From assembly GCA_964602465.1 (NCBI GenBank), contig CAZRQQ010000002.1, positions 1 to 56,400 on the forward strand: a DNA stretch of 56,400 bases, in the 5' to 3' direction. Of the stretch, positions 1 to 56,400 are shown piece by piece. Source of the DNA: an uncultured Candidatus Saccharibacteria bacterium. GTDB taxonomy: Bacteria; Patescibacteriota; Minisyncoccia; Phycocordibacterales; UBA9973. Both the position numbers and the translations under genes were made by a program. Below the pieces are notes generated by a model. The model did no database searches, had not been told where the DNA came from, and saw nothing but the letters and a program-made list of their open reading frames with translations. Each line of letters starts with the position of its first letter. The first letter of the stretch is position 1.

Positions 1-582
1 TTGTTTTATCTTCTACTGAACTTTTTGAAACAGTTTTTTCTTGTGTGTATTGTTTGTTCATTTCGAGCAAGCAGTCAAACCCTTACTGACACGTTACATG
101 AAAAAGTACAAACAGCATTTGCCGTGCTCCGGACGTATCCGCAACTGAAACCATATATTTCATATGAGCGGATGTTTATGTACCCCTTGCCCAGTTTCTT
201 GTACGAGACCGATCTCGGTGTATCGTTTTTGTATGGGGTACCGTATGACTTTACTGAAGCAGGAACTATGCTCAACGCAGCAGAAATTACCGAGCCGTCA
301 CGGATAGTAGTACATGCCTCATTTGTACAAAAGGCAACTAGTAAGGTGTTGATAGCGCAACTTTTATGGGCATTCGTGCATGACAAAGAGCGGAGCGACT
401 CACTTCAATCCTTTGAACAGATGCTCCAGACAGAAATCAATACCGCTACGGTAGTGCTTGGCTTCCTCACCTTTGCATATGAGGGGCAAGATATGACTCC
501 TGATGAACGGCAGTACTATAAGGCACTAGTGCACTATAGTGATCAGTTGCACCAAGAACAGCGTGCACTCATGAAATATTGA
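1..582 (+). CDS. hypothetical protein (5' end at window edge, start uncertain)
   Basis: Open frame from position 1 (TTG) to stop at 582. No recognisable domain. Followed by a hairpin terminator. Confidence 0.4.
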   Translation: MFYLLLNFLKQFFLVCIVCSFRASSQTLTDTLHEKVQTAFAVLRTYPQLKPYISYERMFMYPLPSFLYETDLGVSFLYGVPYDFTEAGTMLNAAEITEPSRIVVHASFVQKATSKVLIAQLLWAFVHDKERSDSLQSFEQMLQTEINTATVVLGFLTFAYEGQDMTPDERQYYKALVHYSDQLHQEQRALMKY

Positions 583-599
583 ATATCGCATATTCTCTC

Positions 600-623
600 A
601 AACCCTTTTCAGAGGGTTTTTTA
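600..623 (+). terminator. rho-independent terminator (aaaccct-tttcag-agggttt + T-run)
   Basis: 7-bp perfect stem with 6-nt loop followed by TTTTTTATTT. A nearly identical module recurs at 12532-12560. Confidence 0.6.
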
Positions 624-719
624 TTTGCAAAAACAGACAATATACAGTACGATGGGGGCCTAAGCGGGGAGCGCTTTTTTTATTACTAAATCTCCACCTC
701 TATATAGGTCAATCCATTT

Positions 720-2861
720 ATGAACCGAGAGTATTCACTCGAAAAAACACGAAACTTTGGGATTATCGCCCACATCGACGCTGGGAAGACCACTACTTCA
801 GAACGCGTCCTCTACTACACCGGCATGTCACACAAAATCGGTGAAGTACACGATGGTGAGACAACCACCGACTGGATGGAGCAGGAGCGCGAACGTGGTA
901 TCACGATTACTGCTGCTGCAGTGTCGTGTACCTGGATCCCAACGTATGCCAATGGTGACAAATCCAAGCGCTACGCGTTTAACATCATCGATACTCCGGG
1001 TCACATCGACTTTACGGTGGAAGTGAAGCGCTCGCTTCGTGTGCTCGACGGTGCAGTCGTCGTCTTTGATGGTGTTGCAGGTGTGGAGCCACAATCAGAA
1101 ACCAACTGGCGCTATGCTGACGAAGCAAATGTGCCTCGTATCTGTTTCGTCAACAAACTCGACCGTACTGGTGCATCATTTGAGCATTCATATAAGACGA
1201 TCCTTGACCGCCTTTCGAAGAAAGCAGTGCGCTATCAGATCCCAATCGGACTTGAAGACAAGCACGAAGGGGTGATCGATCTCCTGCAGATGAAGGCATA
1301 CTACTTTGAGGGCGACATGGGTAACAAGGTCGTGGAAAAGGAAGTACCCGCAGAGTATATGGACGATGCCAAAAAGTATCGTGCAGAGCTCATTGAGCGC
1401 ATTGTCGAAAACGATGAAGCAGCAATGAACGCATATCTTGAAGGTACGGAGCCAAGTCTTGAAGATCTCAAAAAACTCATGCGTAAGGCAGTGATCGCAA
1501 ACCAGATCTTCCCCGTGTTTGCAGGAAGTGCGCTCAAAAACAAAGGTGTACAGCTCGTGCTCGACGCAGTGGTGGACTATCTCCCTGCGCCAACAGATAT
1601 TAAGGCGGTGACTGGAGTACACCCTGATACCGAAGAGCCGCTTGAGCGTCATGCATCTGATAGTGAGCCGTTTTCTGCACTTGCATTTAAGAGCATGAAC
1701 GATCCGTTTGTCGGACAGCTTGTTTTCTTCCGTGTGTATTCAGGTACGGTTGAATCAGGATCATACGTCTACAATCCTCGCACTGGCAACAAAGAACGCC
1801 TCTCTCGTATCGTGCGTATGCAGGCTGATCAGCGACAGGAAATCAAGAAAGTGTTTGCGGGAGAAATCGCTGCAGCGGTGGGGCTTAAAGAGGTGAAAAC
1901 ATCCGACACACTCTGTGATGAGACAAACCCGATCCAGCTCGATCGTATCAAGTTCCCAGAACCAGTGATCAACCTTCGTATCGAACCAAAGACCAAGGCT
2001 GACCAAGAAAAGATGGGTCTTGCGCTCAATCGTCTCGCCGATGAAGATCCAACGTTTAAGGTATCTACTGATCCTGAAACTGAAGAAACGATCATTGCAG
2101 GTATGGGAGAACTCCACCTCGAAATTATCGTGGATCGTATGAAGCGTGAGTTTAATGTAGAAGCAAACGTGGGCAAGCCGCAAGTGGCATACCGCGAAAC
2201 CATCACTGCTGAAGCGCAGGCAGAAGGCAAGTACATCAAGCAGTCCGGAGGTAAGGGTAACTACGGACATGTGAAAATCAAGATCAAGCCAATGGATCAG
2301 ACTGTTGATCCAAAGGATCTTCCCAAGAACGTCAAGCGCGATGGATTCTTTGAATTCATCAACAACATCAAGGGAGGTGCGATCCCGGGTGAATACATTG
2401 CGCCGATCGAAAAGGGTCTCAGAGAAGGACTTGATCGCGGTGTGGTCGCAGGCTTCAAAATGGAAAACGTCTCAGTGGATCTCTACGATGGATCATTCCA
2501 CGAAGTCGACTCAAACGAAATGGCCTTCAAGATCGCCGCATCTATGGCGCTCCAAGATGCTGCAAAGGCTGCAAAGCCGGTCATTCTTGAGCCGATGATG
2601 AAGGTAGAAGTGGTGACTCCAGAGAAATTCATGGGTGATGTGACTGGCTCACTTTCATCTCGCCGAGGTCTTATCGAAGGTATGGAAACTCGCGGTATGA
2701 ACCAAGTGGTCAACGCCGTCGTACCACTCTCAGAAATGTTTGGCTACATGACCTCACTTCGTTCTATGACCGAAGGCCGTGCTGGATTTACGATGGAATT
2801 CTTGAGATACGATATAGTACCTCAAAATGTCGCCGATACTATCATTAAGTCACGCGCCTAA
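720..2861 (+). CDS. fusA: elongation factor G
   Basis: N-terminal GTPase motifs AHIDAGKTT and DTPGHIDF. 713 aa with EF-G domain architecture throughout. Confidence 0.95.
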   Translation: MNREYSLEKTRNFGIIAHIDAGKTTTSERVLYYTGMSHKIGEVHDGETTTDWMEQERERGITITAAAVSCTWIPTYANGDKSKRYAFNIIDTPGHIDFTVEVKRSLRVLDGAVVVFDGVAGVEPQSETNWRYADEANVPRICFVNKLDRTGASFEHSYKTILDRLSKKAVRYQIPIGLEDKHEGVIDLLQMKAYYFEGDMGNKVVEKEVPAEYMDDAKKYRAELIERIVENDEAAMNAYLEGTEPSLEDLKKLMRKAVIANQIFPVFAGSALKNKGVQLVLDAVVDYLPAPTDIKAVTGVHPDTEEPLERHASDSEPFSALAFKSMNDPFVGQLVFFRVYSGTVESGSYVYNPRTGNKERLSRIVRMQADQRQEIKKVFAGEIAAAVGLKEVKTSDTLCDETNPIQLDRIKFPEPVINLRIEPKTKADQEKMGLALNRLADEDPTFKVSTDPETEETIIAGMGELHLEIIVDRMKREFNVEANVGKPQVAYRETITAEAQAEGKYIKQSGGKGNYGHVKIKIKPMDQTVDPKDLPKNVKRDGFFEFINNIKGGAIPGEYIAPIEKGLREGLDRGVVAGFKMENVSVDLYDGSFHEVDSNEMAFKIAASMALQDAAKAAKPVILEPMMKVEVVTPEKFMGDVTGSLSSRRGLIEGMETRGMNQVVNAVVPLSEMFGYMTSLRSMTEGRAGFTMEFLRYDIVPQNVADTIIKSRA

Positions 2862-2901
2862 GCAAAACGCCTGCCCTGCGAAGCTTTGGCGTAGTGGGGT
2901 G

Positions 2902-2931
2902 GCAGATACAATCATCAAATCAAGAGCGTAA
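2902..2931 (+). repeat. synonymous duplicate of the last 9 codons of fusA (ADTIIKSRA-stop)
   Basis: gca gat aca atc atc aaa tca aga gcg taa encodes the same peptide as fusA 2832-2861. It differs at 10 nt, all synonymous. Confidence 0.7.
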
Positions 2932-2945
2932 TACTCTCACAAAAG

Positions 2946-2967
2946 ATCCCTGAAAGGGGATTTTTTG
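2946..2967 (+). terminator. rho-independent terminator after fusA
   Basis: atccc-tgaaag-gggat hairpin followed by TTTTTT. Confidence 0.6.
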
Positions 2968-2968
2968 A

Positions 2969-2996
2969 TTGACAAAAATATAAAACCTGATACAAT
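2969..2996 (+). promoter_or_regulatory. sigma70-like promoter (TTGACA-16-TACAAT) for cassette ORF 3021
   Basis: Consensus -35 and near-consensus -10 elements. A 23-nt block TTGACAAAAATATAAAA is shared with 10114-10142. Confidence 0.5.
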
Positions 2997-3020
2997 AAAG
3001 CAAAAGCACAAGTAACAATT

Positions 3021-3512
3021 ATGAAGGAAGCAGAATCACTACTGACCCTCCCCAGGGTTATTTTTAACTCGATTGAACGGGTATGGATTACCGTAGAAAT
3101 GTTTGAGCCTGAATTGCTTAAAAACCATATCAGGTTTCAAAAACAAACGATCAACCTTCATGGAACACTATTTACTATTGCAGTATTGGAACAACAGTAC
3201 GCATTTGGAAAAGGTGTTTATGAATGTCAGTCCTTATACGGATTTGAACTATCCAAAGAAGAAAGAACTGCAATGTTGTTTCATTACCATGGTATTAAGG
3301 CAAACACAGAGCGTCCGTTGGTCGATCAATTTAAATTTGAGATCTACAACAATGACGCAAAGTATCAGCCGCTGTATCGTTGTGTTGAAGATCTTGCACG
3401 GCGTGCAGTTCGTAGAATATTATCTACTACTGCTGACATAACTAAGTCAAATGGGGTAATCATTCCGCTTTCTTTATCGGTTAAAGAAAAAAGAGAATTA
3501 GTAGCTGTATAG
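3021..3512 (+). CDS. hypothetical protein (AT-rich cassette between fusA and tuf)
   Basis: 163-aa ORF with its own promoter and terminator. No recognisable domain. Confidence 0.5.
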   Translation: MKEAESLLTLPRVIFNSIERVWITVEMFEPELLKNHIRFQKQTINLHGTLFTIAVLEQQYAFGKGVYECQSLYGFELSKEERTAMLFHYHGIKANTERPLVDQFKFEIYNNDAKYQPLYRCVEDLARRAVRRILSTTADITKSNGVIIPLSLSVKEKRELVAV

Positions 3513-3525
3513 ACAGTTACTACAC

Positions 3526-3560
3526 AGCCAGGTATGCACTAACCATACCTGGCTTTTTTA
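3526..3560 (+). terminator. rho-independent terminator
   Basis: agccaggtatg...catacctggct 11-bp stem followed by TTTTTT. Confidence 0.6.
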
Positions 3561-3588
3561 TTGACAATCGCTTCCCAAATGCTATCAT
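3561..3588 (+). promoter_or_regulatory. promoter TTGACA-16-TATCAT upstream of tuf
   Basis: Consensus -35 immediately after the terminator. 16-nt spacer. Confidence 0.45.
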
Positions 3589-3645
3589 GAGGGACACGCA
3601 TTTTGCGTTGTTTTTGTTTGTTTATTAGCTTAGTTCAATATTTAT

Positions 3646-4836
3646 ATGGCAGATGTATTTAAGAGAGACAAGCCACACGTAAACGTTGGTACCATCGGTC
3701 ACGTTGACCACGGAAAGACCACACTTACGGCGGCAATCCTCCATGTTTTGAACATGAAGGGAAACCAGGTGAAGCTCAAGAAGGTTGATGAAATCGACGG
3801 AGCGCCTGAAGAAAAGGCACGTGGTATTACGATTAACATTTCGCACAACGAGTACGAAACGGAGAAGCGCCACTACGCGCACATCGACGCTCCAGGTCAC
3901 GCCGACTACATCAAGAACATGATTACCGGTGCGGCTCAGATGGACGGTGCAATCATTGTGGTTGCAGCGACTGATGGTGCAATGCCACAGACTCGTGAAC
4001 ACATCCTTCTTGCAAAGCAGGTGGGTGTACCAAAGATCATCGTGTTCCTCAACAAGTGCGACATGGTTGATGACAAGGATATGATCGACCTCGTGGAAGA
4101 AGAAATCCGTGAAATCCTCGCAAAACAAGGATTTGATAAGGATTGTCCTGTGATCCGTGGTTCAGGTCTTAAGGCTCTTGAGTCTACAAGTCTTGATGAT
4201 CCATGGGCACAGAAAGTTGTAGAGCTTGCAGATGCACTCGACACCTACATTCCAGAACCAGTTCGTGACCTCGACAAGCCATTCCTTATGCCGATCGAAG
4301 ACATCTTCTCAATCGAAGGACGTGGAACTGTTGTTACTGGTCGTATCGAACGCGGTATCGTCAAAGTTGGTGAAGATATCGAAATCGTCGGTATCAAGGA
4401 CACACAGAAAACTACCGTGACTGGTGTTGAAATGTTCAACAAGTCACTCGATCAGGGTCAGGCAGGTGACAACGCAGGTATTCTCCTCCGTGGTGTCAAG
4501 AAAGAAGACCTTACTCGTGGTCAGGTCCTTTGCAAACCTGGTTCAGTGAAGCCGCACACAGAATTCGAAGGTGAAGTCTACGTCCTCAAAAAGGAAGAAG
4601 GTGGACGTCACACTCCATTCGTCAACGGCTACAAGCCTCAGTTCTACGTTCGTACCACGGACGTGACTGGTGAAGTTACTCTCCCAGCCGGAACTGAAAT
4701 GGTTATGCCAGGTGACACCGTCAAAGTGACCGTGAAGCTCGTCGTACCAGTTGCGATGGAAGACCAGATGCGCTTTGCAATCCGTGAAGGTGGCCGCACA
4801 GTCGGTGCAGGTGTCGTAACCAAGATTATTGCGTAA
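3646..4836 (+). CDS. tuf: elongation factor Tu
   Basis: [13 protein letters not shown] and DAPGHADY motifs. 396 aa, canonical EF-Tu. Confidence 0.97.
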
Positions 4837-4925
4837 GTAAAACTAATGGTGGCGTAAGAGGGACTGATCAGTAGAAACATAAGAACCCACAATCATCATC
4901 CCAAAACCTACCGAGTTCATTCACT

Positions 4926-5285
4926 ATGGCAACAAAAACACCAGCAAAGAAATCAAAGGCAGCTGCCGCAGGAGACGTGCAATCAATGCTCCGTATCCGC
5001 GTACGCGCCTATGAAAACAAAATTCTTGATGCTTCGGTAAAGCAAATCGTTGATACTGCTATTCGCCACGATGCGATGGTACGTGGTCCGATCCCGCTTC
5101 CAACTGAAATCAAGAAGTACACCGTCAATCGCTCTCCGTTCATCTACAAAAACGCCCGTGAGCAATTTGAGATGCGCGTACACAAGCGATTGATCGACAT
5201 CGTCAATCCCGCACCCAAAGTCATCGAGGCTCTCACGAACCTCTCGATGCCAAGTGGTGTCGATATCGACGTGAAGATGATGTAG
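4926..5285 (+). CDS. rpsJ: 30S ribosomal protein S10
   Basis: IRVRAYE...LPTE...FTV.RSP signature. Position after tuf. Confidence 0.9.
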
Positions 5286-5305
5286 CCTTCGGCTCCATCA
5301 AACAA

Positions 5306-5334
5306 AAAACCTCCCAGATCTGGGAGGTTTTTTG
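5306..5334 (+). terminator. rho-independent terminator after rpsJ
   Basis: aaaacctccca-gatc-tgggaggtttt followed by a T-run. Confidence 0.65.
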
Positions 5335-5344
5335 CTTTAGAAAA

Positions 5345-5767
5345 ATGTTAAGTTTATATCTATACACTACTCAGATGAATAAAAAAGATTATGCAGTTTG
5401 GGGCACTATAAAAACAAATGTTCACAACAACAAAGAGCGACCGTTCTTCCACGAACGTGAAGTGTGGTTCTGCACACTTGGTGAAAATGTTGGATTTGAG
5501 CAAGATGGGAGAGGAGAAAACTACCTACGACCAGTGGTTGTTGTGAGGAAATTTAATAACGCAGTTTGTCTTGTTGTGCCTTTAACCAAAAATCAAAAGA
5601 AAGGAATACATTACTTTTCTTTTTCATATAAAGATGATCTCGTAAGTACTGCCATTCTTTCCCAGGTTCGTCTTATCGATGCAAAGCGTCTTGATTATAA
5701 ATCAGGATTTATTTCAGAAACTGATTTTGAAGCCCTAAAACAAAAACTCAAGCAATTGATTGCCTGA
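5345..5767 (+). CDS. PemK/MazF-fold toxin-like protein (start may be 5375)
   Basis: [31 protein letters not shown]...[13 protein letters not shown]...RLIDAKRL matches the Kid/PemK/MazF motif pattern (RPVL(I/V)V, VVPVTS). No antitoxin ORF is visible upstream. Confidence 0.5.
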
Positions 5768-5956
5768 GTTTTTGACTTTTTACCCCGAAGGGAGGGCCGA
5801 AGCCATTTGTACCAATAGTATATTCCTTCCATTAAAACAAGTCAATTTTCCCCGAAGGGAACGTGGGTAGTCCCAAATGCATATCTAGTATATCAAATTC
5901 CCCGAAAGTGGATTTTTTGTTTCCCCAAAAATTTTGTATAGTACACAAAAACATCT

Positions 5957-6169
5957 ATGCCAACAAAGAGACAGTTGTGGCAAAATTGGGCATCTGAATT
6001 TGAATATTTTAGAGGACAAGATCCCAGGACATATCAACCAAAAGGTCCAGTGTCAATGACGGGAGAAGTAATCGGTACTATCCAGATTAACCCGGCCACT
6101 GGAGATTTGAGGATCATTCCTACTCCTCCTTCCTCAACTGAAGAAGATTCCCAACCAATAAACCCCTAA
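5957..6169 (+). CDS. hypothetical small protein (C-terminus ...SQPINP)
   Basis: 70-aa ORF. Its C-terminus and the downstream ~60 bp are repeated at the next gene's end. Confidence 0.3.
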   Translation: MPTKRQLWQNWASEFEYFRGQDPRTYQPKGPVSMTGEVIGTIQINPATGDLRIIPTPPSSTEEDSQPINP

Positions 6170-6226
6170 CACCGGTTTGTTTTTGCTTTTGGAGAACGGT
6201 GTGCTAGGGTAAGTAAAAAATACACA

Positions 6227-6820
6227 ATGTTCAAATTATTCAAATTACATCAGTACGGTAATGACACGTACTATGCAATCATATGTAGCAACCCACTTTC
6301 AGAGGAGTTACTCCAGAAGCTGAAAGAGGTATTTGAAAAACTATCTTCTCTTTCGCAACAGGAATATGACCATGTATGGTTTAGGGTGTCGGGTTTTTTT
6401 AAAGAATTCACTGACAGCACCTGCAATGGCCTTGTTCATGAGACTTGCTCGCACCCACTCAATGAGGGAGCAAACTTTGATGAGGCAATACGTCCTTGGC
6501 AAAAATATGATTACGTAAACAAAAAGTACGTAGACTGGTATGGACCACTCATGACCAAAGGAGATCAGGATGAAGAGTTCAAAGCCGCGTACGAGTTTTC
6601 ATACCATGCATCTTTTCGGTCGTCACTACTTGCCGCAGGAGTTCCTGAAAAGGATATAGAAAAAAGTATTATCTTTGAGGTGACCGATTGCCGTGACTGC
6701 TACGAAACGAATCCATTTGATTTTGCACAGTGGGTACTAAAACAAACAAAATCGTTGGAATATATCAATGCACTACTTCTACCACCTGCTTCGCAGAGTA
6801 CTGAACCAACAAACCCTTAA
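6227..6820 (+). CDS. hypothetical protein (C-terminus ...STEPTNP)
   Basis: 197-aa ORF. No recognised domain. Confidence 0.45.
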   Translation: MFKLFKLHQYGNDTYYAIICSNPLSEELLQKLKEVFEKLSSLSQQEYDHVWFRVSGFFKEFTDSTCNGLVHETCSHPLNEGANFDEAIRPWQKYDYVNKKYVDWYGPLMTKGDQDEEFKAAYEFSYHASFRSSLLAAGVPEKDIEKSIIFEVTDCRDCYETNPFDFAQWVLKQTKSLEYINALLLPPASQSTEPTNP

Positions 6821-6872
6821 CACCGGTTTGTTTTTTGTTACAGAAATGGTAGGGTAAGGAAAACTCATTACA

Positions 6873-7394
6873 ATGAAAGATATATTAAAGAAATTACGTT
6901 TTCCGATGCTTATATCGGCACTACTCATCTGGCCGCTGTTTGATGACTTCTTTACCAATACATCGCCTGAACTTATAGACTTTGCCCAATCAAATCGTGG
7001 TATAGCACTACGAATGTTGCTTGCAACGATAGGTTTTTTGATCGCATGTTGGAGGCTGCTAGGTATAACCTCAAAGGTCACTCGAGTATTCCCCCGATAC
7101 CCTGCGTATCGGATAGGGTGGGATGATTTTACAGTAGTGATTATTCTTTTAGGATTCGCACTACTTGTTGCCTCACTGGTAGTAGTAGTGGCCCTACTTA
7201 AAGATGTATATTTCAATACCCATCCAGGAATAGTAATAGTTAAAATTGTATACCCTTGGGCAGTAGGCAGCTGCTATGTTCTTATTGGTATTTTTGAGTA
7301 TAAGTATCCATTACTTCTCAAACAGTACGAACGACCAAATATAAGCAGAAGAGAAATCGATAAGATCCTCAAATATAAAAGCATTTTGCGGTAA
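6873..7394 (+). CDS. hypothetical membrane protein
   Basis: 173 aa with several hydrophobic helices. Confidence 0.45.
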   Translation: MKDILKKLRFPMLISALLIWPLFDDFFTNTSPELIDFAQSNRGIALRMLLATIGFLIACWRLLGITSKVTRVFPRYPAYRIGWDDFTVVIILLGFALLVASLVVVVALLKDVYFNTHPGIVIVKIVYPWAVGSCYVLIGIFEYKYPLLLKQYERPNISRREIDKILKYKSILR

Positions 7395-7407
7395 CTGAGA
7401 AAGATAT

Positions 7408-7431
7408 ATCCCCTGAAACGGGGATTTTTTA
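7408..7431 (+). terminator. rho-independent terminator
   Basis: atcccc-tgaaac-ggggat followed by TTTTTT. Confidence 0.6.
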
Positions 7432-7438
7432 TACTCAC

Positions 7439-7466
7439 TTGCGCAATTTTTGATCCCGTGTATAAT
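7439..7466 (+). promoter_or_regulatory. promoter TTGCGC-16-TATAAT restarting the S10 operon at rplC
   Basis: Consensus -10 TATAAT. Located between the cassette terminator and rplC. Confidence 0.45.
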
Positions 7467-7522
7467 CTCGGGACATTTAAAAGATCCCAAAGATCCTAAA
7501 GAATGGTCCAATACCCGCCCAG

Positions 7523-8164
7523 GTGGCGAGCAAGAACATGAAATTTATCGTCGGAACAAAACTCAATATGACGCAGCGCTTTGATGAAAAAGGCGTCGTA
7601 ACCCCTGTGACGGCTATTCTAGTACCGGCAAATACCATCACGGCGATCAAGACCCTCGAAAAGGACGGCTATAGTGCTGTTCAGGTCGGCTATGGCGAAC
7701 AGAAGGAGTCTCGCGTAAACGCGGCTCAGCTTAAGGCTACCGGTGGGAAAGCGTACGAAGGCATGAAGGAATTTCGCCTTGATGCTTCGGTAGCAAAAGA
7801 ATTTAGCAGCGGAGTAGGAGACGCAGTTGAGCTCTCAGCGTTTGCAGCAGGCGATCAGGTGATCGTAACTGGCACTTCAAAGAGTAAGGGCTTTCAGGGT
7901 GTGGTCAAGCGACATGGATTCCATGGTGGTCCTCGTTCACACGGTCAGAAGCATTCAGAACGCGAACCGGGCTCTATCGGTGGTGGTCCAGGACGTGCCG
8001 GAGGACGCGTGGTCAAAGGCATGCGCATGGCGGGACGCACTGGTGGTGACACGGTCACTGTCAAAGGTCTCAAGATCGTTGCAATCGAAGACGGCATGCT
8101 CTATATCAGTGGTGCTGTCCCTGGTCGTCGCGGCACACTCGTTAGTATCGTGAGTATGAGTTAA
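7523..8164 (+). CDS. rplC: 50S ribosomal protein L3
   Basis: L3 signature (KGKGFQGV.KRHGF.GG..SHG). Operon position. Confidence 0.93.
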   Translation: MASKNMKFIVGTKLNMTQRFDEKGVVTPVTAILVPANTITAIKTLEKDGYSAVQVGYGEQKESRVNAAQLKATGGKAYEGMKEFRLDASVAKEFSSGVGDAVELSAFAAGDQVIVTGTSKSKGFQGVVKRHGFHGGPRSHGQKHSEREPGSIGGGPGRAGGRVVKGMRMAGRTGGDTVTVKGLKIVAIEDGMLYISGAVPGRRGTLVSIVSMS

Positions 8165-8168
8165 TCCT

Positions 8169-8879
8169 ATGGCTACCAAAACTACTACAACCAAAAAAGC
8201 AAAAACTCCCGTATCACTCGATGCAGCTATTTACTCACAAAAGGGTGCAAAGGTTGGATCAATAGCGCTTCCTGAAAAGGTATTTGGCCTCAAGTGGAAT
8301 GCAAACCTCGTGCACGATGTAGTCATCGGCATGATGTCCAACAAGCGTGCAGGTACGGCACACACCAAGGATCGTTCAGAGGTGAGTGGTGGAGGCAAGA
8401 AGCCATGGAAACAAAAGGGAACTGGTCGCGCACGTCACGGCTCTACTCGCTCACCAATCTGGGTTGGCGGTGGTACGACGTTCGGTCCACGCAACGACAA
8501 AGATTACTCCAAGAAGATCAACAAAAAGACTCGCGTCAAAGCGCTCTTTACGGTCCTTTCACATCAATACGCAGGTGGCGCAGTCCTCTTTGTGGACACA
8601 CTCAGTCTCAGTGCGATCAAGACCAAAGATGCGCAGGCAGTGATCAAATCTCTCGCAAAGGTTGAAGGCTTCGACAAAATTGATTCAGAAAAGCGCACTG
8701 GTACACTCATGGTGCTTCCAGAAATCACTGAAACAGTTGCAAAGAGTTTTGCAAACCTTCCAGGCGTAACGCTTACCAAAGCTGCTGACCTCAATGCGCT
8801 CACGCTCGCTACCTACCGCCACATCGTGATGGTTGATCCGAGTGCGCTCGTACCAGTGCTTGAGGCAAAGATGAAATAA
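8169..8879 (+). CDS. rplD: 50S ribosomal protein L4
   Basis: KKPWKQKGTGRARHGS motif. Confidence 0.9.
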   Translation: MATKTTTTKKAKTPVSLDAAIYSQKGAKVGSIALPEKVFGLKWNANLVHDVVIGMMSNKRAGTAHTKDRSEVSGGGKKPWKQKGTGRARHGSTRSPIWVGGGTTFGPRNDKDYSKKINKKTRVKALFTVLSHQYAGGAVLFVDTLSLSAIKTKDAQAVIKSLAKVEGFDKIDSEKRTGTLMVLPEITETVAKSFANLPGVTLTKAADLNALTLATYRHIVMVDPSALVPVLEAKMK

Positions 8880-8885
8880 AATTGT

Positions 8886-9203
8886 ATGGACAAAAAAGAC
8901 ACAACTAAAAAGGAAGCAGAAACAAAAGTAGTGACAACTACAGTGTTGAAACACCCTCGTATCACCGAAAAGGCGGCAAAGGCAGCACAGACCAACACGT
9001 ATCTTTTCTCTGTGGCAGTTGGCGCAACCAAGAACGAAATCGCAAAGGCATTTGCAGCGCAGTACAAACACAAGCCAACAAGAGTAAATATCGTGAACGT
9101 AAAGCCCAAGGTATACCGCCGACGCGGCAAGCTCGGAGTCGGGTCACGTCTCAAAAAGGCGTATGTGACCTTGCCAAAGGGGACAACTATTGAAATCATG
9201 TAA
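8886..9203 (+). CDS. rplW: 50S ribosomal protein L23
   Basis: Size, position and the L23-like core (HPRITEKA...NTYLFSV). Confidence 0.85.
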   Translation: MDKKDTTKKEAETKVVTTTVLKHPRITEKAAKAAQTNTYLFSVAVGATKNEIAKAFAAQYKHKPTRVNIVNVKPKVYRRRGKLGVGSRLKKAYVTLPKGTTIEIM

Positions 9204-9211
9204 TCACTTGT

Positions 9212-10048
9212 ATGAAATCCTATAAACCTACAACCCAATCACGACGCAACACGCTCACGATCGAGTATCGTAAGTTCCTCACGCGTTCAAAGCCTGAGAA
9301 ATCTCTCACCAAGGGCAAGAAGCGCGCAGTCGGCCGCAACAACCTCGGTCGCATCACGACTCGTCACAAAGGAGGAGGCAACAAGCGCCTCTACCGTCTC
9401 GTCGACTTTTTGTACAACAAGCACAACATCCCTGCGCGCATTGCGTCAGTAGAATACGATCCAAACCGCTCTGCATTCATCGGTCTTGCGATCTACCGCG
9501 ATGGTGAGAAGCGCTACGTCGTCCTTCCAAAGGGGATCCAGGTCGGCACCACATTTACGGTCTCCGAAACTGCTCCTGTCGAACCCGGCAACCGTCTCCC
9601 GCTCAAGGCGATCCCTGCAGGTACCTTTGTATACAACATCGAGCTCAAGCCAGGTGCAGGTGCCAAGATCGTGCGCTCTGCAGGATCATTTGCTCAGGTT
9701 GTCGCGCAGCAAGACGGCTTCACCCAGCTCAAGCTTCCTTCTACTGAAATCCGCCGCGTCGCAGAACTCTGCTGGGCAACAGTTGGTACCGTCTCAAATG
9801 ATGAGAACAAACTTGTGAAGTATGGTAAGGCTGGTCGCTCAAGATGGAAAGGCATCCGTCCTACCGTCCGTGGTACTGCTATGAACCCAGTTGATCACCC
9901 ATACGGTGGTGGTGAAGGTGTACAAGGCCGTGGTACCAAGCGTCCCAAGACCCTCTGGGGTAAGGTTACTGGTGGCCGCAAGACACGCACCCCGAAGAAA
10001 TACTCCAACAAAGACGTCGTTACTCGACGCAAGGTTGGGAAGAAATAA
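9212..10048 (+). CDS. rplB: 50S ribosomal protein L2
   Basis: GRNN.GRITTRHKGGG and GGGEG motifs. Confidence 0.95.
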   Translation: MKSYKPTTQSRRNTLTIEYRKFLTRSKPEKSLTKGKKRAVGRNNLGRITTRHKGGGNKRLYRLVDFLYNKHNIPARIASVEYDPNRSAFIGLAIYRDGEKRYVVLPKGIQVGTTFTVSETAPVEPGNRLPLKAIPAGTFVYNIELKPGAGAKIVRSAGSFAQVVAQQDGFTQLKLPSTEIRRVAELCWATVGTVSNDENKLVKYGKAGRSRWKGIRPTVRGTAMNPVDHPYGGGEGVQGRGTKRPKTLWGKVTGGRKTRTPKKYSNKDVVTRRKVGKK

Positions 10049-10072
10049 TCTCCTCAAATACGAACTCACAAA

Positions 10073-10098
10073 AACCGCCCAAAAGGGTGGTTTTTGCT
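10073..10098 (+). terminator. rho-independent terminator after rplB
   Basis: aaccgccc-aaaa-gggtggtt followed by a T-run. Confidence 0.6.
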
Positions 10099-10113
10099 GC
10101 AATGGTTTTGATA

Positions 10114-10142
10114 TTGACAAAAATATAAAATTATGATATAAG
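10114..10142 (+). promoter_or_regulatory. promoter TTGACA-17-TATAAG; shares the TTGACAAAAATATAAAA block with 2969-2996
   Basis: Direct sequence identity of a 23-nt block to the fusA-tuf cassette promoter. Confidence 0.5.
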
Positions 10143-10184
10143 ATATGCAAATTCAAAATATTTTTTAACAACAAAAAAATCACA

Positions 10185-10778
10185 ATGATGACAGTATCAA
10201 GACAAACGGAAGAGTGGTTGAAACAAAATCAATTAACACTCTACAACCTCCTTAGTCTCGCCTTTGTGGCTCGAAGAACTTATGAGGATATGATGACAAA
10301 ACAAGCTCGGTGGCTCCCATCTTTACACCGACTTTTCATGGTAACTGAACTCGAAGAGTTTAGGCTTTCCGATGAAGAGTCTCAGAAGTACAACGATGAT
10401 AAGCAGACAAAGGCAAAAGTCCTTACTGATGAACTCATCGCAAGCTATCTGATAAAAGAGTGGAAGCAAACGGGCAAGTTGCCTGAAGAAAAGTATCTCC
10501 TTGTTACTGGAGAAAGAGCATCAAAGGATAAAACAGTCCTTACTGATCTCTTGATTAGAAAAATCAAAGGACAATCTGAAGATATTCCTATGGCTAAAAA
10601 TAATCAATCTACCAGCATCAACGGGGCCATTATTCCAACAGGTATTCTTAGTATTGCGACTACTGAAATAAAAACAGTACTGGAGTCTAAGAGTGGTGAT
10701 ATAGATCAATACCGAAAAACAAATGCAAAGGAATTAAAAAACCTTAGCATCATTCGTAGGAAATACTGCCACTATTAA
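10185..10778 (+). CDS. hypothetical protein (cassette in rplB-rpsS gap)
   Basis: 197-aa ORF, AT-rich. No recognisable domain. Confidence 0.5.
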   Translation: MMTVSRQTEEWLKQNQLTLYNLLSLAFVARRTYEDMMTKQARWLPSLHRLFMVTELEEFRLSDEESQKYNDDKQTKAKVLTDELIASYLIKEWKQTGKLPEEKYLLVTGERASKDKTVLTDLLIRKIKGQSEDIPMAKNNQSTSINGAIIPTGILSIATTEIKTVLESKSGDIDQYRKTNAKELKNLSIIRRKYCHY

Positions 10779-10803
10779 GGCGGGCGGTGAAGGATCTGCA
10801 ACT

Positions 10804-11451
10804 GTGAATATTACAGGAACATTTGGGCTCCATGCCATACAGGTACAAGTCAATACGGTACCAACCGCTCCTTTTATTTCAGGTCCAACATATGTTAAAC
10901 CTGGAGATACGTATTCTTTCGAGCTTCAGCGGCATACTCGTGACGATGTATATTGGGAAATTGAAAAAAACCCAACAGAAGTCGTTGGTATTCCAGATCT
11001 GCATGACAAAAAGAAGTATTCTGTAAAGGTTGAACCCGAGTGTAAGGATTGTGCTGTGACATTATATGTCAGGTTAAAAACCAACCGTTCGCTGGTCGCT
11101 CAAAAAAATATCAATATATTGGAAGCAGGTTCAAAAAAACAGCCTCCGATTATAAAGATAGGAAAGAAAGAGTATAGAATATCGAGCGGTGTGTATTTTC
11201 CTGAAACAGTTGCACAGGTTGATTATTTGTTCAACGAGTCGCAGGTATTGGAAATAGTTATCAATCCAATCCATCCCAGAATAAAAGACATGGGGTATAT
11301 GCAGTCCATGGACCATATATTGGCTGCAATAGCGAATGTTGCCATGATTGATCAGGTGTATGACAAACTGATTAATCCTAGTGAAGCACAAGGAATTGCC
11401 GAGAATTTTGTCGCTGTGATGAAAGACAGCTTGTTGAATAAAAAACAATAG
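10804..11451 (+). CDS. hypothetical protein (GTG start, possibly co-transcribed with 10185)
   Basis: 215-aa ORF directly downstream. No recognisable domain. Confidence 0.45.
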   Translation: MNITGTFGLHAIQVQVNTVPTAPFISGPTYVKPGDTYSFELQRHTRDDVYWEIEKNPTEVVGIPDLHDKKKYSVKVEPECKDCAVTLYVRLKTNRSLVAQKNINILEAGSKKQPPIIKIGKKEYRISSGVYFPETVAQVDYLFNESQVLEIVINPIHPRIKDMGYMQSMDHILAAIANVAMIDQVYDKLINPSEAQGIAENFVAVMKDSLLNKKQ

Positions 11452-11466
11452 ATTGCTCTTTACATC

Positions 11467-11494
11467 GAACCGGTTTCTACCGGTTCTTTTTATT
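11467..11494 (+). terminator. rho-independent terminator (gaaccggt-ttct-accggttc + T-run)
   Basis: 8-bp stem followed by TTTTTATTTT. Confidence 0.6.
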
Positions 11495-11522
11495 TTGACA
11501 AACCAATCCAGAGGAGTAGGAT
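11495..11522 (+). promoter_or_regulatory. cassette promoter TTGACA-16-TAGGAT
   Basis: Same architecture as 11980-12007 and 12560-12587. Confidence 0.45.
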
Positions 11523-11540
11523 AGGGAAAAAATTACAACT

Positions 11541-11942
11541 ATGAATATATCTGTTCATCCCCATGCGGGAAATCACACAGTCGACTCAGCGACGATCGTT
11601 GTGACAGGCAAAGATTTCAATATTATATTTAGAATCAACCCTCGAGGTGCCGTCGAAGTACAAAATGCTACAGATGTTTCTGCCACGATGCCATTTAAGG
11701 TACAACCAGATGGAAATATCGCACTTGATCCTAACTCTCGTGACCACGTAACTATCAAAGCCGGATTGGTGGGCATGGAAGGTGGGCCTGAGCTGAGTAT
11801 GACTGCACAAACATTGATGCAGCGACCTGTACATGTGATTACAAGTATAGGAAAGGGTACTCCGGTACTGAAAGTACGTGATGGAAGCGGTTGTTGGAAG
11901 CATGAAAACGTACTGGAATGGGCGCAAGAAGAGCGACAGTGA
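11541..11942 (+). CDS. hypothetical protein
   Basis: 133-aa ORF bracketed by a promoter and terminator. Confidence 0.45.
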   Translation: MNISVHPHAGNHTVDSATIVVTGKDFNIIFRINPRGAVEVQNATDVSATMPFKVQPDGNIALDPNSRDHVTIKAGLVGMEGGPELSMTAQTLMQRPVHVITSIGKGTPVLKVRDGSGCWKHENVLEWAQEERQ

Positions 11943-11949
11943 TACATCA

Positions 11950-11978
11950 AACTACTGAATAGTTCAGTAGTTTTTTAT
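11950..11978 (+). terminator. rho-independent terminator (aactactgaa-tag-ttcagtagtt + T-run)
   Basis: 10-bp perfect stem followed by TTTTTTATTTT. Confidence 0.65.
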
Positions 11979-11979
11979 T

Positions 11980-12007
11980 TTGACAAACTGGCGAGAGTGG
12001 GTAGTAT
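11980..12007 (+). promoter_or_regulatory. cassette promoter TTGACA-16-TAGTAT
   Basis: The TTG that the ORF track uses as the start of 11980..12525 is the -35 hexamer. Confidence 0.5.
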
Positions 12008-12027
12008 GGAGGAAAACATACCTTCAT

Positions 12028-12525
12028 ATGAAACAAAAAAGAAAAGTGCGTGCTGAAACATATCCAGCGAATGTGTTGGAAACCATCAACAAAAAGTTGA
12101 TCGACCGTATCTATACGGAAAAAAATAAATTTCTGGTAACACGTATAACAGATGCTTGTCTGGCTGCTTCGGCGAGTGATCTAAAGACACTCTTTGGGAG
12201 GCTTCCTGGTGCATATGACGGAGAGTTGATACATATCCTGTGCAATAAGCCTGGATCCAATCCTACTGGATTTCATATGGTCACCAAAACTCCCAAAAGG
12301 TTTGAGTTGCGGCGAGGTACCGAACTTATTGTCATACTTACTTCACCAAAAGAAATCTACAGTACTCATCATGAACCTGCTACAGCAAACGATATTGTTA
12401 TCAAAAAACAAACACGGTTCAAAAATCTGTTGAAGGAGCAGGGTATCAATCGAAGTAACTTCACCAGTTACGGCATCTTTTTGCTCGAACTGTGTTTTCA
12501 AACCAGGTCTTCCAAAATCGCATAA
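12028..12525 (+). CDS. hypothetical protein, paralog A (start revised to the ATG at 12028)
   Basis: In-frame ATG after a GGAGG. The internal block ACLAASASDLKTLFGRLPGAYDGELIHILC is similar to 12605 ALCLVAPPKELNKMFNGLRTYSASELAHILC. Confidence 0.5.
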   Translation: MKQKRKVRAETYPANVLETINKKLIDRIYTEKNKFLVTRITDACLAASASDLKTLFGRLPGAYDGELIHILCNKPGSNPTGFHMVTKTPKRFELRRGTELIVILTSPKEIYSTHHEPATANDIVIKKQTRFKNLLKEQGINRSNFTSYGIFLLELCFQTRSSKIA

Positions 12526-12531
12526 GTACAT

Positions 12532-12560
12532 AAACCCTTTTCAGTAGGGTTTATTTTTTT
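12532..12560 (+). terminator. rho-independent terminator (aaaccct-tttcagt-agggttt + T-run)
   Basis: Near-identical to the terminator at 600-623. Confidence 0.65.
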
Positions 12561-12587
12561 TGACAAAAAAGCCTAGGTGAGTAGTAT
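12560..12587 (+). promoter_or_regulatory. cassette promoter TTGACA-16-TAGTAT
   Basis: Third copy of the promoter architecture. Confidence 0.5.
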
Positions 12588-12604
12588 GAAGAAAAATTAA
12601 AAAC

Positions 12605-13159
12605 ATGAAAAGACCATATAAGTTTTTGCAGGACAAAGATTTCTCCTGTAGCGACATCACACCATCGTATGTTGATGCTATATACAAAGAAAGAGGTGAT
12701 GGTAATCTTGCTCAATACATCACAGCGCTATGTCTTGTTGCTCCACCGAAAGAACTCAATAAGATGTTTAATGGTTTACGAACGTATTCTGCAAGTGAGC
12801 TTGCGCACATTCTGTGTGCTGAAACTGCTTCGCGTGCGGTGAATAAATTTACAATACAAAACCGACAAGCAACTCAATTTGATCTATTTCGGAACGGCAG
12901 TCTCTTGAGAAGGTTTAAACAAAGGTGTCTCCACATTCCTACGTTTAATCAAAAAAAATCTGAACAAGAAATTGCACCCGAAGAATTTCAGAGCCTTCTT
13001 GTGCAACACGGTATTACTGAGAGTATTCTTGCTGAATGCTTGATTAAGCCAGTACCACCTCCGCCATATCTGTACAATATTCCCGAATGGAATGCTGTAG
13101 TTACTCCGGTGTACCGACCACTACGGCACATAGATCATCTCAAAGCCCTTTCAGCGTAA
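12605..13159 (+). CDS. hypothetical protein, paralog B of 12028..12525
   Basis: Shared motif ...ELxHILC... with the upstream gene. 184 aa. Confidence 0.5.
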   Translation: MKRPYKFLQDKDFSCSDITPSYVDAIYKERGDGNLAQYITALCLVAPPKELNKMFNGLRTYSASELAHILCAETASRAVNKFTIQNRQATQFDLFRNGSLLRRFKQRCLHIPTFNQKKSEQEIAPEEFQSLLVQHGITESILAECLIKPVPPPPYLYNIPEWNAVVTPVYRPLRHIDHLKALSA

Positions 13160-13187
13160 TGAAGGGGCTTTTGTTATACTTAGCGGT

Positions 13188-13580
13188 ATGGAAAAACTAT
13201 CAGAGCGAAAGCGGTTTTCGATCATTGCACGGGCGCGGAGTTTCCGGCATGCGCTTCGGGGGATTGGGATCATATTCAAGACGCAGCACAATGCGTGGAT
13301 CCATGGGGTTGCAGCGGTAGTAGTTATCGGACTTGGACTCTGGCTCAAGATTAGTGCAGGGGAATGGGCGGGGATCCTCCTATCGGTGACGAGTGTGCTT
13401 GCCGCAGAAGCATTCAATACTGCCGTAGAGATAGACATCGATCTCACGAGCCCTAATTATCACCCTTATGCGCGGGACACCAAGGACGTCGCCTCTGCTG
13501 CAGTGCTCATTACTGCTCTCGGAGCAGCGCTGGTTGGGATTGTGGTGTTTGTACCCAAGCTTTTCGTGCTATTTTCATAA
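13188..13580 (+). CDS. dgkA: diacylglycerol kinase / undecaprenol kinase family protein
   Basis: 130 aa with three TM helices. Conserved EAFNTAVE and SAAVLI motifs typical of DgkA. Confidence 0.7.
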   Translation: MEKLSERKRFSIIARARSFRHALRGIGIIFKTQHNAWIHGVAAVVVIGLGLWLKISAGEWAGILLSVTSVLAAEAFNTAVEIDIDLTSPNYHPYARDTKDVASAAVLITALGAALVGIVVFVPKLFVLFS

Positions 13581-13636
13581 ATCTTCGGCCGCAGTCGTTT
13601 AGATTTTCATCATACTAGTACGGGTAGTATACGTAC

Positions 13637-13900
13637 ATGTTTTACGTGTATTGTTTGGAAAGTAAGGTTCGAGAACGCGAACTGTATTTTGGATGCACTA
13701 CCGATTTGAAACGTAGATTGATTGAACATAATACTGGACTTAACAAATCCACAAAACGCTACATACCGTGGAAGCTTATTTACTATGAAGCCTGCCTATC
13801 GGAGGTTGATGCATACCGAAGGGAGGAATACCTAAAAACCAGTACCGGAAGGAGGATGTTTTCAAGGAGAATTAGTGGGTATTTGAGGGGCCGGATTTGA
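13637..13900 (+). CDS. GIY-YIG nuclease family protein (stand-alone, UPF0213-like)
   Basis: FYVYCL...YFGCTTDLKRRLIEHN is the GIY-YIG motif. 87 aa. Confidence 0.8.
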   Translation: MFYVYCLESKVRERELYFGCTTDLKRRLIEHNTGLNKSTKRYIPWKLIYYEACLSEVDAYRREEYLKTSTGRRMFSRRISGYLRGRI

Positions 13901-13977
13901 CCCGGAAGTGAGCCTTGGCATAGTACTCCGTACAGACGCGGCTTTGCCGCAATGCCAAGATCTACTTCCGGGTTGAC
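13900..13977 (+). repeat. structured 78-nt repeat element, copy 1 (hairpin module ending in -35 TTGAC)
   Basis: cccggaagtgagccttggcat...atgccaagatctacttccggg is a long imperfect inverted repeat enclosing gtac-tcc-gtac and gcggc-ttt-gccgc hairpins. About 95% identical to 20055-20134. Confidence 0.8.
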
Positions 13978-14000
13978 ATTGGCGCTCAATTTGCTACTAT
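13973..14000 (+). promoter_or_regulatory. promoter TTGACA-16-TACTAT for rpsS segment, overlapping the repeat's end
   Basis: -35 formed by the last bases of the repeat. Confidence 0.45.
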
Positions 14001-14038
14001 ACTCGCAGCTCAAAACGGGCTTCTTTTTTTCCTAGACT

Positions 14039-14383
14039 ATGACACGATCACTTGCAAAAGGTCCCTATATTGACGAAAAGCTCCTCAAGAAGATTGCGGG
14101 CAAACAACCACTCTCAGCAGGGGTTATCAAGACGTGGGCACGTGCAAGTCAGATCGCGCCTGAAATGGTCGGATTTACCTTTGGAGTCCACAATGGCCGC
14201 CAGCACCTCGAAGTCCTCGTTACCGAAGACATGGTAGGTCACCGCTTGGGAGAATTTAGTCCAACTCGCAAATTTACCCGCCACGGTGGAAAGATGCAGA
14301 AGGAAATCGACCAGAAGAAAAAGGAAGCTGAAATCACTGCTGCAAAGGCTGCAAAAGCGACTACTACCGAAGCTAAGAAATAA
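14039..14383 (+). CDS. rpsS: 30S ribosomal protein S19 (with Lys/Ala-rich C-terminal extension)
   Basis: GPYID..L...I...R.S.I.P.MVG....VHNG motif. Confidence 0.9.
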
Positions 14384-14385
14384 GT

Positions 14386-14772
14386 ATGAAAGCAACACTC
14401 TCCAACTATCGCCAATCACCGCGTAAAGTCCGCCTCGTCACTGATGCGGTCAAGGGCAAGACTGTTGCCGATGCTGACACGACGCTTACCTATCTCGTAA
14501 AGCGTGGCGCGCTCCCGATCCAAAAGCTCGTGAAGAGTGCAGTTGCAAATGCAGTTGCAGCAGGCGCTGATGCGGACACGCTCATGATCAAGAACATCGA
14601 AGTAAACAAGGGCTTTGTGCTCAAGCGCTCTATCCCTCGTGCGATGGGTCGTGCAACGCCGATCAATAAACGAACCTCGCATATCACCGTAACGCTAAGC
14701 GAAGTTCGTAATACCCAAGTTCCAAGCACCAATAAGCAAAAAGGTCGCAAGGCAAGGGCAAAGGCCGAATAA
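14386..14772 (+). CDS. rplV: 50S ribosomal protein L22
   Basis: L22 signature and position. Confidence 0.9.
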   Translation: MKATLSNYRQSPRKVRLVTDAVKGKTVADADTTLTYLVKRGALPIQKLVKSAVANAVAAGADADTLMIKNIEVNKGFVLKRSIPRAMGRATPINKRTSHITVTLSEVRNTQVPSTNKQKGRKARAKAE

Positions 14773-14802
14773 TGATTATTGGAATTTGAGTATTAACCAT
14801 TT

Positions 14803-15474
14803 ATGTCTAAAGTTGTCCACCCATATTCACATCGTCTCGTTATCCTCCGTGATTGGAAGTCACGCTGGTTTGCAATGGACAAAAAGTATGTCGCAAATCT
14901 CAAGGTTGACGTCGCACTTCGCGAATACCTCGACAAGCGTCTCCGTGGGTCATACCTATCGAGTACTGAGATCGAACGCGGTCAAAACATGATCCGCGTG
15001 ATCCTTCGCACCTCTCGCCCCGGTATGATCATCGGACGTAGTGGTGAAGGTGCAACCAAGCTCAAGGCAGATATCCTCAAAGAGCTCAAGCGCAAAAAGC
15101 TCGCGGTGACTGAAGACATCAAGCTCGAAATCGTGGAAGTAACGAGTCCTGACTCTGATGCAAAGCTCGTTGCGTACATGATCGCCGAAGGCCTCGAAAA
15201 GCGTCTCCCATACCGACGCGTGATGAAGCAGCTTATCGAAAAGGTGATGGCAGTGCGTGGTGTACAGGGAGTGAAGTTCTACCTCGGCGGACGTCTTGGT
15301 GGTGCTGAAATCTCACGAAGTGAAGTGCTCAAGCGTGGCTCTATCCCGCTTCAGACCTTCCGTGCAGATATCGACTTTGCCCGCGAGCGTGCAACGCTTT
15401 CCTACGGTGTGATCGGCATCAAAGTATGGATCTACAAGGGTCAGGTCTTTGATACTGACAAAAAGAGTAAATAA
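14803..15474 (+). CDS. rpsC: 30S ribosomal protein S3
   Basis: KH domain and S3 C-terminal motifs (GRLGGAEI.R). Confidence 0.93.
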   Translation: MSKVVHPYSHRLVILRDWKSRWFAMDKKYVANLKVDVALREYLDKRLRGSYLSSTEIERGQNMIRVILRTSRPGMIIGRSGEGATKLKADILKELKRKKLAVTEDIKLEIVEVTSPDSDAKLVAYMIAEGLEKRLPYRRVMKQLIEKVMAVRGVQGVKFYLGGRLGGAEISRSEVLKRGSIPLQTFRADIDFARERATLSYGVIGIKVWIYKGQVFDTDKKSK

Positions 15475-15476
15475 CT

Positions 15477-15893
15477 ATGCTATTCCCAAAGAAAGTAAAA
15501 TTTAGAAAGTGGCACAAGAAGCGAACCAAGATGGAGGATCGCGTCGAAACACGTGGTACCAAGGTCAACTTCGGCTCACATGGGCTCAAGACCGAATCAC
15601 TCGCGCGCATCACCTCAAACCAGATCGAAGCTGCCCGCAAAGCTGCATCACGCCACCTCGGCAAGACTGGTCGTATGTGGATCCGTGTCTTTCCAGACCG
15701 ACCAATCACCTCAAAGCCTGCCGAAGTACCGATGGGCGGAGGAAAGGGCGACCTCCAAGGGTATTGCATGGAAGTGCTCCCAGGCCGCATCATCTTTGAA
15801 GTGGATGGGGTCGAAGCAGGAGTCGCAAAAGAAGCGCTTCGCAAGGCTGGTACCAAGCTCCCGCTCAAGACTCGAGTCGTCGAGCGCGTCTAG
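15477..15893 (+). CDS. rplP: 50S ribosomal protein L16
   Basis: R.GKG....W motif. Confidence 0.93.
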   Translation: MLFPKKVKFRKWHKKRTKMEDRVETRGTKVNFGSHGLKTESLARITSNQIEAARKAASRHLGKTGRMWIRVFPDRPITSKPAEVPMGGGKGDLQGYCMEVLPGRIIFEVDGVEAGVAKEALRKAGTKLPLKTRVVERV

Positions 15894-15933
15894 TTGGACA
15901 AAACCCAAAAAATAAGTACTATACTCACACATT

Positions 15934-16182
15934 ATGAAATCTGAAACCACACACAAACACATACTCAAAGGGACCGTTGTCTCTGACAAGATGGATAAGA
16001 CCGTCGTGGTTTCTGTTACGCGCTTTGTGAAGCATCCCAAGTATCAAAAGTACTTCAAGATCTCCAAGAAGTTCAAGGCGCATGATGAAGACAACAGTGC
16101 GAAAGTGGGGGATTTGGTCGAACTCAAAGAAACTCGTCCTCGTTCAAAGGATAAGCACTTCGAAGTAATCAAACAGAGTTAA
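15934..16182 (+). CDS. rpsQ: 30S ribosomal protein S17
   Basis: GTVVSDKMDKTVVV...HDE..SAKVGD.V.L.ETRP.SK motif. No rpmC between rplP and rpsQ. Confidence 0.88.
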   Translation: MKSETTHKHILKGTVVSDKMDKTVVVSVTRFVKHPKYQKYFKISKKFKAHDEDNSAKVGDLVELKETRPRSKDKHFEVIKQS

Positions 16183-16186
16183 TTGT

Positions 16187-16558
16187 ATGTTGCAAGATGG
16201 ATCAATCGTAAAAATCACAGACAATGCCGGCGGACAAATCGGTAAGATTTTCAAAGTGCTCGGTGGTTCAAAGCGCCGCTATGCAGGTATTGGGGATGTG
16301 GTCGTGCTCTCAGTCAAAGTCGCGCAGCCTCGCAAGGCCGTGAAGAAAAAGGACGTACTCTACGCAGTAGTGGTGCGCCAAAAGAACGCCTTTCGTCGCA
16401 AGGATGGTTCATACATTCGCTTTGATGACAATGCAGTGGTGATCATTGACAAGGGCAAGAAAGAACCGAAGGCTGGTCGTATCTTTGGTCCAATCCCGCG
16501 TGAGATCGGTGAGCTCGGCTATCAGAAAATCGTATCACTCGCACCGGAAGTGCTATAA
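16187..16558 (+). CDS. rplN: 50S ribosomal protein L14
   Basis: MLQ..S...DN.G motif at the N-terminus. Confidence 0.95.
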   Translation: MLQDGSIVKITDNAGGQIGKIFKVLGGSKRRYAGIGDVVVLSVKVAQPRKAVKKKDVLYAVVVRQKNAFRRKDGSYIRFDDNAVVIIDKGKKEPKAGRIFGPIPREIGELGYQKIVSLAPEVL

Positions 16559-16570
16559 CGAGTTACTACT

Positions 16571-16816
16571 ATGCATGTAAAGAAAGGAGACAACATTATC
16601 GTGATCGCAGGTAAGCACAAGGGCGCCAAGGGTACCGTTGGGCGTGTCACTGGCGAGCGCGTCATCGTCGACGGTGTAAATAAAGTGAAAGTGCACATCC
16701 GCGCAAAGAAAAAGAACGAAAAGGGTTCAGTCGTAGAACGCGAAGCGTCGATTCATCACTCAAACGTAAAGCTTGCTGAAAAGAAGGCGAAGGCATCTAC
16801 AAAGGTAGCAAAATAA
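16571..16816 (+). CDS. rplX: 50S ribosomal protein L24
   Basis: KOW motif KKGD.I.VIAGK.KG..G.V. Confidence 0.85.
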   Translation: MHVKKGDNIIVIAGKHKGAKGTVGRVTGERVIVDGVNKVKVHIRAKKKNEKGSVVEREASIHHSNVKLAEKKAKASTKVAK

Positions 16817-16826
16817 TTTACATACT

Positions 16827-17354
16827 ATGGAACTCATCAAGTCACAACAAGATAGCGCATACAAGACTCTCGGGTACAAGACCAAGCTTGCGGCACCGCG
16901 ACTCACCAAGATCGTGATCGCAAGTGGTACCGGTACTGGGATGAAGAAAGACCGCAACAAAAACGAAGCGATCATGGATCGTCTTACGAAGATCACTGGC
17001 CAGCGTCCAACCGTTCGTGCAGCAAAGAAATCAGTCGCATCATTTAAGGTTCGTCAAGGTGACCCGATCGGTGTTGCAGTAACCCTTCGCGGCGCACGCA
17101 TGTACCATTTCCTCGATAAACTCATCCACATTGCAATTCCTCGCACTAAGGACTTCCGTGGTATCGACCCTAAAGTTGTCGACACGATCGGCAACCTTAC
17201 GCTCGGCATCAAGGAGCACACGATCTTCCCAGAAACGTCTGACGAAGATCTCAAGGATGTGTTTGGATTTGCCATCACACTTGTCTCAACTGCAAAAGGC
17301 AAAGACGAAGCACTCAAATTCTTCACCCACCTCGGTATTCCGTTTAAGAAGTAA
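16827..17354 (+). CDS. rplE: 50S ribosomal protein L5
   Basis: L5 signature and position. Confidence 0.93.
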   Translation: MELIKSQQDSAYKTLGYKTKLAAPRLTKIVIASGTGTGMKKDRNKNEAIMDRLTKITGQRPTVRAAKKSVASFKVRQGDPIGVAVTLRGARMYHFLDKLIHIAIPRTKDFRGIDPKVVDTIGNLTLGIKEHTIFPETSDEDLKDVFGFAITLVSTAKGKDEALKFFTHLGIPFKK

Positions 17355-17365
17355 TACTACAAAAT

Positions 17366-17397
17366 AAAAATCACTCAATCGAGTGATTTTTATTTTT
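17366..17397 (+). terminator. rho-independent terminator after rplE
   Basis: aaaatcactc-aatc-gagtgatttt followed by a T-run. Confidence 0.65.
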
Positions 17398-17514
17398 TCC
17401 ACATCACGAGTAGGTGATTGGTGATAGCATGCTATACTATTCAGTATATTTTTGTACTGAGATATCCACTACTTTCTCTACTACACTATTTGTGTTGCGT
17501 GATATACTTTCAAG

Positions 17515-20055
17515 GTGAAATCTTTTAGTAGTTTTTTTAGTACACACAAACGAACACTTGCTGCACTTTTGTTTGGCCTCGCGTTTTCGGCGACTGTTGC
17601 GTTTGCAGTACCACCGAGTACTGAGTACAGTCCAGGCGAGACACTTGATCCAAACTGTGCGCCAGGAGATACCAACTGCGCGGTCATTCCCACCGCGTCT
17701 GCGATCGAAGATGGTGCAGTAGAAATCGCTGACTTTTCGGCAAGCGGCACACCGAGTGCAAGTACGTTTTTGCGTGGAGATAACACATGGGCAACTGTTT
17801 CGGGGAGCGGTACAGTCACGTCATTTGCATTTACCAACGGTGGCGGATTCACTGGCAACGTCAGCAACGCCACCTCAACTCCTACGCTCTCGCTTACACT
17901 TCAAGATGCTGTAGCTGATGGCTCAACTAAGGGTGCTGCAGCATTTACCGCAGCAGATTTTAATGCATCAAGTGGGCTCATTTCTATAGACTATACCAAC
18001 GGTCAGGCAGCATCAGGTTCGACCAAGGGATTCCTTACTTCTGCTGACTGGACGACGTTTAACGGTAAGGAAAGTGCACTCACGTTTTCTATTGGACTTA
18101 CACGTACTACTAATACAATCACCGTTAACACTACACAAAACATTGCCAAACTTTCAAACCTTACTTCAAACGGCTTTATTAAGACATCGGGGAGTGACGG
18201 TACGCTCAGTGTTGATACCAGTACCTATCTTACAGGTAACGAGGCTATTACTCTTTCGGGGGATATATCTGGGAGTGGTACTACCACAATCACAACTACG
18301 ATTGGATCTGGTAAAGTCACGAACACTATGCTTGCTGGCTCGATCACTGCAGCAAAACTCGTAGGAACCGATATTGCAACAGTGGGTACTATCGGTACGG
18401 GTACGTGGCAAGGCACGGTCGTGGGTGCAACCTACGGAGGTACTGGTGTAAACAATGGGTCAAACACGATAACACTTGCGGGCAATCTCGTGACGACTGG
18501 GGCGTTTAATACTACGTTTGCAGCAAGCGCGACGGGGACCTATACTCTCCCTAGTGCGACTTCGACGCTTTTGGCAAACAATCTCGGGATTAGTGGCGGG
18601 TCAACACTGGTCGGAGGAACAGGATCTGGTGAAAACCTCACACTTTCTTCAACGAGTAATGCAACTAAAGGTAAAATCATCTTCGGATCTGCCTCAGCGT
18701 ATGACCAAGTCAACGATCGATTTGGAATTGCACAGACCACCCCATTAGCAAGACTTCATGTGCAGCGTGATGCAATAGGTGCCACCCAAGATGATTCATA
18801 CGGTATCTTGTTGCAAAACTCAACGGCAGCAGCAGCGGGCGCACAGCAGTATTCACCATCGATCGTATTTGCAGGAAATGGATGGAAATCAAGTGCAACT
18901 GCAGCGAGTCAAGATGTACGGTTTCGTATTTATAATAGTCCTGTGCAAGGTGCGGGCTCCGCATCCGGGTTGTTGAATTTTGAGTCAGCACTTAATGGTG
19001 GTGCATACACCACGCTCATGACACTATCAAGTGCACAAGCATTGAGCTTAAACAGTGCCGGAACGATTTTTATTGGATCAGGTCTGGCTTTGACTAATGT
19101 TACCGCTCAAGTACCAACTGTATTTGGTGGCACTGCGGTGAGCTCATCACTTACACTTAAATCAACGAGCGGTGTCGGATCTTCGGACTTCATCCGTTTT
19201 CAGGTCGGCAACAACGGTGCAACTGAAGCAATGCGTATCATCACTTCTGGATTTGTGGGTATTGCCAATACTGCTCCTGGAGTCGCACTCCACATCGGTT
19301 CGTCGTCAACCACTGACGCTACAACACTTCTTCGTCTCCAAGACTCAAACTCTACCTGTAACTTCACTGCAGATTCTGGTGCGCCAACGTGTGGATCTGA
19401 CCGCACCCTCAAGAAAGATATCGAATCCATGGATAATGCCGACCTCCTTGCTCGGGTATCTGCACTCAATCCAGTGACCTATCGATGGCTTACTGATACT
19501 GATGATGCAAAACTCCAGCATGGGTTCATTGCACAAGAAGTAGAAGAACAATTCCCGGAGCTTGTGACCGAGAATGTCTGGGGTGATGGCACCATGCGCA
19601 AATTCCTCAATATTGGCGGTCTCATGCCGTATGCGATCGGTGCGATCAAGCAAATGAATCTCCAGATCGTTGGCATTGCAGATCTAGGCACAACCAACAC
19701 TTGGCGTGATAGCTTACTTGCATGGTTTGGAAATGCAGGCAACGGCATAGAGTCTTTCTTTAGTAAGAAGGTTACGACGAGCGAGCTTTGTGTAGGGGAC
19801 GAGACTGATCAGGTTTGTGTCACCAAAGATCAGCTTCGAACACTCTTGCAGCAGGGGGGAAGTGCATCAGTTGCGCCAATAGTGATTCCAGATCCAGTGC
19901 CAGAGGAGGCTACCGGAGAGACGCCTGAGGAGACACCGGTCGAAGAGACTGTGACCCCAGAACCAGAGGCTATAGAACCTACACCAGAGCCAGAACCGGC
20001 TCCAGAACCCACAGCCCCTGAGGCTCCGGCAGAAGCTCCTGCTCTTACCGAATAA
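17515..20055 (+). CDS. secreted tail-fibre-like surface protein with C-terminal intramolecular chaperone (peptidase S74-type) domain and Pro/Glu/Thr-rich tail
   Basis: N-terminal signal/anchor MKSF...AFSATVAFA. Long Gly/Ser/Thr-rich repetitive body. C-terminal TCGSDRTLKKDIESM...LNPVTYRW....HGFIAQEVEEQFPELV matches the endosialidase/tail-fibre autoprocessing chaperone domain. PEPEPAPEP tail. Confidence 0.7.
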   Translation: MKSFSSFFSTHKRTLAALLFGLAFSATVAFAVPPSTEYSPGETLDPNCAPGDTNCAVIPTASAIEDGAVEIADFSASGTPSASTFLRGDNTWATVSGSGTVTSFAFTNGGGFTGNVSNATSTPTLSLTLQDAVADGSTKGAAAFTAADFNASSGLISIDYTNGQAASGSTKGFLTSADWTTFNGKESALTFSIGLTRTTNTITVNTTQNIAKLSNLTSNGFIKTSGSDGTLSVDTSTYLTGNEAITLSGDISGSGTTTITTTIGSGKVTNTMLAGSITAAKLVGTDIATVGTIGTGTWQGTVVGATYGGTGVNNGSNTITLAGNLVTTGAFNTTFAASATGTYTLPSATSTLLANNLGISGGSTLVGGTGSGENLTLSSTSNATKGKIIFGSASAYDQVNDRFGIAQTTPLARLHVQRDAIGATQDDSYGILLQNSTAAAAGAQQYSPSIVFAGNGWKSSATAASQDVRFRIYNSPVQGAGSASGLLNFESALNGGAYTTLMTLSSAQALSLNSAGTIFIGSGLALTNVTAQVPTVFGGTAVSSSLTLKSTSGVGSSDFIRFQVGNNGATEAMRIITSGFVGIANTAPGVALHIGSSSTTDATTLLRLQDSNSTCNFTADSGAPTCGSDRTLKKDIESMDNADLLARVSALNPVTYRWLTDTDDAKLQHGFIAQEVEEQFPELVTENVWGDGTMRKFLNIGGLMPYAIGAIKQMNLQIVGIADLGTTNTWRDSLLAWFGNAGNGIESFFSKKVTTSELCVGDETDQVCVTKDQLRTLLQQGGSASVAPIVIPDPVPEEATGETPEETPVEETVTPEPEAIEPTPEPEPAPEPTAPEAPAEAPALTE

Positions 20056-20134
20056 CCCGGAAGTGAGCCTTGTGGCATAGTACTCCGTACAGACGCGGCT
20101 TCGTCGCAATGCCAAGATCTACTTCCGGGTTGAC
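20055..20134 (+). repeat. structured 80-nt repeat element, copy 2
   Basis: Direct repeat of 13900-13977 with a 2-nt insertion. The inner hairpin change gccgc to gtcgc keeps pairing through a G·U. Confidence 0.8.
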
Positions 20135-20158
20135 TCCGGGCGCATACTCTGATAGGAT
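20130..20158 (+). promoter_or_regulatory. promoter TTGACT-17-TAGGAT for rpsN segment, overlapping the repeat's end
   Basis: Same arrangement as copy 1. Confidence 0.4.
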
Positions 20159-20261
20159 AGGCGAGTCCTTTGGTAATCCGCACTTTTCTCTCTGAGCGAA
20201 CCTTTGTAAGGAAATTCAGAGAAATCAGTACGCGATATTCCAGAGAACATCCACAAATAGT

Positions 20262-20447
20262 ATGGCAAAGACCTCAACAGTCGTGCGCTCCCAAAAGGCG
20301 CCAAAATTTAGCACTCGACAAGTCAACCGCTGCTTCCGCTGCGGTCGTCGTCATGGCTACATGCGCGATTTCGGACTTTGCCGTATCTGCTTCCGTGAAC
20401 TTGCCAACGACGGCATGATCCCGGGTATTCGAAAGTCTTCTTGGTAA
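20262..20447 (+). CDS. rpsN: 30S ribosomal protein S14 (zinc-binding type Z)
   Basis: 61 aa with [20 protein letters not shown]. Confidence 0.9.
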
Positions 20448-20457
20448 TGAGTTTTCT

Positions 20458-20853
20458 ATGGTAACCGATCCTATTTCAAACATGATCATCTCGATGAAAA
20501 ACGGCGCACTGGTGTCCAAGGGCACCGTGGTTATTCCGTTTTCAAAGCTCAAGTACGCGATTGCGCAGTGTCTCAAAGACAATGGCTACATCGCTGAAGT
20601 GTCCAAGAAAACTGAAAAGAAAAATGTGCCAGTACTTGAGATCGAGCTCGCGTACAATGGTGGTGCGTCGCGCATCCATGATGTAAAGCGCATATCAAAG
20701 CCTTCACGCCGCACCTACCTCGGTGTGCACGATATTCACTCTGTGAAAAACGGTCACGGCATGATGGTGCTTTCTACTCCGAAGGGCATTCTTTCTGACA
20801 AGCAAGCGCGCAAGGAGCAGGTCGGCGGAGAAGCGTTGTTTATGATTTGGTAA
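20458..20853 (+). CDS. rpsH: 30S ribosomal protein S8
   Basis: DPI...I..I.N motif at the N-terminus. Confidence 0.93.
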   Translation: MVTDPISNMIISMKNGALVSKGTVVIPFSKLKYAIAQCLKDNGYIAEVSKKTEKKNVPVLEIELAYNGGASRIHDVKRISKPSRRTYLGVHDIHSVKNGHGMMVLSTPKGILSDKQARKEQVGGEALFMIW

Positions 20854-20860
20854 TACATAT

Positions 20861-21394
20861 ATGAGTAGAATTGGAAAACAACAACTACAGATCCCAAGCA
20901 ACACCGAAGTATCATACGCAGGTGGTGTACTTACGGTGAAAGGTCCACTTGGCACGCTCACCAAAACCCTTCCTGAATTTGTAACGATCACGATCGCAGA
21001 TGGTCTTGTGACCTTTGCGCCAAAGGGTGACGAACCATTTGATGTGGCGATCTGGGGCACGTACGCATCGCATACCAAGAACATGATCGCAGGGGTAAAT
21101 ACTCCCTACACCAAGAAGCTCATTCTCGAAGGAGTCGGATTCAAGAGTGAGGTCAAAGGCAAAGAGCTTCACCTTGCGCTCGGCTTCTCACACCCAGTTG
21201 TTGTTGCGATCCCGGAAGGCTTGACCGTCGTGGCAGAAAAGAACAATATAACCATTACAGGTATCAACAAAGAACTCGTCGGCCAGTTCACTGCACATGT
21301 GCGTGCGCTCAAGAAGCCTGAGCCATACAAGGGTAAGGGATTCCGTTACGATACTGAAACTATCCGACGCAAGGCCGGCAAGAAGACTGCATAA
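20861..21394 (+). CDS. rplF: 50S ribosomal protein L6
   Basis: SRIGK motif at the N-terminus. Position. Confidence 0.93.
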   Translation: MSRIGKQQLQIPSNTEVSYAGGVLTVKGPLGTLTKTLPEFVTITIADGLVTFAPKGDEPFDVAIWGTYASHTKNMIAGVNTPYTKKLILEGVGFKSEVKGKELHLALGFSHPVVVAIPEGLTVVAEKNNITITGINKELVGQFTAHVRALKKPEPYKGKGFRYDTETIRRKAGKKTA

Positions 21395-21409
21395 TTTTTT
21401 TAAACGTAT

Positions 21410-21757
21410 ATGTCACGATCAACTCCACAAGAAAAGAGAATTCGCAACAAGCGCAAGATCCGCGCGAAGCTTTCTGGTACCGATGTGCGCCCTCGCCTTT
21501 CAGTATTTCGCTCCAACAATTTCCTCTACGCGCAGCTTATCGATGACACCAAGGGTGTGACGATCGCAGCGGTAAATGATACAGACAAGAAGAAGGGAAC
21601 CAAAGTTGACGGCGCAGTCGCTGCAGGGAAAGCACTCGCTGCTGCGGCAATTGCAAAGAAGATCAGTGCAGTCGTCTTTGATCGCAATGGTTTCAAGTAC
21701 GCAGGTCGTATCAAGGCATTTGCGGACGCTGCGCGTGAAGGCGGACTTACTTTTTAA
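21410..21757 (+). CDS. rplR: 50S ribosomal protein L18
   Basis: PRL.VFRSN motif. Confidence 0.9.
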   Translation: MSRSTPQEKRIRNKRKIRAKLSGTDVRPRLSVFRSNNFLYAQLIDDTKGVTIAAVNDTDKKKGTKVDGAVAAGKALAAAAIAKKISAVVFDRNGFKYAGRIKAFADAAREGGLTF

Positions 21758-21763
21758 TACACT

Positions 21764-22357
21764 ATGACCACTCCAACCAATCCAACAACAGAACACAAGC
21801 GCACTGATACACGACGACCTCGCCGCGAGGGGGGTAAGACATTTGCAGATCGCGTCAAAGATGTAGATCAAAAGATTCTCGATATTCGTCGCGTAACCCG
21901 TGTCGTTGCTGGTGGACGCCGCATGAGCTTTGCTGTATCGATGATCATTGGAGACAAGAACGGTGTCGTTGGTGTCGGTACCGGAAAGGGAAATGACACT
22001 GCAGTTGCGATCACCAAGGCGCTGAAGGATGCAAAGAAAAACGCAATCAAGATCAAGCGTACTGAAAAGCATTCGATCGCACACAGTGTGTCTGCAAAAT
22101 ACAATGCGTCCCGCGTCATGCTTTTTCCAAATAACGGTAAGGGACTTGTGGTGGGTGCAGCACTTCGCGACATCCTCGTGTTCGCTGGTGTCAAAGACGT
22201 GTCGGGTAAGGTCGTCTCAGGCAGCAAGAACAAGCTCAACACTGCTCGTGCATGTATCAAGGCACTTGGTGCAGTGAGTACGAAATATATTTTTGGCAGT
22301 GCCGCAAAAGTTGAACCGGTCGCAGCACAACCTGAATCATCAGAAGCAGCCGCATAA
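21764..22357 (+). CDS. rpsE: 30S ribosomal protein S5
   Basis: dsRBD plus S5 C-terminal domain. Directly followed by rplO, with no rpmD. Confidence 0.92.
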   Translation: MTTPTNPTTEHKRTDTRRPRREGGKTFADRVKDVDQKILDIRRVTRVVAGGRRMSFAVSMIIGDKNGVVGVGTGKGNDTAVAITKALKDAKKNAIKIKRTEKHSIAHSVSAKYNASRVMLFPNNGKGLVVGAALRDILVFAGVKDVSGKVVSGSKNKLNTARACIKALGAVSTKYIFGSAAKVEPVAAQPESSEAAA

Positions 22358-22362
22358 CTACT

Positions 22363-22797
22363 ATGATTACACTCTCTCGCAAAACTAAAAATAAGAAATC
22401 AAAACTCGTTGGTCGTGGTGGAACCCGTGGCAAGACCTCAGGTCGTGGTACGAAAGGGCAGAAGGCGCGCGCTGGGCACCGCATTCGTCCTGCCATCCGT
22501 GACATGATCAAGAAGTATCCGAAGCTTCGCGGACGCGGCAAAAACAGCAACAAATCCATCGCCGTTCGTCCTGCAGTCGTAAACCTTGGCGACATCGCAA
22601 CGGTATTTACAAAGGATGCATCTATTACTCCTTCCGCACTTCTTGCAAAGAAACTCATTCGCCGAACAGCAGGGGTCCTTCCAAAGGTGAAAATCCTCGC
22701 AGGAGGCGAACTCACGCACGCAGTTATGGTGTATGATTGTGAGGTAACTCCAGCAGCAAAGGCAAAGATCGAAGCAGCTGGCGGAAGCGTCAAATAA
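22363..22797 (+). CDS. rplO: 50S ribosomal protein L15
   Basis: GRG.GSG.GKT.GRG motif. Confidence 0.88.
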   Translation: MITLSRKTKNKKSKLVGRGGTRGKTSGRGTKGQKARAGHRIRPAIRDMIKKYPKLRGRGKNSNKSIAVRPAVVNLGDIATVFTKDASITPSALLAKKLIRRTAGVLPKVKILAGGELTHAVMVYDCEVTPAAKAKIEAAGGSVK

Positions 22798-22811
22798 CAC
22801 GATCAACTATC

Positions 22812-24083
22812 ATGCAAGGTTTCGCACGAAAATTCACCCTTCTCTTTACGGACAAAACACTTCGCACCAAGATCCTTTTTGTGATCGGGGTGCTCTTTGT
22901 GTTTCGATTTCTTGCAACGATCCCTGTGCCTGGTGTCGACATTGCACGACTCAACCAATTTCTCGCATCCAACCAATTTCTCGGACTCTTCAATGTCCTC
23001 TCTGGTGGTGGACTTTCTTCATTCTCCATCGTCATGCTTGGTGTCGGTCCATACATCACCGGTTCAATCATCATGCAGGTGCTTTCTATGATGGTACCGT
23101 CTATCAAGGAGCTCATGCAGGAAAGCGGGGAAGCAGGACGCCGCACGTTCAACCAGTACATCCGTCTCATCACGGTACCGATTGCAGTCCTTCAGGCATT
23201 TTCATTCATCAAGTACTTGCAGAGTCAGGGTGCGATCGGCGCGCTTTCAGGTGGTGCACTTATCACCAACATCATCATTATCACCGGTGGCTCCATGCTC
23301 CTTTTGTGGCTTGCAGAACTCATCAATGAATTTGGGATCGGCAACGGCACAACACTCATCATCATGGCAGGTATCCTCGCAGAAGTTCCTTCCAAGATCT
23401 CACAGTTTCTTTTCACACTTACCCCAGACCAAATCCCGACGGTGCTCGTGTATCTGGCAATCGGACTCCTTGTGATCGCAGGTATCATCTATGTCTATGA
23501 AGCAGAGCGTCCAGTCAAGGTAACGTATGCACGACAAGTGCGTGGTATCCGTACACTCGGGGGCAACGAAAGCTACCTTCCACTTCGTCTCGCACAGGCT
23601 GGCGTCATGCCGATCATCTTTGCGTCGTCCCTCCTTTTGTTCCCACAGTTTCTCGCAGGACTCTTTGCGGCATCTACCCACTCGACACTTATCTCGGTCG
23701 GTCGCGCGCTCACCTCATTCCTTCAAAATACGACACTGTACTCCGTCGTCTACTTCGTGCTTGTCGTCTTCTTCACCTATTTCTATACGGCAGTAACCTT
23801 TGATCCAAAGCAGATCGCAGACAACCTACAGAAAAATGGTGCATTCGTGCCCGGCATTCGCCCAGGTGACGCAACCAACGATTACCTCGCAACGATCGTC
23901 ACCCGCATCACGCTTGTCGGATCACTCTTCCTTGGTATCGTTGCAGTGCTCCCGCTTATCATCCGCACCACGACTGGTATCACCGCATTTGCGATCGGCG
24001 GTACCTCTATCCTCATCGTTGTATCAGCAGTCATCGACCTCACCCGACGTCTCAGTGCGCAAGTAGCGCTTCAAGAGTACTAG
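22812..24083 (+). CDS. secY: preprotein translocase subunit SecY
   Basis: 423 aa with 10 predicted TM helices. Position after rplO. Confidence 0.93.
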   Translation: MQGFARKFTLLFTDKTLRTKILFVIGVLFVFRFLATIPVPGVDIARLNQFLASNQFLGLFNVLSGGGLSSFSIVMLGVGPYITGSIIMQVLSMMVPSIKELMQESGEAGRRTFNQYIRLITVPIAVLQAFSFIKYLQSQGAIGALSGGALITNIIIITGGSMLLLWLAELINEFGIGNGTTLIIMAGILAEVPSKISQFLFTLTPDQIPTVLVYLAIGLLVIAGIIYVYEAERPVKVTYARQVRGIRTLGGNESYLPLRLAQAGVMPIIFASSLLLFPQFLAGLFAASTHSTLISVGRALTSFLQNTTLYSVVYFVLVVFFTYFYTAVTFDPKQIADNLQKNGAFVPGIRPGDATNDYLATIVTRITLVGSLFLGIVAVLPLIIRTTTGITAFAIGGTSILIVVSAVIDLTRRLSAQVALQEY

Positions 24084-24175
24084 GAAGTAGTCGATAGTCT
24101 TTAGACTATAAGCGGATAGAAATAAAACTGCGACCTCTACTAACGACTATAGACTAACTACTATATACTAGCTGT

Positions 24176-24766
24176 ATGGCAACAAAGGCATATATCTTCA
24201 TCGGACAGTCTGGTTCTGGAAAGGGCACGCAGGCAGCGCTTCTCGAGCGATCTATACAGGCAAAGAGTCCGACGGGATCGATTCTCCATTTCGAAACTGG
24301 CAATATCTTCCGCTCATTTATTGAGACTGATTCATATACTGCACAGGAAACCAAGAAAGTCATGGAGCAGGGAGTTCTGCCGGCATCGTTTATCGGTGTG
24401 CATGTCTGGAGTCACGAACTCATCGCAAGTTTTACTGGACAAGACGCCGTGATCATTGACGGTACTCCACGTGTTGCAGAAGAAGTACCGATCCTTTTGT
24501 CCGCATCCAAATTTTATGGATGGGAGACAACGGTGATCTTTATTGATGTCGGAGACACATGGGCAGATGAACGACTTCGCGGCCGCGGTCGAAGTGATGA
24601 TATGGTTGACCACGAACGACAATCACGTCTCAAGTGGTTCCACGACAATGTCATGCCCGCAGTCGAACTTCTCAAGGTTTCTCCTGAAGTGAAATTTCTT
24701 GCAGTAAATGGTGAGCGAACGATCGAGGAAATTCACGAAGAAATATGCGCTTCGCTTAAGTTATAA
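24176..24766 (+). CDS. adk: adenylate kinase (short-LID form)
   Basis: P-loop GQSGSGKGTQA. Position between secY and map. Confidence 0.75.
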   Translation: MATKAYIFIGQSGSGKGTQAALLERSIQAKSPTGSILHFETGNIFRSFIETDSYTAQETKKVMEQGVLPASFIGVHVWSHELIASFTGQDAVIIDGTPRVAEEVPILLSASKFYGWETTVIFIDVGDTWADERLRGRGRSDDMVDHERQSRLKWFHDNVMPAVELLKVSPEVKFLAVNGERTIEEIHEEICASLKL

Positions 24767-24853
24767 AGTTCATAAAGCTGAAAGTTTGTAAAGCAAAGCA
24801 CAAGGGCGTGATTACTTTATGAACTTTACAAACTTTATAACTTTCAACTCACT

Positions 24854-25618
24854 ATGATAATCATCAAAACCGAAAGTGAAATAGAACGTTTGAAAAAGGG
24901 AGGTCCCATACTTGCCAATATTTTGCGTGAGGTTGCCAAAGCCGTAAAGCCAGGGGTTACGACCAAATCGCTTGATGAGCTCGCGTACAAGTTGATAACG
25001 GAAGCAGGGCACAAGCCGGCGTTTTTGCACTATAAACCCGAAGATGCACACAAGCCATATCCAGCGAGTTTGATTACTTCAGTGAACGAAGAAGTGGTGC
25101 ACGGCATCCCAGGAGACTATGTGCTCAAAGACGGTGATATTATTTCACTGGATCTCGGGCTCAACTACGAAGGAGTCTTTCTCGACCATGCGATCACTGT
25201 GCCAGTCGGCAAAATCAATGCCAAGGACAAAGAACTTCTTGCGGTGACACAGCAAGCGCTCGAAGTCGGTATCGAAGCAATTGGCTCTGGTGGTACGACA
25301 GGTGACATCGGCCACGCGATCGAAACATTTGTGAAGCCGTACAAGCTTGGTATCGTGCGTGATCTTTCGGGTCACGGTGTTGGTCGCGAGATCCACGAAG
25401 ATCCCTATGTGCCCAACTACGGCAAAAAGGGGAAGGGGGCAAAGCTCGTGCCGGGCATGGTGATCGCGATTGAGCCGATGCTTACTCGAGGTTCAGAAGA
25501 GATCATCCTCCTCAAAGACGGCTACACCCTCATCACTTCTGATAAATCCCGCAGCGCGCATTTTGAACATACGGTACTCATCAACGACAAAGGCGAGCCA
25601 GAAATTTTGACGAAGTAG
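24854..25618 (+). CDS. map: type I methionine aminopeptidase
   Basis: Pita-bread fold motifs (D..D....H, E..E). Confidence 0.93.
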   Translation: MIIIKTESEIERLKKGGPILANILREVAKAVKPGVTTKSLDELAYKLITEAGHKPAFLHYKPEDAHKPYPASLITSVNEEVVHGIPGDYVLKDGDIISLDLGLNYEGVFLDHAITVPVGKINAKDKELLAVTQQALEVGIEAIGSGGTTGDIGHAIETFVKPYKLGIVRDLSGHGVGREIHEDPYVPNYGKKGKGAKLVPGMVIAIEPMLTRGSEEIILLKDGYTLITSDKSRSAHFEHTVLINDKGEPEILTK

Positions 25619-25632
25619 TATAATATTAAGAT

Positions 25633-26061
25633 ATGTTTAATCTTTTTAAGAAAAAAGAAAAACTAACGATTCAAGATGAGGTTTTTGGAAAAATCATTTT
25701 GAACGAGCTCAAAGATGAAAATAGAAATTTTTTCTATGGGCATGTTGATTTTTCATCAAATGATAAAAATATAGAAGTCTTTATAAAAACAAAAAATAAA
25801 GATTTACCAACAAATGAACAAAGAGATTTTTACAAAAAATTACAATCAGGATATCCAGAAATTTCTGAAAAAATTAAAAAGATATTTGAAAGCGAACTGA
25901 AGATAGCTGATTTTAAATTAGTAAGTATTGATGTTCCATATTTCGTGAACTCTCCATTGGTCTGGGAAATGAATTTCGAATCTTCCGCCGATGAAGATCA
26001 CATGTTTACTGTTGTTTTTGAGGATTTTGAGCCACAAAATGGAATAGTTGTAGATGGGTAA
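25633..26061 (+). CDS. hypothetical protein (AT-rich, in the position where infA is usually found)
   Basis: 142-aa ORF. No recognisable domain. Confidence 0.4.
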   Translation: MFNLFKKKEKLTIQDEVFGKIILNELKDENRNFFYGHVDFSSNDKNIEVFIKTKNKDLPTNEQRDFYKKLQSGYPEISEKIKKIFESELKIADFKLVSIDVPYFVNSPLVWEMNFESSADEDHMFTVVFEDFEPQNGIVVDG

Positions 26062-26063
26062 AT

Positions 26064-26095
26064 AAAATCCCTCTCAATTGAGAGGGATTTTATTT
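26064..26095. terminator. bidirectional rho-independent terminator
   Basis: aaaatccctctc-aatt-gagagggatttt palindrome with T-runs on both strands. Sits between convergent genes. Confidence 0.65.
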
Positions 26096-26434
26096 CACTT
26101 TTGCAACTACTCGTTTGAAGGATTCGGGGTGGGTCTGTGCGAGAGAGGAGAGAATCTTACGGTCGAGCTGGATGTTTGCCTTCTTGAGCTTGTCGATGAA
26201 GGTAGAGTAGGTGCCGCCTTCTGCACGAACTGCTGCATTGATGCGAACGTTCCAAACTTTGCGAGCGTCAGACTTTTTGTCGCGGCGGTGTGCAAATGCG
26301 TATGACCCTGCATGTGCGATTGCTTCCTTTGCCTGCGCTTCCTTGGTAGAGCGGCCAAAACGATACCCCTTGGTCTGAGAGAGAAGGTTCTTGCGGCGCT
26401 TATTTGCTATTGTTCCTCGTTTTACTCGTGTCAT
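26090..26434 (-). CDS. rplT: 50S ribosomal protein L20
   Basis: RVKRG...KRRK.....KGY motif. Confidence 0.93.
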
Positions 26435-26437
26435 ATA

Positions 26438-26635
26438 TTAAAAGCTACTTGGGGTGATAAATCGCGCGATTTCCTTCTTGCTCATATTAAACGCCACTGG
26501 CTTCTTGCCGAGGAGCTGTTTGGTGCGAGATTGCTTCGCATTGAAGTGGTTGAATCCGGGCTTACGCGCGAGGATTTTGCCAGTGGAAGTCACCTTGAGG
26601 CGTTTGGTAAATGATTTGTTGGTTTTCGTGCTCAT
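26438..26635 (-). CDS. rpmI: 50S ribosomal protein L35
   Basis: 65 aa basic protein between infC and rplT. Confidence 0.85.
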   Translation of the reverse strand: MSTKTNKSFTKRLKVTSTGKILARKPGFNHFNAKQSRTKQLLGKKPVAFNMSKKEIARFITPSSF

Positions 26636-26637
26636 AA

Positions 26638-27204
26638 TTATTGTGTCGCTTGAGCTACAGGGGAGGTCTGGGGAGCTTCTTTGGATACTTCCTTTCCACC
26701 CTTGTCTCGCTCGATGACGACTGCTAGGCCCTTGGGAGAGCGCTTATGCGGTTCAGCTATCTTATAGTGTTCTGTCACAAAATGCAAGACCCGGTCAAGG
26801 CGCTCCCTAAGGAAGGCGTCATCCATGCCCTTGGAGCGGCCCCGCAGATACAGCTCTACCTTGATACGGTGGCCTTCTTTGAGCCATGCGGATGCCTGGC
26901 GTGCCTTGAGCTCGAGGTCGTGGTCGCCCGTACCTACCTTGATCTGGATGGACTTGGTCTCGGTCGCCTTGGCGCCACTTTTGGCCTTTTGAGCCTTTTT
27001 CTTCTGCTCGTACTGGTATTTGCCGTACTCCATGAGCTTACAGATGGGCGGCTTGGCCATAGGAGTGATCTCGATCAAGTCGAGGCCTTGGTTGTGCGCC
27101 ATAGCAAGTGCCTCTGCAATAGGAAATACCCCGAGGTTTGTACCTTCTGCATCAATGACGCGAACTTCGGTTGCACGGATTTGGTTGTTGATTCTTTCCT
27201 TCAC
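26638..27204 (-). CDS. infC: translation initiation factor IF-3
   Basis: IF3 N- and C-domains. infC-rpmI-rplT order. The true start may be a non-ATG codon. Confidence 0.9.
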   Translation of the reverse strand: MKERINNQIRATEVRVIDAEGTNLGVFPIAEALAMAHNQGLDLIEITPMAKPPICKLMEYGKYQYEQKKKAQKAKSGAKATETKSIQIKVGTGDHDLELKARQASAWLKEGHRIKVELYLRGRSKGMDDAFLRERLDRVLHFVTEHYKIAEPHKRSPKGLAVVIERDKGGKEVSKEAPQTSPVAQATQ

Positions 27205-27222
27205 GCGAGTATAGTGGGATAT

Positions 27223-28056
27223 ATGTCAGTGCATCATACCGAAAAAGAGCTGCTTCGTCAAACCCGCACCAAGCAGATACGGTCGCTTTCTCCTGTGGGC
27301 AATAGAGAAGTCGCAGGTTTTTCGGGTAAATTCCTCATATATAAGGAACGAGGCGAAACGCTCGCAGTCTTGGTCAAGCGGTTTCGAGCAGAGCAAGGCA
27401 TCACAAACGACGTGCCGGTGACCTACGCCGGCCGTCTTGATCCGATGGCAGAAGGGGTAGTACTCCTCCTTGCTGGCGAGGATCGTCACAAAAAGGATGA
27501 ATACCTCAAGCTCACCAAGACGTATGAGATCGAAGTACTTTTTGGAATTTCGACGGATACGGGTGACATGCTTGGGCTTATCGCAGATGAGCGTTATCGA
27601 ACAGTCGAACCCGGAGTTGTTGAAAATGCATTACTTGCAGCGCGTACCCTTACTGAGCTTCCATATCCCATGTACTCGTCCGTACTTGTCGATGGTATGC
27701 CACTCTTTGTGCATGCACGTGCAGGAAATACTGTCACTGTCCCGACCAAGAAAGTAACGATCAGTGAGGCAAAGCTTTTGCGTACACGTGTTGTGCCAGT
27801 AGAACTTGCGGCACGTGAAGCGATCGAGAGTATCGGCAAAGTAGAAGGAGATTTCCGGCAAACCACTATCATGAAGCAGTGGCAAAAAGTAAGCGAAACA
27901 CATAGAGACAAAGACGTACTTATCGCAACGATCCGTATCACTGCGTCTTCTGGTACCTATATGCGATCGCTTGCGCACTGGATCGGTGATCGACTCAACA
28001 TGCCGGCGCTTGCGTATACGATCAAGAGAACAAAGCTGGGCGAGTGGAGTGTGTAA
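27223..28056 (+). CDS. truB: tRNA pseudouridine synthase, TruB family (start revised)
   Basis: YAGRLDPMAEGVVLLLAGE matches the TruB catalytic-Asp motif. The ORF-track extension to 26746 overlaps infC on the opposite strand. Confidence 0.65.
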   Translation: MSVHHTEKELLRQTRTKQIRSLSPVGNREVAGFSGKFLIYKERGETLAVLVKRFRAEQGITNDVPVTYAGRLDPMAEGVVLLLAGEDRHKKDEYLKLTKTYEIEVLFGISTDTGDMLGLIADERYRTVEPGVVENALLAARTLTELPYPMYSSVLVDGMPLFVHARAGNTVTVPTKKVTISEAKLLRTRVVPVELAAREAIESIGKVEGDFRQTTIMKQWQKVSETHRDKDVLIATIRITASSGTYMRSLAHWIGDRLNMPALAYTIKRTKLGEWSV

Positions 28057-28073
28057 ATAAATAACCGGTCAGT

Positions 28074-28104
28074 ATACTAACTGACCGGCTTTTGGGGTAA
28101 TTTA
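28074..28104 (+). terminator. probable terminator after truB
   Basis: ccggtcag...ctgaccgg stem followed by a short T-run. Confidence 0.45.
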
Positions 28105-28116
28105 AATTTTTTACAT

Positions 28117-28425
28117 TCACACTGCGAGATGGCTTCGCATAACACAATACCCACTTCCGTTGATTTTTCGTACAATTTGAGGGTGGTCTTCAGCAATCTC
28201 TGCAGTTTTGATTGCGATGACTCTTACTGAACCGCCATTAAATTGAACTACAAATCCGGAGAGCTTTTTTTCTTTGGCCTTTTCTACGGATTGTTTCAAG
28301 GCTTCTCCTTCGGGTAAGTTTGAAAAATTAATTGCTTCTAGGTCTAATTTTCCTAGATCAATTAGTTTGTGACTAACATCGGCCGCTACTGTGCGTGCCC
28401 CTGAGATTAGGTGTCTGAATGACAT
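28117..28425 (-). CDS. hypothetical protein
   Basis: 102-aa ORF. No recognisable domain. Confidence 0.4.
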   Translation of the reverse strand: MSFRHLISGARTVAADVSHKLIDLGKLDLEAINFSNLPEGEALKQSVEKAKEKKLSGFVVQFNGGSVRVIAIKTAEIAEDHPQIVRKINGSGYCVMRSHLAV

Positions 28426-28553
28426 AAAATTTAAATTTTTTTAGTACTAAAAAGGTTTCAGATCATTATGTCATTTATTCAAAATAATGCAAGTATTTCA
28501 CAGGCAGCAAAAAACCGCCCTGTCAGTATATATAGAGCGGTTTTTTGGATGGT

Positions 28554-28748
28554 TTACGCGCGGCGAACGTTGATTGCACTGAGACCCTTTTCGGTTTCGG
28601 TGGTTTCAAACGATACTGCGTCGCCTTCCTTGAGGTCTTCAAAGACAACACCGTCGAGATCCTTCATGTGAAAGAAGAGATCCTTCTGGCCTTCTTGTGA
28701 GATAAAGCCGAAGCCTTTTTCTTTGAGTGACTTGATAGTTCCAGTCAT
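28554..28748 (-). CDS. cspA: cold-shock protein (CspA family)
   Basis: GTIKSLKEKGFGFI...D.FFH motif. 64 aa. Confidence 0.9.
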   Translation of the reverse strand: MTGTIKSLKEKGFGFISQEGQKDLFFHMKDLDGVVFEDLKEGDAVSFETTETEKGLSAINVRRA

Positions 28749-28857
28749 GTATGTATGTTTTAACTACTAATCTACAAAATGCCTGCGGATCGACTGTTTC
28801 TACGGAGCTCTTTTGTGCAGTGATTCTGTCAGAAATAATACAAAATGTCAAATAATT

Positions 28858-29251
28858 GTGGAGATGGGGGTATCGAAACCCCGTGTAGTGTGAGTGGATA
28901 GCTAGTTCTACATGTGTAGCGTCATGTGATTGTTTGAGTGAATATTCTCAACACGAGCAAAATGAATATTCACCGAGCTCTTACTTGTTTGGTGCGGGGC
29001 AAAAGCGTGCCTTGCTGCCTATCCCGATGAGTGTTGCCGCGATCTATCTATCGGAAGTCGATAGGTGCGACACCAGATTGACCTAAAGCTTAGGCGAATG
29101 CTGGAGCGAAGCCAAATGCGTTAGCAAATGGAGACTTCACCTTAGCGATGCTGTTGCCAGTTATCGTGTGTGAACGAATGGTGACGGTGTTGCGTTCATA
29201 CCCGACATGCGTAGCTGTCTCAGGCTCATACTATCGAAACCTGTCATCCCC
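28858..29251 (-). ncRNA. ssrA: tmRNA (transfer-messenger RNA)
   Basis: Minus-strand 5' end GGGGAUGACAGGUUUCGAUAG. 3' end ACGGGGUUUCGAUACCCCCAUCUCCAC with the acceptor stem pairing to the 5' end. Internal frame ...GCU AAC GCA UUU GGC UUC GCU CCA GCA UUC GCC UAA. Adjacent to smpB. Confidence 0.75.
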
Positions 29252-29264
29252 AATATAGTGTGTA

Positions 29265-29738
29265 TTACTCGCCTCGACGCGCTTCGCGATCAAGGTCTCT
29301 TTTCTTAATACTTTCACGTTTATCAAAGTCCTTCTTACCCTTGGCGACCGCAAGCTGCAGCTTCACCAAGCTTCCCTTACCATACAGTGAGACGGGGATC
29401 ATCGTCAATCCTTTCACTTTGAGAGATTTCGTAAGTGCCAAAAGTTCCTTTTTGTGGACCAATAGCTTGCGGGTGCGGTAGGGGTCAAATCCCTCCAAAA
29501 CATTCTTTTCTTGCCAAGCGGGGATATGTGCGCCCAGGAGTACAAGTGTCCCATCAACGACTGCGACATATGCGCCAGAGAGCGATCCATGATGCGCTTT
29601 CACTGATTTGACTTCAGTACCCAACAGCTCGATCCCGCACTCGTAGGTGTCTTCGAGCTGATAGTCAAACGTCGCCTTTTTGTTGCGGAGGTATTCCATG
29701 TATCTAATAGTAGCATAGATATGGGAAAATATTGACAT
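29265..29738 (-). CDS. smpB: SsrA-binding protein
   Basis: SmpB core motifs (GIEL.G.EVKS, Y.....RKLL). Neighbour of ssrA. Confidence 0.93.
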   Translation of the reverse strand: MSIFSHIYATIRYMEYLRNKKATFDYQLEDTYECGIELLGTEVKSVKAHHGSLSGAYVAVVDGTLVLLGAHIPAWQEKNVLEGFDPYRTRKLLVHKKELLALTKSLKVKGLTMIPVSLYGKGSLVKLQLAVAKGKKDFDKRESIKKRDLDREARRGE

Positions 29739-29919
29739 TTAAACATATTTGTGCTAAAAAGTTTGGAAATAAAAATACAACAATCTGATCTTTTAAAACC
29801 CAATCTCTTTCTCGAAGTATAGTAGAGAACACAGATCGAACACGCTCGTCACTCGGATTTCGAGGTTCGTCACTCAGACAGCAATCCACAACATCAAAAA
29901 ACCTAAAAATTAAATCAAA

Positions 29920-31836
29920 ATGATTTGGTCACTATTAGCTATGTATTGGTGGATACCCACCATATTGCTTATCTTAATTTTCTACAAATTCATTCTCCGC
30001 GTATTTTTCGGTGTCGTTATTGTACCGGAAGATAAAATCGGATTGGTAACAAAAAAGTTTGTGCTATTTGGTAAACAGCAATTGCCGGAGGGGCGTATTA
30101 TCGCCACGCAAGGTGAAGCAGGTTTCCAGGCGCAGACGTTGCCACCTGGTGTATATTTCGCAAAATGGATTTGGCAGTACGATATAACTTTTCAATCATT
30201 CACTATCGTGCCGACCGGACAACTTGGTCTGGTACTAGCAAAAGATGGCGCTGAATTGGAGACAGGTTCCGTACTTGCACGCAAAGTTGACTGCGATAGT
30301 TTCCAGGATGCAGAAGCATTTCTGAAAAACGGTGGTCGCAAAGGGCGCCAGATTGCAATCATGACACCAGGCTCATACCGTATCAATACGTTTTTATTTA
30401 GCGTAGAACTTACGGAAATGACTAGTATACCGGACAATGCTGTTGGAGTAGTAACCACACTCGAAGGTGCGCCGTTGCAGGAAGGCCAGATTGCAGGTGC
30501 TGTGGTGCAGGGACATAATAAGTTCCAAGACGCAGAAGCATTTCTACAAAAGGGAGGTTCAAAAGGTTTGCAAGAGCAAATAATACTTGCTGGAGCATAT
30601 TTCCTTAATCCCTGGTTTGCAAAACTGGAAATGGTGAAAATGACCGAGATACCGATCGGTCATGTCGGTGTTGTAATTAGTTATGTTGGCGGTGATGGTG
30701 CCGATTTAAGTGGCGCTGAATTCAAACATGGCAACATTGTTGCAAAAGGAAATAAGGGTGTATGGGCAGAACCGCTCGGTCCGGGTAAGTATCCGATCAA
30801 TCCATATATTATGAAAGTGGAATTGGTGCCGACTACAAACCTGGTATTGAACTGGGCAACTGCACGAAGTGAATCACATGCTTTGGATAAAAATCTTTCT
30901 ACCATTACAGTGCGTAGTAAAGATGGCTTCCCGTTCAATTTGGATGTATCGCAAATCATCCACATCCCGACTACTGAAGCTCCAAAAGTAATTGCTCGTT
31001 TCGGTAACATGAACAATTTGGTAAGCCAAGTATTGGAACCAACGATTGGCAACTACTTCCGTAATAGTGCACAGGATAGTGATGTGATTGCTTTCCTCGG
31101 CAGTCGTAAAGAAAGACAAAGCTCAGCCCGGGAACATATTGGTAAAGTGCTCGAACAGTACAATGTTTTCGGCGTTGATACACTGATCGGTGACATCGTT
31201 CCACCTGAAAGTCTGATGAAAACACTGACTGATCGTAAACTGGCCGAAGAACAAAAGGTTACCTATGAAACAGAAAAGAAGGCTCAGGAAACACGGCAAA
31301 GCCTGGAAAAGGAAACCGCTATCGCAGAAATGCAGAAAGAAATTGTAAAAGCTGACCAGGGTGTCGTAATCGCTGAGCGCATCGCTGATGCATCAGTGAA
31401 GAAGGCAACTGGAGAAGCAAACAGTGTTCGCTTGCAATCTACTGCTGAGGCAGACAGGTTGAAACTATTGGCAAGCGGTGAAGCTGAAAAGACCAGATTG
31501 CTTGCAAAAGCAAACGCTGAACAGATCGAATTGTTGGCAAAAGCTGAAGCTGAAAAAATTTCTCTTACCGGTAACGCAGAAGCTGAAAAAGTTTTGGCAA
31601 TTGGTAAATCTAATGCTGAAGCATACAAACTTTCAGTTGAAGCTATGGGTGGGGACAACTTCACTCAGCTGAAGGTAATGGAGTCAATCGGGGAGCGTGG
31701 CATAAAAATCATGCCGGAGGTGTTGATTGCTGGTGCTGGTGACGGAAGTAATGGTCCCATCAGTGGCCTGCTCGGACTGAAATTGCTGGAAGAGATCGGG
31801 AGGAAGAATGGTAACGACAAAACAAAAGAAAACTAA
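29920..31836 (+). CDS. flotillin-like SPFH/band-7 membrane protein
   Basis: N-terminal TM. Duplicated SPFH-type segments (FQDAEAFL repeated twice). Long Ala/Glu/Lys coiled-coil of flotillin type. Confidence 0.65.
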   Translation: MIWSLLAMYWWIPTILLILIFYKFILRVFFGVVIVPEDKIGLVTKKFVLFGKQQLPEGRIIATQGEAGFQAQTLPPGVYFAKWIWQYDITFQSFTIVPTGQLGLVLAKDGAELETGSVLARKVDCDSFQDAEAFLKNGGRKGRQIAIMTPGSYRINTFLFSVELTEMTSIPDNAVGVVTTLEGAPLQEGQIAGAVVQGHNKFQDAEAFLQKGGSKGLQEQIILAGAYFLNPWFAKLEMVKMTEIPIGHVGVVISYVGGDGADLSGAEFKHGNIVAKGNKGVWAEPLGPGKYPINPYIMKVELVPTTNLVLNWATARSESHALDKNLSTITVRSKDGFPFNLDVSQIIHIPTTEAPKVIARFGNMNNLVSQVLEPTIGNYFRNSAQDSDVIAFLGSRKERQSSAREHIGKVLEQYNVFGVDTLIGDIVPPESLMKTLTDRKLAEEQKVTYETEKKAQETRQSLEKETAIAEMQKEIVKADQGVVIAERIADASVKKATGEANSVRLQSTAEADRLKLLASGEAEKTRLLAKANAEQIELLAKAEAEKISLTGNAEAEKVLAIGKSNAEAYKLSVEAMGGDNFTQLKVMESIGERGIKIMPEVLIAGAGDGSNGPISGLLGLKLLEEIGRKNGNDKTKEN

Positions 31837-31856
31837 CATGCTGTAGTAAAAGCATG

Positions 31857-31890
31857 AGCCGCATCAATATTGGTGCGGCTTTTTATTTTC
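31857..31890 (+). terminator. rho-independent terminator
   Basis: agccgcatc-aatatt-ggtgcggct followed by a T-run. Confidence 0.55.
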
Positions 31891-31921
31891 ATCAATTCGT
31901 TTTTGTGTATAATGCATTGAT

Positions 31922-33805
31922 ATGCCATCCCAGAACAAAAAACCCTCCCCGCAAAAGAAGCGACCACTTTCGTCGTATATCTTTTCGACGCTTCTTTTGT
32001 TTGCGATCATCACGGTCTTGTATTCAATGGTGACTGGTGTGTCACCAAAGGAGACCGATGTCGTCGGGCTTTCAGAGGTATCGCGCATGGTCACTGCTGG
32101 GGAAGTGAAGTCGATCACGATCAGTGGTCAAGACCTCACTGTCACTAAGTCCGATGATACAGTCGTGCGGTCCAAAAAGGAGCCCGAAGCATCGCTCTCA
32201 CAAACACTTGCGTCCTATGGAGTGGATGCTGCCAAGCTTGCTGCGGTGGATGTGCGCGTGAAGTCGCAGTCTGGATTTGCATTTTTCTTGATGACGATAC
32301 TCCCGATCGTGCTTCCAGTTGCGCTTGTTATTTTCTTTTTTTGGATGATCTCACGTCAGGCAAAGGGTGCAGGCATGCAGGCGTTTACGTTTGGACAGTC
32401 CAAAGCACGTGTCACTGATCCCAACGACAAGAACAACAAGGTCACCTTCAAAGACGTGGCTGGTGCGCGCGAGGCAAAAGAAGAACTCAAGGAAATTGTC
32501 GACTTCCTGCGCAACCCCAAAAAGTTTCTCGACATTGGTGCACGCATTCCCAAGGGTGTCCTTCTTACAGGGAGTCCGGGTACAGGAAAAACGCTCCTTG
32601 CGCGAGCTGTGGCAGGGGAAGCAGGGGTGCCGTTCTTCCATCTTTCAGGAAGTGAATTTGTGGAAATGTTTGTTGGTGTTGGCGCATCACGTGTACGGGA
32701 TCTTTTCAAAATGGCAAAGCGTGCAGCACCCGCGATCATCTTTATCGACGAGATCGATGCGGTCGGACGCGTGCGTGGTGGTGGCTACGGCGGGGGAAAT
32801 GATGAACGTGAGCAGACGCTCAACCAGATCCTTGTCGAGATGGATGGCTTTGAACCAAATGACAAAGTAATCGTGATCGCTGCAACCAACCGAAGTGACG
32901 TCCTTGATCCAGCACTTCTTCGTCCGGGCCGATTTGATCGACGGGTGATGCTTGACCTTCCCGATCGTCGAGATCGCGAAGATATTTTGAATGTACACGT
33001 GACCAAGAAACCACTTGGTGAAGACGTGAATTTGAAAACGATCGCGGAGCGTACCAGTGGATTTAGTGGAGCAGATCTCTACTCCCTCATGAACGAAGGC
33101 GCGATCCTTGCTGCGCGAGAGAATAGAAAAAAGATTTCACAATTTGACCTCATCCGTAGTATCGAGAAGGTGATGATTGGTCCAGAGCGCAAGAGTCACT
33201 TGCTTACCAAAAAGGAAAAAGAGGTCACTGCGTACCACGAAGCAGCCCACGCGCTTGTCGCATCAGTCCTTCCTGATGCTGATCCAGTGCACAAGGTGAC
33301 AATCATTTCTCGTGGTCGTGCGCTTGGCTACACGATGAAAATTGCTTTGGAGGAGCGCAAGATCAATACGCGCAAAGAATACCTTGATGATATCGCAATG
33401 ACACTCGCAGGCTATGTTGCTGAAGACATGATATTTGGGGATGTCAGTACTGGTCCGTCAAATGACTTACAGGTCGCGACAAACCTCGCACGTGCGATGG
33501 TCACCCGCTGGGGCATGAGTGATGCGATTGGTCCGCTTGCGCTCGAAAATGATGGAGGACGCGCGATGTTTGGGCAAGGCGTAGAAGGTAAGGAGTATTC
33601 TGATGCAACGAATGCCGTGATCGATGCAGAAGTGAAGCGCATCATGACCGAAGGACTTGCGCGCGCAAAAGAAGTGCTTCTGGAGCACCGCCCGGTCCTT
33701 GATATCATTGCAAAGAAACTCGTTGAAGTGGAAACACTTGAGCAAGCTGAGTACGAAGCCATCATTGCTGCGCACGGTATCCCGCTCAAAAAACTCGTTG
33801 AGTAA
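31922..33805 (+). CDS. ftsH: ATP-dependent zinc metalloprotease FtsH
   Basis: AAA+ Walker [12 protein letters not shown] motif, HEAAHAL zinc site. Confidence 0.95.
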
Positions 33806-33808
33806 CCT

Positions 33809-34822
33809 ATGAAAGCATATATCCTCGTACTTTTGTTTTGTATCGCCGGAGCGGGAGTTTTTCTTGCTGCTCGCCACACTGATTCGTCGATACTAAATGC
33901 GCTGCCAAACATCGAAGAGAAAAAACCGATCACAATCACCTTTGTCGGAGATATCATGATGGATCGTGGCGTGCGGCGCAGTGTGGAGAAAAATTTCTCA
34001 GGAGACTACAATGCGCTTTTTGTGAACACTGGATATTTGAAAGAAAGTGATATCACCTTCGGAAATCTCGAGGGAACTGCAACAGAGGAAATAAGTGTAC
34101 GCACGGGAAGCAGATTTTCATTTCGTATGCACCCTGATTCGCTTGCTGCGCTCAAAAACGCCGGCTTCGATATTGTCTCATTTGCAAACAATCACGTTGG
34201 CGACTATGGCACGAAAGGTTTCTTGGGAACGATTGAAAATTTGAAGGCAAACAATCTTCTCTACGCCGGAGCAGGGGAGCAGTATGCGGATGCGACAATC
34301 CCGCGAATTGTTGATGTGCGCGGTACCAAGATCGGCTTTCTTGCGGCAACCGATGTCGGACCAGACTGGCTTAAGGCAACTGAAACCAAATCGGGAATAC
34401 TACTTGCATCTGATCCAAAACTTTCTGAAATAGTTGCGAACGCAAAAGCACAAGTCGATGTACTCGTTGTGTCATTCCACTGGGGCAATGAGTATAGTCC
34501 CGCAAATGCACGACAAGAAAAGATTGCACATGCTGTAATCGATGCTGGCGCAGATATCGTCGTCGGGCATCATCCACACGTGATGGAGAAAGTAGAAGAG
34601 TACAACGGCAAACTTATTTATTATAGTCTTGGCAATTACATCTTTGATCAATACTTCTCCGAGCACACCATGCGCGGTATGGTCGCAACTGTCTCCATCG
34701 ATCCAGAAACAAAAGCTATTTCACACACTGAACACGTCAGTCCACTTTCGAGGCAATTTATTCCACAGTCGCTTATCCCATTTAATATGTCGATGCTTAT
34801 TACGAAAACATTTACGCCATAA
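33809..34822 (+). CDS. CapA/PGA_cap family metallophosphatase-like protein
   Basis: GD(I/V)M, ANNH and GHHPH motifs of the poly-gamma-glutamate capsule CapA family. Confidence 0.75.
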   Translation: MKAYILVLLFCIAGAGVFLAARHTDSSILNALPNIEEKKPITITFVGDIMMDRGVRRSVEKNFSGDYNALFVNTGYLKESDITFGNLEGTATEEISVRTGSRFSFRMHPDSLAALKNAGFDIVSFANNHVGDYGTKGFLGTIENLKANNLLYAGAGEQYADATIPRIVDVRGTKIGFLAATDVGPDWLKATETKSGILLASDPKLSEIVANAKAQVDVLVVSFHWGNEYSPANARQEKIAHAVIDAGADIVVGHHPHVMEKVEEYNGKLIYYSLGNYIFDQYFSEHTMRGMVATVSIDPETKAISHTEHVSPLSRQFIPQSLIPFNMSMLITKTFTP

Positions 34823-34850
34823 AAAAGCCACTTCAAAAGAAGTGGCTAAA
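34820..34850. terminator. hairpin terminator (agccacttc-aaaa-gaagtggct), T-run on minus strand
   Basis: Perfect 9-bp stem. The U-tract is in the minus orientation, downstream of gene 34937..35416. Confidence 0.5.
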
Positions 34851-34936
34851 GCCCCAAGGTTGCTATTCTGGAAACTATCGCTAAACCTTGTACTGGGACT
34901 TTCTCATTATTCTAATCAGATCAATCTTTTTTGCAA

Positions 34937-35416
34937 CTAGTCAGTCGCCTTATCACTTCCTCTGGATTCGAGTTCGCCTTCGGCGAGTTCGAGGAGTTCG
35001 TAGTGCCAATTCACGCCTTCTTCGGCAAGCGTGAGGAGTGCTTCGTCATTGATCGCAGCCGCAACGCCTTTGATCAAATTCCAGTGCACGATCGCCGCAC
35101 CTTCGAAAAATCCGCTCCACTCGAGAAGCTCAGTCGCATTGTTCCACTCATCGCCGACATAAAGATCGCGCATTTGCTTGAGCTTGAGTCCGGTTTTGTC
35201 GGCCTTGCCAAGCGTTGTGTCGATCACACCTGCGTCAGTTGCGATGCGCATGATTTCTTCGCCGTGCATGCGGTTCTTTTCTTCCATGTCGATGATGCGT
35301 TCTTCGCCAAGCGCTGCGGCGAGTGCAGCGCGACCTTTCTCAAGTGTCTCGGTGCCGACACGGTTAAACGCCAATACCTCTCCCAATTTCTTTGCCCCAA
35401 ATTCGTTGATAGTCAT
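34937..35416 (-). CDS. ferritin-like four-helix-bundle protein (tentative)
   Basis: 159 aa, predicted all-helical with paired E/H-rich helices. Weak resemblance to the YciE/YciF ferritin-like family. Confidence 0.35.
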   Translation of the reverse strand: MTINEFGAKKLGEVLAFNRVGTETLEKGRAALAAALGEERIIDMEEKNRMHGEEIMRIATDAGVIDTTLGKADKTGLKLKQMRDLYVGDEWNNATELLEWSGFFEGAAIVHWNLIKGVAAAINDEALLTLAEEGVNWHYELLELAEGELESRGSDKATD

Positions 35417-35502
35417 ATAGGAAGTGTACCAAGTATTACCAAAAAGCTGTAACTATTGACATTTCATCGAGAAAGGGTAATGTTTTCAAAAAACTTACAA
35501 CT

Positions 35503-35862
35503 ATGATCAAAATACTTATTATCGTAGGACTTTGTTCGTACCTACTATCAGTTTATATCTGGGGACGATGGACCAATATAGACTACAAAGAACTGAAAGG
35601 AAAGAGTATAGGGATAAGATATTCGGTCGCAGCTATGCTCTTTGCCCTCTTTGCAATAATTGCAGCATTCGTTATTGCTCTATCTACTGATTTCATATAT
35701 ATCACTCAGTTTTGGCATGCATTTATTCCAACACTAGTCATCTATGTGATAATATACGGACTAACCTGTATAGGTATAGAACGAGCAGCTAAAAAGAAAT
35801 ATCAAAACAAGTCAAAATCAGGATCTGATAGGTATCTACTCAATGACAACGACTTTCTATAA
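35503..35862 (+). CDS. hypothetical membrane protein
   Basis: 119 aa with three hydrophobic helices. Confidence 0.4.
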   Translation: MIKILIIVGLCSYLLSVYIWGRWTNIDYKELKGKSIGIRYSVAAMLFALFAIIAAFVIALSTDFIYITQFWHAFIPTLVIYVIIYGLTCIGIERAAKKKYQNKSKSGSDRYLLNDNDFL

Positions 35863-35870
35863 GAAATAAC

Positions 35871-35899
35871 TCCCGGAGTGATTCCGGGGTTTTCTTTTT
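35871..35899 (+). terminator. rho-independent terminator
   Basis: cccgga-gtgat-tccggg followed by a T-run. Confidence 0.55.
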
Positions 35900-36034
35900 G
35901 CCGATGATGTATATAATCTTTTATATCATCCACCCTTAGCTCCCCGCCTGCATCAGCTACGCGAAGCATTGCGGGCAGGAGTTGGTAGAGCGCCGAGCTT
36001 ACCGGCGAAGCGAGTGGTATACAGACAAACGAGT

Positions 36035-36108
36035 GGGAGTATAGCTCAGTTGGTTAGAGCACGGAGCTTATACCTCCGCGGTCGATGGTTCGAGTCCATC
36101 TACTCCCA
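36035..36108 (+). tRNA. tRNA-Ile (anticodon UAU)
   Basis: Cloverleaf with acceptor GGGAGTA/TACTCCC, D-arm GCTC..GAGC, anticodon stem CGGAG/CTCCG, loop CTTATAC, T-arm GATGG-TTCGAGT-CCATC. Discriminator A. Confidence 0.7.
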
Positions 36109-36188
36109 CCCGTTTGAATGTGATATCCGAGCGATGCCGGCTCCAAAGGATGACCTCGGTGGTCCAGGCTTTTGTCCATGCACACCCA

Positions 36189-38432
36189 CTATTCAAAATG
36201 AAGTTTTTCGTAGTCTGCGACGATTGAGTGCAGGAGCGGGTAGCGAGCAAGCGTCGGATCTTCTCTGATAAGGGTGATCGCTTCTTGTCTTGCGATTTCG
36301 ACAAGCTTGGGATTGCGAAGCGCCTCCATACCGATGTCGGAAATGCCGGATTGTTTCAGACCGGTGAGTTCTCCAGTACCGCGCAGTTGCAAATCATACT
36401 CGGCAAGTTCAAAGCCACTTTTTGCTTTGATGAAATACTGCAAGCGTTCTTTAGTCTTTTCACTTTTGCTTTCGGTAAATAAATAACAGTATGGTTGATG
36501 ACTGCTTCGTATAACGCGACCCCGGAGCTGGTGGAGCTGTGAGAGCCCAAATCGCTCAGCACCTTCGATGATCATGAGTGTTGCATTGGGGACATTTACG
36601 CCGACTTCGACAACTGATGTGGCAACGAGGATATCGATGTCTTTTGCTTTAAACGAAAGCATGACCGCATCTTTTTCTGCGGGTGTCATTTTGCTATGCA
36701 GTGTGCCGATCGAATAATCGGGAAATACATCGCGCTCAAGCCTTTTTGCTTCTTCGGTTACTGATTTCAAATCCATTTGTTTTTTCATCGCAGCGCTTGC
36801 CCCGTCGGAGTCATCAGGCGAAGTGGGGTCAATGCGTGGACAAATGACGTAGAGCTGTCTGCCAGCTTTCAATTCTTTTTTGATAATCTCGTATGTCTCG
36901 TCGCGTTTTGTGGCATGTATGATTGTAGTGATGGGCCATTTGCGTCCAGCGGGCAGTTCATCAAGGATAGAAAGATCAAGGTCGCCATAGATGGTGAGTG
37001 CAAGTGTGCGCGGGATCGGTGTTGCGGTCATCGAAAGCAAATGCGGATAGTGCGCGTCCTTTTTGGCCAAGCCCTTGCGTTGTTGCAACCCAAAGCGATG
37101 CTGTTCATCAATGATCGCGAGTGCGAGATGTTTAAATTCGAGACTCTTTTGGATGAGTGCATGGGTGCCAATCACGATAGGGATCTCGCCGTTTTTGATC
37201 CATTTTTTGAGCTGGGGTTTAGAGATCGGAGTCCACGGCGTTTTGGATGAGAGGACTTTGGTGGGGAACTTGCGCGCGCCACTTCCGGTGATAAGTGCGA
37301 TGGAAATACCGGTGTTCTTGAAGAGTTCAATGAAGGATTCGAAGTGTTGGGTGGCGAGGATTTCAGTGGGTGCCATGTAGGCGACCTGGAGATTGCCAAA
37401 CGTTTGCCGTGCTCCGCGTAGCCCAGAGGGCGAAGTGGAGTGGGGGCGATTCATCACGGTTGCGTATGCGGCAAGCGCTGCGACTGCGGTTTTGCCGCTC
37501 CCGACGTCGCCTTCCAGTAGTCGTGACATGGGTGTATCCTGAGTCATATCGTCAAAGATATGCTGGACGGATTTCTGCTGCGCACCAGTGAGTGGAAAAC
37601 CAAACTTTTGGATGAAGTACTCCGTATCAACTGAATCCAGATCGATACTATACGCCTGACTACCCCTGAGAAGTGCGCGTTCTTTCTGTCTTGCAAGGTT
37701 GATCGTAAATATTTCTTCAAAGGCAAACCGTTTGCGTGCTTTGGTTGCATCGTCTTTGGATTTGGGACTGTGGATCCAAATGAGTGCAGACTTCAGCGCA
37801 GGAAGTGAGTATGATTTCAATACTGCTTCAGGAATGTGATCTTCGATAATGACAGTTGAAAGTGCGCGAGTGACGCAATGATGAAACCAGTCACTTGAGA
37901 TACCTTTGGTCTCCGGATAAATCGGCGTGAGGGGACCATTGTCATCATCATGCGCAAACAGTGAATCGTGACTATCGATCGGCAAGGCTTTTTCTCCCGC
38001 CTGCCCCCGACCAAACGGTAGGGCGGGCAGGTCGCGCATGTGTGGATTGGTAAGTGTCGGCTTGTCGTTATATATCGAGACTTTGCCGGTGAGTTCAACG
38101 ACCCGGCCGATAGAAAGCATGTTGGAAAGATAGGGTTGGTTGAACCAGACGACGCGCATGCTACCGGAGACATCTTCGATCACCCCTTCGGTCATGGTGA
38201 TTTTGCTTTTCCAGGCTTTCTTCGCGGCGAGTTTGGTGATGCGACCGCGCACAGTTGCTTCCTGCCCTTCAGATAGATTTGCGATGGAAGCGAATGTTGA
38301 GCTATCCGCGTAGCGGCTGGGGAAGTGATAGAGCAGGTCACGGATCGTCACAATGCCGAGTTTTTTGAGTCCAATCTTTGTATCTTCTTTCAGTCTGATG
38401 AGCGATGATATCGGCGCAGCGAGGGTCAACAT
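36189..38432 (-). CDS. recG: ATP-dependent DNA helicase RecG
   Basis: Wedge domain plus helicase motifs (GDVGSGKT, DEQHRFG). 747 aa. Confidence 0.93.
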   Translation of the reverse strand: MLTLAAPISSLIRLKEDTKIGLKKLGIVTIRDLLYHFPSRYADSSTFASIANLSEGQEATVRGRITKLAAKKAWKSKITMTEGVIEDVSGSMRVVWFNQPYLSNMLSIGRVVELTGKVSIYNDKPTLTNPHMRDLPALPFGRGQAGEKALPIDSHDSLFAHDDDNGPLTPIYPETKGISSDWFHHCVTRALSTVIIEDHIPEAVLKSYSLPALKSALIWIHSPKSKDDATKARKRFAFEEIFTINLARQKERALLRGSQAYSIDLDSVDTEYFIQKFGFPLTGAQQKSVQHIFDDMTQDTPMSRLLEGDVGSGKTAVAALAAYATVMNRPHSTSPSGLRGARQTFGNLQVAYMAPTEILATQHFESFIELFKNTGISIALITGSGARKFPTKVLSSKTPWTPISKPQLKKWIKNGEIPIVIGTHALIQKSLEFKHLALAIIDEQHRFGLQQRKGLAKKDAHYPHLLSMTATPIPRTLALTIYGDLDLSILDELPAGRKWPITTIIHATKRDETYEIIKKELKAGRQLYVICPRIDPTSPDDSDGASAAMKKQMDLKSVTEEAKRLERDVFPDYSIGTLHSKMTPAEKDAVMLSFKAKDIDILVATSVVEVGVNVPNATLMIIEGAERFGLSQLHQLRGRVIRSSHQPYCYLFTESKSEKTKERLQYFIKAKSGFELAEYDLQLRGTGELTGLKQSGISDIGMEALRNPKLVEIARQEAITLIREDPTLARYPLLHSIVADYEKLHFE

Positions 38433-38477
38433 GGGGGTATTGTATAGGAAAAGGGGTTCTTTGGTATACTTGCGTAT

Positions 38478-39113
38478 ATGGAAAACAATGGAATGGAGCT
38501 AGGAGGAAAAGAACAAGGTCTGTCAGAAAAGGAGCTACTTGAGCAGCAGCTCGCTGACAAAAAACAAGAATTAGAAGCAATGGAAGCCCGAGCTGGAGAA
38601 TTCTACGATGTGGAGTTATTTGAGGAATACAAAAATACGGTACTTGGAATAGCTGCTGAAATGCGAAAGCTATATTTTGAAACAAAAACAGGCAAATTAT
38701 ACGCAGAAGGAGAGAAAAGTCAGCAGGCGTATCAATTATTTCAGCAACAACAATTGAAACCAATCAGGGATTCGATGCTTGAGATTCAGTTCAAGATCAG
38801 TTCACTCAAAGACGTGGAGCGCAAAGCTGCAAAAGAAGCAGCGCAAAAGATTGCTGAAGAACAATTTACAAATGCTAAAAATGAATTGGAAGAAAAGCTC
38901 TTTAACGCACTCGAAGCGATCCATGCACAATTGCCACCAGTAGCTCGAGAAGTCGGTATGTCTACTGAAGCTGCGATGAATATGTATTTGCCGCGCCTTG
39001 TGTATAAGGCAGAAGAGATTGGGTTCTTCATGAATCAGCTCGAAGATGCTACCAATCCGTCACGACTCTCGATGTTACAAGAACGTATAGATGCATCAAA
39101 AGTTCTTGAGTAG
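38478..39113 (+). CDS. hypothetical coiled-coil protein
   Basis: 211 aa, Glu/Lys/Gln-rich with heptad character. Confidence 0.45.
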   Translation: MENNGMELGGKEQGLSEKELLEQQLADKKQELEAMEARAGEFYDVELFEEYKNTVLGIAAEMRKLYFETKTGKLYAEGEKSQQAYQLFQQQQLKPIRDSMLEIQFKISSLKDVERKAAKEAAQKIAEEQFTNAKNELEEKLFNALEAIHAQLPPVAREVGMSTEAAMNMYLPRLVYKAEEIGFFMNQLEDATNPSRLSMLQERIDASKVLE

Positions 39114-39118
39114 CATAA

Positions 39119-39150
39119 TAAAATCCCCCTCGATTGAGGGGGATTTTATT
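39119..39150. terminator. bidirectional terminator (atccccctc-gatt-gagggggat)
   Basis: Palindrome with A/T-runs on both sides between convergent genes. Confidence 0.6.
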
Positions 39151-39436
39151 ATGCGCGGCGGTTGTATCCACCTCCGCCCTGACCTTCTTCCTTTGGACGA
39201 GCCACTTGGACGAAGATTGCGCGGCCGTCGAGTTCGCTCTGATTGAGCTTCTCAACTGCTGCCTGCGCTTCAGCTTCACTTGAAAATTCGACGAAGCCGA
39301 ATCCCTTGCTCTTGCCAGTCATTTTGTCCATGATCACCATTGCGCTGGTCACGGTGCCGACTGAGCCAAAGTGTGCTGCTAAACCGTCATTGGTAGTACC
39401 CCATGAGAGGCTACCGACGAAAACTTTATTGTTCAT
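39149..39436 (-). CDS. RRM-domain RNA-binding protein with Gly-rich tail
   Basis: RNP-2 VFVGSL and RNP-1 KGFGFVEF motifs. Confidence 0.85.
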   Translation of the reverse strand: MNNKVFVGSLSWGTTNDGLAAHFGSVGTVTSAMVIMDKMTGKSKGFGFVEFSSEAEAQAAVEKLNQSELDGRAIFVQVARPKEEGQGGGGYNRRA

Positions 39437-39530
39437 TGAAATATTTCTTAACTAGCTAGTATCTTGCAACGCGCCTATGAGGAGGGTTACAACGCAAGCA
39501 GTATACCACACATGTGCCAAAAACACCCGC

Positions 39531-40106
39531 TTATCCCCGAGTATGGTCTTTGGGGAGGAAATAGAATAGTGCAGGGATCGCAATAAGGAAATAGGGCGCC
39601 CAAACCGAAAACGGCACGACAAGCATTGCCAAAAGATAAACTATTGGGCCAACAATACTTCGCCCCATCGGCACTCGGGTTTCACCAAGTTCTCGGTGAA
39701 CGAAATAGCGCATGAAGCTAAATGAAACCGAAGCAGCAAAAAGTATAAATGCATAGGTCAAAAGAGCAAGAGGGTGGAGCGGGTTAGTGCTTACAACTTG
39801 TGTTGCAAATGGGATAAGGGTGAGAAAGAGAAGGAAGAGGATGTTTGACCAAAGGATACGGCGATGCTTGATCGTACCAAAAAGCTGCGTGAGCTGGTGA
39901 TGGTTGACCCAAAAGATCGCAATCGTCACAAATGACAGGATGAATGTGACGATATTTGGGATGAGTGGTATGAGCTCGCGTGCAGCGCGTGCAATGTCCG
40001 TTGAGAAAAGTTCAGGGACACGAAGCTCGAGCGCAAGGAGGGTGATCGCGATCGCAAAGACGCCATCGCTAAATTGCTCAAAGCGTGACTTGGTGATCGG
40101 ATGCAT
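39531..40106 (-). CDS. TMEM175/DUF1211-family membrane protein (putative K+ channel). Start revised to the Met at 40106.
   Basis: RFEQFSDGVFAIAITLLALEL matches the DUF1211 signature. The longer ORF-track start would overlap a tRNA-like sequence. Confidence 0.6.
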   Translation of the reverse strand: MHPITKSRFEQFSDGVFAIAITLLALELRVPELFSTDIARAARELIPLIPNIVTFILSFVTIAIFWVNHHQLTQLFGTIKHRRILWSNILFLLFLTLIPFATQVVSTNPLHPLALLTYAFILFAASVSFSFMRYFVHRELGETRVPMGRSIVGPIVYLLAMLVVPFSVWAPYFLIAIPALFYFLPKDHTRG

Positions 40107-40281
40107 AGGGTAAGTATACGATAGAAAACACATAAAAGGTATGCTAAAGTAGCATGATTGGAGACGTGTCAGAGCTGGGTGAGAAATGAACTGCTTCATT
40201 TCGAACCGGCACACGAAGTGGTCGGACCACCCTGATACGCATGCCGGCACGCCGGGCTCCGTTTGAATGGAATGAATATAC

Positions 40282-40369
40282 GGAGATGTGTCAGAGTGGT
40301 CGAATGTGCCCCCTTGCTAAGGGGGTAGGTGTCAAAGCCTCATGGGTTCGAATCCCATCGTCTCCGCCA
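40282..40369 (+). tRNA. tRNA-Ser (anticodon GCU), CCA encoded
   Basis: Acceptor GGAGATG/CGTCTCC, anticodon arm CCCCC-TTGCTAA-GGGGG, long variable arm, T-arm ATGGG-TTCGAAT-CCCAT. 3' GCCA. Confidence 0.85.
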
Positions 40370-40398
40370 ACAACAGTTAGCACGACTTGCGTCGTTAT

Positions 40399-40432
40399 AA
40401 AGAACCTCGTGCCAACACGAGGTTCTTTGTAG
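40399..40432 (+). terminator. hairpin terminator after tRNA-Ser
   Basis: Perfect 13-bp stem aaagaacctcgtg / cacgaggttcttt with a weak T-run. Confidence 0.5.
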
Positions 40433-40433
40433 T

Positions 40434-41045
40434 TTGCGTAATAAAACCTCGTTCAAAAATGTTATTATTAAACCAATGAAAGAAGTACTCGCCATTATCG
40501 CTGCAATTCTGGCATTTGTCGGAAACATTTCGTACCTTAAGGATGTATTTAAGGGTCGAGTTCAACCACATCCGTACACATGGTTTATTTGGTCCATCGT
40601 TTCGATGACGACGTTTTTCGGTGGACTTGCAAAAGGTGCGGGTATTGGCGCACTTCCAACTGGTGTTGCCGAAGGCTTCACGATTATTATCTTTCTGTTT
40701 TCTCTGAAGTATCTCTTTGATGGAAAAGTGGGACACATCCGCAAAATCGACAATTACTTTTTGATTATTTGTCTGTTTGGATTGATTCCCTGGGCAATTA
40801 CCAAGGACCCAACCATATCGGTCGTGATTGTCGTTCTTATCGACATCGTCGCGTTCATTCCGACGCTTCGAAAAACATGGCAACATCCCGATACCGAAAA
40901 GCCGCTTCTCTATGAGATGAATGTCGCTCGGCACATTCTCACGCTGTTTTCATTGAATGCATACAATATCGCAACGATGTTCCACTCGATTGCAATGATT
41001 TGCACCAATACGCTTATGACAATGTTCATTAAACGAAAGAAATAG
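40434..41045 (+). CDS. hypothetical membrane protein (start probably MKEVLAII at 40476)
   Basis: About 6 hydrophobic helices. No recognisable domain. Confidence 0.4.
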   Translation: MRNKTSFKNVIIKPMKEVLAIIAAILAFVGNISYLKDVFKGRVQPHPYTWFIWSIVSMTTFFGGLAKGAGIGALPTGVAEGFTIIIFLFSLKYLFDGKVGHIRKIDNYFLIICLFGLIPWAITKDPTISVVIVVLIDIVAFIPTLRKTWQHPDTEKPLLYEMNVARHILTLFSLNAYNIATMFHSIAMICTNTLMTMFIKRKK

Positions 41046-41057
41046 TATAATTTCACT

Positions 41058-41570
41058 ATGACGTACAACATTCATCCACTGTTCGTGCATTTCCCCATAG
41101 CGTTTCTTCTCTTGTATTCTCTCTTGAGAATTCTTCCATTTGAGCGTTGGATTCCAACAATCGCATGGCGACAGGTCCGTTTCATCGTCTTGCTTGCGGG
41201 AGTGCTTGGTGCGATGGCTGCAAGCGCGACAGGAGAGATTGCTGAACACTTGGTACGTCCTGATCGACGTATTGTTGAGATGCATTCGCTATTTGCAACT
41301 GCTTCTACGTGGGTCTACGGCCTTCTTCTTATTGGAGAGTTTCTTGTGCTTTTGAATCCATATCTTGCACAAAAGTTTCCTAATGCAAGTTTGTTAAAGC
41401 TATTCCGTTTTGTTGAAAGTGTGCTTGCAAATCAAGCGCTTTCCATACTTCTCGCCATCGTAGGCGTTATTGCTATTTCAATTACAGGTCTTTTGGGGGG
41501 TGTAATGGTGTACGGAACATCTGCGGATCCGCTTGCTCCTGTAGTTCTTACACTGTTGGGAATTCAGTAG
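41058..41570 (+). CDS. DUF2231-like membrane protein
   Basis: N-terminal HPLFVHFPIAFLL motif typical of DUF2231. 4 TM helices. Confidence 0.5.
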   Translation: MTYNIHPLFVHFPIAFLLLYSLLRILPFERWIPTIAWRQVRFIVLLAGVLGAMAASATGEIAEHLVRPDRRIVEMHSLFATASTWVYGLLLIGEFLVLLNPYLAQKFPNASLLKLFRFVESVLANQALSILLAIVGVIAISITGLLGGVMVYGTSADPLAPVVLTLLGIQ

Positions 41571-41716
41571 ATATAACCCATCTCGTGCTAGCACGAGATG
41601 GGTTCGAATCCCCAATACACCGCCATTGACAGCTAGCACGAGATGCTTAGTTTGTAAGTGTTTTTATTGAGTCAAAAATTGACCCACTTGAGACATCTGA
41701 ACTTTGTATAAATACT

Positions 41717-41746
41717 AAAAAGAGTGACAATTGTCACTCTTTTTAG
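41717..41746. terminator. bidirectional terminator (aaaagagtgacaa-tt-gtcactctttt)
   Basis: Perfect palindrome with T-runs. Downstream of nirK on the minus strand. Confidence 0.6.
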
Positions 41747-41753
41747 TATTTAA

Positions 41754-43007
41754 TTAATGCATATCCATATCTTCAGTCATATTCATATCAATCTCAATCT
41801 TTTTAAATATCTCTGGGTTTTCATCTCCTGTCACCTCAAGCACAGCCCATGAGCCTTTATTCATTCTTGCTAACGCATGATCTACAAGTAAGTATTTACC
41901 AGGAACATCAACAGTAAACTCTACAATACTTGCACCCCCTGGAAGCACTGCTGTTGTCTGTACATTGCGTTCAATTGAGCCACCAATGTTTGCTTCTGGA
42001 TATACTGTATCGAATATTTCTCCAATCACGTGAAATGATGAGATGAGGTTAACACCGCCATTTCCTATATAGATACGAATCTTGTCTCCAACTTTTGCAG
42101 TTATTCTTGGAGTACTTTCGATTTTACCATTAAAGACGACATAGTTTGGTGTTCCAGCTAAAAGTGCATCTCCATCAAATGGAACAAGTCCTCGTTTTCC
42201 TGTTTTGCCTTCTGTATAAAATTCACCCTGAATCATGTAGAATTCTTTATCTACTTTTGGTAAGGCAATCTTTTGATCTTTTGGATCAACCATAATGAGT
42301 CCGTACTGGCCATGAGAATTGTGTGTACTGACGTTTGGCATAGCACAATGATAAATATACAATCCTGGGTTCAAAGCTTTCCATTGAAATGTCTTAGTCT
42401 CTCCTGGAGCAACATGAGTGATTGATGCTCCACCACCAGGACCGGTCACAGCATGCAGATCAATATTGTGATCATGTAAACTTGTCGGATCGTTAGTTAA
42501 CGATAGCTCAATAGTATCTCCTTCTTTTACTCGTAGCATGGGTCCAGGAACTTGTTTATTGTATGTCCAGTAGTTCATGTATATCCCCGGAGCCATTTCT
42601 GATATAACTTCTTGTGCTCGTAAATGTATGCGAACTATACCATCAGCATCGGGTATTTGCGGTTCACTTGGAACAGAATTCGGGTTGGCGGATATGTCAA
42701 CTATCTTCTCAAAGTTTTTTTCATACATAAAAAACTCTAAAATTTTACTAAAAGGAATAGCAGGTGCAATTCCGCCTGGAGCATGAGAGTGCATAAACAT
42801 TGGCATTGCGAAGTCAGGAGCATATGTACGATTTGATATGAGTCCAGCAAACAGAGCAATCACAAAAAGAGCAACTGGTATGTAAAGCAATTTTTGCTTA
42901 AAAATTGAATGAAAGTGAACCTTTTTCCATATATATCGCACAAGTATGACAAAGGCTATTAACCCAACTATTCCAGATATTATTTCAAAAATGAGATATG
43001 TAAACAT
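41754..43007 (-). CDS. nirK: copper-containing nitrite reductase NirK with N-terminal membrane anchor
   Basis: Type-1/type-2 Cu ligand blocks HDHNIDLHAVTG and YIYHCAMPNVSTHNSHGQYGLIMV match NirK. Two N-terminal TM helices. Confidence 0.8.
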   Translation of the reverse strand: MFTYLIFEIISGIVGLIAFVILVRYIWKKVHFHSIFKQKLLYIPVALFVIALFAGLISNRTYAPDFAMPMFMHSHAPGGIAPAIPFSKILEFFMYEKNFEKIVDISANPNSVPSEPQIPDADGIVRIHLRAQEVISEMAPGIYMNYWTYNKQVPGPMLRVKEGDTIELSLTNDPTSLHDHNIDLHAVTGPGGGASITHVAPGETKTFQWKALNPGLYIYHCAMPNVSTHNSHGQYGLIMVDPKDQKIALPKVDKEFYMIQGEFYTEGKTGKRGLVPFDGDALLAGTPNYVVFNGKIESTPRITAKVGDKIRIYIGNGGVNLISSFHVIGEIFDTVYPEANIGGSIERNVQTTAVLPGGASIVEFTVDVPGKYLLVDHALARMNKGSWAVLEVTGDENPEIFKKIEIDMNMTEDMDMH

Positions 43008-43024
43008 AAAAATTAGTATTTATA

Positions 43025-43396
43025 TTATTTATAAGGTATTTTACAATCCTCAAAACAGTGAGCATCACGGTTCAAGGTGAAATATTTTTCCCGACCAGAC
43101 ACTTTTGCATGTACAGCATTTACTGATTGGAGAACTTTAAGATGATGAGTAATAGTGGGTTGTCTTAGAGACATCTTATTCGTCAATTCTGTAACTGTTT
43201 GACCATTTTTTGATTTACCAAGTATACAAACCAAGTTGTAACGGCTTCTTTCGCCAACAACCTTGAAACAATCTGGACATAATTCCTTTTCGGACATAGA
43301 AGAAATTGGTACCCAGCTTGGGATTGGGTATGTTTTTTCTTGACTTTTATTTTTTATTACAGTCTGATGTATTTTTATATCTTTTTTTGCTTTCAT
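43025..43396 (-). CDS. ArsR/SmtB-family transcriptional regulator
   Basis: Winged-HTH pattern. RYNLVCIL...QTVTELTNKMSLRQPTITHHLKVL. Upstream of nirK in the same orientation. Confidence 0.6.
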   Translation of the reverse strand: MKAKKDIKIHQTVIKNKSQEKTYPIPSWVPISSMSEKELCPDCFKVVGERSRYNLVCILGKSKNGQTVTELTNKMSLRQPTITHHLKVLQSVNAVHAKVSGREKYFTLNRDAHCFEDCKIPYK

Positions 43397-43463
43397 ATAG
43401 ATAAGTATCTATGTTAATATGTATAGACCATTATCAATATAACATAATTAAGAAATAAAAACT

Positions 43464-44759
43464 ATGCCAAACACAGAAAATATTGCATCTTATACTCAAA
43501 ATGTCATCAAACGGGATGGTTCCATCCAGTCTTTTGATACAAAAAAGATAATCCAAGCAATCTACAAGGCGATGCTCTCTGTCGATAAGGGAAGCTTGGA
43601 TGACGCGAGATTTGTTGTCAAAAGTGTACTTCTTGATCTTGAAAAAAATCATGACCCTGAAGAAAAATACCCGAGCGTTGAGAAGATTCAAGATATTGTT
43701 GAGCAAGAATTAATGAAAAAAGAATTCTTTGATGTTGCAAAGTCATATATTCTATATAGACAGCAAAGAGCAGAGATGCGTAAACGTGACATTTTTAAAA
43801 AAAGAACTAATCTAAAGCCTTACGAATATCCCGAACTATATGAATATGTAAGCGCAATACGACATTCATACTGGATTCATACAGAATTTAATTTCACTAG
43901 CGACATACAGGACTTCAAAGTAAATGTAAATGAAAAAGAGAGAAATGCAATAAAAAACGCAATGCTTGCTATCGCGCAGATCGAAGTTACTGTTAAAACA
44001 TTTTGGGGTGATATATATAAAAAAATGCCGAAGCCTGAAATTGGTGCTGTCGGATTTACTTTTGCTGAAAGCGAAGTTAGGCACATGGATGCGTACGCTC
44101 ATTTGCTTGAGATACTTGGATTAAATGAAGAATTTAAAAAAATAAAAGAAATTCCTCCACTTATTGATCGTGTCAGATATCTTGAAAAAGCAATAAAAAA
44201 TTCTCGAAGTGAGGATCCTAGAGAATATGCTCAGGCCATTTTGCTTTTTTCTCTTTTTATTGAACATGTTTCATTATTTTCTCAATTTCTTATTATTATG
44301 TCATTTAATAAACATAGGAATATTTTCAAGGGAATATCAAATGCTGTCGAAGCAACTTCTAAAGAAGAACAAATACACGGGCTCTTTGGTATCGATGTTA
44401 TCAACGTTATAAAGAGTGAGCATCCAGAATGGTTTGATAAAGATTATGAGAATACTATTGTCGAGTCCTGCAAGGAAGCATTCGAATCAGAAAAAAAGGT
44501 TGTTGATTGGATACTTGAAATGGGGGAAATCGATTTTATACCAAAAAATGTAGTGCTTGAATTCGTTAAGAATAGATTTAACAACTCTCTTGCAAGTATC
44601 GGTATCTCTAGAATATTTGAAGTTGATAAAAATCTTTTGGAAAAAACTGATTGGTTTGATGACGAAGTTATTGCAACGAAGCACGGAGATTTCTTCGTGA
44701 AAAGGTCGATTAATTACAATAAGAGAAATCAAAGCGTCACAGGTGACGATTTGTTCTAA
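43464..44759 (+). CDS. nrdB: class I ribonucleotide reductase beta (radical-generating) subunit with N-terminal ATP-cone
   Basis: N-terminal VIKRDGSIQSFDTKKIIQAIYKA (ATP-cone). Ferritin-like di-iron ligand motifs E..H (ESEVRH, EEQIH). Confidence 0.75.
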   Translation: MPNTENIASYTQNVIKRDGSIQSFDTKKIIQAIYKAMLSVDKGSLDDARFVVKSVLLDLEKNHDPEEKYPSVEKIQDIVEQELMKKEFFDVAKSYILYRQQRAEMRKRDIFKKRTNLKPYEYPELYEYVSAIRHSYWIHTEFNFTSDIQDFKVNVNEKERNAIKNAMLAIAQIEVTVKTFWGDIYKKMPKPEIGAVGFTFAESEVRHMDAYAHLLEILGLNEEFKKIKEIPPLIDRVRYLEKAIKNSRSEDPREYAQAILLFSLFIEHVSLFSQFLIIMSFNKHRNIFKGISNAVEATSKEEQIHGLFGIDVINVIKSEHPEWFDKDYENTIVESCKEAFESEKKVVDWILEMGEIDFIPKNVVLEFVKNRFNNSLASIGISRIFEVDKNLLEKTDWFDDEVIATKHGDFFVKRSINYNKRNQSVTGDDLF

Positions 44760-44767
44760 TTAAATAT

Positions 44768-46492
44768 ATGAAATGGCTCAATGAACAGAGTAAATTATTT
44801 TTAGCAAAAGGATATCTCGCAAAAGGAGTAACCGCTGAGGAAAGAATACGTGAGATCGCAAACGTAGCAGAACGTATTCTTAACAAAGAGGGTTTTGCAG
44901 ATAAATTTTATGCATACATGTCAGAGGGATACTATTCTCTCGCATCTCCTGTCTGGTCAAATTTCGGACTAACTAAAGGTTTTCCTATCAGTTGTTTTTC
45001 TTCTTATGTTGGAGATGACATGGGGCAGATACTTTTTACCGAAGCAGAAGTTGGTATGATGAGTAAATATGGCGGAGGTACTGCTGGTTATTTTGGTGAT
45101 CTGCGTCCTCGTGGAGCGAGTATTAAAGATAATGGTATTTCTTCTGGAGCGGTTCATTTTATGAGACTTTTTGAAACAATGGTAAATGTTGTAAGTCAGG
45201 GTTCTGTCAGGCGTGGTCATTTTGCTCCATATCTGCCACTAGAACACAAAGACATTCACGAGTTTTTAGAAATCGGCACAGAAGGAAATCCTATCCAAGA
45301 ATTGACCTATGGTGTTACTGTTACGGATAAATGGCTAAATGATATGATCGATGGAGATCAAGAAAAAAGAGATATTTGGGCGAAAGTATTACAAAGAAGA
45401 AGCCAGATAGGATATCCATATATTTTATTTACTGATACTGTGAACAGAAACACGGTAGATGTTTACAAAGACAAAAATCTAAAGATACACGCAAGTAACT
45501 TATGCTCGGAAATATTACTTCCTTCTAATGAAAATTGGTCAGTTGTTTGTGATCTTTCCTCTATGAATCTTCTTTATTATAATGAATGGAAAGACACAGA
45601 TGCAGTAGAGACACTTGTTTATTTTTTAGATGCAGTAATGAGCGATTTTATTAGTAGATTGGAAGATTTTCGCGACAGTGGAGAAACGCATAAAAAACAA
45701 GCATTTCTTTTCATGGAACGTGCATACAATTTCGCAAAAGCAAACCGAGCACTGGGTCTTGGTGTCCTTGGATGGCACTCTCTTTTGCAAAGCAAAATGA
45801 TTCCTCTTGGAAGTACCGAGGCGAATGATCTTAATAAAGAAATATTTAAAGATCTTCATGATCAGTGCTATGCTGCTTCAGAAAAACTTGCAAAGGAATA
45901 CGGTGAACCAGAAATACTTGTAGGATACGGTAGAAGGAACACGACACTCCTTGCTGTTGCTCCTACAACTTCTTCTGCTTTTATCTTAGGACAAGTATCT
46001 CAGAGTATAGAACCTTTGTGGTCAAACTGTTATGTCAAAGATATTGATAAAATGAAAATCACTATTAAAAACCCTTTACTTGAAAAACTTTTAGAAGAAA
46101 AAGGTCTAAATACCAGAGAGATTTGGCAAGGCATAAGAGAAAATGACGGTTCAGTACAACATCTTTCAGAAATTACAGATAAAGAGAAAGAGATTTTTAA
46201 AACATTTGCTGAGATTGACCAAAAAGTAATTATTGAACAGGCTGCTGAAAGACAAAAATACATAGATCAAGGACAATCGCTTAATCTCATGATCGATCCT
46301 TCAATTCCAGCAAAAGAAGTAAATGCTTTATATCTTCATGCATGGAAGCGTGGTATCAAAACATTTTATTATCAACACAGCATGAATGCTGCTCAGCAGT
46401 TTGGGCGTAAAAAACTTAAAGAAGTTAATTTAAAACAAAAAGAGGTCGATCAAGATGAATCTAAAAATGTATGCATTTCGTGCGAAGCATAA
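44768..46492 (+). CDS. nrdA: class I ribonucleotide reductase alpha subunit (short, no ATP-cone)
   Basis: Active-site NLCSEILLP motif. C-terminal Cys pair (CISC). 574 aa. Confidence 0.8.
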   Translation: MKWLNEQSKLFLAKGYLAKGVTAEERIREIANVAERILNKEGFADKFYAYMSEGYYSLASPVWSNFGLTKGFPISCFSSYVGDDMGQILFTEAEVGMMSKYGGGTAGYFGDLRPRGASIKDNGISSGAVHFMRLFETMVNVVSQGSVRRGHFAPYLPLEHKDIHEFLEIGTEGNPIQELTYGVTVTDKWLNDMIDGDQEKRDIWAKVLQRRSQIGYPYILFTDTVNRNTVDVYKDKNLKIHASNLCSEILLPSNENWSVVCDLSSMNLLYYNEWKDTDAVETLVYFLDAVMSDFISRLEDFRDSGETHKKQAFLFMERAYNFAKANRALGLGVLGWHSLLQSKMIPLGSTEANDLNKEIFKDLHDQCYAASEKLAKEYGEPEILVGYGRRNTTLLAVAPTTSSAFILGQVSQSIEPLWSNCYVKDIDKMKITIKNPLLEKLLEEKGLNTREIWQGIRENDGSVQHLSEITDKEKEIFKTFAEIDQKVIIEQAAERQKYIDQGQSLNLMIDPSIPAKEVNALYLHAWKRGIKTFYYQHSMNAAQQFGRKKLKEVNLKQKEVDQDESKNVCISCEA

Positions 46493-46497
46493 AACTA

Positions 46498-46895
46498 TGG
46501 AAAAACACATTGAAGAATTCATACTATCCGCTGAAGCTAAAGCTTTGGCGACACATTCGAACGATAATATAAATGTCGTTCCTGTTTCCTCGATTAAAGT
46601 AATGGGAGGTAAAATTTGGCTTATCAATTATTTTATGGATAAGACACTCGCTAATATATTAGAAAATAAAAGCGTGGCACTTGTATGCTGGAGAAAGATG
46701 ATGGGGTATCAAATAAAAGGAATAGTATCTTATGTTACTTCCGGGCAAGACTTTGATGAAGCTGCAAAATGGATAAAATCAATATTACCGGATAGAGTTG
46801 TTAAGGGGTTGATAATTCTTACCCCTAATGAAATACACGACATATCTCCGACAAAAGACACCAAAGAAAAAATCTCAGCTGAACAAAATCTTTGA
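46498..46895 (+). CDS. pyridoxamine 5'-phosphate oxidase-like FMN-binding split-barrel protein (start at MEKHIEEF)
   Basis: Size, and a split-barrel-like pattern with an N-terminal V.VVPV and a GK.W motif. The ORF-track start at 46455 overlaps nrdA. Confidence 0.5.
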
Positions 46896-46948
46896 TGAAG
46901 CCCAACACTAATCTCTATTAATTTATTATCTCACTAAACAATAGATAA

Positions 46949-47407
46949 CTACTTATCCATAAGTATAATTTTTTTATTCGCCAAACAGATTTTACTCTTC
47001 AAGCACCCAAGCAATTCTCGTTTTTCAATATCGTCTCCTTCTTTCAGTATATACTTTGCGTATCCTCGTATATCAATATCAGGGATACTAATTTTTTCTT
47101 TAGTTCCTACTAGAAACTTTTGCATTTTAGAAAAGCGTTCAACATCTTCTTTTATCTTTTCTTTGATTTGGATCTCATTGAGATTTACATTTTCGATAAG
47201 TAATTGAAATTGCTTCAATAATTCTTTCTCTTCAATAGCACCACACTTACAATCTGGATCTCTGGCTCTTGTGCATCTATAGTAAACATAACGATGTACA
47301 TTTCCATTCTTCTGCTTCTTAAATTTCTCGTCAGCGGTGATGCCTGACTCGCACAGTCCGCAAGTCATCATTTTAGTGAAAGCAAATTCTTTGTTTTCAA
47401 CTCTCAA
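46949..47407 (-). pseudogene. truncated large serine recombinase (C-terminal zinc-ribbon + coiled-coil portion only)
   Basis: CGLCESGITADEKFKKQKNGNVHRYVYYRCTRARDPDCKCGAIEEKELL is the recombinase zinc beta-ribbon domain. The N-terminal resolvase and recombinase domains are absent. Confidence 0.6.
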
Positions 47408-47514
47408 GACATTACTTTTAATCTGCTCTTGAACCGATTATTCTTGGGAAGCACGAACAAGCCGCTCTAGAAGCGGTTACTGGCGGCGAGTGGAAAAAGT
47501 ATACTCGAGTCGCT

Positions 47515-48240
47515 ATGGCTGCACTTGGCGGTATCCCCTGGGTGGGAAGCGTTCTAAGTGCGGCTGCAACACTTTCTGCTGAAAACGAACAAGGCAAAAC
47601 GAATCAAATAATGTTTTTGTGGGTGCAGGAACACGAACAAAAATTCAAAGAGCTAGGAGTGACCTTGAATGGTATTTTTGAGAGATTTAGTTCGTTTGGA
47701 GATGAAGTAAATGCAAGATTGGAATCAACTGAGTACCTCACTCTTGTTAGAAAAACTTTCCGACTATGGGATCAGGCAGAAACACATGAAAAGAAGGAAA
47801 TGTTCAAAAAGTTGATTACTAATTCAGGGGTGATTACTTTGGCCCAAGATGATCTTGTCAGACTCTTTCTGGAATGGATTGAAAAATATCACGAGTTCCA
47901 TTTTGCTGTAATCAGAGAAATCTATACGACTCGCGGTATCACTCGTGGTGGCATTTGGGAAAGAATCAGAGGAGAAGAACCTCGGGAAGATTCAGCAGAA
48001 ACAGACTTGTTCAAATTACTTATACGCGACCTAAGTACGGGCGGCGTAATTCGTCAGGAGAAAGAAACCAATTCCCTAGGACAATTTGTAAGAAAGACTC
48101 GTTCAAAAGGAACTAGTCGTAGTTCTGTGTATGAGTCAGCATTTGAAGACACTAAACCATATGTTTTGACTGAATTAGGAGCGCAGTTTCTTCATTACGT
48201 TATGGAGGATATTGCACCTCAAATAGGAAGTGGAAGCTAA
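47515..48240 (+). CDS. hypothetical protein
   Basis: 241-aa ORF. No recognisable domain. Confidence 0.4.
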   Translation: MAALGGIPWVGSVLSAAATLSAENEQGKTNQIMFLWVQEHEQKFKELGVTLNGIFERFSSFGDEVNARLESTEYLTLVRKTFRLWDQAETHEKKEMFKKLITNSGVITLAQDDLVRLFLEWIEKYHEFHFAVIREIYTTRGITRGGIWERIRGEEPREDSAETDLFKLLIRDLSTGGVIRQEKETNSLGQFVRKTRSKGTSRSSVYESAFEDTKPYVLTELGAQFLHYVMEDIAPQIGSGS

Positions 48241-48249
48241 AAAGTAATT

Positions 48250-48579
48250 ATGAAAAATAACGCACATCTCGGAGAGACAAAAGAACAGAGATTAAAAAGG
48301 TTTAATGAAAATGGTCCGTATGAAGTGATAGCTACTATCACTAATTCAATGGCTAATCATTTAGTAAATGAATTGCGAACCGTTTTTTATAATCCACCAA
48401 ATTATCAAACATCGCTGATGTTTCTAGGTACTCATTCAATTGCTCTTACTATTGCTCATGGTTTCTGGAACAAGGGAGGAGAAAATGGATACAAGCTTTT
48501 CTTAGAACACTTTATAAGGGTATATAAGAACCGTTTACTTTTTTCTAACAGGCGTTACAATACGAGCATTATTATCTAA
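48250..48579 (+). CDS. hypothetical protein
   Basis: 109-aa ORF. No recognisable domain. Confidence 0.35.
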   Translation: MKNNAHLGETKEQRLKRFNENGPYEVIATITNSMANHLVNELRTVFYNPPNYQTSLMFLGTHSIALTIAHGFWNKGGENGYKLFLEHFIRVYKNRLLFSNRRYNTSIII

Positions 48580-51500
48580 ATGGGGCAAACCCGTATGTTT
48601 ATGAACAACCGAAAAGCGCGACAAACACTTCTTACAATCATCTCTACTTTTACGAAAAAGCTAGCGTTATCGACGCTAGCTTTTTCGCTTCTTTTTGGAT
48701 CAGTACCATTTGCATTTGCACAAGAGGTGTCTGAGTCTCAAAATACACCACTAACTGAATCTACAGAAACACCATCATCCACAATACCAACAGGAGATGG
48801 GAGTACTTCTTCAGGGCAATTGCTCCCATCTACAACAGATCAAACCGATACTGTAATTTCTCCTGAAAATATTCAACCCGCAATTGCCCTTGCGGGGCAA
48901 TCCGGGGTCGGTAATGCCGGCACTACTCCAGACAACGATGTGACTGGATTGACACACCAGCAACTCCCTAATGTAAACGATAGTGGTATCCTCTCGTATA
49001 ACTACCCCTTGACCATTGCGCCTGGACGACTAGGACTAACACCCAGTCTTTCGCTTTCTTATAACAACAGAAACCGTGACGACGGCGTCTTTGGTGTTGG
49101 TTGGTCACTTTCTATTCCATACATCGAACGAACCAACAAAAAAGGTATTGATACTACCTATACCGATAACTACTTTAGTTCAAGCCAAGCAGGAGAACTT
49201 GCCCTTGTTTCGGGTACGACGTATGCCCCACGTGTAGAAAATGGTGAATTTTCAAGTTACGATTTCGACGGAACGAAATGGACTGTTGTTGATAAAAAGG
49301 GTGTTACCTATAAATACGGTGTACAAGCTGCAACTCGCCAGGATGACCCGGGTAATGCAAGTAGAGTATATCGATGGTATCTCGAAGAAGTCCGAGATAC
49401 AAACAACAACTACATCACCTATGAATACTACAAAGATGCAGGACAGATTTATCCTTTAAAAATCACATATACAGGTAACGGGGTTACAGCGGGTGTCCTT
49501 ACAGTACATTTTGTCCGAACTGCACGAACAAATCCAATCATTTCATATGCTACTGGTTTTGGGGTAATAACAAACTATCAAATCACAGAAGTTCGTAATG
49601 AAATAAACAGTGTTTGGACGAGAAAGTATACACTCGCATATACGACTGCAGACAATACAAAAAATCTCCTGATCAATACAATCACTGAATCTGGACAGGA
49701 TGAGAGTGCGGTTGTCACAACACTTCCTGCAACTGACTTTGATTACAAAACATCAGATCCGAACTGGACGTATAACTCTACATACAATCTCCCAGAGACC
49801 TTCTATACAACGAGCGGTAAAGATAGAGGGCTTCGTATTGATGACATGACAGGAGACGGCATGGCTGACATTACCTGTCATAATGGCGCCTCAACAGGAA
49901 ACTGCGCCCAAACAGGAGCAATTTCTTGGAAAAACAATGGCGCTGGGTGGACTGCACTAGGACCATGGGATTACCCATCAATGGGAGGTGTACCGTTCAT
50001 GACCACTGAACGATTTACTGATAGCACATATGCAGATGCTGGGCTTCGAATCTTTGATGTAAACGGTGATGGAATGGCCGATTTGGTACGATCTGATGGT
50101 ACGAGTGGGACTGGTCCATATGTCTATCTCGCCAACGGCACAAATGGTTGGACATATTCGTCAACATGGAATTTCCCTCCGATTAACTTTGTAACAAATG
50201 GTGCCGACAATGGTATGCGTATCGCAGACATCAACGGCGACGGCTTGCCAGATGTGGTGTGTGCCGCTCGAGGAAATAGCTGTGCCGGAAATAGTGGAAT
50301 GATCTGGATAAATACAGGATCAGGGTTTGTAGATAAAACAACATCATGGTCAATGCCAAAGATTGGCGGAGATCCACTTGCTCAAAGTGAAGCATTTACC
50401 GACAGTAGTTTCCAAGACCTGTCACTCCGATTGCTCGATGTAAACGGTGACGGACTTGCTGATTTGGTACGAGCATCACAAAGTGCACTTTATACGTATC
50501 TCAATAATGGTGTAAACGGATGGATATATACTGCAAGTTGGAATATGCCGATCCCGTTCTACGACAGTGCAAACAATGATTATGGTGTTCGAATGGCTGA
50601 TATCAATGGTGATAATCTTCCAGATATTCTCTGCCATACTGCAAATGCAGGTGCAAGTAACTGTAGTCAACTAGGTCCTGTGTTTTATATCAACACTGGT
50701 TCAGGTTGGGTAGGAGCAAGTTGGAACTTCCCGAATATCGGTGGCATTGTTACCAATAATACGGAAGCATTTACTTCACCTTCATACCAGGATACCTCAC
50801 TCCGTATTGTTGATATAAACGGTGACGGACTCAGTGACCTGGTACGAGGAGCAGACGGTTTTCTATATACCTATATCAATAACAATAGTGTAAAGGCCGA
50901 TCAGCTTACTAAGATAACCTATCCATCTGGTGGCTCAAGTACTATCACGTACAAACCAGCGCAGTTTTATCGAGACGGATCAAACAATGCGCTCAACCCA
51001 AAACTTCCGATGGTACTTGATGTGGTTTCGCAGATAGTGACCGATGATGCATTTGGTGGTACCGCTCAGACGACAAGCTATACCTATGAAAAAGGGTTAT
51101 ACTACACCGCAGCAGTCAATGATCGAAAGTTTGCAGGATTTAATATTGTCACTAAAACTGACGGTGCAGGTAATATCACAAAAACATACTATCACCAAGC
51201 AGATACCACGGACACCTCACTCGGTGAATACAATGATGAGTTCTCTAAGATCGGAAAAGTGTATCGAGTTGAGCAGTATGATAATGCGGGCAATCTCTAT
51301 CTAGTCACTGTAAACAAATGGGATAAATACAATCAAGCAACCGATCGTGACTTTGTGAAGCTTGCTCGACAAACAACACTTGCCTATGACGGTAATGGAA
51401 CGCACAAGGATACCGCAACGGAGTACACCTATGACAACACGAACGGTTCAATATTAACTCAAACTGAATGGGGCGAAGTGGCTGGAGCGACCGATGGATC

Positions 51501-54500
51501 ATTTAGTGATACAGGAACTGACAAACGTGTGACCACAAATCTATATGCAACCAATGGTACCACCAAAGTTGTCGCTGTCTACAACAGTACTGTTACTGAT
51601 CAGTCGGCAGCAAAAGTACGAGAGGATAAGTACTACTACGATACACTCGCGTATGGCTCAGTATCTAAGGGTAATCAAACTAAGAATGAAAAATGGAAGA
51701 CAGCAAGCACCTATGTCAATACTCAGAAAACATATAATGCAACCTACGGAAATGTTGCAACAGAAACTGACGAACGTGGTAAGGTAACGACCTATACGAC
51801 GTATGATACGTATAATCTGTATCCAATTACTATCACCAATCCGCTCTCACAGACTACGCAATATCTCTATGACTACTCGCTTGGTAAACCAAAACAAGTC
51901 ACCGATCAAAATGGATTTGTCTACAAGACTACCTATGACGGACTCGATCGTGTAAAACTCATTCAAATTCCTGATTTCACTACACCCTACAGCGCTATAA
52001 CGAAAACTTCGTATACGTACACTGATACGTCGGGTGCGGTGCGTATCCAAAAAAGTGATTACCTCGATGGTACTGTGATTGCAGATACCTATCAGTACCT
52101 CGATGGTCTCAATCGCATCATTCAAGAACGCAAGAAGTCAGAAACATCGCCGACCTATAACATCACAAACACGATGTACAACAGTGTTGGATTGGTGCTC
52201 AAGCGTTCAATTCCACACACAGGTACCGGTGCATCACGAAGCACTCCTTCAGCGACAACATATCTCTACATCAACTACACGTATGATCCTCTCCAACGCG
52301 TGCTCACTCAGTCGGATGCGATTGGTACTACAACCTATGCATATGATGACTGGAAGACGACGGTTACCGATCGTAACGGCAAGGTCAAGAAGTACTATAC
52401 CGATGCCTACAATAATCTCATAAAAGTTGATGAGATCAATGGCGCTTCAACGTATACCACCAACTATGAGTGGAACCTCAACGCAAAGCTTACCAAAGTC
52501 ACCGATGCATCAAGCAACATCCGTAACTTCACCTATGACGGTCTCGGCCGACGCCTTACAGCACAAGATCTTCACGCTTCAGCAGATGCGACATTTGGTA
52601 CTTGGACGTATACCTACGATGATGCAGGAAACTTGACCCAGACTATTAGTCCTCGATCGCTCACGACCAATTACACCTACAACGATATCAATCAACAACT
52701 CACCGAAGATACGACTGGTGTGGCAGGAACGGAAATCACGTATACGTATGGCGGTTGCACAAACGGTACTGGAAAACTCTGTACAGTTACAATGACAAGC
52801 GGCGCAAACACGTCATACACATATGATTCAAATGGCAACCTTGCAAGCGAGATCAAGACGGTCAATAGCAATGCGTACACAACGTCATATACCTACGATC
52901 GACAAGGAAATATCGTTACAGTTACTTATCCTGATGGTGCACAAGTAAAATACACCTATAACGTTGAAAATCTCCCTGAAAAGATTGAACGAAAGGAAAG
53001 CGGTGGTGCATTCACAAATGTGATCTCAAACTTCGATTACAACGCAGCAAGCCTCATCACAACCCAAGCCTATCCAAATACTGTTACAACGACAAACACC
53101 TACGATCAGGCGAAGCTCTACAGAATGACTCGTCGTCTGACGCAAAATACAGTACCCACTAAAATGCTCGATCTTAACTACACCTACGATAATGAAGGAA
53201 ATATTACCCAGGTAATTGATTCGTCAAATACAACTACTTCGAAGACTGCTAACTATGCCTATGACGATGTATATCGTATGTTATCGGCAACGATAACGAC
53301 AGTGTCATCAGGAACGACTGCATATACGCACACTTACACGTATGATGCACTCGGCAATATTCTCACAGGTCCAATTGGTACTTACCTCTACCAAGGAAAC
53401 ACAGGAGTGCTCACTGCAAACCCTCATGCGGCAACCTCGATCAATGGGGTCACCTACACGTACGATGCAGATGGTAATCTCACCAGCAACGGTACGCTTG
53501 CAAATACATGGAACTATAAAGACCAGCTCACACAGACTGTAGTCGGAGGTGTAACGATCAACGATTACTATGACCACAACAGTGATCGTGTCTGGCACAA
53601 GGTCGGTACGGCAAACAACTACTATCCAAACAAGTACTACAATGTTGATTCAACAGGAAAGAAGACCAAGCAGATCTACGCAGGCGATCAACTTGTTGCA
53701 ACAGTTGAAACGGTTGGTACTACCGTCACTCCGTACTACAACCATGTTGATCAGGTCAACTCTGTGACTGCGGTGACAAACGGCACAGGCGCATCGGTTG
53801 CAACGCTCGACTACTTCCCGTACGGTAACCAGCGTATCTCAAGTGGTACGTATACTTCACAACGACAGTACATTGGACAGGTTTATGACACCAATGCACA
53901 GCTCAACTATCTCAATGCGCGATATCTCAAATCTAATATTGGAAAGTTCATTAGTGAAGATCCAATGTTCTGGAGTATGACTGATACTGCACTCAGAAAT
54001 CCTCAATATACAAACTCATATTCATATGGAAATAATAATCCGATCACTCTAAGTGATCCAACAGGTAAATGCATCTGGGACGGTTGTATCGCAGAAGGAA
54101 TGCTCCTAGCAGCGGCTACTCAAGCTATTGCACCACTTCTGACGACTGCTTATGTTACTGATTATGTTGGGACACAGTTAAATCCCACTGTTTCTACATC
54201 AGTGAAGTCACAGGCAAATAAGCAAGCTCTAGATGCTCTTGCCTTAGGAGTCGGGATTTCTATAAGTATGCCAAATGCAAACTTCTCTAGGGTAGCTCCA
54301 TCAGTAGCTCCTTCTACGTCTCGAGCATCAGTTCTACAAGCAAACAAAGCAGCTGGTGCTGCATTTGAAACTAGCGAACTAAAAGCTATTACTAAATCAT
54401 TTCCAGTAACTCAAACTCAGTTGACCATCAAAACACCGAGCGGTATTACTACTAGAATGGATATTATAGCTAGAGATTCTTTGGGAAATATTTGTCTATT

Positions 54501-54666
54501 CGAGTGTAAGTCATCTATTACAGCTCCTCTAACAAAAAACCAGTCTCTCGCATTTCCGGAAATACAAAAATCTGGAGGAATGATTATGGGAAATGGTAAG
54601 CCTGGATTTCCTGGCAATACGTTAATCCCTCCTACAAGAGTTAATATATTAAGACCTGTAAAATAA
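48580..54666 (+). CDS. secreted RHS-repeat polymorphic toxin of Tc-toxin BC-like architecture (SpvB-like region, FG-GAP repeats, YD/RHS shell, RHS core with DPxG, variable C-terminal toxin domain)
   Basis: Signal peptide. SpvB-like segment GVFGVGWSLSIPYIERT. Five FG-GAP-like repeats (D(V/I)NGDG.(A/P)D(L/V)V). Many YD repeats (YTYD..GN). RHS core ...ARYLKSNIGKFISEDP. DPTG at 54054-54065 followed by a ~200-aa AT-rich tail. Confidence 0.85.
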   Translation: MGQTRMFMNNRKARQTLLTIISTFTKKLALSTLAFSLLFGSVPFAFAQEVSESQNTPLTESTETPSSTIPTGDGSTSSGQLLPSTTDQTDTVISPENIQPAIALAGQSGVGNAGTTPDNDVTGLTHQQLPNVNDSGILSYNYPLTIAPGRLGLTPSLSLSYNNRNRDDGVFGVGWSLSIPYIERTNKKGIDTTYTDNYFSSSQAGELALVSGTTYAPRVENGEFSSYDFDGTKWTVVDKKGVTYKYGVQAATRQDDPGNASRVYRWYLEEVRDTNNNYITYEYYKDAGQIYPLKITYTGNGVTAGVLTVHFVRTARTNPIISYATGFGVITNYQITEVRNEINSVWTRKYTLAYTTADNTKNLLINTITESGQDESAVVTTLPATDFDYKTSDPNWTYNSTYNLPETFYTTSGKDRGLRIDDMTGDGMADITCHNGASTGNCAQTGAISWKNNGAGWTALGPWDYPSMGGVPFMTTERFTDSTYADAGLRIFDVNGDGMADLVRSDGTSGTGPYVYLANGTNGWTYSSTWNFPPINFVTNGADNGMRIADINGDGLPDVVCAARGNSCAGNSGMIWINTGSGFVDKTTSWSMPKIGGDPLAQSEAFTDSSFQDLSLRLLDVNGDGLADLVRASQSALYTYLNNGVNGWIYTASWNMPIPFYDSANNDYGVRMADINGDNLPDILCHTANAGASNCSQLGPVFYINTGSGWVGASWNFPNIGGIVTNNTEAFTSPSYQDTSLRIVDINGDGLSDLVRGADGFLYTYINNNSVKADQLTKITYPSGGSSTITYKPAQFYRDGSNNALNPKLPMVLDVVSQIVTDDAFGGTAQTTSYTYEKGLYYTAAVNDRKFAGFNIVTKTDGAGNITKTYYHQADTTDTSLGEYNDEFSKIGKVYRVEQYDNAGNLYLVTVNKWDKYNQATDRDFVKLARQTTLAYDGNGTHKDTATEYTYDNTNGSILTQTEWGEVAGATDGSFSDTGTDKRVTTNLYATNGTTKVVAVYNSTVTDQSAAKVREDKYYYDTLAYGSVSKGNQTKNEKWKTASTYVNTQKTYNATYGNVATETDERGKVTTYTTYDTYNLYPITITNPLSQTTQYLYDYSLGKPKQVTDQNGFVYKTTYDGLDRVKLIQIPDFTTPYSAITKTSYTYTDTSGAVRIQKSDYLDGTVIADTYQYLDGLNRIIQERKKSETSPTYNITNTMYNSVGLVLKRSIPHTGTGASRSTPSATTYLYINYTYDPLQRVLTQSDAIGTTTYAYDDWKTTVTDRNGKVKKYYTDAYNNLIKVDEINGASTYTTNYEWNLNAKLTKVTDASSNIRNFTYDGLGRRLTAQDLHASADATFGTWTYTYDDAGNLTQTISPRSLTTNYTYNDINQQLTEDTTGVAGTEITYTYGGCTNGTGKLCTVTMTSGANTSYTYDSNGNLASEIKTVNSNAYTTSYTYDRQGNIVTVTYPDGAQVKYTYNVENLPEKIERKESGGAFTNVISNFDYNAASLITTQAYPNTVTTTNTYDQAKLYRMTRRLTQNTVPTKMLDLNYTYDNEGNITQVIDSSNTTTSKTANYAYDDVYRMLSATITTVSSGTTAYTHTYTYDALGNILTGPIGTYLYQGNTGVLTANPHAATSINGVTYTYDADGNLTSNGTLANTWNYKDQLTQTVVGGVTINDYYDHNSDRVWHKVGTANNYYPNKYYNVDSTGKKTKQIYAGDQLVATVETVGTTVTPYYNHVDQVNSVTAVTNGTGASVATLDYFPYGNQRISSGTYTSQRQYIGQVYDTNAQLNYLNARYLKSNIGKFISEDPMFWSMTDTALRNPQYTNSYSYGNNNPITLSDPTGKCIWDGCIAEGMLLAAATQAIAPLLTTAYVTDYVGTQLNPTVSTSVKSQANKQALDALALGVGISISMPNANFSRVAPSVAPSTSRASVLQANKAAGAAFETSELKAITKSFPVTQTQLTIKTPSGITTRMDIIARDSLGNICLFECKSSITAPLTKNQSLAFPEIQKSGGMIMGNGKPGFPGNTLIPPTRVNILRPVK

Positions 54667-54667
54667 T

Positions 54668-55000
54668 ATGTCAGTTGATCAGAAAAAAGTAATAGACGCA
54701 ATAAGTATTGATGAGAAATCAAATGAAGTTTTACTGTTTATTTTTGACCACCACACATGGGATGACCCAAAGAGTGATCATGCACTTATCTTGCAAGATA
54801 AAATAAATGATTATCTGTCTTATGTTGAAAGTGGAGAAATATATGAAAACAATCCACAATACAAAAACAAGCCCTTAGTTATAATTGTTAAAGGAAAATA
54901 TCCATTAAGTGAATTTGGTAAAAGCTTTTATGAAAAAGCAACCTCAATAGTGCAATGGGCTGGCTTTGATCTGAGATTTGAACATAGCTCTACAAAATAA
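54668..55000 (+). CDS. putative cognate immunity protein
   Basis: 110-aa ORF starting 2 nt after the toxin's stop codon. AT-rich like the toxin's C-terminal module. Confidence 0.45.
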   Translation: MSVDQKKVIDAISIDEKSNEVLLFIFDHHTWDDPKSDHALILQDKINDYLSYVESGEIYENNPQYKNKPLVIIVKGKYPLSEFGKSFYEKATSIVQWAGFDLRFEHSSTK

Positions 55001-55007
55001 TGTAAAT

Positions 55008-55040
55008 AAAATATCCCCGTAAATGGGGTATTTTATTTTG
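55008..55040. terminator. hairpin terminator between convergent genes
   Basis: atatcccc-gtaaat-ggggtat with flanking A/T-runs. Confidence 0.5.
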
Positions 55041-56121
55041 CCAACCGTACACGCCTCTGTCGAAACCGTTCGATCGGGTCAGCAATGAATCTGTTGAGTA
55101 ATAGTGCAAACCCTATGCTTAATACAGCAATAAACGGTCCCATATACCGCACTTGTACCGAAAAGAATGTGACGATCGTGATGACGAGAATATGGCAGAT
55201 ATAGACTGGATATGAAAGCTCACCAATCTTTGAGTCGAACTTGGAGTTCTTGGTAACGATAAAGAGAAGTGGCAAACAAAGCACCACAAGCGCGAAATAC
55301 GATGCTTCGTGAAAAACCGAAGTATTGCCAGGATAATAGAGTCCAGTAGCAAGGCCTATCGCACTGAGCGCGGTATAGAGCACTCTTTGATCAAAGGTAT
55401 AGGTTTTGATCTTTGTATATAGTCGATATGTCAGCGTACCGATCAAGAAGAATGCGAGCTCAAGTGGAAACAATCGATGTGTCCATGGATCATGGTTGAA
55501 TCCGTGAGCATAGAGATACCAACGCAACCCAAGAGAAAGAGCAATAATAGTACCGATGATCCATGTTTTCTGTCTGACAATAAATGGCGCAATTAGATAA
55601 AACATGAGCTCGATCGCGATAGTCCATGCCTGGGGCACAAATAGAAAGCCATGCAGACGAGGTGTGGTCATAGTGAAGTCCGGGGTAAAGAACAGATGGC
55701 CTGTGGTACTATTGAGTCCGAGAAACATAACCAGATCCCCACCAAACAAAAAGAGGTTGCTGATGATGAGTAGCCCAATCGCAAAGATATCGAAATGCCC
55801 TCCCTGTGAGAGATAGTTAGCATAGACGCCCACTGTTGCACTATGGTCTCCAAACATGAGCATGACAGTGCCGAACAAGATCGTGAGGAGTAATACTGCC
55901 CAAAATATAGGAAAAATACGGAGAAATCGATTGGAGATGAAGAGTTTATATGACCCTGCCTTTCCGATATATTTCTCGCTCAAAATGAGCGACATATAGA
56001 ATCCTGAAATAATGTAGAACGCTTGAACTGCGATCTTACCCCCGACGAGGTATGTCCCAAAAAATGATGAGGAGTGGGCTGCTACAACTGATAAAGCCAA
56101 GAGAAGTCTGAATATGCCCAT
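55033..56121 (-). CDS. acyltransferase family 3 (OafA-like) membrane protein
   Basis: 362 aa with 10 predicted TM helices. N-terminal ...VAAHS..F motif of the acyltransferase_3 family. Confidence 0.75.
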   Translation of the reverse strand: MGIFRLLLALSVVAAHSSSFFGTYLVGGKIAVQAFYIISGFYMSLILSEKYIGKAGSYKLFISNRFLRIFPIFWAVLLLTILFGTVMLMFGDHSATVGVYANYLSQGGHFDIFAIGLLIISNLFLFGGDLVMFLGLNSTTGHLFFTPDFTMTTPRLHGFLFVPQAWTIAIELMFYLIAPFIVRQKTWIIGTIIALSLGLRWYLYAHGFNHDPWTHRLFPLELAFFLIGTLTYRLYTKIKTYTFDQRVLYTALSAIGLATGLYYPGNTSVFHEASYFALVVLCLPLLFIVTKNSKFDSKIGELSYPVYICHILVITIVTFFSVQVRYMGPFIAVLSIGFALLLNRFIADPIERFRQRRVRLAK

Positions 56122-56400
56122 AAGATACGACCATTGTAATCCAGAATCAAATTTTAAAATAGGCCATTAATATCTATGCAAAACATATATTTTACTGCAT
56201 GGTCGCGCTCCTACTTAACAAAATCAGTACCCTGCGATAGGGTGTGCAGAATGGTATCTTTTGAGGTATCATTGATTGACAACTAAATAAGCAATAAGAG
56301 GCCTAACCCTTGGGAACACAATGTTTGCAAGGTATGGTCGTAAATCGCGACAAACGTAAAGAACCTATCATTAGGGCGTTTGTCGCGTTATATCTGGAAA

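Follow-up and report, generated by a model that had tools for sequence, protein, structure and literature searches.

A ribosomal-protein gene cluster probably split into separately promoted blocks, with variable gene islands in the spacers, in a Parcubacteria lineage

Flexible islands can occupy a fixed position beside conserved genes, as the SAR11 hypervariable region does next to the rRNA genes, and the GIY-YIG homing endonuclease genes of T-even phages stand alone in the intervals between conserved genes. For translation genes, "invasion-separation" of concatenated operons has been described in Gammaproteobacteria and Bacilli, with 163 sporadic events over 204 genomes, mostly between classical operons (Brandis 2021, PMC8046335; Brandis et al. 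2019, PMC6735719). Ribosomal-protein clusters of Archaea are segmented, according to an Asgard survey (PMC10833476). We analysed a 56,400-nt stretch of contig CAZRQQ010000002.1 (the window), which carries a str-S10-spc cluster interrupted by unrelated genes.

The order fusA-tuf-rpsJ-rplC..rplB-rpsS..rplE-rpsN..secY-adk-map was confirmed by Pfam. Tested against the canonical order fusA-tuf-rpsJ-rplC-rplD-rplW-rplB-rpsS-rplV-rpsC-rplP-(rpmC)-rpsQ-rplN-rplX-rplE-rpsN-rpsH-rplF-rplR-rpsE-(rpmD)-rplO-secY-adk-map, gene content and order agreed, each gene being assigned by Pfam except rplO, which was identified by sequence and tblastn synteny only. Genes rpmC (uL29) and rpmD (uL30) are absent from the window cluster, and rpsL/rpsG do not lie upstream of fusA. 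uL30 is reported to be absent in all CPR, and uL29 to have been lost in some lineages (PMC9297842). The tight or overlapping junctions of a single transcription unit are not seen within the S10 and spc parts; instead there are gaps of 2.2 kb (rpsJ/rplC), 4.0 kb (rplB/rpsS) and 2.9 kb (rplE/rpsN), each with a predicted terminator and promoter. In all, 14 non-ribosomal ORFs (cargo, ∼10 kb) lie at fusA/tuf, rpsJ/rplC, rplB/rpsS, rplE/rpsN and after map, giving the units fusA; 163-aa orphan; tuf-rpsJ; island 2; rplC-rplB; island 3 with DAGK and GIY-YIG; rpsS-rplE; 846-aa surface protein; and rpsN-map with the 142-aa ORF (Table 1). The gene order and five intervening segments of a preliminary description were thus present, with flanking ribosomal and translation genes identified by Pfam, but its counting of the 142-aa gene as an inter-gene insertion fails: that gene is at the cluster end with convergent rplT/infC beyond, not between two cluster genes.

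Table 1. Features of the window (promoters and terminators are predictions)
Feature	Position	Strand	Remarks
Terminators 5' of fusA	600-619, 662-676		terminator prediction
fusA	720..2861	+	single-gene block; Pfam EF-G domains
fusA terminator hairpin	2940-2967		terminator prediction
Island 1	2969..3560	+	fusA/tuf junction
Promoter-like site, island 1	2969-2996		TTGACA-16-TACAAT
Orphan 163-aa ORF, island 1	3021-3512	+	GC 0.38
Island 1 terminator	3526-3554		T-run abuts tuf -35
tuf-rpsJ block	3561..5338	+	tuf 3646-4836, rpsJ 4926-5285; Pfam
tuf promoter-like site	3561-3588		hairpin leader common to L004 and L006
rpsJ terminator	5300-5338		terminator prediction
Island 2	5345..7431	+	rpsJ/rplC junction
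PemK/MazF-like toxin, island 2	5345-5767	+	
70-aa ORF, island 2	5957-6169	+	
197-aa ORF, island 2	6227-6820	+	
173-aa ORF, island 2	6873-7394	+	hydrophobic, membrane-like by sequence inspection
Island 2 terminator	7408-7425		
rplC-rplD-rplW-rplB block	7438..10096	+	Pfam; rplC 7523-8164, rplD 8169-8879, rplW 8886-9203, rplB 9212-10048
rplC promoter-like site	CTTGCG(7438)-17-TATAAT(7461-7466)		common to L001 and L003-L006
rplC leader motif ATGGTCCAATACC	7503-7515		common to L001 and L003-L006
rplB terminator	10069-10096		
Island 3, variable part	10108..13171	+	rplB/rpsS junction
197-aa ORF, island 3	10185-10778	+	
215-aa ORF, island 3	10804-11451	+	truncated C-terminal remnant of ∼660-aa GHKL-ATPase family
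133-aa ORF, island 3	11541-11942	+	
Paralogous ORFs, island 3	11980/12028-12525, 12605/12626-13159	+	
Promoter-like sites, island 3	11495, 11980, 12560		one each for the 133-aa and both paralogous ORFs
Terminators, island 3	11467, 11949, 12530, 13142		after the 215-aa, 133-aa and both paralogous ORFs
DAGK (diacylglycerol kinase) gene	13188..13580	+	Pfam DAGK_prokar 4e-32; GC 0.527, core-like
GIY-YIG gene, stand-alone, 87 aa	13637-13900	+	PF01541, 3.6e-14
73-nt palindromic element, copy A	13901-13973		forms segment 13637..13973 with GIY-YIG gene
rpsS..rplE block	13973..17396	+	Pfam; no uL29 gene
rpsS, rplV, rpsC, rplP, rpsQ, rplN, rplX, rplE	14039-17354	+	
rpsS promoter-like site	13973-14000		TTGACA-16-TACTAT with TG
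rpsS leader hairpin and U-run	14007-14030		
rplE terminator	17361-17396		
Island 4	17421..20130	+	rplE/rpsN junction
Promoter-like site, island 4	17421-17450		weak
846-aa protein gene, island 4	17515-20055	+	Peptidase_S74 chaperone domain, tail-fibre-like; GC 0.49
73-nt palindromic element, copy B	20056-20130		
rpsN..map block	20130..25618	+	rpsN, rpsH, rplF, rplR, rpsE, rplO, secY, adk, map
rpsN promoter-like site	20130-20158		TTGACT-17-TAGGAT with TG
rpsN leader	20159-20261		conserved, structured, ∼100 nt
Terminal add-on	25633..26093	+	142-aa ORF (25633-26061), GC 0.28, 14 bp 3' of map
Bidirectional terminator	26071-26086		after 142-aa ORF; convergent rplT/infC beyond

Island positions are far from random across 160 related Parcubacteria/Minisyncoccia contigs (80 genome loci and 80 metagenome loci), where fusA/tuf, rpsJ/rplC, rplB/rpsS, rplE/rpsN and also secY/adk hold 0.3–8 kb of variable DNA. 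Gaps above 300 bp were found in 25/29, 17/56, 31/61, 21/46 and 6/13 genome loci at these five junctions, respectively, against 0–2 such gaps at other junctions. The metagenome loci, an independent repeat, gave 14/16, 15/41, 21/48, 9/26 and 4/10; over both sets the remaining 18 junctions hardly ever exceed 300 bp (uL29 slot excepted throughout). Five junctions are therefore recurrently expanded, as the hot-spot claim had it, with the proviso that the contrast set consists of junctions of the ribosomal cluster and so does not separate merely permissive sites from sites more island-prone than average. Loci whose rplB exceeds 61% identity to that of the window were taken as the clade, and the rest as outgroup (the tree being a simple NJ tree of four proteins). 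In the two sets rplB/rpsS is occupied in 31/42 and 21/29 clade loci, and never under 30 bp, versus 0/19 and 0/19 outgroup loci (12 and 9 of them tight); Fisher values of 2e-8 and 4e-7 overstate the significance, the loci being phylogenetically non-independent. The pattern at rplE/rpsN is the same, and outgroup junctions at both places are short or overlapping, never with cargo. What had been read as invasion of this genome is common to a large clade.

Promoters and terminators throughout are consensus matches, that is, predictions from sequence. Promoter-like sites overall do not exceed shuffles (28 vs 29.0); what is informative is solely where they stand and how well they are conserved. Within the clade, most empty sites (60–260 bp) still have a near-consensus promoter for rpsS and rpsN, with the leader where aligned: 8/11 empty rplB/rpsS sites and 10/12 empty rplE/rpsN sites reach a score of at least 10 out of 13, versus 2.3% and 6% of shuffles. 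Scores are low at a few cargo-bearing sites (L009, L019, L026, L028). Nine covarying pairs were counted in the rpsN leader. In comparison with the six closest genomes, nucleotide homology breaks off right at the rpsJ, rplB and rplE stop codons or no more than ∼45 bp past them, and is restored at the promoter/leader regions that precede tuf, rplC, rpsS and rpsN. The predicted promoters that would restart the downstream segments are thus conserved in relatives, but the order first implied, promoter after insertion, is probably reversed: since promoters 5' of rpsS and rpsN stand at most empty sites in relatives, they would precede the cargo rather than repair an insertion, and promoter gain probably came first. 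Relatives' cargo ORFs are 31% antisense, so downstream blocks must have promoters of their own.

Terminator-like sites are enriched (35 vs 18.2 ± 4.1 in shuffles), and most window units have at their border a terminator with its T-run directly against the following -35 box; T-runs abut TTGACA at 2960-2974, 3549-3566, 11482-11500, 11968-11985 and 12548-12565. That each insertion brings a terminator holds only in part: every ribosomal block in the window itself ends in a strong predicted intrinsic terminator (z -4.6 to -9.3), and the 846-aa gene has no canonical one, only the 73-nt hairpin. The units flanking the islands are collinear, each with its own predicted promoter and terminator, and the promoters and leaders are conserved, as expected of operon fission.

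We consider it probable that the cluster was split into independently promoted blocks and that the spacers then became permissive, making a tolerated hot spot, not the object of targeted invasion. By its predicted signals, the str-S10-spc cluster of this tiny-celled CPR/Parcubacteria lineage is no longer one operon. New sigma-70-type promoters would have arisen in short spacers 5' of rpsS (with a small hairpin leader) and rpsN (with a structured leader) in a large Parcubacteria/Minisyncoccia clade, and likewise 5' of rplC in sub-lineages; the own promoter of tuf would be more widespread. With these promoters and terminators in use, as seems likely, a downstream block would be freed from read-through or translational coupling, leaving DNA from the upstream stop codon to the downstream -35 box selectively free. 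The spacers would then admit gene gain, tandem duplication, truncation and loss, with the ribosomal blocks on either side remaining fixed, promoters and terminators included, and the sites would be defined by selection, not by an enzyme.

The cargo itself suits such tolerance. Gap ORFs are mostly singletons (205/265), and Pfam matches include housekeeping, envelope and toxin-antitoxin (TA) genes. Two of three window ORFs searched, the 163-aa orphan included, matched only themselves among 5.8e9 proteins in a word-indexed search of limited sensitivity. The first gene of island 2 encodes a MazF/PemK toxin fold (PF02452, 3.7e-11; PHROG MazF-like, 2.4e-16) as in type II toxin-antitoxin systems (MazEF/PemIK). 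On the two sides where a cognate antitoxin gene would adjoin it, there is no ORF towards the rpsJ terminator, and the 70-aa ORF downstream has no Pfam match; the latter has a 3' end in common with the 197-aa ORF (32 nt, 94%). The N-terminus of the 846-aa protein reads as hydrophobic and signal-peptide-like.

Part of the cargo is old. DAGK is found in the same position beside rpsS in L002-L004, L006, L009, L018, L020, L022, L023, L025, L087 and L088, its identity following that of rplB; it is the conserved resident there and ancestral at rplB/rpsS. Homologues of the island 2 197-aa ORF (53–54% identity) occupy rpsJ/rplC in two JGI contigs, with 53% identity where rplC has 63%, and remote homologues of other cargo lie at the same junctions in L004, L005 and L014. 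The preliminary description had named intervening genes that prove ancestral in relatives as evidence against it, and these cases supply such evidence in part. Other cargo is decaying or duplicated: the 215-aa ORF corresponds to only the C-terminal third of GHKL ATPases of ∼660 aa, and L014 has an intact two-gene module after rplB. A tandem duplication that took in promoter and terminator accounts for the paralogous ORFs 11980-12525 and 12605-13159. The choice of a tolerated hot spot over a targeting mechanism, left undecided in the preliminary description, is supported by cargo so heterogeneous, mostly unshared and partly old or decaying, with no recombinase domain in any window cargo ORF. 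Segment 13637..13973 is extra relative to L002 and L003, because there the rpsS -35 box follows immediately on the stop codon of DAGK.

Two 73-nt palindromes, 95–97% identical, each fill the interval between the stop codon of a cargo gene and a -35 box, and are not explained by passive tolerance. An integron cassette array was considered and rejected: there is no integrase, the palindrome follows only two of ∼14 ORFs, and by inspection its ends CCCGGAAG...CTTCCGGG do not match the attC pattern RYYYAAC/GTTRRRY.

It is unlikely, though the least so of the alternatives, that the variability is driven by exchange with other strains or species and not by genes gained and lost on the spot, conserved ribosomal genes serving as homology arms for cassettes swapped by double crossover after DNA uptake. 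Related genomes do carry different content at the same positions, with sharp homology breaks at gene ends, and contigs from MAGs and metagenomes tend to break off directly 3' of rplB (18/36 right-hand ends) and rplE (6), as expected if populations are heterogeneous there. Islands are on average 4.5 GC points below their flanks (76/86 lower). In the window the 13 cargo ORFs average GC 0.408 ± 0.059 and GC3 0.369 ± 0.072, against 0.496 ± 0.022 and 0.519 ± 0.040 for 24 core genes, and to that extent the cargo is AT-rich as proposed, but DAGK (0.527) and the 846-aa gene (0.492) are not, and low GC does not mark inserts, many other window genes lying at 0.33–0.44. Old resident cargo is low in GC as well, and its GC follows that of the host genome; the 197-aa homologue has GC 0.33 in a context of ∼0.34–0.41. 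Sharing of cargo follows sister relationships, and in this limited sample the cargo of all eight shared pairs is much less conserved than rplB beside it (63 vs 97.5%, 73 vs 92%, 68 vs 85%, 47 vs 81% and 36 vs 71% among them), with no recent cross-lineage transfer visible. Such cargo as is shared shows vertical persistence with fast divergence.

That mobile elements with site specificity, be they homing-endonuclease genes, integrative cassettes or small palindromic ones, actively target the junctions, for instance just 5' of a ribosomal -35 box, is less probable still. Three genomes do have a small GIY-YIG gene, each at another junction (island 3 of the window, L062 and L011), the near-identical palindromes run precisely up to the -35 boxes of rpsS and rpsN, and a MazF toxin is present in the window and AbiE modules in relatives. 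But the GIY-YIG protein is little more than its catalytic domain (residues 1-72 of 87) and lacks a DNA-binding or recognition module; no comparable palindrome lies beside the GIY-YIG genes of L011, L014, L015 and L062, the L062 copy being a pseudogene. At exact or blastn level the 73-nt palindrome is absent from all 162 loci except L081 (same genome), and from the metagenome collection too. Integrase, transposase and relaxase domains are missing from the window cargo (recombinases in 0/14 ORFs), and among 109 relatives' ORFs scanned, with near-complete listings of matches, there is one rve/DDE transposase, an IS transposase at a junction. Repeat search and inspection found no flanking direct repeats or target-site duplications that could be att sites, and no tRNA gene lies closer than those at 36 and 40 kb. 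Ordinary housekeeping genes are among the cargo, and the suggested targeting finds no support.

It is very improbable that the intervening genes are tied functionally to the ribosome or growth-rate control and kept for co-expression: the DAGK-rpsS linkage is stable across a wide clade, relatives' gaps hold L10/L12, RNA methyltransferase and nucleotide-metabolism genes, and window cargo genes have near-consensus promoters, yet most cargo is unshared, two of the three window ORFs searched matched only themselves at the sensitivity given above, several ORFs are truncated or duplicated fragments, and predicted terminators would insulate cargo units from ribosomal blocks. The contig is metagenome-derived and shifts in composition at every island, but chimeric joining of foreign fragments by assembly or binning can practically be dismissed: the layout is not a misassembly, because ENA contig L081, a separate assembly of the same genome, matches 3668-15035 at 99.99% (11.4 kb, two islands spanned), and the architecture recurs in ∼100 independent contigs from many studies, with orderly terminator-promoter modules at island junctions.

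A split cluster with permissive spacers has partial parallels in each known system. Like the T-even phage genes, the window's GIY-YIG gene is an intergenic ORF between conserved genes, present or absent among relatives, but it encodes only an 87-aa catalytic domain with no DNA-binding domain, makes up 264 bp of ∼10 kb of cargo, and comes with no identified cleavage-site logic in the window. SAR11-type islands share the fixed position, conserved flanks, variable content, lower GC and enrichment in envelope/surface and toxin-antitoxin or defence-type genes; here, however, the islands are small (0.3–8 kb), four or five are interleaved in one gene cluster, and there is no evidence of cassette exchange between lineages. 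As in Archaea (PMC10833476), uL3-uL4-uL23-uL2 is a separable unit and the S10-spc cluster can split near uS14/uS8, but the break here is before uS14, not after, and whereas archaeal segments are dispersed across the genome, these blocks have stayed side by side and collinear, separated by small islands. Invasion-separation likewise shows inter-unit terminator-promoter overlaps and does not require long-distance HGT. In contrast to it, the breakpoints in the window fall inside the E. coli-type S10 and spc operons (rpsJ/rplC, rplB/rpsS, rplE/rpsN), are clade-wide with promoters and leaders that appear newly evolved, and in ∼65–75% of genomes they contain cargo, which differs from genome to genome.

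The ribosomal cluster of the window (720-25618, forward strand) follows the canonical order fusA, tuf, rpsJ, rplC, rplD, rplW, rplB, rpsS, rplV, rpsC, rplP, rpsQ, rplN, rplX, rplE, rpsN, rpsH, rplF, rplR, rpsE, rplO, secY, adk, map. Pfam identified every gene but rplO, which was assigned from its own sequence and tblastn synteny. The preliminary description named five places at which this cluster is interrupted, and the ORF coordinates bear it out: 14 non-ribosomal ORFs, here called cargo, break up the cluster at exactly those sites (table of features). Misassembly or chimerism was ruled out by an independent ENA assembly of the same genome (L081; L numbers denote related loci on genome and metagenome contigs), identical to window positions 3668-15035 save for one mismatch in 11,368 bp.

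Features of the interrupted ribosomal cluster; terminators are predicted
Feature	Position	Description	z-score
Insert, fusA/tuf	3021-3512	163-aa ORF	
Insert, rpsJ/rplC	5345-7394	four ORFs; first is a PemK/MazF-like toxin	
Insert, rplB/rpsS	10185-13900	seven ORFs; final two are diacylglycerol kinase (DAGK), then 87-aa GIY-YIG domain	
Insert, rplE/rpsN	17515-20055	846-aa protein, hydrophobic N-terminus and Peptidase_S74 (tail-fibre chaperone) domain	
Insert, after map	25633-26061	142-aa ORF, 28% GC	
Terminator after fusA	2940-2967		-4.6
Terminator after rpsJ	5300-5338		-5.7
Terminator after rplB	10069-10096		-4.9
Terminator after rplE	17361-17396		-9.3
rplC leader region	7467-7522	conserved	
rpsS leader	14007-14030	hairpin, then U-run	
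rpsN leader	20159-20261	~100 nt, 9-pair stem	
Palindrome copy A	13901-13973	GIY-YIG stop codon to rpsS -35	
Palindrome copy B	20056-20130	stop codon of 846-aa gene to rpsN -35	

The cluster is cut back at both ends relative to most bacteria. Upstream of fusA (1-719) are an unknown ORF and two terminators, with rpsL and rpsG not there; map is succeeded (25619-27204) by the 28%-GC ORF, beyond which rplT and infC run convergently, and infA-rpmJ-rpsM-rpsK-rpsD-rpoA-rplQ do not follow. The uL30 and uL29 genes are missing from the cluster. Absence of uL30 is general among CPR bacteria, and uL29 has been lost in some lineages (PMC9297842). The 40-bp rplP-rpsQ spacer (15893-15934) lacks uL29 (rpmC). 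Several other sub-clades, and the closest relatives too, have this slot empty at 6-71 bp, but elsewhere it measures ~200 bp or more, in keeping with the lineage-specific loss reported for CPR. MAGs under the labels Saccharibacteria, Nomurabacteria, Kaiserbacteria, Paceibacterota and Minisyncoccia are the nearest relatives; the Saccharibacteria label is evidently a submitter default, and these names place the organism among CPR bacteria of Parcubacteria/Minisyncoccia type.

Window proteins were mapped on 80 GTDB-representative loci found with rplB, and all junctions were measured. Large gaps recurred at the same few junctions (table of counts), while the remaining junctions had 0-2 gaps above 300 bp each, except rplP/rpsQ, the uL29 slot. 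A set of 80 metagenome contigs, partly overlapping the genome set in that some contigs recur, repeated this picture. The island pattern is a property of the clade, not peculiar to the window genome. A simple neighbor-joining phylogeny of rplC-rplD-rplW-rplB splits an outgroup (L058-L080, Harrisonbacteria-like and others) from an ingroup of ~54 loci that includes the window; for junction counts the ingroup was approximated by rplB identity >61%. Outgroup junctions are short or overlapping, at -10 to 112 bp for rplB/rpsS and 1-107 bp for rplE/rpsN. At these two junctions, variable genes amounting to 0.3-5.7 kb are present in some 65-75% of ingroup genomes. The junction counts are phylogenetically non-independent and describe a clade-level shift, not many separate events.

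Gaps at cluster junctions in genomes; metagenomes
Junction	Gaps >300 bp	Ingroup occupied	Ingroup under 30 bp	Outgroup occupied	Outgroup under 30 bp
fusA/tuf	25/29; 14/16				
rpsJ/rplC	17/56; 15/41				
rplB/rpsS	31/61; 21/48	31/42; 21/29	none	0/19; 0/19	12; 9
rplE/rpsN	21/46; 9/26	21/33; 9/14	none	0/13; 0/12	7; 10
secY/adk	6/13; 4/10				

Apart from re-assemblies of the same genome, neither the genome nor the metagenome collection held a relative above 89% rplB identity, so the gains in the window are datable only to the time since divergence from genomes at 85-89%. Among L001-L164, 18 of the 36 right-hand contig ends fall after rplB (a count somewhat inflated by the rplB-anchored search), 6 after rplE and 0-3 after any other gene; left-hand starts include rplC (11) and tuf (16). 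This preference suggests that assemblies break at islands.

Ingroup spacers free of cargo measure 57-262 bp, and most contain a predicted promoter close to consensus (TTGACw or TTTACT, 16-17 nt, TGnTAnnAT). One was predicted in 8 of 11 such spacers at rplB/rpsS (2.3% after shuffling) and in 10 of 12 at rplE/rpsN (6% after shuffling), and at most loci it stands ~45-75 nt before rpsS or ~125-140 nt before rpsN. Comparison with the six closest genomes (rplB 85-89%) delimits the variable segments: nucleotide homology is lost at or within ~45 bp past the stop codons of rpsJ (5285), rplB (10048) and rplE (17354), and returns at the promoter or leader of tuf (3608), rplC (7408-7538), rpsS (13973-13988) and rpsN (20148-20234). 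The promoters and leaders themselves are alignable between the window and these genomes. The stem in the rpsN leader shows compensatory changes at all nine pairs across 20 sequences, which makes the leader a candidate site for autoregulation by a ribosomal protein such as S8 or S14. The rpsS leader, with its conserved AGCUC/GAGCU hairpin, looks like an attenuator, and the rplC leader contains the invariant motif ATGGTCCAATACC (7503-7515). An Rfam search of window 1-26500 gave no match at gathering score, for the leaders or anything else, and at E<=1 returned terminator-like noise alone.

Each ribosomal block of the window ends in a predicted A-tract/hairpin/U-tract terminator, and cargo units have near-consensus predicted promoters and terminators of their own. 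Terminator-like sites are in excess (35 observed, 18.2+-4.1 in shuffles); promoter-like sites show no enrichment (28 observed, 29.0 shuffled), and the promoters carry weight by placement and conservation alone. The T-run of a terminator leads directly into the following -35 (TTGACA) at 2960-2974, 3549-3566 (GGCTTTTTTATTGACA), 11482-11500, 11968-11985 and 12548-12565, and the terminator-plus-promoter module is repeated as a 46-nt family with 63-74% identity, one member lying upstream of fusA. Among cargo ORFs of at least 100 aa, 118 of 170 are co-directional with the cluster and 52 antisense, an orientation that would be intolerable if the downstream genes relied on read-through. The preliminary description, in which each insert brought its terminator and a promoter restarted the next ribosomal segment, holds as a description. 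The causal order is probably the opposite, most cargo-free ingroup sites already having a predicted promoter: restart promoters would be a precondition of the inserts, not their consequence.

We consider it likely that the operon underwent fission and that islands then arose at the fission points, a tolerated hot spot set by selection. Fission would have been accompanied by the appearance of dedicated promoters upstream of the downstream blocks, and the sequence from the upstream stop codon or terminator to the downstream -35 would then be free to vary. Such a course, which supposes that the predicted promoters and terminators are used, would presumably involve no enzymatic targeting step.

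One feature keeps a targeted alternative alive at low probability. A branched palindrome of 73-75 nt (-38.6 kcal/mol, z -6.4) occurs in two copies of 95-97% identity, each ending with TTGAC, the -35 of a ribosomal promoter. It may be a small mobile element, or else a hairpin, acting as insulator or terminator, that gene conversion has copied. The alternative is that the spacers are actively used, the 73-nt module inserting or being copied precisely between cargo stop and ribosomal -35 and possibly moving with the small GIY-YIG genes. Ribosomal promoters would then be a defined landing or insulation site, and the cluster a dedicated expression platform where episymbiotic CPR bacteria load and exchange surface, toxin and orphan genes. 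We regard this as improbable. No palindrome adjoins the GIY-YIG genes of L011, L014, L015 and L062, contrary to a mobile unit of the two. A dispersed repeat is also rejected: there is no third copy within the 56.4-kb window, none in any fetched related locus but L081, from the same genome, and no metagenome contig matched any of the 21-mers searched for exactly. Small stand-alone GIY-YIG genes were seen between DAGK and rpsS in the window (13637-13900), at fusA/tuf in L062 (6049-6300, a pseudogene) and at rpsG/fusA in L011 (1537-1788).

The preliminary description called the cargo foreign-looking and AT-rich; a recent foreign origin is not borne out. Core genes have GC 0.496+-0.022 and GC3 0.519+-0.040, cargo 0.408+-0.059 and 0.369+-0.072; "AT-rich" is apt for 11 of the 13 cargo ORFs of at least 80 aa, the exceptions being DAGK (0.527) and the 846-aa gene (0.492). 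Islands in relatives average 4.5 GC points under their ribosomal flanks (76 of 86 lower; Wilcoxon 5e-12). The remainder of the window is a mosaic of genes at roughly 0.50 or 0.33-0.44 GC, so low GC is a trait of this genome's non-core genes generally, not specific to inserts. A second long AT-rich block (41754-55000, genes at GC 0.31-0.44, including a 2028-aa ORF at 48580-54666) likewise extends this class beyond the ribosomal islands.

Two individual genes also argue against recent arrival. In the rpsJ/rplC insert, a 70-aa and a 197-aa ORF have common 3' ends. Two other metagenome contigs each carry a homologue of the latter (53-54%), again placed between rpsJ and rplC; one of these, L083, is diverged from the window (rplC 63%, rpsJ 84% identical), and this AT-rich gene is therefore a resident of long standing. 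A full HMMER scan matched the 215-aa ORF (10804-11451, GTG start) to the C-terminal ~210 residues of a 656-694-aa family with an N-terminal HATPase_c_3 (GHKL) domain. Downstream of rplB, L014 (12082-14698) has the intact two-gene module, in which a 216-aa homologue of a 197-aa ORF of the window precedes a 661-aa family member; the window thus retains a truncated remnant of a two-gene module from the same junction. A tandem pair of paralogues, ORFs 11980-12525 and 12605-13159, has its promoter and terminator duplicated too, and L004 has a weak relative at that junction. DAGK adjoins rpsS in at least 12 relatives, its identity following that of rplB. L087 and L088 (84% rplB) have the minimal arrangement rplB-DAGK-rpsS, and L002 and L003 have the rpsS -35 immediately after the stop codon of DAGK, so the window's GIY-YIG gene and palindrome are extra relative to those two. 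Large Peptidase_S74, tail-fibre-like proteins recur (window 17515-20055; L030 2437-3195 and 10884-14867; L036 7912-11997), at junctions varying between genomes (rplE/rpsN, rpsG/fusA, rplB/rpsS).

Most of the window's cargo ORFs had no match in Pfam, PADLOC or PHROG, with PHROGs matching MazF and the tail fibre only, and of three ORFs put to a word-indexed search, whose sensitivity is limited, two (163 aa and 184 aa) found only themselves among 5.8e9 proteins. Gap ORFs of relatives are mostly singletons (205 of 265). Families among the matches listed include DAGK, PG_binding_1 secreted proteins, glycosyltransferases, polysaccharide deacetylase, pyruvate kinase, M17 aminopeptidase, OMP decarboxylase, HisG, L10/L12, AbiEii, nucleotidyltransferase pairs and ResIII helicases; for rplE/rpsN and secY/adk cargo these are the best 25 of the pooled Pfam matches. 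Exchange of cassettes between lineages is not apparent, at least recently, for every shared cargo pair is less similar than its flanks: cargo/rplB identities in sharing genome pairs are 63/97.5%, 73/92%, 68/85%, 47/81% and 36/71%. Such divergence suggests that cargo descends vertically and evolves fast, with genes gained and lost. An integron or att-flanked element is contradicted by window cargo with neither recombinase nor flanking repeats; near-complete Pfam results for 109 cargo ORFs of relatives held one rve/DDE transposase and no tyrosine or serine recombinase. Nor is this a defence island, with no convincing PADLOC match for the window cargo or the L014, L004 and L009 modules.

Elsewhere in the window, we noted a tRNA-Ile with anticodon TAT (UAU) at 36034-36111, an uncommon bacterial means of reading AUA; a tmRNA (28856-29251, reverse strand) directly adjoining smpB (29265-29738, reverse strand); and a LOOT RNA match (56300-56400) that runs off the window end.

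S10-spc is the textbook case of gene order frozen for billions of years, and CPR phylogenies built on 16 syntenic ribosomal proteins on one contig rest on it. A large clade of Parcubacteria has this cluster systematically divided at rplB/rpsS and rplE/rpsN, with new predicted promoters and leaders. Tight junction, promoter-only spacer and island form a natural series for the study of operon breakage, and the leaders are unrecognised ribosomal-protein leaders and candidate autoregulatory sites. Islands may account for contigs ending right after rplB or rplE, which bears on marker recovery and binning. They are also places where orphan, toxin and surface genes build up in reduced genomes.

We found no account of this split-cluster pattern in CPR bacteria in the literature searched, of which coverage was incomplete; it is apparently undescribed, a novelty we claim cautiously. 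Some Archaea likewise set apart the uL3-uL4-uL23-uL2 section (PMC10833476). Of the processes described so far, "invasion-separation" comes nearest; it affects concatenated translation operons of Gammaproteobacteria and Bacilli (PMC8046335). Terminator-promoter overlaps, described for concatenated Salmonella operons with the idea that they hold operons together (PMC6735719), are the same arrangement as the abutment of T-run and -35 in the window. Unlike invasion-separation, the breakpoints of the window clade fall within the classical S10 and spc operons and are fixed across a large clade, have their own predicted promoters and leaders, and are mostly occupied, by cargo that differs by genome.

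Follow-up and report, generated by a model that had tools for sequence, protein, structure and literature searches.

The window, by which we mean the whole stretch of 56,400 nucleotides that was analysed, carries an intact fusA gene whose product contains all EF-G domains (GTP_EFTU, EFG_III, EFG_IV and EFG_C in Pfam) and is found as an identical protein in three other assemblies. The last codons of this gene occur twice, the second time behind its stop codon, and the features of the region are as follows.

720-2861, plus strand: fusA (EF-G, 713 aa), intact functional gene, from the list of open reading frames and Pfam
2829-2861, plus strand: copy 1, the functional tail, GTC GCC GAT ACT ATC ATT AAG TCA CGC GCC TAA (VADTIIKSRA-stop)
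2862-2868, plus strand: junction, G followed by CAA AAC, between the copy 1 stop and the palindrome
2869-2898, plus strand: GC-rich imperfect palindrome of 30 nt, GCCTGCCCTGCGAAGCTTTGGCGTAGTGGG, in frame (ACPAKLWRSG), placed precisely at the Asn-Val codon boundary of the old copy
2899-2931, plus strand: copy 2, GTG GCA GAT ACA ATC ATC AAA TCA AGA GCG TAA (VADTIIKSRA-stop)
2941-2967, plus strand: intrinsic terminator (A-tract, GC stem, T run), directly 3' of copy 2
2969-2996, plus strand: promoter-like site TTGACA-16-TACAAT (11/12 matches), upstream of ORF163
3021-3512, plus strand: ORF163, an ORFan cassette with its own terminator at 3526-3560
3561-3588: tuf promoter-like site, 3' of the ORF163 terminator

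The tail repeat comprises 10 amino acids and the stop (2829-2861 against 2899-2931), with 8 of the 33 nucleotides differing. The sequence-only reading of this DNA had recognised a real duplicate but took it for one of nine residues; because identity reaches one Val codon (GTC/GTG) further 5', the repeat is of ten, and the 10 differences in 30 nt that were counted between 2832-2861 and 2902-2931 are in fact seven. That reading was correct in stating that every change is synonymous, the CGC/AGA exchange included, an outcome with P ~2e-5 for eight differences placed at random. It also judged a chance similarity unlikely, and chance is excluded: only fusA ORFs, out of 1552 that span 100 aa or more (in the window and the loci collected by then), are followed by a repeat of their final 9 aa that matches at 8/9 or above, and of the 62 window genes fusA alone has its tail or head repeated at 8/10 or above. 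A 7/10 tail/head match, at ORF 11980-12525, was judged to be chance.

Copy 2, offset by 70 nt, is read in frame +1 with respect to fusA, and the copies are separated by only 37 nt (2862-2898), with no ORF inside. A metagenome with co-occurring related strains might, in principle, yield such an arrangement if the assembly had merged two strain variants, but four assemblies, which come from three samples (the others being L001, L170 and L171), agree on it base for base, analogous, non-identical arrangements are seen in three unrelated studies, and fusA sequence was ruled out as the content of the inter-copy 37 nt, which leaves an artefact with a negligible probability. Integration of an element at the gene end, as put forward in the sequence-only reading, is likewise not supported, there being neither an element body in the 37 nt nor an identical crossover core; att-type integration by a tyrosine or serine recombinase was rejected since no recombinase-bearing body lies between the copies and the longest run identical in both is 5 nt in the window (2 nt, 5 nt and 8 nt in L100, L101 and L017, the other lineages with duplicate tails discussed below).

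The setting of copy 2 is the native one: its stop is followed, as in every single-copy relative, by ~10 nt with CAAAA (an A-tract) and then by an intrinsic terminator, 2941-2967 being the place of the fusA terminator in these relatives. Copy 1 has no terminator of its own, and 1 nt past its stop the old-gene remnants begin. This context supports the earlier suggestion that the downstream copy is the old or alternative terminus, and we propose that copy 2 is the abandoned earlier end of fusA, now 3' UTR, and copy 1 a replacement end of diverged origin. Codon usage gives equal likelihoods for copy 1 and copy 2 as the native end.

ORF163 is an unrelated neighbour outside the duplication. Both copies lie upstream of it, with the terminator and the promoter-like site between, and no tail copy is found on its far side, so that the view of the downstream copy as flanking an inserted ORF finds no support. 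As a driver of the duplication ORF163 was rejected, having no homologue among 5.8e9 proteins (word-indexed search) or 1.84e9 representatives (exhaustive HMMER), no match in Pfam or NCBIfam, and an unusable single-sequence AlphaFold model (pLDDT 47). The window also contains a small GIY-YIG ORF at 13637-13900, 10.7 kb away, for which no link to the duplication was shown.

One could suppose, conversely, that copy 2 is the foreign one, as the left end of incoming DNA (a truncated donor fusA end, terminator, promoter and ORF163) which recombined in tuf and was joined illegitimately after the resident stop. Such a history would accord with the flanking idea, with the lower GC3 of the ORFan ORF163 (0.33 against 0.51) and with frequent cargo turnover at this site, the fusA-tuf spacer being highly variable (169 nt to >1.8 kb) and its cargo differing even among close relatives. 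However, contigs L170 and L171 carry the tail copy, terminator and promoter and then end at window 3014, which places the variable boundary there and not at 2862 or at the tail copy; L017 and L100 have no cargo ORF between the relic copy and the terminator; and the resident terminator must have been deleted to the nucleotide, while the donor must have borne a palindrome in its fusA, a gene form never seen. We therefore hold a foreign origin of copy 2 to be decidedly improbable.

Neither the in-frame palindrome of 30 nt nor the CAA AAC codons on its 5' side figured in the sequence-only reading. These codons are the remnant of the old Gln-Asn codons, which in the functional gene read CAA AAT. 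Across the four lineages with duplicate tails, the 6 nt that precede the palindrome agree with the real codons in 20 of 24 positions (P = 4e-9; codon -2 alone, 10 of 12), and between two and four old-gene codons survive there, depending on the lineage; because they persist on its 5' side, the palindrome belongs to the interior of the old copy, the new/old junction lying further upstream. The same nucleotides may have served a further role, in that CAAAA is a possible microhomology with the post-stop A-tract of relatives, CAAAA being found soon after the fusA stop in all close relatives.

Palindromes stand between AAY and GTN in all four old copies (30, 36, 30 and 30 nt), in frame and stop-free, and represent two unrelated families. 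The 36-nt palindrome of L100 is homologous to that of the window and at the same site; its DNA hairpin has z = -4.3, that of the window is weak (z = 0.37), and as RNA the latter pairs mainly by G-U. The window palindrome is also related to those in L017, L092 and recG of the window, and a member of this family lies 6 nt past the fusA stop in L010. Within the 56 kb there are thus two copies (fusA and recG), related ones being those in L100, L017, L092 and L010; a search of the window for the exact palindrome with up to 3 mismatches gave no other match, and GCCYGCCC has one further copy, inside recG. Members of this family can occupy coding DNA without disturbing the reading frame, as the in-frame recG copy shows; the stretch that holds it exceeds its counterpart in solved RecG structures by ~20 residues. 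At the palindromes no target-site duplication was seen. Rfam 15 gave no hit at the gathering score in the whole window, and permissive scans of window 2780-3030 and of L017 3360-3920 gave chance-level hits only (E > 0.1). By eye, the hairpin did not fit a tRNA-like minihelix or an integron attC site, and a REP/REPIN-RAYT system was rejected, given the one other GCCYGCCC copy in 56 kb, the position of the elements within (former) coding sequence and the lack of a noted GTAG/CGTC tag.

Of 46 CPR fusA loci, the window included, those of four lineages (the window, L017, L100 and L101) have the tail repeated intact behind the gene, once or, in L017, twice. Each old copy encodes the tail of its own lineage (VADTIIKSRA, VAETIIAGRK, VAETIIAARK and VADEIIKARS), from which it follows that the events are independent, and four of the five relic copies are interrupted at one and the same bond. 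Two hits with odd tails, P0004 and P0027, were discarded as sequencing errors, coming from long-read contigs with fusA and tuf shattered by frameshifts. In the copies of the four lineages the stops are intact and there are no indels; partly decayed tail copies were not seen, an absence that requires fast turnover. Pooled over the four lineages, the differences between copies are 31 synonymous against 2 non-synonymous (P = 6e-17), with pS ~1.0, that is, saturated, and the synonymous divergence of the copies equals that between tails of different species (pS ~0.9, pN ~0.05). This pattern implies that both tails evolved as coding sequence before they were joined and, with the recurrence in L017, L100 and L101, bears out the earlier idea that two diverged gene ends had been brought together. 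It also speaks to another history, in which the gene end was duplicated locally in tandem and the unused copy then drifted neutrally. The copies are indeed direct repeats 70 nt apart, and L017, which has three tail copies in a mosaic pattern, contains an exact 113-nt tandem unit, but drift predicts ~75% non-synonymous changes together with indels and stops, so that the observed pattern refutes this history, which we rate as extremely improbable. A diversity-generating retroelement was rejected as well: the substitutions include G/C and C/T and are all synonymous, no A-specific pattern appears in the four lineages and the repeat is of 33 nt. No reverse transcriptase was found among the part of the ORFs that was scanned.

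Could both ends be in use? If the ribosome changed frame, or hopped from the Asn codon AAT (2826-2828) to AAC (2866-2868), a second EF-G isoform with a 10-residue insertion would result and copy 2 would be kept under selection, for which mitochondrial 'byp' elements and T4 gene 60 offer precedents; the peptide NACPAKLWRSGVADTIIK would then be expected. The perfectly conserved peptide of copy 2, the lack of decayed copies and the Asn codon before both Val codons are consistent with such a use. The copy offsets, however, are 70, 80, 113/143 and 1030 nt (1, 2, 2 and 1 modulo 3), a complete tail and stop intervene, the L101 copies are 1 kb apart, and no slippery or take-off signal is conserved across lineages. 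Programmed bypass or frameshifting was rejected on these grounds, and a function for both ends has scarcely any probability.

Two further histories differ in what they make of the palindromes. In the first, the gene end was duplicated in the fusA-tuf hot spot, and palindromes preferring AAY followed by GT settled later, and harmlessly, in the untranslated copy. The high variability of the spacer, the expectation that insertions in a functional copy would be purged, the palindrome-free middle copy of L017 and the left flank of the palindromes, which at other sites too is (A/G)A(T/C) or ATT, would all fit. Yet all four palindromes are multiples of 3 nt and stop-free, which is needless in non-coding DNA (~1/81 if independent); the one bond was hit in four of five relics by two unrelated palindrome families; and the origin of the duplication and its junctions is left unexplained. 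We regard a duplication that preceded the palindromes as unlikely.

In the second, the 70 nt at 2829-2898 (recoded tail, stop, linker and palindrome) form a single non-autonomous mobile unit, site-specific for the position before Val, which carries its own gene end and thereby spares the essential gene. The right junction of palindrome and GTN is identical in the four lineages; in L101 ~1 kb lies between the copies, with a GNAT acetyltransferase gene and a 60-aa ORF and without a recombinase domain, a cargo such as elements would have; and the L100 copies differ in every codon, as if selected for dissimilarity. The functional tails of L100 and L101 share the unusual codons ACA ATA ATA, which was considered as a sign of an element-borne tail and dismissed, ATA being used elsewhere in both fusA genes. 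Against a mobile unit, the old-gene codons 5' of the palindrome place it in the old copy, the new/old junction varies between lineages from 2 to 4 codons upstream of the palindrome, the linkers from the new stop to the old-gene codons (0, 1, 68 and ~950 nt) are unrelated, the inter-copy stretches hold no gene for a recombinase or nuclease, and the unit is found once in 56 kb. This possibility, too, we consider an improbable one, on a par with the preceding.

The closest relatives indicate that the event is lineage-specific, since the five nearest lineages, whose fusA genes are 83-86% identical in nucleotides, lack the palindrome, have only one tail and carry other cargo. The comparison of fusA 3' ends, to which the sequence-only reading had looked for the ancestral copy, thus yielded single tails but no clear affinity: the differences summed over the five relatives in 27 nt are 32 for copy 1 and 27 for copy 2, with even the nearest relatives only 83-86% identical, and polarity consequently rests on context and not on phylogeny. 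A sliding comparison of identity along fusA with 11 relatives resolved no recombination breakpoint, the relatives being too distant. A strain with 86% fusA identity shares a sample with the window's strain (L174 and L171, ERZ27309396), which makes donor DNA plausible. No genome with a palindrome-bearing tail as its only fusA end was found among ~55 CPR loci, and a profile of hypothetical palindrome-bearing EF-G tails, the upstream parts of which were composed by the author in two of the three query sequences, returned ordinary EF-G C-terminal fragments as top hits among 5.8e9 proteins. A search for CPR fusA ends in viral contigs gave only distant EF-G genes.

We favour, with about as much doubt as confidence, a history in which copy 2 is an earlier end struck by a palindromic insertion and copy 1 a replacement end joined upstream through microhomology. 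The course of events, with a foreign source for copy 1 and the type of recombination, is inferred and would be the following. In the earlier allele a 30-nt palindromic element, a multiple of three and stop-free, would have landed between Asn and Val, ten codons before the stop, so that the C-terminal tail of EF-G carried 10 extra residues. A clean tail would have come later, on DNA from a diverged relative that lacked the insertion; this DNA engaged in homologous recombination on the fusA side and was joined on the other by the short microhomology CAAAA (donor post-stop A-tract against recipient CAA AAC), two codons upstream of the palindrome, through homology-facilitated illegitimate recombination or template switching at the palindrome. 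EF-G would then again end in ...PQNVADTIIKSRA at 2861, with the old codons, palindrome, old tail and terminator left as untranslated 3' sequence. Two further observations sit uneasily with replacement: the donor segment ends 0-1 nt past the stop in two lineages, tighter than random illegitimate joining predicts, although microhomology accounts for the junction in the window, and the L017 mosaic is not explained by a single patch event.

If replacement is correct, streamlined CPR genomes would have, at the 3' end of an essential and highly conserved gene, a recurrent site of insertion and of repair by foreign DNA, the record of which is a relic gene end with codons dating from another lineage. 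A peptide-identical, codon-diverged gene end behind a stop could then serve as a signature of inter-lineage recombination in uncultured bacteria, and the locus also suggests that a small palindromic element selects its target with unusual precision. More speculatively, and with rather little confidence, a family of tiny palindromic elements could target the Asn-Val bond of EF-G in CPR bacteria and survive only in frame, hosts escaping again and again by acquiring from a relative, directly upstream, a gene end in other codons, so that the stacked recoded ends (up to three in L017) would be fossils of a recurrent conflict; or recoded tail and palindrome together could form a 70-113-nt mobile unit whose substitute end gains it entry to an essential gene.

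Each component of this picture has counterparts in known systems. Homology-facilitated illegitimate recombination, described for natural transformation in Acinetobacter and pneumococcus, shares with the proposed event a homologous anchor and a microhomology junction, with resident DNA kept as a partial duplication; to our knowledge it has never been shown in CPR bacteria, and its operation here is suggested by the junction sequence. Among integrative elements, phage 21 and e14 enter the 3' end of E. coli icd, carrying a substitute end, and the common trait is a duplicated, diverged end that keeps the target gene intact. Such elements have an integrase or casposase, a body between repeats and an identical core or target-site duplication, whereas the window has neither enzyme nor body. 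For casposons the target is the 3'-distal portion of EF-2 in archaea (PMC4046053), where the end of an EF-G/EF-2 gene is thus a landing site already known. The Rickettsia palindromic elements, which are high-copy repeats of ~150 bp in frame inside ORFs (review PMC10969869), are by virtue of their frame translated and tolerated. The present palindromes resemble them in a length and frame that fit translation (30-36 nt, plus the recG copy) but are far shorter, few per genome as sampled, and located in at least three lineages at the same codon bond of one gene.

The closest known kind is the gene-end replacement of fungal mitochondria, in which mobile ORFs (homing endonucleases) bring a new C-terminus to Allomyces atp6 and to Glomus atp6, atp9, cox2 and nad3 (PMC3630166). 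There the inserted C-terminus completes the ORF and the native one is kept downstream, the two ends having low nucleotide identity and nearly identical peptides, read as horizontal acquisition from related species, while an endonuclease ORF of ~0.5-1 kb between the ends drives the event (PMC3630166). An inserted end in phase with the gene core and a native end downstream are common to both. The present case differs in concerning fusA on a bacterial chromosome, in a relic end with an in-frame palindrome, and in an insert of only 40-70 nt without an endonuclease gene, the window having 37 nt between its ends and no nuclease (LAGLIDADG/GIY-YIG) and the L101 cargo being a GNAT acetyltransferase. 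Gene-end replacement has been known mainly from these endonuclease-driven elements and from prophages, and what would be new here is that the insert measures only tens of bases and that no gene for an enzyme is present at the site.

The window stems from an uncultured member of the CPR. Its EF-G C-terminus shares 78-93% identity with those of MAGs that carry labels such as Candidatus Nomurabacteria and Paceibacterota. Its fusA gene is followed by a second version of its own end.

The fusA end in the window
720-2861: fusA ORF, all EF-G domains present
2829-2861: copy 1, the fusA end, GTC GCC GAT ACT ATC ATT AAG TCA CGC GCC TAA
2869-2898: palindrome
2899-2931: copy 2, GTG GCA GAT ACA ATC ATC AAA TCA AGA GCG TAA
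2941-2967: strong intrinsic terminator, after copy 2 and its A-tract

Both copies encode VADTIIKSRA-stop; they are separated by 37 nt, and copy 2 is out of frame relative to fusA (offset 70). The sequence-only reading had placed this second tail and its peptide correctly, but had counted nine shared residues instead of ten and 10 differing nucleotides in 30 instead of 7 (8 in 33 with the Val codon), and had overlooked the palindrome 5' of the relic; its statement that every difference is synonymous holds, all amino acids being unchanged. Its view that the match exceeds chance is borne out by two scans, in which only fusA was duplicated. In a set of 1552 ORFs (100 aa or longer) from the window and the loci collected, a downstream copy of an ORF's own last nine residues (at least 8 of 9) occurred in fusA ORFs only, and among 62 window genes fusA alone had a tail/head duplicate at 8/10 or better (a 7/10 match of the ORF at 11980-12525 was judged to be chance). 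Since three other assemblies, which come from three samples, have the arrangement base for base (L001, L170 and L171; L-numbers denote other fusA loci or contigs compared), the duplication is not an artefact, and an error of assembly deserves practically no credence. The duplicated end is real, recurrent and explicable as a replaced gene end plus its relic.

A survey of 46 CPR fusA loci including the window, gathered in one scan each of a genome collection and of metagenomes, found intact extra tail copies in four lineages.

Extra tail copies, palindromes with encoded peptides, and old codons 5' of the palindromes
Window: 30 nt, ACPAKLWRSG; old codons CAA AAC (real codons CAA AAT)
L017, Wolfebacteria MAG: three tail copies at 3379, 3492 and 3635, and a 113-nt tandem unit; 30 nt, ARPDEHPFGR; GTT CCC AAG AAT, 12/12 identical to the real codons
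L100: second copy 80 nt downstream, 9/10 identical; 36 nt, ACPVPSRRLWFG; GTG CCT AGT AAT
L101: second copy 1030 nt downstream, a GNAT acetyltransferase gene and a 60-aa ORF in between; 30 nt, FRKDSPCESY; AAG AAT

Each relic encodes the tail peptide of its own lineage, so the duplications arose independently. Taken together, the four lineages show 31 synonymous versus 2 non-synonymous differences between copies (P = 6e-17, random placement), with synonymous sites saturated (pS ~1); in L100 all codons differ, and identical runs reach 2 nt at most. No half-decayed copies were found at the 46 loci, where identities were 9-10/10 or else noise at 6/10 or less. Such saturation, together with the lack of half-decayed copies, indicates that the two ends diverged in different lineages, each as coding sequence. 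Local duplication followed by drift is excluded by the same observations and has a negligible probability, as has translational recoding.

In all four lineages the palindrome precedes the relic copy exactly between an Asn (AAY) and a Val (GTN) codon, and its length is a multiple of three without stop codons. The palindromes of the window, L100 and L017 form one GC-rich family (GCCYGCCC...GAAGCYTTGG...GGGG), to which that of L101 is unrelated. The nucleotides 5' of them match the real codons at 20 of 24 positions (pooled, P = 4e-9), and these surviving old codons place the palindrome within the old gene end. The junction of new and old DNA lies 2-4 codons further upstream, in the window one base past the new stop. 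That the palindromes settled secondarily in an already harmless relic is improbable, given their in-frame lengths; a one-piece mini-element carrying a recoded tail is similarly doubtful, because old codons stand 5' of the palindrome and the linkers are unrelated between lineages.

The recG gene (36189-38432, minus strand) contains an in-frame GC-rich palindrome of the fusA-palindrome family (37996-38035; peptide LPALPFGRGQAG). The stretch around it exceeds that of solved RecG structures by about 20 residues, which would fit an in-frame insertion that the protein tolerates. At L010 (3421-3529, identical in L090) a MITE-like element of about 110 nt lies 6 nt past the fusA stop codon; its AT-rich core stands between GC-rich terminal inverted repeats (GCCTGCCCGCCAATGCC / GGCGATGGCAGGCGGGC), and it shares the motif GCCTGCCC with the window palindrome. 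L101 has three copies (2925-2965, 3640-3680, 3879-3908) of the palindrome TCGCAAGAAC G GTTCTTGCGA and variants, their symmetry kept by compensatory changes; flanked by reiterated half-sites, they border the GNAT gene and 60-aa ORF like cassette edges.

In relatives the lone fusA stop codon is followed by A-tract and terminator in the same order as copy 2; copy 1 lacks a terminator. The five nearest lineages (EF-G identity at least 90%, 83-86% nt) have a single tail, no palindrome and other cargo between fusA and tuf, from which it follows that the duplication is specific to the window's lineage and that the spacer between fusA and tuf is a hot spot. L100 encodes an IS256-family transposase (Zn-binding variant, NCBIfam E = 4.5e-69) at 1622-2548, about 400 nt downstream of the relic, a further sign of an insertion hot spot at the fusA end. 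All five relatives carry CAAAA shortly past the stop, to which the CAA AAC codons at the window junction may provide microhomology, and one relative (86% nt identity) was found together with the window's strain in a single sample. When fusA ends of lineages with EF-G at least 90% identical (L172-L179) are compared with window 2856-2861, what follows ...K(S/A)R differs between lineages (A, S, Q, TA, TTTTA); yet both window copies end in SRA, a closer match than expected of a random related donor.

We give about an even chance to an origin in which an in-frame palindromic insertion first struck the EF-G tail and DNA of a related lineage later brought a palindrome-free tail, recombining homologously within fusA on one side and, on the other, being attached through microhomology a short way upstream of the palindrome. 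The joining would have proceeded by homology-facilitated illegitimate recombination or by template switching at the palindrome, and the old gene end would have become 3' UTR. Such a replacement would explain the synonymous saturation, the native context of copy 2, the in-frame palindrome lengths and surviving old codons, and the strict association of relic with palindrome and its recurrence across lineages. Against it stand junctions very near the stop in two lineages, the additional events required by the three-copy mosaic of L017, the lack of any genome among those searched with a palindrome-bearing tail as sole fusA end, and the fact that neither copy is clearly closer to the five relatives.

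The ORF at 3021-3512 (ORF163), which the sequence-only reading took for an insert flanked by the tail copy, lies outside the duplication. L170 and L171, which are identical to the window over fusA, the tail copy, the terminator and the promoter, each end precisely at 3014, 6 nt before its start codon; arrival of copy 2 with this cassette is thus very unlikely. The break suggests a strain-level branch point, with a variable coding part behind a shared promoter. ORF163, with a promoter-like site and a terminator of its own, belongs to the many ORFan cassettes found in the ribosomal-protein operons of this genome: no homologue was found in 5.8e9 proteins or 1.84e9 representatives, no family matched, and structure prediction gave no usable model.

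Other features of the window
5345-13159, 17515-20055: str/S10/spc ribosomal-protein operons broken up by many non-ribosomal ORFs, with repeated TTGACA-type promoter-like boxes and terminator-like hairpins in the intergenic sequence around them; among these ORFs are a MazF/PemK toxin (5345-5767), six ORFans that lack a Pfam match and an 846-aa protein bearing a Peptidase_S74 (endosialidase chaperone) domain (in relatives L173 and L174, Peptidase_S74 proteins are encoded directly upstream of fusA)
13900-13977, 20055-20134: repeat of about 80 nt (97% identity), directly 3' of a small GIY-YIG ORF (13637-13900) and of the 846-aa ORF, respectively; folds as a long branched hairpin of very high stability (RNA z = -5.6 and -2.6), no Rfam match at gathering score
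28856-29251, minus strand: tmRNA gene
40342-40396, 41598-41652: 3' part of tRNA-Ser(GCT) with following sequence and its repeat 1256 nt downstream (75% identity), enclosing two ORFs, one a DUF2231 membrane protein; could be an att-like duplication from a small integrated element
48580-54666: 2028-aa protein with SpvB, TcdB middle/N-terminal, FG-GAP and RHS repeat domains (Tc-toxin/RHS-like), unusual cargo in a small CPR genome
56300-56400: LOOT RNA (RF03000), cut by the window end

Diversity-generating (DGR) and translational-bypass systems were tried on the duplicated fusA ends and did not fit, nor did any Rfam family match. Integrative elements carrying a substitute gene end are related to the fusA case, as are those casposons whose target is the 3' part of the EF-2 gene in archaea (PMC4046053); membership in such enzyme-driven families fails, since no nuclease or recombinase gene, element body or identical core was found at the duplicated ends. 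The palindromes resemble in-frame MITEs such as the Rickettsia palindromic elements (PMC10969869), and the interest of the case would rise if they specifically target the Asn/Val codon bond. The closest known kind is found in fungal mitochondria, where mobile endonuclease ORFs replace the C-termini of genes: an inserted C-terminus, diverged in nucleotides yet conserved in peptide, completes the gene and the native C-terminus stays downstream of it (PMC3630166).

Follow-up and report, generated by a model that had tools for sequence, protein, structure and literature searches.

The genes rplB and rpsS, which encode the ribosomal proteins L2 and S19, form, to our knowledge, one of the best-conserved neighbouring gene pairs of prokaryotes, and their separation in an ultra-small groundwater bacterium of the Patescibacteria (CPR) raises the question of what the genes between them are and how they came to lie there. 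In the window, by which we mean the whole 56,400-nucleotide stretch of DNA analysed, rplB and rpsS are separated by 3,990 nt containing seven ORFs on the same (+) strand, namely five hypothetical genes (iA–iE), dgkA, and a GIY-YIG gene (Table 1). This confirms the split by a seven-gene stretch of about 4 kb that an earlier, sequence-only reading had proposed. The rplB call is backed by Pfam matches (Ribosomal_L2_N/C) on the identical gene of another contig, L001, and by 53–89% identity to 80 relatives, and the rpsS call by 67–96% tblastn identity to relatives.

Table 1. Features of the rplB–rpsS interval and the second copy of its repeat element
Feature	Coordinates	Strand	Remarks
rplB (ribosomal protein L2)	9212-10048	+	final gene of the L3-L4-L23-L2 block; ORF call
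Terminator-like hairpin and T-run	10070-10097	+	immediately 3' of rplB; ACCGCCC-AAAA-GGGTGGT then TTTTT; read by eye
Promoter-like site before iA	10114-10142	+	TTGACA-N17-TATAAG
iA	10185-10778	+	putative copy of the small partner from a GHKL-ATPase module, diverged and cut short at the 3' end
iB	10738-11451	+	putative GHKL-ATPase gene relic; annotated ORF from GTG 10804 (10804-11451)
Predicted terminator (11467-11486) then promoter (11495-11522)	11467-11522	+	between iB and iC; TTGACA-N16-TAGGAT
iC	11541-11942	+	133-aa ORFan, predicted all-beta
Predicted terminator (11949-11973) then promoter (11980-12007)	11949-12007	+	between iC and iD; TTGACA-N16-TAGTAT
iD	12028-12525	+	tandem paralog of iE, 27% identity
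Predicted terminator (12530-12554) then promoter (12560-12587)	12530-12587	+	between iD and iE; TTGACA-N16-TAGTAT
iE	12605-13159	+	member of a five-protein lineage-restricted family, resident of the L2-S19 junction
Terminator-like hairpin	13142-13171	+	overlaps the iE end; scanner
dgkA (DAGK_prokar lipid kinase)	13188-13580	+	Pfam PF01219, E = 4e-32
GIY-YIG, 87 aa	13637-13900	+	Pfam PF01541, E = 4e-14
MITE-like palindromic element, copy 1	13897-13976	+	inverted-repeat body 13901-13972; TTGA direct repeats 13897-13900 and 13973-13976
rpsS promoter (13973-14000) and leader hairpin/U-run (14007-14030)	13973-14038	+	TTGACA-N16-TACTAT
rpsS (S19)	14039-14383	+	opening gene of the S19...L5 block; ORF call
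MITE-like element, copy 2	20056-20129	+	directly 3' of an 846-aa tail-fibre-like gene; abuts a promoter-like site before rpsN (S14)

The interval is real and not an assembly artefact, since four contigs from other samples and assemblies (L001, L139, L140, and L141) are 99.97–100% identical to it across parts of the island and its junctions. The metagenome-type origin of the window and the shift in composition at the island borders might suggest an assembly or binning chimera, but these four contigs, which come from other samples and assemblers, and the same kind of insert in independently assembled relatives leave a chimera with a negligible probability. The population showed no strain-level polymorphism, the contigs from other samples all being identical. 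As for composition, iA–iE have 40% GC and a GC3 of 0.32–0.39, compared with a GC3 of 0.48–0.60 for the ribosomal genes and 0.54 for dgkA; the low GC3 could alternatively mean a foreign origin.

Related genomes were then compared, with closer relatives defined by an L2 identity of at least 61.5%. The L2–S19 gap exceeds 300 nt in 31 of the 42 closer relatives (1 kb in 21 and 2 kb in 15), whereas it does so in none of the 19 distant ones; eight further closer relatives have no S19 within 1.8–10 kb of L2, and one relative (L009) lacks the island. The L5|S8 interval (the L5|S14 break) is likewise open in 21 of 33 closer versus 0 of 13 distant relatives, and S10|L3 is open by more than 600 nt in closer and distant relatives alike (11/46 and 5/16). 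Of the 11 junctions tested within the blocks, seven stay at 300 nt or less throughout, and the other four rarely go beyond that length.

The cargo of the L2–S19 gap is mostly unrelated between genomes, with 101 singletons among 148 clustered proteins (137 gap ORFs and 11 window proteins), and genomes with 98–100% identical L2 differ in it. It mixes housekeeping and accessory genes, including glycosyltransferases, helicases, pilins, pyruvate kinase, and toxins, and in two relatives the genes for L10 and L7/L12 have moved into the gap. Different accessory genes thus occupy the same core-gene interval from one related genome to the next. These results indicate that the L2–S19 junction is a gene-turnover hot spot; the ribosomal hot spot of the sequence-only reading is strongly supported and is broader than proposed, being clade-wide, one of three to four fixed breaks, and rapid in the turnover of its cargo. 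Toxin-type genes are also seen at the sister junctions (PemK here, AbiEii in relatives).

The hairpin 3' of rplB is absent from the terminator list of the scanner, and an equivalent hairpin lies 3' of L2 in the island-free L009. At the start of the island, the promoter said to be shared with another site was recovered, as exact matches to TTGACAAAAATATAAAA lie at 10114 and 2969; the first 17 nt of the 10114 site equal 2969–2985, upstream of another ORFan between fusA and tuf. At the island end, the claimed 78-nt structured repeat (13900–13977) and restart promoter were likewise both found, the latter being the rpsS promoter, which is kept together with its leader in seven genomes, including L009, where the L2 terminator is present. 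The iB–iC spacer shares 76% identity with the one that precedes an iE-like gene in a relative (L006), and the best five intergenic promoter matches between 4.8 and 20.6 kb all lie in island spacers. The island genes would form separate promoter–gene–terminator units with four predicted promoter/terminator pairs; these units are read only from matches to the consensus, and shuffled sequence contains at least as many promoter-like sites in total as the region does. With a terminator behind L2, and a promoter and leader dedicated to S19, DNA inserted between the two would leave ribosomal expression undisturbed.

As the sequence-only reading had claimed, the five hypothetical proteins have no recognisable domain: iA–iE gave no significant match in Pfam, PHROGs, PADLOC-DB v2, or NCBIfam. 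For iA, residues ~4–190 are homologous to a partner family (30–32% identity to P0021, P0023, and P0024), and the final ~8 codons are GHKL-derived DNA read in the wrong frame. In every other genome with an iA homolog, an overlapping 660–675-aa HATPase_c_3 gene comes next, and in L016, L087, L088, and L089 this pair lies directly after L2. For iB, the alignment covers only residues ~427–646 (the Ig-like and C-terminal region) of the 660-aa GHKL proteins, with 26–28% identity and E = 1e-12 to 1e-14 in tblastn and blastp. The homology extends in frame upstream of the start codon to 10747, and a stop at 10735–10737, inside iA, closes the frame. A full-length iB relative matches Pfam HATPase_c_3 at residues 40–118 (E = 2.8e-8), whereas iB, with the C-terminal third alone kept, has no Pfam match and no Bergerat ATP-binding fold; iB as a GHKL/MORC-like ATPase (PF13589) was ruled out by the position of its alignment relative to this domain. 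Among 5.8e9 proteins, the only match to iB was iB itself. These alignments point to iA and iB as the leftovers of an internal deletion of ~1.3 kb in a pair composed of a small partner and a 660-aa MORC-like GHKL ATPase. As an intact 215-codon ORF in AT-rich DNA, iB may retain a function rather than being dead. The iA/iB pair may stem by vertical descent from the corresponding locus of the L016 group, or may have arrived by transfer.

The proteins of the module are merely 42–85% identical between genomes with 98–100% identical L2. The intact iB relative resembles the prokaryotic MORC-like (HATPase_c_3) GHKL conflict ATPases in its weak matches to the ATPase domains of MORC2-4, sacsin-type proteins, MzaB, and TmtA, in its small upstream partner gene, and in its fast evolution; iB itself differs in being wholly without the ATPase fold. 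Searched with PADLOC, the intact module gave nothing above noise, the GHKL protein showing faint TmtA ATPase-domain matches of 14–17 bits, and no known relatives were found for its C-terminal Ig-like and helical region or for the 300-aa partner. Only the intact ancestral GHKL module could plausibly act in conflict or defence, and in this window it is decayed.

For iC, two true homologs only (P0005 and P0011, 28–32% identity) were found among 1.84e9 representatives; P0005 is a solitary gene with a tRNA-synthetase gene on one side and tsaD on the other, and the AF2 model of iC is poor (pLDDT 52.6). An iE-like gene and dgkA lie between L2 and S19 in L084. The dgkA product matches PF01219 over profile positions 1–102 of 102 (110.4 bits, cut-off 22.3), and its gene lies in the L2–S19 gap of nine among the first 80 relatives in addition to L084. 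These results indicate that dgkA is a conserved resident beside rpsS with a native, core-like composition.

For the GIY-YIG gene, the PF01541 match spans residues 1–72 (53.2 bits, cut-off 22.6), and tblastn found no homolog in the L2–S19 gap of relatives. The dgkA–S19 spacer is merely ~55–170 nt in L004, L005, L008, and L084, and the GIY-YIG gene appears to have been added specifically in this lineage, between dgkA and the promoter of rpsS. A homing endonuclease was considered and rejected, as the protein is a domain-only 87 aa encoded by a free-standing intergenic gene, without an extra DNA-binding domain; against NCBIfam grpIintron_endo it scores 15 bits, with a cut-off of 56. It is probably of the small stand-alone type (YhbQ/COG2827-like), which differs from homing endonucleases that carry a DNA-binding domain.

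In kind, the 78-nt repeat is a MITE-like element; it duplicates 4-5 nt of its target and prefers TTGA. The element is non-coding, ~60–95 bp long, and ends in CC(N)GG(T/A)AGT. There are two copies in the window (13900–13977 and 20055–20134, 95% identical) and four in L043, and 48 metagenome loci bear one. The repeat at 13900–13977 folds at -41.8 kcal/mol (z = -8), and of the 23 stem pairs predicted, nine covary with pairing kept. Exact flanking direct repeats of at least 4 nt border 21 of 41 distinct copies, whereas permutation gave a mean of 2.35 and a maximum of 9 in 5000, and displaced boundaries gave none. TTGA/TCAA accounts for 10 of these 21 repeats; copy 1 has TTGA on both sides, and copy 2 has degenerate flanks, ATAA and TTGA. 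The rpsS promoter carries copy 1 within its -35 box, and the 5' TTGA of this copy overlaps the GIY-YIG stop codon. Given its preference for TTGA, the element would therefore land in -35 hexamers and regenerate them.

No transposase was seen at the element loci examined, and no cognate one was identified; the 4-5-bp duplication and 'CC' ends presumably resemble those of the IS1380 family. An Rfam search over 9900–20500 gave no relevant match at E<=1 for the hairpin or the rpsS leader. Bacterial MITEs such as the Correia elements of Neisseria (PMC10969869) are similarly small and non-coding, with terminal inverted repeats, target duplications, and many intergenic copies, and they too often lie immediately upstream of genes, form a long hairpin, and interact with promoters. 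The element here differs from them in its termini, duplication length, and TTGA preference.

The sequence-only reading had suggested that the five hypotheticals form one uncharacterised system, in defence or host interaction, within the ribosomal operon. The genes are co-directional, contiguous, AT-rich, and devoid of known domains, the divergence of the ancestral GHKL module far outpaces that of core genes, a trait of conflict systems, and there are the toxin-type genes at sister junctions. However, terminator–promoter pairs divide iB, iC, iD, and iE from one another, the ATPase domain is gone from iB, iD is a paralog of iE, PADLOC gives no match for iA–iE or for the intact module, and no signal peptides or TM segments pointing to surface proteins were found. 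Moreover, the iA–iE families are never found as a set and each has its own distribution: iA-like genes occur only with the 660–675-aa GHKL gene, iE-like genes with dgkA, and an iC-like gene on its own. The proposal thus lacks support, and a single system is very unlikely. The same reading had set against it that the genes might be widespread housekeeping genes in relatives, which holds for dgkA only and not for iA–iE. Functional coupling to ribosome synthesis, with genes that are co-regulated or act on the ribosome, would fit dgkA, which keeps its position in at least 10 relatives with core-like codon composition, and the L10 and L7/L12 genes in the gap of two relatives; it is highly improbable given that the genes are insulated by their own predicted terminators and promoters, that the cargo of relatives is functionally heterogeneous, and that iA–iE are ORFans missing from most relatives.

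A recently acquired mobile island or prophage remnant, brought in by site-specific recombination or the GIY-YIG nuclease, might be considered from the GC3 below that of flanking genes, the GIY-YIG gene and mobile hairpin element at the distal end, and a contig of another sample (L002) that breaks off immediately behind L2. It is nevertheless unlikely. Neither the island nor its immediate surroundings contain an integrase, a transposase, or a tRNA, its borders show no direct repeats, and no viral homologs or PHROG matches were found for iA–iE; a classical integrase-borne island or prophage was ruled out on these grounds, with phage-like genes also lacking. Much of the content is old, since the iE–dgkA and iA–GHKL pairs occupy the same junction in relatives, and the mosaic phylogenetic distribution refutes a recent acquisition.

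We consider it likely that the interval is instead a long-lived, permissive 'safe harbour' between separately transcribed ribosomal blocks, neither one system nor a recently landed island. In a Paceibacteria-type clade, the ribosomal row is split into [S10] [L3-L4-L23-L2] [S19...L5] [S14-S8...], and genes would have been gained, replaced, duplicated, and eroded between L2 and S19, leaving a palimpsest. The dgkA gene and an iE-family gene would be old residents common to relatives, iD a tandem duplicate of iE, and iC a solitary ORFan. The iA and iB genes would be the two ends of the fast-evolving partner–ATPase pair, from which the deletion took the ATPase domain. The small GIY-YIG gene would have been added beside the S19 promoter, and the ~80-bp MITE-like element would then have transposed into TTGA of the rpsS -35 box, which the target duplication regenerated. 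Turnover would most likely rely on homologous recombination within the flanking ribosomal genes, which are highly conserved, and not on an integrase.

A more far-reaching version, tentative and rather doubtful, is that the S10|L3, L2|S19, and L5|S14 breaks are evolved 'landing pads' of the whole Paceibacteria clade, at which near-invariant ribosomal genes serve as universal homology arms. CPR cells, with their reduced genomes and natural competence, would there exchange lineage-specific cargo between species and need no integrase. Among this cargo would be a new, fast-evolving conflict module of the MORC-like GHKL type and large surface proteins resembling tail fibres, and the restart promoters would be rewired by a MITE that seeks out -35 boxes.

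Hot spots of gene flux that lie between core genes and carry no mobile-element genes have been described (Oliveira, Touchon, Cury & Rocha 2017; PMC5635113). As in those, a fixed core-gene interval gathers accessory genes, turns over fast, lacks an integrase, and holds degraded remnants; the flanks here are rplB and rpsS, one of three or four fixed positions at which the ribosomal supercluster of a whole CPR clade is broken, and the word 'ribosomal' is absent from the text of that paper. The ribosomal gene order from S10 through L6 is identical to that of the E. coli-type S10 and spc operons. In contrast to those operons, the cuts fall at S10|L3, L2|S19, and L5|S14, not at S17|L14, and a separate conserved promoter with a hairpin/U-run leader precedes rpsS.

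Seven plus-strand ORFs filled the interval between rplB and rpsS in a patescibacterial (CPR) genome of the Paceibacteria/Parcubacteria type, whose L2 is 85-89% identical to those of the nearest public genomes. The sequence-only reading, which had placed seven genes including dgkA and a GIY-YIG gene between L2 and S19, was confirmed by ORF calling, Pfam and independent contigs: L001, L139, L140 and L141, from other samples or assemblers, were 99.97-100% identical to the window over the portions they covered, indicating that the arrangement is real. These samples also showed no strain-level variation in the presence or absence of the island. In agreement with the earlier statement that the hypotheticals have no recognisable domain, iA-iE gave nothing significant in Pfam, PHROGs, PADLOC or NCBIfam domain searches. 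None of the five contains a long hydrophobic segment, and three viral-contig scans returned no viral relatives of the island protein families. The GC3 values were 0.32-0.39 for iA-iE, 0.48-0.60 for the ribosomal genes and 0.54 for dgkA.

Coordinates of the features discussed (window positions unless a comparison locus, L-number, is named)
Feature	Position	Strand	Remarks
rplB (L2)	end 10048
iA	10185-10778	+	ORF
iB	10804-11451	+	ORF
iC	11541-11942	+	ORF
iD	12028-12525	+	ORF
iE	12605-13159	+	ORF
dgkA	13188-13580	+	Pfam, 110 bits
GIY-YIG domain protein	13637-13900	+	Pfam, 53 bits
rpsS leader	14001-14038		hairpin 14007-14021 and U-run; also 5' of rpsS in L004, L006, L008, L009, L011, L084
rpsS (S19)	start 14039
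fusA/tuf interruption	2930-3512		163-aa ORFan without Pfam match
S10 (rpsJ)/L3 (rplC) interruption	5345-7394		PemK/MazF-type toxin gene and two hypotheticals
PemK/MazF-type toxin gene	5345-5767		GC3 0.29
S10/L3 hypothetical	6227-6820
S10/L3 hypothetical	6873-7394		hydrophobic segment
L5 (rplE)/S14 (rpsN) interruption	17515-20055		846-aa protein; Peptidase_S74 (endosialidase chaperone) domain, PHROG tail-fibre matches
Element copy 1	13900-13977	+	5' of rpsS
Element copy 2	20055-20134	+	3' of tail-fibre-like gene
Element copies, L043	5' of tuf; in S10/L3; 5' of rpsS; 3' of L5	+
Element copies, L016 and L017	5' of GIY-YIG genes	+
Intact three-gene GHKL module	L016 12082-15727
Intact three-gene GHKL module	L087 10001-13626
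Intact three-gene GHKL module	L089 295-3915

The proposal that the five hypotheticals form one cryptic system was not supported. Instead, the interval is a palimpsest in which dgkA and iE are residents, iD is a duplicate and iC a solitary ORFan; iA and iB are a partner-GHKL gene pair decayed by deletion, the GIY-YIG gene came late, and the MITE is promoter-seeking. The island of the window reveals no new biochemical system.

Among 5.8e9 proteins, iA has three homologous clusters (30-32% identity; a family of four proteins), and the search with iB returned iB only. Directly behind every iA homolog, and overlapping it, lies the gene of a 660-675-aa protein whose N-terminus carries a HATPase_c_3 (GHKL, MORC-like) domain; a gene for a ~300-aa protein, divided into two ORFs in L089, lies 3' of the ATPase gene. 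This module of a ~212-aa partner, the ATPase with Ig-like C-terminal domains and the ~300-aa protein is located directly 3' of L2 in four relatives (L016, L087, L088 and L089). iB aligned with residues ~427-646 of the GHKL ATPases only (E = 1e-12 to 1e-14), and its homology reaches 57 nt 5' of the GTG start in the same frame, to a stop at 10735-10737 inside iA. The family homology of iA ends at about residue 190 and is followed by eight unrelated codons. In the simplest reading, the pair would have lost ~1.3 kb by deletion: the tail of the partner gene, and codons 1 to ~427 of the ATPase gene with the entire ATPase domain. iB is still an open 215-codon frame and could conceivably have some residual function. 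A helix-turn-helix assignment for iA came from reading by eye, and PDB profile searches gave only irrelevant PsaF matches, so the assignment was dropped.

When genomes with 96-100% identical ribosomal proteins are compared, the partners are 51-55%, the GHKL proteins 81-85% and the 300-aa proteins 42-59% identical, a pace of evolution typical of conflict systems. The intact module has no PADLOC system match. Judged from sequence, this fast-evolving trio of partner, GHKL protein and 300-aa protein is a new object and a candidate new conflict system.

For iC, two true homologs (28-32% identity) were found among 1.84e9 representatives, one of which stands alone in another genome, flanked by a tRNA-synthetase gene and tsaD; the other matches were repeat-rich giant proteins and were judged spurious. 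The predicted model of iC was unreliable (pLDDT 52.6). The family shared by iD and iE comprises five proteins in the large homology search. dgkA occupies the L2-S19 gap in nine of the first 80 relatives and in L084, mostly adjoining rpsS, and its core-like codon composition indicates a stable resident. The GIY-YIG gene was not found in the gaps of the relatives searched, and in L004, L005, L008 and L084, which are close relatives, no more than ~55-170 nt separate dgkA from S19. The GIY-YIG gene is therefore a later addition in the lineage of the window.

The adjacency of rplB and rpsS and the S10/spc gene order are near-universal anchors for phylogenomics, binning and models of operon evolution. 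We compared 80 loci around L2 homologs by mapping the window ribosomal proteins onto each. In relatives with at least 61.5% L2 identity, the L2-S19 spacer exceeded 300 nt in 31 of 42, 1 kb in 21 and 2 kb in 15, reaching 5.7 kb, and eight further relatives in this range had no S19 within the 1.8-10 kb 3' of L2, whereas none of 19 distant relatives had a spacer above 130 nt. Similarly, the junction between L5 and S14-S8 exceeded 600 nt in 21 of 33 closer relatives versus 0 of 13 distant ones, and the S10/L3 junction was often opened too. Seven junctions within blocks (L3-L4, L23-L2, S19-L22, S17-L14, S8-L6 and others) were always at most 300 nt, and the remaining four rarely exceeded it. The suggestion of a ribosomal hot spot was therefore right, and the phenomenon is more general than proposed.

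The L2/S19 cargo is largely unrelated between relatives: clustering of 148 proteins (137 gap ORFs and 11 window proteins) gave 101 singletons. By Pfam, it is a mixture of housekeeping and accessory genes, including dgkA (eight times), DEAD/ResIII helicases, polysaccharide deacetylases, glycosyltransferases and pilin-like proteins, as well as L10 with L7/L12, AbiEii, AhpC, pyruvate kinase, FtsW, BacA and PIF1. In L016, L017, L018, L087 and L089, L2 is 98-100% identical, yet the content after L2 differs, indicating turnover at the strain or species level. Among the individual gaps, two relatives carry the L10 and L7/L12 genes between L2 and S19, and several carry envelope lipid-carrier genes (dgkA, BacA, FtsW, glycosyltransferases, polysaccharide deacetylases). 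L087 has a PAP2 gene 3' of L2 and no S19 within 10 kb of L2; 3' of its GHKL module, a stretch of ~4.8 kb (13626-18410), otherwise without called genes, contains a LAGLIDADG ORF and may be an intron-bearing rRNA gene that moved into the seam.

In the window, the ribosomal row is broken at four places: fusA/tuf, S10/L3, L2/S19 and L5/S14. The fusA/tuf ORFan is preceded by a terminator and by the promoter sequence ATTGACAAAAATATAAAA, the same as that of iA; the two proteins are unrelated. Exact copies of the 17-mer TTGACAAAAATATAAAA are found at two positions only, 10114 and 2969, which bears out the shared promoter sequence noticed earlier at the island start. No obvious antitoxin ORF was called beside the PemK/MazF-type gene. 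Homologs of the tail-fibre-like protein (1,328 and 1,362 aa) occupy the L2/S19 gap of L032 and L038, so that one cargo type uses different ribosomal seams.

The conserved rpsS promoter, TTGACw-N16-TACTAT with an upstream TG, was present in seven genomes including the island-free L009. In L009, as in the window, a terminator hairpin lies 3' of L2. The L2/S19 seam was therefore already a terminator-promoter boundary without the island. In the same seven genomes, rpsS has a leader with a conserved hairpin and U-run just 3' of the predicted transcription start; its stem sequence varies among genomes, it has no Rfam match, and it might serve the S19...L5 block as an attenuator or as a leader for autoregulation by an r-protein. 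Within the island, each spacer 3' of iB, iC, iD and iE contains a terminator-like hairpin with a T-run, directly followed after iB, iC and iD by a TTGACA-N16-TAGTAT/TAGGAT site. These island spacers and the rpsS promoter gave the top five intergenic promoter matches in the 4.8-20.6 kb region. Separate transcription units in the island are predicted from these consensus matches.

At the distal end, the structured 78-nt repeat followed by the rpsS promoter held up: the repeat folds strongly (-41.8 kcal/mol, z = -8), recurs with 95% identity at 20055-20134, and has the conserved promoter downstream. A covariance model trained on four copies detected eight plus-strand copies in four genomes, with compensatory changes in 9 of 23 stem pairs, and a metagenome pattern scan added 48 loci, chiefly from groundwater and sediment. 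The inverted termini, CC(N)GG(T/A)AGT...ACT(A/T)CC(N')GG, are bordered by direct repeats that are short and vary in sequence. Exact flanking repeats of at least 4 nt were present in 21 of 41 distinct copies (at least 3 nt in 28), compared with 2.35 on average and never more than 9 when the flanks were permuted 5000 times, and this signal disappeared when the boundaries were moved by 2-4 nt. TTGA/TCAA or TTTGA accounted for 10 of the 21 duplications. These results indicate that the element is MITE-like, duplicates 4-5 nt of its target and prefers TTGA; this preference accounts for copies lying right beside TTGAC -35 hexamers. In copy 1 the order is TTGA, element, TTGAca. The TTGACA on the 3' side forms the -35 of the conserved rpsS promoter, and the unoccupied site is visible in L009, L006 and L084. 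With TTGA on both sides, insertion would regenerate the rpsS promoter.

Three other identities considered for the element, a terminator, an r-protein leader RNA and an attC-like site, were rejected, and the flanking direct repeats decided for a MITE-like one. The element has no Rfam match. Genes beside the metagenome copies are found on both strands and are functionally diverse, which argues against a dedicated leader RNA, including an r-protein leader, or a terminator. Two L043 copies directly follow canonical terminators, a further point against a terminator role. The element ends do not fit the attC core-site sequence as generally known, and no integrase was seen near it in the window or in the examined loci other than the metagenome ones. 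GUUGAC flanks can pair via G-U; as a general explanation of the flanks, stem extension was rejected because the duplications are too diverse (TCCA, TATCA, CAAG, TAGA and others). Complementary flanks were not enriched. No transposase for the MITE-like element was identified among the loci examined. The nearest known analogues, Correia-type MITEs, likewise sit 5' of genes and interact with promoters (PMC10969869).

Six loci (L016 174-547, L017 2366-2769, L097, L102, L106 and L120) carry the element 17-75 nt 5' of a small GIY-YIG gene, and at 13637-13976 of the window it lies directly 3' of one. The association, seen in about seven loci, may reflect promoter targeting alone or a functional link.

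The island shows a fixed core-gene interval with unrelated cargo in close relatives and with remnants that have degraded; an integrase, a tRNA and bounding repeats are absent in and around it. This pattern matches the mobile-element-free hot spots of Oliveira et al., which were linked to homologous recombination in flanking core genes and natural transformation (PMC5635113); by analogy, the same processes probably drive turnover here. Its position inside the S10/spc supercluster is unusual, and the E. coli operon boundary differs from the seams found here. The interval is therefore a core-flanked hot spot, a known phenomenon at an unusual site, and the element belongs to a known class, the MITEs, as a new family that targets -35 boxes and is widespread in groundwater metagenomes.

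Overall, the comparisons show an entire CPR clade in which the cluster is divided anew into four blocks, separately driven by predicted promoters. The seams store genes at high turnover and point to the places at which these reduced symbionts gather lineage-specific genes. Contiguity should not be assumed when Patescibacteria genomes are scaffolded or curated. In our literature search, no description of an interrupted ribosomal cluster in CPR bacteria came up. According to one study, translation genes of Patescibacteria are flagged by island predictors (PMC12455944), and ribosomal seams may explain these flags.

Elsewhere in the window, the 42000-48000 stretch, with a GC content of 0.33-0.39 against 0.447 window-wide and several long ORFs, may be another island. 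An Rfam LOOT RNA match (51.7 bits; gathering score 46.4) at 56300-56400 is cut by the window end. ARAGORN predicted a tRNA-Ile with the anticodon UAU at 36034-36111, which is uncommon in bacteria, where AUA is usually read by a lysidine-modified CAU tRNA.

What the first reader, a model, noticed from the sequence alone, without database searches (positions are those of the whole stretch)
11462..13180. Three tandem cassettes with identical promoter-gene-terminator architecture, the last two encoding paralogs
Each unit has a hairpin terminator with T-run, then TTGACA-N16-TAG(T/G)AT, then an ORF (11541, 12028, 12605), then the next hairpin terminator. The proteins from 12028 and 12605 share the block A(C/L)L.A....(L/E)...F..L..Y...EL.HILC. 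That points to tandem duplication and divergence of a small protein family, a pattern typical of rapidly evolving specificity or immunity-type genes.
Basis: seen in the sequence. Interest (0 to 1): 0.6.

Follow-up and report, generated by a model that had tools for sequence, protein, structure and literature searches.

The report
Self-contained gene cassettes in ribosomal operon
Three small genes, each with its own promoter and terminator, sit in a variable insertion hotspot inside the ribosomal-protein operon of an uncultured Patescibacteria (CPR) bacterium; two of them belong to a rare, fast-evolving protein family of unknown function that is always found next to the same lipid-kinase gene.

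Summary
Three consecutive terminator hairpin / T-run / TTGACA-N16-TAG(G/T)AT / ORF units lie at 11467-13171. ORFs D (12028) and E (12605) are true homologues (BLASTP E=2e-8); ORF C (11541) is an unrelated strict ORFan.

The interpretation needs revision. The units are part of a 3.1-kb low-GC block of five ORFans between rplB and a diacylglycerol-kinase gene (DagK) in the S10 operon of a Paceibacteria-type MAG. In about 40 related genomes the order rplB-[gap]-DagK-rpsS is conserved, but the gap runs from 64 bp to 6.4 kb and holds unrelated cargo. So this is an accessory-gene hotspot.

The fused terminator-promoter junction is the clade's usual packaging for stand-alone genes, not something special to these three. 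D and E belong to a tiny family: 17 representatives among 1.84 billion proteins, no Pfam, PDB or viral-structure match, and a confidently predicted four-helix plus three-strand domain. The family member lies directly upstream of DagK in 12 of 13 lineages; the window alone has two copies. D and E are not sisters (0/200 bootstraps), so this is not recent in-situ duplication, and no toxin partner or array exists. Closest analogues are phage morons and PeSL cassettes. The function of D/E remains unknown.

The parts
9212..10048 (+). rplB (ribosomal protein L2), upstream anchor of the hotspot
   Evidence: Pfam Ribosomal_L2_N and Ribosomal_L2_C, E=4e-31 and 4e-50. Conserved anchor in about 40 related loci.
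10069..10142 (+). rplB terminator hairpin (10069-10096) plus promoter-like site; first junction of the low-GC block
   Evidence: Hairpin -18.7 kcal/mol, z=-4.9. TTGATA-N18-TATGAT / TATTGACAAA. The same CCGCCC-GAAA-GGGTGG hairpin type follows rplB in L010, L018, L019 and L022.
10185..11451 (+). ORFs A (10185-10778, 197 aa) and B (10804-11451, 215 aa): two ORFans sharing one transcription unit
   Evidence: No Pfam, PHROG, PADLOC or NCBIfam match. No tblastn match in any related locus. GC3 0.37 against 0.57 for rplB.
11458..11540 (+). Junction 1: TCTTTACAT + hairpin 11467-11486 + T-run + -35 at 11495-11500 + -10 TAGGAT at 11517-11522 + 18-nt leader region
   Evidence: Almost the same junction precedes family member P0007 in L088 and P0005 in L087.
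11541..11942 (+). ORF C, 133 aa, strict ORFan
   Evidence: Only a self-hit among 5.8 billion proteins. No family match. Single-sequence AF2 model is low confidence, pLDDT 51, beta-rich. The case that it is a gene rests on the exact promoter/terminator framing and on GC3.
11943..12027 (+). Junction 2: TACAT + hairpin 11949-11973 + T-run + -35 at 11980-11985 + -10 TAGTAT at 12002-12007
   Evidence: -11.3 kcal/mol, z=-5.95.
12028..12525 (+). ORF D, 165 aa, family member that groups loosely with P0004/P0005
   Evidence: BLASTP against E gives E=2e-8. It is database protein P0002. Grouping with P0004/P0005 has weak support, 56/200. The TTG at 11980 listed by the ORF finder lies inside the promoter, so ATG 12028 is the likely start.
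12526..12604 (+). Junction 3: TACAT + hairpin 12530-12554 + T-run + -35 at 12560-12565 + -10 TAGTAT at 12582-12587
   Evidence: -10.1 kcal/mol, z=-3.7. Its hairpin region is 73% identical to the terminator at 582-626.
12605..13159 (+). ORF E, 184 aa, family member closest to P0003 (E-type), in the DagK-proximal slot
   Evidence: AF2 model with the family alignment has pLDDT above 90 for residues 10-110: helices 20-28, 34-45, 48-57, 60-73 and strands 82-88, 91-96, 99-105. ATG 12605 is supported by alignment with P0003.
13142..13180 (+). Terminator hairpin overlapping E's stop codon (13142-13171), then a TATACT box (13175-13180) 7 nt before the DagK ATG
   Evidence: Hairpin -17.9 kcal/mol, z=-4.5. 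TATACT at 6-7 nt before the DagK-type ATG is also seen in L003, L005, L007, L008, L091 and L094.
13188..13580 (+). DagK (prokaryotic diacylglycerol/undecaprenol kinase family), downstream anchor of the hotspot and constant neighbour of the D/E family
   Evidence: Pfam DAGK_prokar, E=4e-32. Synteny.

Best explanation
The three cassettes are autonomous, moron-like transcription units stacked in a hypervariable accessory-gene hotspot. The hotspot lies between rplB and DagK inside the S10 ribosomal-protein operon of a Paceibacteria (CPR/Patescibacteria) bacterium. Each unit ends in an intrinsic terminator whose T-run runs straight into the -35 box of the next sigma70-type promoter. The -10 box lies 17-20 nt before the ATG, so each gene would be made as its own short-leader mRNA. 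This would keep read-through from the strongly expressed ribosomal operon out of the cargo, and cargo transcription out of downstream genes. Ribosomal-protein transcription appears to restart from a separate promoter at 13973. This composite junction is the clade's general way of packaging stand-alone genes. Because its sequence is conserved while the flanking genes differ, it probably also acts as a patch of homology for swapping cassettes, as PeSLs do in T4-like phages. The highly conserved flanks (rplB, rpsS) act as recombination anchors, as in SAR11 HVR2. D and E are two old, diverged lineages of a clade-restricted, fast-evolving family of small soluble proteins with an N-terminal four-helix plus three-strand domain that matches no known fold. 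One member is fixed immediately upstream of DagK in this clade, and this genome holds a second, divergent copy one cassette further upstream. Shown: the anatomy, the homology, the hotspot, the synteny with DagK and the non-sister relationship. Inferred: promoter and terminator activity, junction-mediated shuffling, and any function. My best guess for D/E is a non-enzymatic binding or modulator protein under diversifying pressure (phage, host or strain conflict), possibly acting on or with DagK. I put that at about 0.25.
For: Anatomy. Non-randomness. Low GC of the block: 0.39-0.41 against 0.49-0.53 in the flanks, and GC3 0.32-0.39 against 0.54-0.57. Hotspot: rplW-rplB-[gap]-DagK-rpsS-rplV-rpsC is conserved in about 40 Paceibacteria loci, with gaps of 64-6387 bp, all of lower GC than their flanks. 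Cargo is unrelated between lineages: helicases of ResIII/SNF2/Helicase_C_2 type, an NYN nuclease, a GDSL lipase, a peptidoglycan-binding protein, a GT2 glycosyltransferase with a polysaccharide deacetylase, a GHKL ATPase, and many ORFans. The junction is clade-wide: 79 strict hits in 1.29 Mb of loci, about 75 of them in Paceibacteria loci and nearly all co-directional, with only 3-4 loose hits in the Bacteroidota loci. The same ~46-nt junction core (TCTTTACATCGAACCGGTTTC..CCGGTTC..TTTTGACAAA, about 91% identical) precedes ORF C in the window, P0007 in L088 and P0005 in L087, with unrelated sequence upstream. L096 and L088 are 99.65% identical up to the junction edge; then the family member and the 5' part of DagK are replaced, and identity downstream is 93-96%. 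Family: 17 representatives at E<1e-3 among 1.84 billion proteins, with a conserved core I-T..ID.IY..C..LF.RL..ELA.ILC..F..F.LFR.G. The family member is directly upstream of DagK in the window, L003, L005/6, L007, L008, L009, L010, L088-90, L094 and L095-98, with a 3-nt gap in L088. D+E are sisters in 0/200 bootstraps and E+P0003 in 200/200. [quoted passage not shown]
Confidence: 0.65

Rival explanations
1. One reading: D and E arose by local tandem duplication and diverged as specificity or immunity-type proteins (for example orphan immunity genes against a polymorphic toxin or bacteriocin), and copy number varies among strains.
For: D and E are adjacent homologues with near-identical junctions. 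The family diverges far faster than its neighbours. The proteins are small and soluble with no enzymatic signature. A PemK toxin gene lies elsewhere in the same supercluster.
Against: D and E are never sisters in bootstrap trees, and E's nearest relative is in another genome. All 12 other lineages examined have a single copy, and no arrays were found. No toxin, bacteriocin or secretion gene is adjacent. In L010 the family member is the only gene between rplB and DagK. No PADLOC or Pfam immunity family matches.
Confidence: 0.12
2. The low-GC block is a remnant of a phage or integrative mobile element, so the units are literally phage morons or early genes, inserted at the 3' end of rplB.
For: Low GC, ORFan content and moron-like architecture. 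Other mobile-looking genes interrupt the same supercluster: PemK, GIY-YIG and a tail-fibre-type Peptidase_S74 protein. In L096 and L088 a 4-kb module is flanked by 118-nt direct repeats of the rplB 3' end, an att-like footprint.
Against: No PHROG match for any of the five ORFs. No integrase, and no flanking repeats of 25 nt or more around the window's block. The promoters are the host clade's own consensus, also used upstream of tuf and other core genes. The DagK-proximal family member is vertically conserved in the clade.
Confidence: 0.12
3. The D/E family is a dedicated partner or regulator of DagK (undecaprenol/diacylglycerol kinase), and the cassette architecture is incidental.
For: The family member is directly upstream of DagK in 12 of 13 lineages. 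In L088-90 only 3 nt separate the two genes, which suggests co-transcription.
Against: In the window a strong hairpin separates E from DagK, and DagK has its own -10 box. Most Paceibacteria have DagK at this site without any family member, and unrelated ORFans fill the slot in L014, L016, L019 and L020. The L088 DagK is only 47% identical to the window's yet still has a family member beside it. That fits either positional inheritance or co-transfer.
Confidence: 0.15
4. The hairpins are integron-like recombination sites (attC) and the units are integron cassettes.
For: Serial ORF + hairpin units, ORFan content, all in one orientation.
Against: The hairpins are 20-25 nt perfect stems followed by T-runs, which are classic intrinsic terminators. 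They are not 57-141-nt imperfect attC sites with R''/L''-L'/R' boxes. Each unit has its own promoter, whereas integron cassettes are generally promoterless. No integrase lies next to the block.
Confidence: 0.02

Closest known systems
PeSLs (promoter-early stem-loop cassettes) of T4-like phages (Arbiol et al. 2010, PMC2839356; Comeau et al. 2014, PMC4122927)
   Same: A composite intergenic element that joins a stem-loop terminator, an AT-rich tract and a strong sigma70-type promoter. It flanks single ORFans clustered in hyperplastic regions between conserved core modules. The element is conserved while the flanked genes differ between relatives.
   Different: This is a cellular CPR genome, inside the S10 operon, not a phage. 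Here the stem-loop always precedes the -35 box, which is only one of the five PeSL sub-classes. No GGGG/CCCC stem preference is seen. Recombination between the elements, and mini-circles, have not been shown here.
Morons of lambdoid phages (a gene with its own promoter and terminator inserted between conserved genes; described in PMC2839356)
   Same: A single gene bracketed by its own promoter and terminator, with deviant base composition, dropped between genes of a conserved co-oriented cluster.
   Different: Not in a prophage. The regulatory flanks here are conserved in sequence and belong to the host clade's own consensus.
Hypervariable islands anchored by conserved informational genes, e.g. 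[quoted passage not shown]
   Same: A streamlined genome in which variable cargo lies between highly conserved informational genes that can act as homologous-recombination anchors. The cargo includes cell-surface enzymes in some relatives (the GT2 + deacetylase module in L088/L096).
   Different: Much smaller (0.06-6.4 kb against 48 kb). It interrupts a protein-coding ribosomal operon. The cargo here is ORFans packaged as individual transcription units.
Orphan immunity-gene arrays next to polymorphic toxin or bacteriocin loci (recalled from general knowledge, not tested against a reference set)
   Same: Small, fast-diverging paralogues in tandem.
   Different: No toxin partner, no array beyond two copies, single copy in the other genomes, and the two copies are not recent duplicates.

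Membership tests
PeSL cassettes (T4-like phages) | Composite intergenic element with a stem-loop terminator and a sigma70-like promoter in one ~100-nt unit | tested here: met
   three units of 79-85 nt from stop codon to ATG, each with hairpin, T-run, TTGACA-N16-TAG(G/T)AT.
PeSL cassettes (T4-like phages) | Flank ORFans concentrated in hyperplastic regions between conserved core genes | tested here: met
   Five ORFans between rplB and DagK. The gap is variable in about 40 relatives.
PeSL cassettes (T4-like phages) | Reside in a T4-like phage genome and use the early-promoter class | tested here: not met
   The context is a cellular Paceibacteria contig carrying the full str/S10/spc gene set, tRNAs and tmRNA. 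No PHROG hits.
PeSL cassettes (T4-like phages) | Recombination between elements generates insertions, deletions or replacements of the flanked genes | tested here: inconclusive
   The same junction precedes three different genes in three genomes, and L088's breakpoint falls at the junction edge. However, junction similarity also fits a shared promoter consensus, and the L096/L097 indel is intragenic.
PeSL cassettes (T4-like phages) | Promoter and terminator activity demonstrated; mini-circles detectable | not testable with these tools
   Needs reporter fusions, transcript end mapping or inverse PCR.
Morons | A single gene with its own promoter and terminator, inserted between two genes of a conserved cluster, with atypical base composition | tested here: met
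Morons | Located in a (pro)phage genome | tested here: not met
   No phage genes flank the block.
Integron gene cassettes | attC sites (57-141 nt imperfect palindromes), promoterless cassettes, and an adjacent IntI integrase with attI | tested here: not met
   20-25-nt perfect hairpins with T-runs, a promoter in every unit, and no integrase among the neighbouring ORFs scanned. The whole 56-kb window was not scanned for integrases.
Toxin-immunity / orphan immunity arrays | An adjacent toxin or bacteriocin gene, and variable multi-copy arrays of paralogues | tested here: not met
   No toxin domain in A-E or in the neighbours. Single copy in all 12 other lineages. D and E are not sisters.
Hypervariable island anchored by conserved informational genes (SAR11 HVR2 type) | Variable gene content at a fixed site between conserved anchors, with lower GC | tested here: met
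Hypervariable island anchored by conserved informational genes (SAR11 HVR2 type) | Allele replacement by homologous recombination in the flanks | tested here: inconclusive
   L096 against L088: 99.65% identity upstream and 93-96% downstream of a replaced segment. This is a single case.
Any known protein family or fold, for D/E | Significant sequence or structure match | tested here: not met

The most novel reading that the evidence does not exclude
The fused terminator-promoter junctions are genuine cellular counterparts of phage PeSLs. On this reading they are conserved regulatory modules that double as recombination sites, letting genome-reduced CPR bacteria insert, swap and test ORFan genes as pre-insulated units inside their ribosomal operons. 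The D/E family would then be a gene family born and maintained at this site, with a new fold, acting in a conflict (phage, host or strain) or as a lineage-specific modulator of DagK.
Probability: 0.2. Interest if true: 0.7.

Novelty: new variant of a known kind. Interest (0 to 1): 0.42.

Why it matters
Ribosomal-protein operons are among the most conserved gene arrangements in bacteria and are used as phylogenetic markers for CPR genomes. Here the S10 operon of a whole Paceibacteria clade carries a fixed non-ribosomal gene (DagK) and, beside it, a site that collects unrelated accessory genes. That affects binning and annotation, because these regions fragment assemblies: most family members sit on contigs of 1-3 kb. 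It also gives a defined locus at which to study how streamlined, episymbiotic bacteria acquire and test new genes. The self-insulating cassette design suggests how foreign genes can be tolerated inside an essential, highly expressed operon. The D/E family is a small, confidently folded, unannotated domain that could be characterised experimentally.

Tried and rejected
1. A k-mer homology search with E, C and the family alignment returned only self-hits or four clusters. Only the exhaustive HMMER search found the family.
2. The search for related loci with the family alignment failed because no stretch was conserved enough. I anchored on DagK instead.
3. Population variation could not be used: L001 and L002 have one mismatch each to the window.
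5. The single-sequence AF2 model of ORF C was uninformative, pLDDT 51.
6. I tested whether the single ORFs in the DagK-upstream slot of more distant relatives (L014, L016, L019, L020, L025, L036) are remote family members. They are not: the best E is 0.056 against a set of only 11 proteins, so none is significant, and they are unrelated to each other.
7. I tested whether A, B or C recur in related loci or elsewhere in the window. They do not.
8. Rfam gives nothing in the region at the gathering threshold. At permissive thresholds there are only sub-threshold chance hits: STnc40 at 30 bits against a gathering score of 55, and miRNA hairpins.
9. Nucleic-acid binding inferred from charge was rejected, since the family's pI runs from 5.2 to 10.1.
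10. Literature searches for CPR/Patescibacteria ribosomal-operon insertions, or for DagK in the S10 operon, found no description in the held library.
Full report
OBSERVATION. The region reads as the first-stage reader described it. Hairpins followed by T-runs lie at 11467-11486, 11949-11973, 12530-12554 and 13142-13171. TTGACA-N16-TAGGAT/TAGTAT/TAGTAT sites start at 11495, 11980 and 12560. The ORFs are 11541-11942 (C, 133 aa), 12028-12525 (D, 165 aa) and 12605-13159 (E, 184 aa). The hairpins are stable, at -10.1 to -17.9 kcal/mol, and none of 200 dinucleotide shuffles folds as well. The exact pattern TTGACA-N16-TAnnAT occurs six times in the 56.4-kb window, all on the + strand, against 0.14 expected. 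The composite hairpin+promoter occurs five times against 0.64 expected.

The three junctions align well beyond the hexamers. They share TACAT, a hairpin whose stem differs in each, TTTT(A/T)TTTTGACAAA, G.GTAG(G/T)AT, a purine-rich G.AG.AAAA tract, and an ATG 17-20 nt after the -10 box. D and E are homologous over 126 residues (27% identity, E=2e-8). C is unrelated to either.

CONTEXT. The units are not isolated. They are the last three of five ORFs (A 10185-10778, B 10804-11451, then C, D, E) that form a 3.1-kb low-GC block. Its GC is 0.39-0.41 against 0.49-0.53 in the flanks, and its GC3 is 0.32-0.39 against 0.54-0.57. The block sits between rplB (9212-10048) and a DagK-family lipid-kinase gene (13188-13580). 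A small GIY-YIG gene follows, and then rpsS-rplV-rpsC-rplP. A fourth junction of the same type follows rplB and starts the A-B unit. None of A-E matches Pfam, PHROGs, PADLOC or NCBIfam. The window equals a whole metagenomic contig, and two other assemblies hold virtually identical sequence. Record titles of the closest relatives place the organism in Patescibacteria/CPR, of Paceibacteria/Nomurabacteria type.

THE LOCUS IS A HOTSPOT. Using DagK as an anchor, I fetched 78 loci from species-representative genomes. In about 40 Paceibacteria loci the order rplW-rplB-[gap]-DagK-rpsS-rplV-rpsC is conserved. The rplB-to-DagK gap ranges from 64 bp to 6.4 kb and always has lower GC than its flanks.

The cargo is unrelated between lineages:
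- ResIII, SNF2 and DinG-type helicases
- an NYN nuclease
- a GDSL lipase and a peptidoglycan-binding protein
- a GT2 glycosyltransferase with a polysaccharide deacetylase
- a GHKL ATPase
- a different pair of tandem membrane-protein paralogues
- many ORFans

Some genomes also carry inserts between DagK and rpsS. In the window itself, other breaks in the translation-gene supercluster hold ORFans, a PemK toxin and a tail-fibre-type Peptidase_S74 protein. So the finding lies in an accessory-gene hotspot inside the S10 operon. [quoted passage not shown]

THE ARCHITECTURE IS THE CLADE'S STANDARD PACKAGING. A strict scan required a hairpin of at least 6 bp ending within 14 nt of TTGAC[AT]-N15-18-TAnnnT. 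It finds 79 sites in 1.29 Mb of fetched loci. About 75 are in Paceibacteria loci and nearly all are co-directional with the ribosomal genes, whereas the Bacteroidota loci give only 3-4 loose hits. Most sites continue with a purine-rich RRAGAAAAA tract and an ATG 17-20 nt after the -10 box, which implies leaders of about 11-13 nt.

In the window the five strict sites all flank ORFan insertions: 2969 and 3561 around the ORFan between fusA and tuf, plus the three of the finding. So the 'identical promoter-gene-terminator architecture' is real. It reflects how this lineage packages stand-alone genes, and it is concentrated about ten-fold in the island.

THE D/E FAMILY. The k-mer-indexed search found only self-hits. 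An exhaustive HMMER search with a D+E profile against 1.84 billion representatives found 17 proteins at E<1e-3, including D and E themselves. They are 100-220 aa long and share a core: I-T..ID.IY ... C ... LF.RL ... ELA(N/H)ILC ... F ... F.L(F/Y)R.G. Many also have a C-terminal F(K/Q)sLL motif. No member hits Pfam, and the profile hits nothing in the PDB.

Genomic context is very consistent. The family member lies immediately upstream of DagK in every lineage where downstream sequence is available, except one. These are the window, L003, L005/6, L007, L008, L009, L010, L088-90 (only 3 nt apart), L094 and L095-98. In L091 a 64-aa ORF intervenes. Among the 78 species representatives, only the two closest (DagK 82-84% identical) have the family. 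More distant relatives have unrelated ORFans in the same slot. Family members are 27-46% identical where DagK is 78-84% and L2 is 82-88% identical, so the family evolves several-fold faster than its neighbours.

DUPLICATION? In NJ trees D and E are never sisters (0/200 bootstraps). E pairs with P0003 from another genome in 200/200. D groups loosely with P0004/P0005 (56/200), with which it shares subtype motifs: GF...FEL.RGTE, against KKFT...F.LFRNG in the E group. Members of different subtypes occupy the DagK-proximal slot in different genomes. All other lineages carry one copy. The window's pair is therefore either an old duplication retained only here or, more simply, the capture of a second, diverged allele as a cassette. 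It is not recent in-situ duplication and divergence, and no arrays exist.

SHUFFLING AT JUNCTIONS. The junction upstream of C has the core TCTTTACATCGAACCGGTTTCTACCGGTTC-TTTTTATTTTGACAAA. It recurs at about 91% identity upstream of P0007 in L088 and, slightly more diverged, upstream of P0005 in L087. The sequence 5' of it is unrelated in the three genomes: the 3' end of B, a duplicated 83-nt fragment of the rplB 3' end, and another ORF.

L096 and L088 are 99.65% identical from rplB through a GT2/deacetylase module, up to exactly that junction edge. Then the family member and the 5' part of DagK differ, and identity falls to 93-96% downstream. In L096 the module is bracketed by 118-nt direct repeats of the rplB 3' end.

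These patterns are what PeSL-type modular shuffling and flank-anchored allele replacement would produce (PMC2839356, PMC4122927). They are not proof. Junction similarity between genomes (42-46 of 62) is about as high as within the window (45-46 of 62), as a shared promoter consensus would also give. The only clean strain-level indel seen (L096 vs L097, 1916 bp) lies inside coding sequence.

MECHANISM. The anatomy is shown; the activity is inferred.
- Each hairpin plus T-run should terminate the upstream transcript.
- The T-run doubles as an AT-rich upstream element for the abutting -35 box.
- Transcription should start about 7 nt after TAG(G/T)AT and give a short-leader monocistronic mRNA.

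The result would be three insulated units that neither receive read-through from the ribosomal operon nor pass transcription on. After E, a hairpin overlapping the stop codon is followed by TATACT 7 nt before the DagK ATG. That arrangement is conserved in six relatives and suggests a leaderless DagK mRNA. Ribosomal-protein transcription appears to restart at TTGACA-N16-TACTAT (13973).

For D/E I can only propose a non-enzymatic binding or modulator role under diversifying pressure, possibly connected with DagK. Nothing tested points to a specific activity.

COMPARISON AND VERDICT. The units work like phage morons and PeSL cassettes, but they are not members of those classes because the genome is cellular. 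They are not integron cassettes: the hairpins are short terminators, each unit has its own promoter, and no integrase was found nearby. They also do not meet the criteria of toxin-immunity arrays. The locus resembles hypervariable islands anchored by conserved informational genes.

I rate it a new variant of a known kind: a chromosomal ORFan-cassette hotspot embedded in the S10 operon of CPR bacteria, with an unannotated, clade-restricted protein family attached to DagK. Interest is moderate.

Noticed in passing
window 13900-13974 and 20055-20134; L009 10670-10747: A ~75-80-nt repeat (95% identical copies) folds into a very stable branched hairpin: -39.8 kcal/mol, z=-6.3 for the first copy and -28.6 kcal/mol for the second. 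Each copy lies just after an insertion in the ribosomal cluster (after the GIY-YIG gene; after the 846-aa Peptidase_S74 ORF), and its 3' end supplies the TTGAC -35 box of the promoter that restarts ribosomal genes (rpsS; rpsN). It also follows the GIY-YIG gene in L009. No Rfam family matches. It could be an insulator/terminator, an element end or a regulatory RNA.
   Followed up: partly
window 13175-13188; L003, L005, L007, L008, L091, L094: DagK has a TATACT box 6-7 nt before its ATG in the window and in six relatives, with no Shine-Dalgarno sequence. This suggests a leaderless DagK mRNA.
   Followed up: partly
about 40 Paceibacteria loci (L009-L062, L084, L085): A DagK-family lipid-kinase gene is a fixed resident of the S10 operon, between rplB and rpsS, across a whole Paceibacteria/Nomurabacteria clade. 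This is a non-ribosomal gene conserved inside the operon.
   Followed up: yes
L096 987-1104 and 5122-5239; L088 7949-8031: In relatives, a 4-kb GT2 glycosyltransferase + polysaccharide deacetylase + 323-aa module is bracketed by direct repeats (83-118 nt, 90-95% identical) of the rplB 3' end. This is an att-like footprint of insertion at the end of rplB, with no recognisable integrase.
   Followed up: partly
L096 5792|5793 against L097 4760-6675: Two strains that are 99.8% identical differ by a clean 1916-bp deletion that fuses a 212-aa ORF to a 672-aa GHKL-ATPase ORF. This is gene decay within the island.
   Followed up: yes
window 2862-3645, 5286-7522, 17515-20134: Other breaks in the translation-gene supercluster carry cargo. 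There is an ORFan (3021-3512) between fusA and tuf. A PemK toxin (5345-5767) plus ORFs 5959-6168, 6227-6820 and 6873-7394 lie between rpsJ and rplC. An 846-aa protein with a Peptidase_S74 (tail-fibre chaperone) domain precedes rpsN, and the Peptidase_S74 gene is at the same site in L095 and L098.
   Followed up: partly
window 6153-6184 and 6804-6835: A 32-nt direct repeat (94% identical) covers the last codons (…NP*) and the terminator-like sequence of two adjacent ORFs, so it brackets ORF 6227-6820. This is the kind of flanking repeat expected for cassette duplication or exchange.
   Followed up: no
window 582-626 against 12514-12558: The terminator after ORF D is 73% identical over 45 nt to the terminator after the partial ORF at the start of the window (AAACCCTTTTCAG(T)AGGGTTT).
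   Followed up: no
L030, L031, L041, L042 (rplB-DagK gap): A different pair of tandem paralogous membrane proteins (210-218 aa and 149-151 aa, 30-38% identical to each other) fills the same gap in a more distant sub-clade.
   Followed up: partly
window 28856-29251 (- strand); 56300-56400 (+): Rfam finds a full-length tmRNA (86 bits) that ARAGORN did not report, and a LOOT RNA cut off by the end of the window.
   Followed up: no
window 36034-36111: A tRNA-Ile with anticodon TAT is encoded; this is uncommon in bacteria.
   Followed up: no
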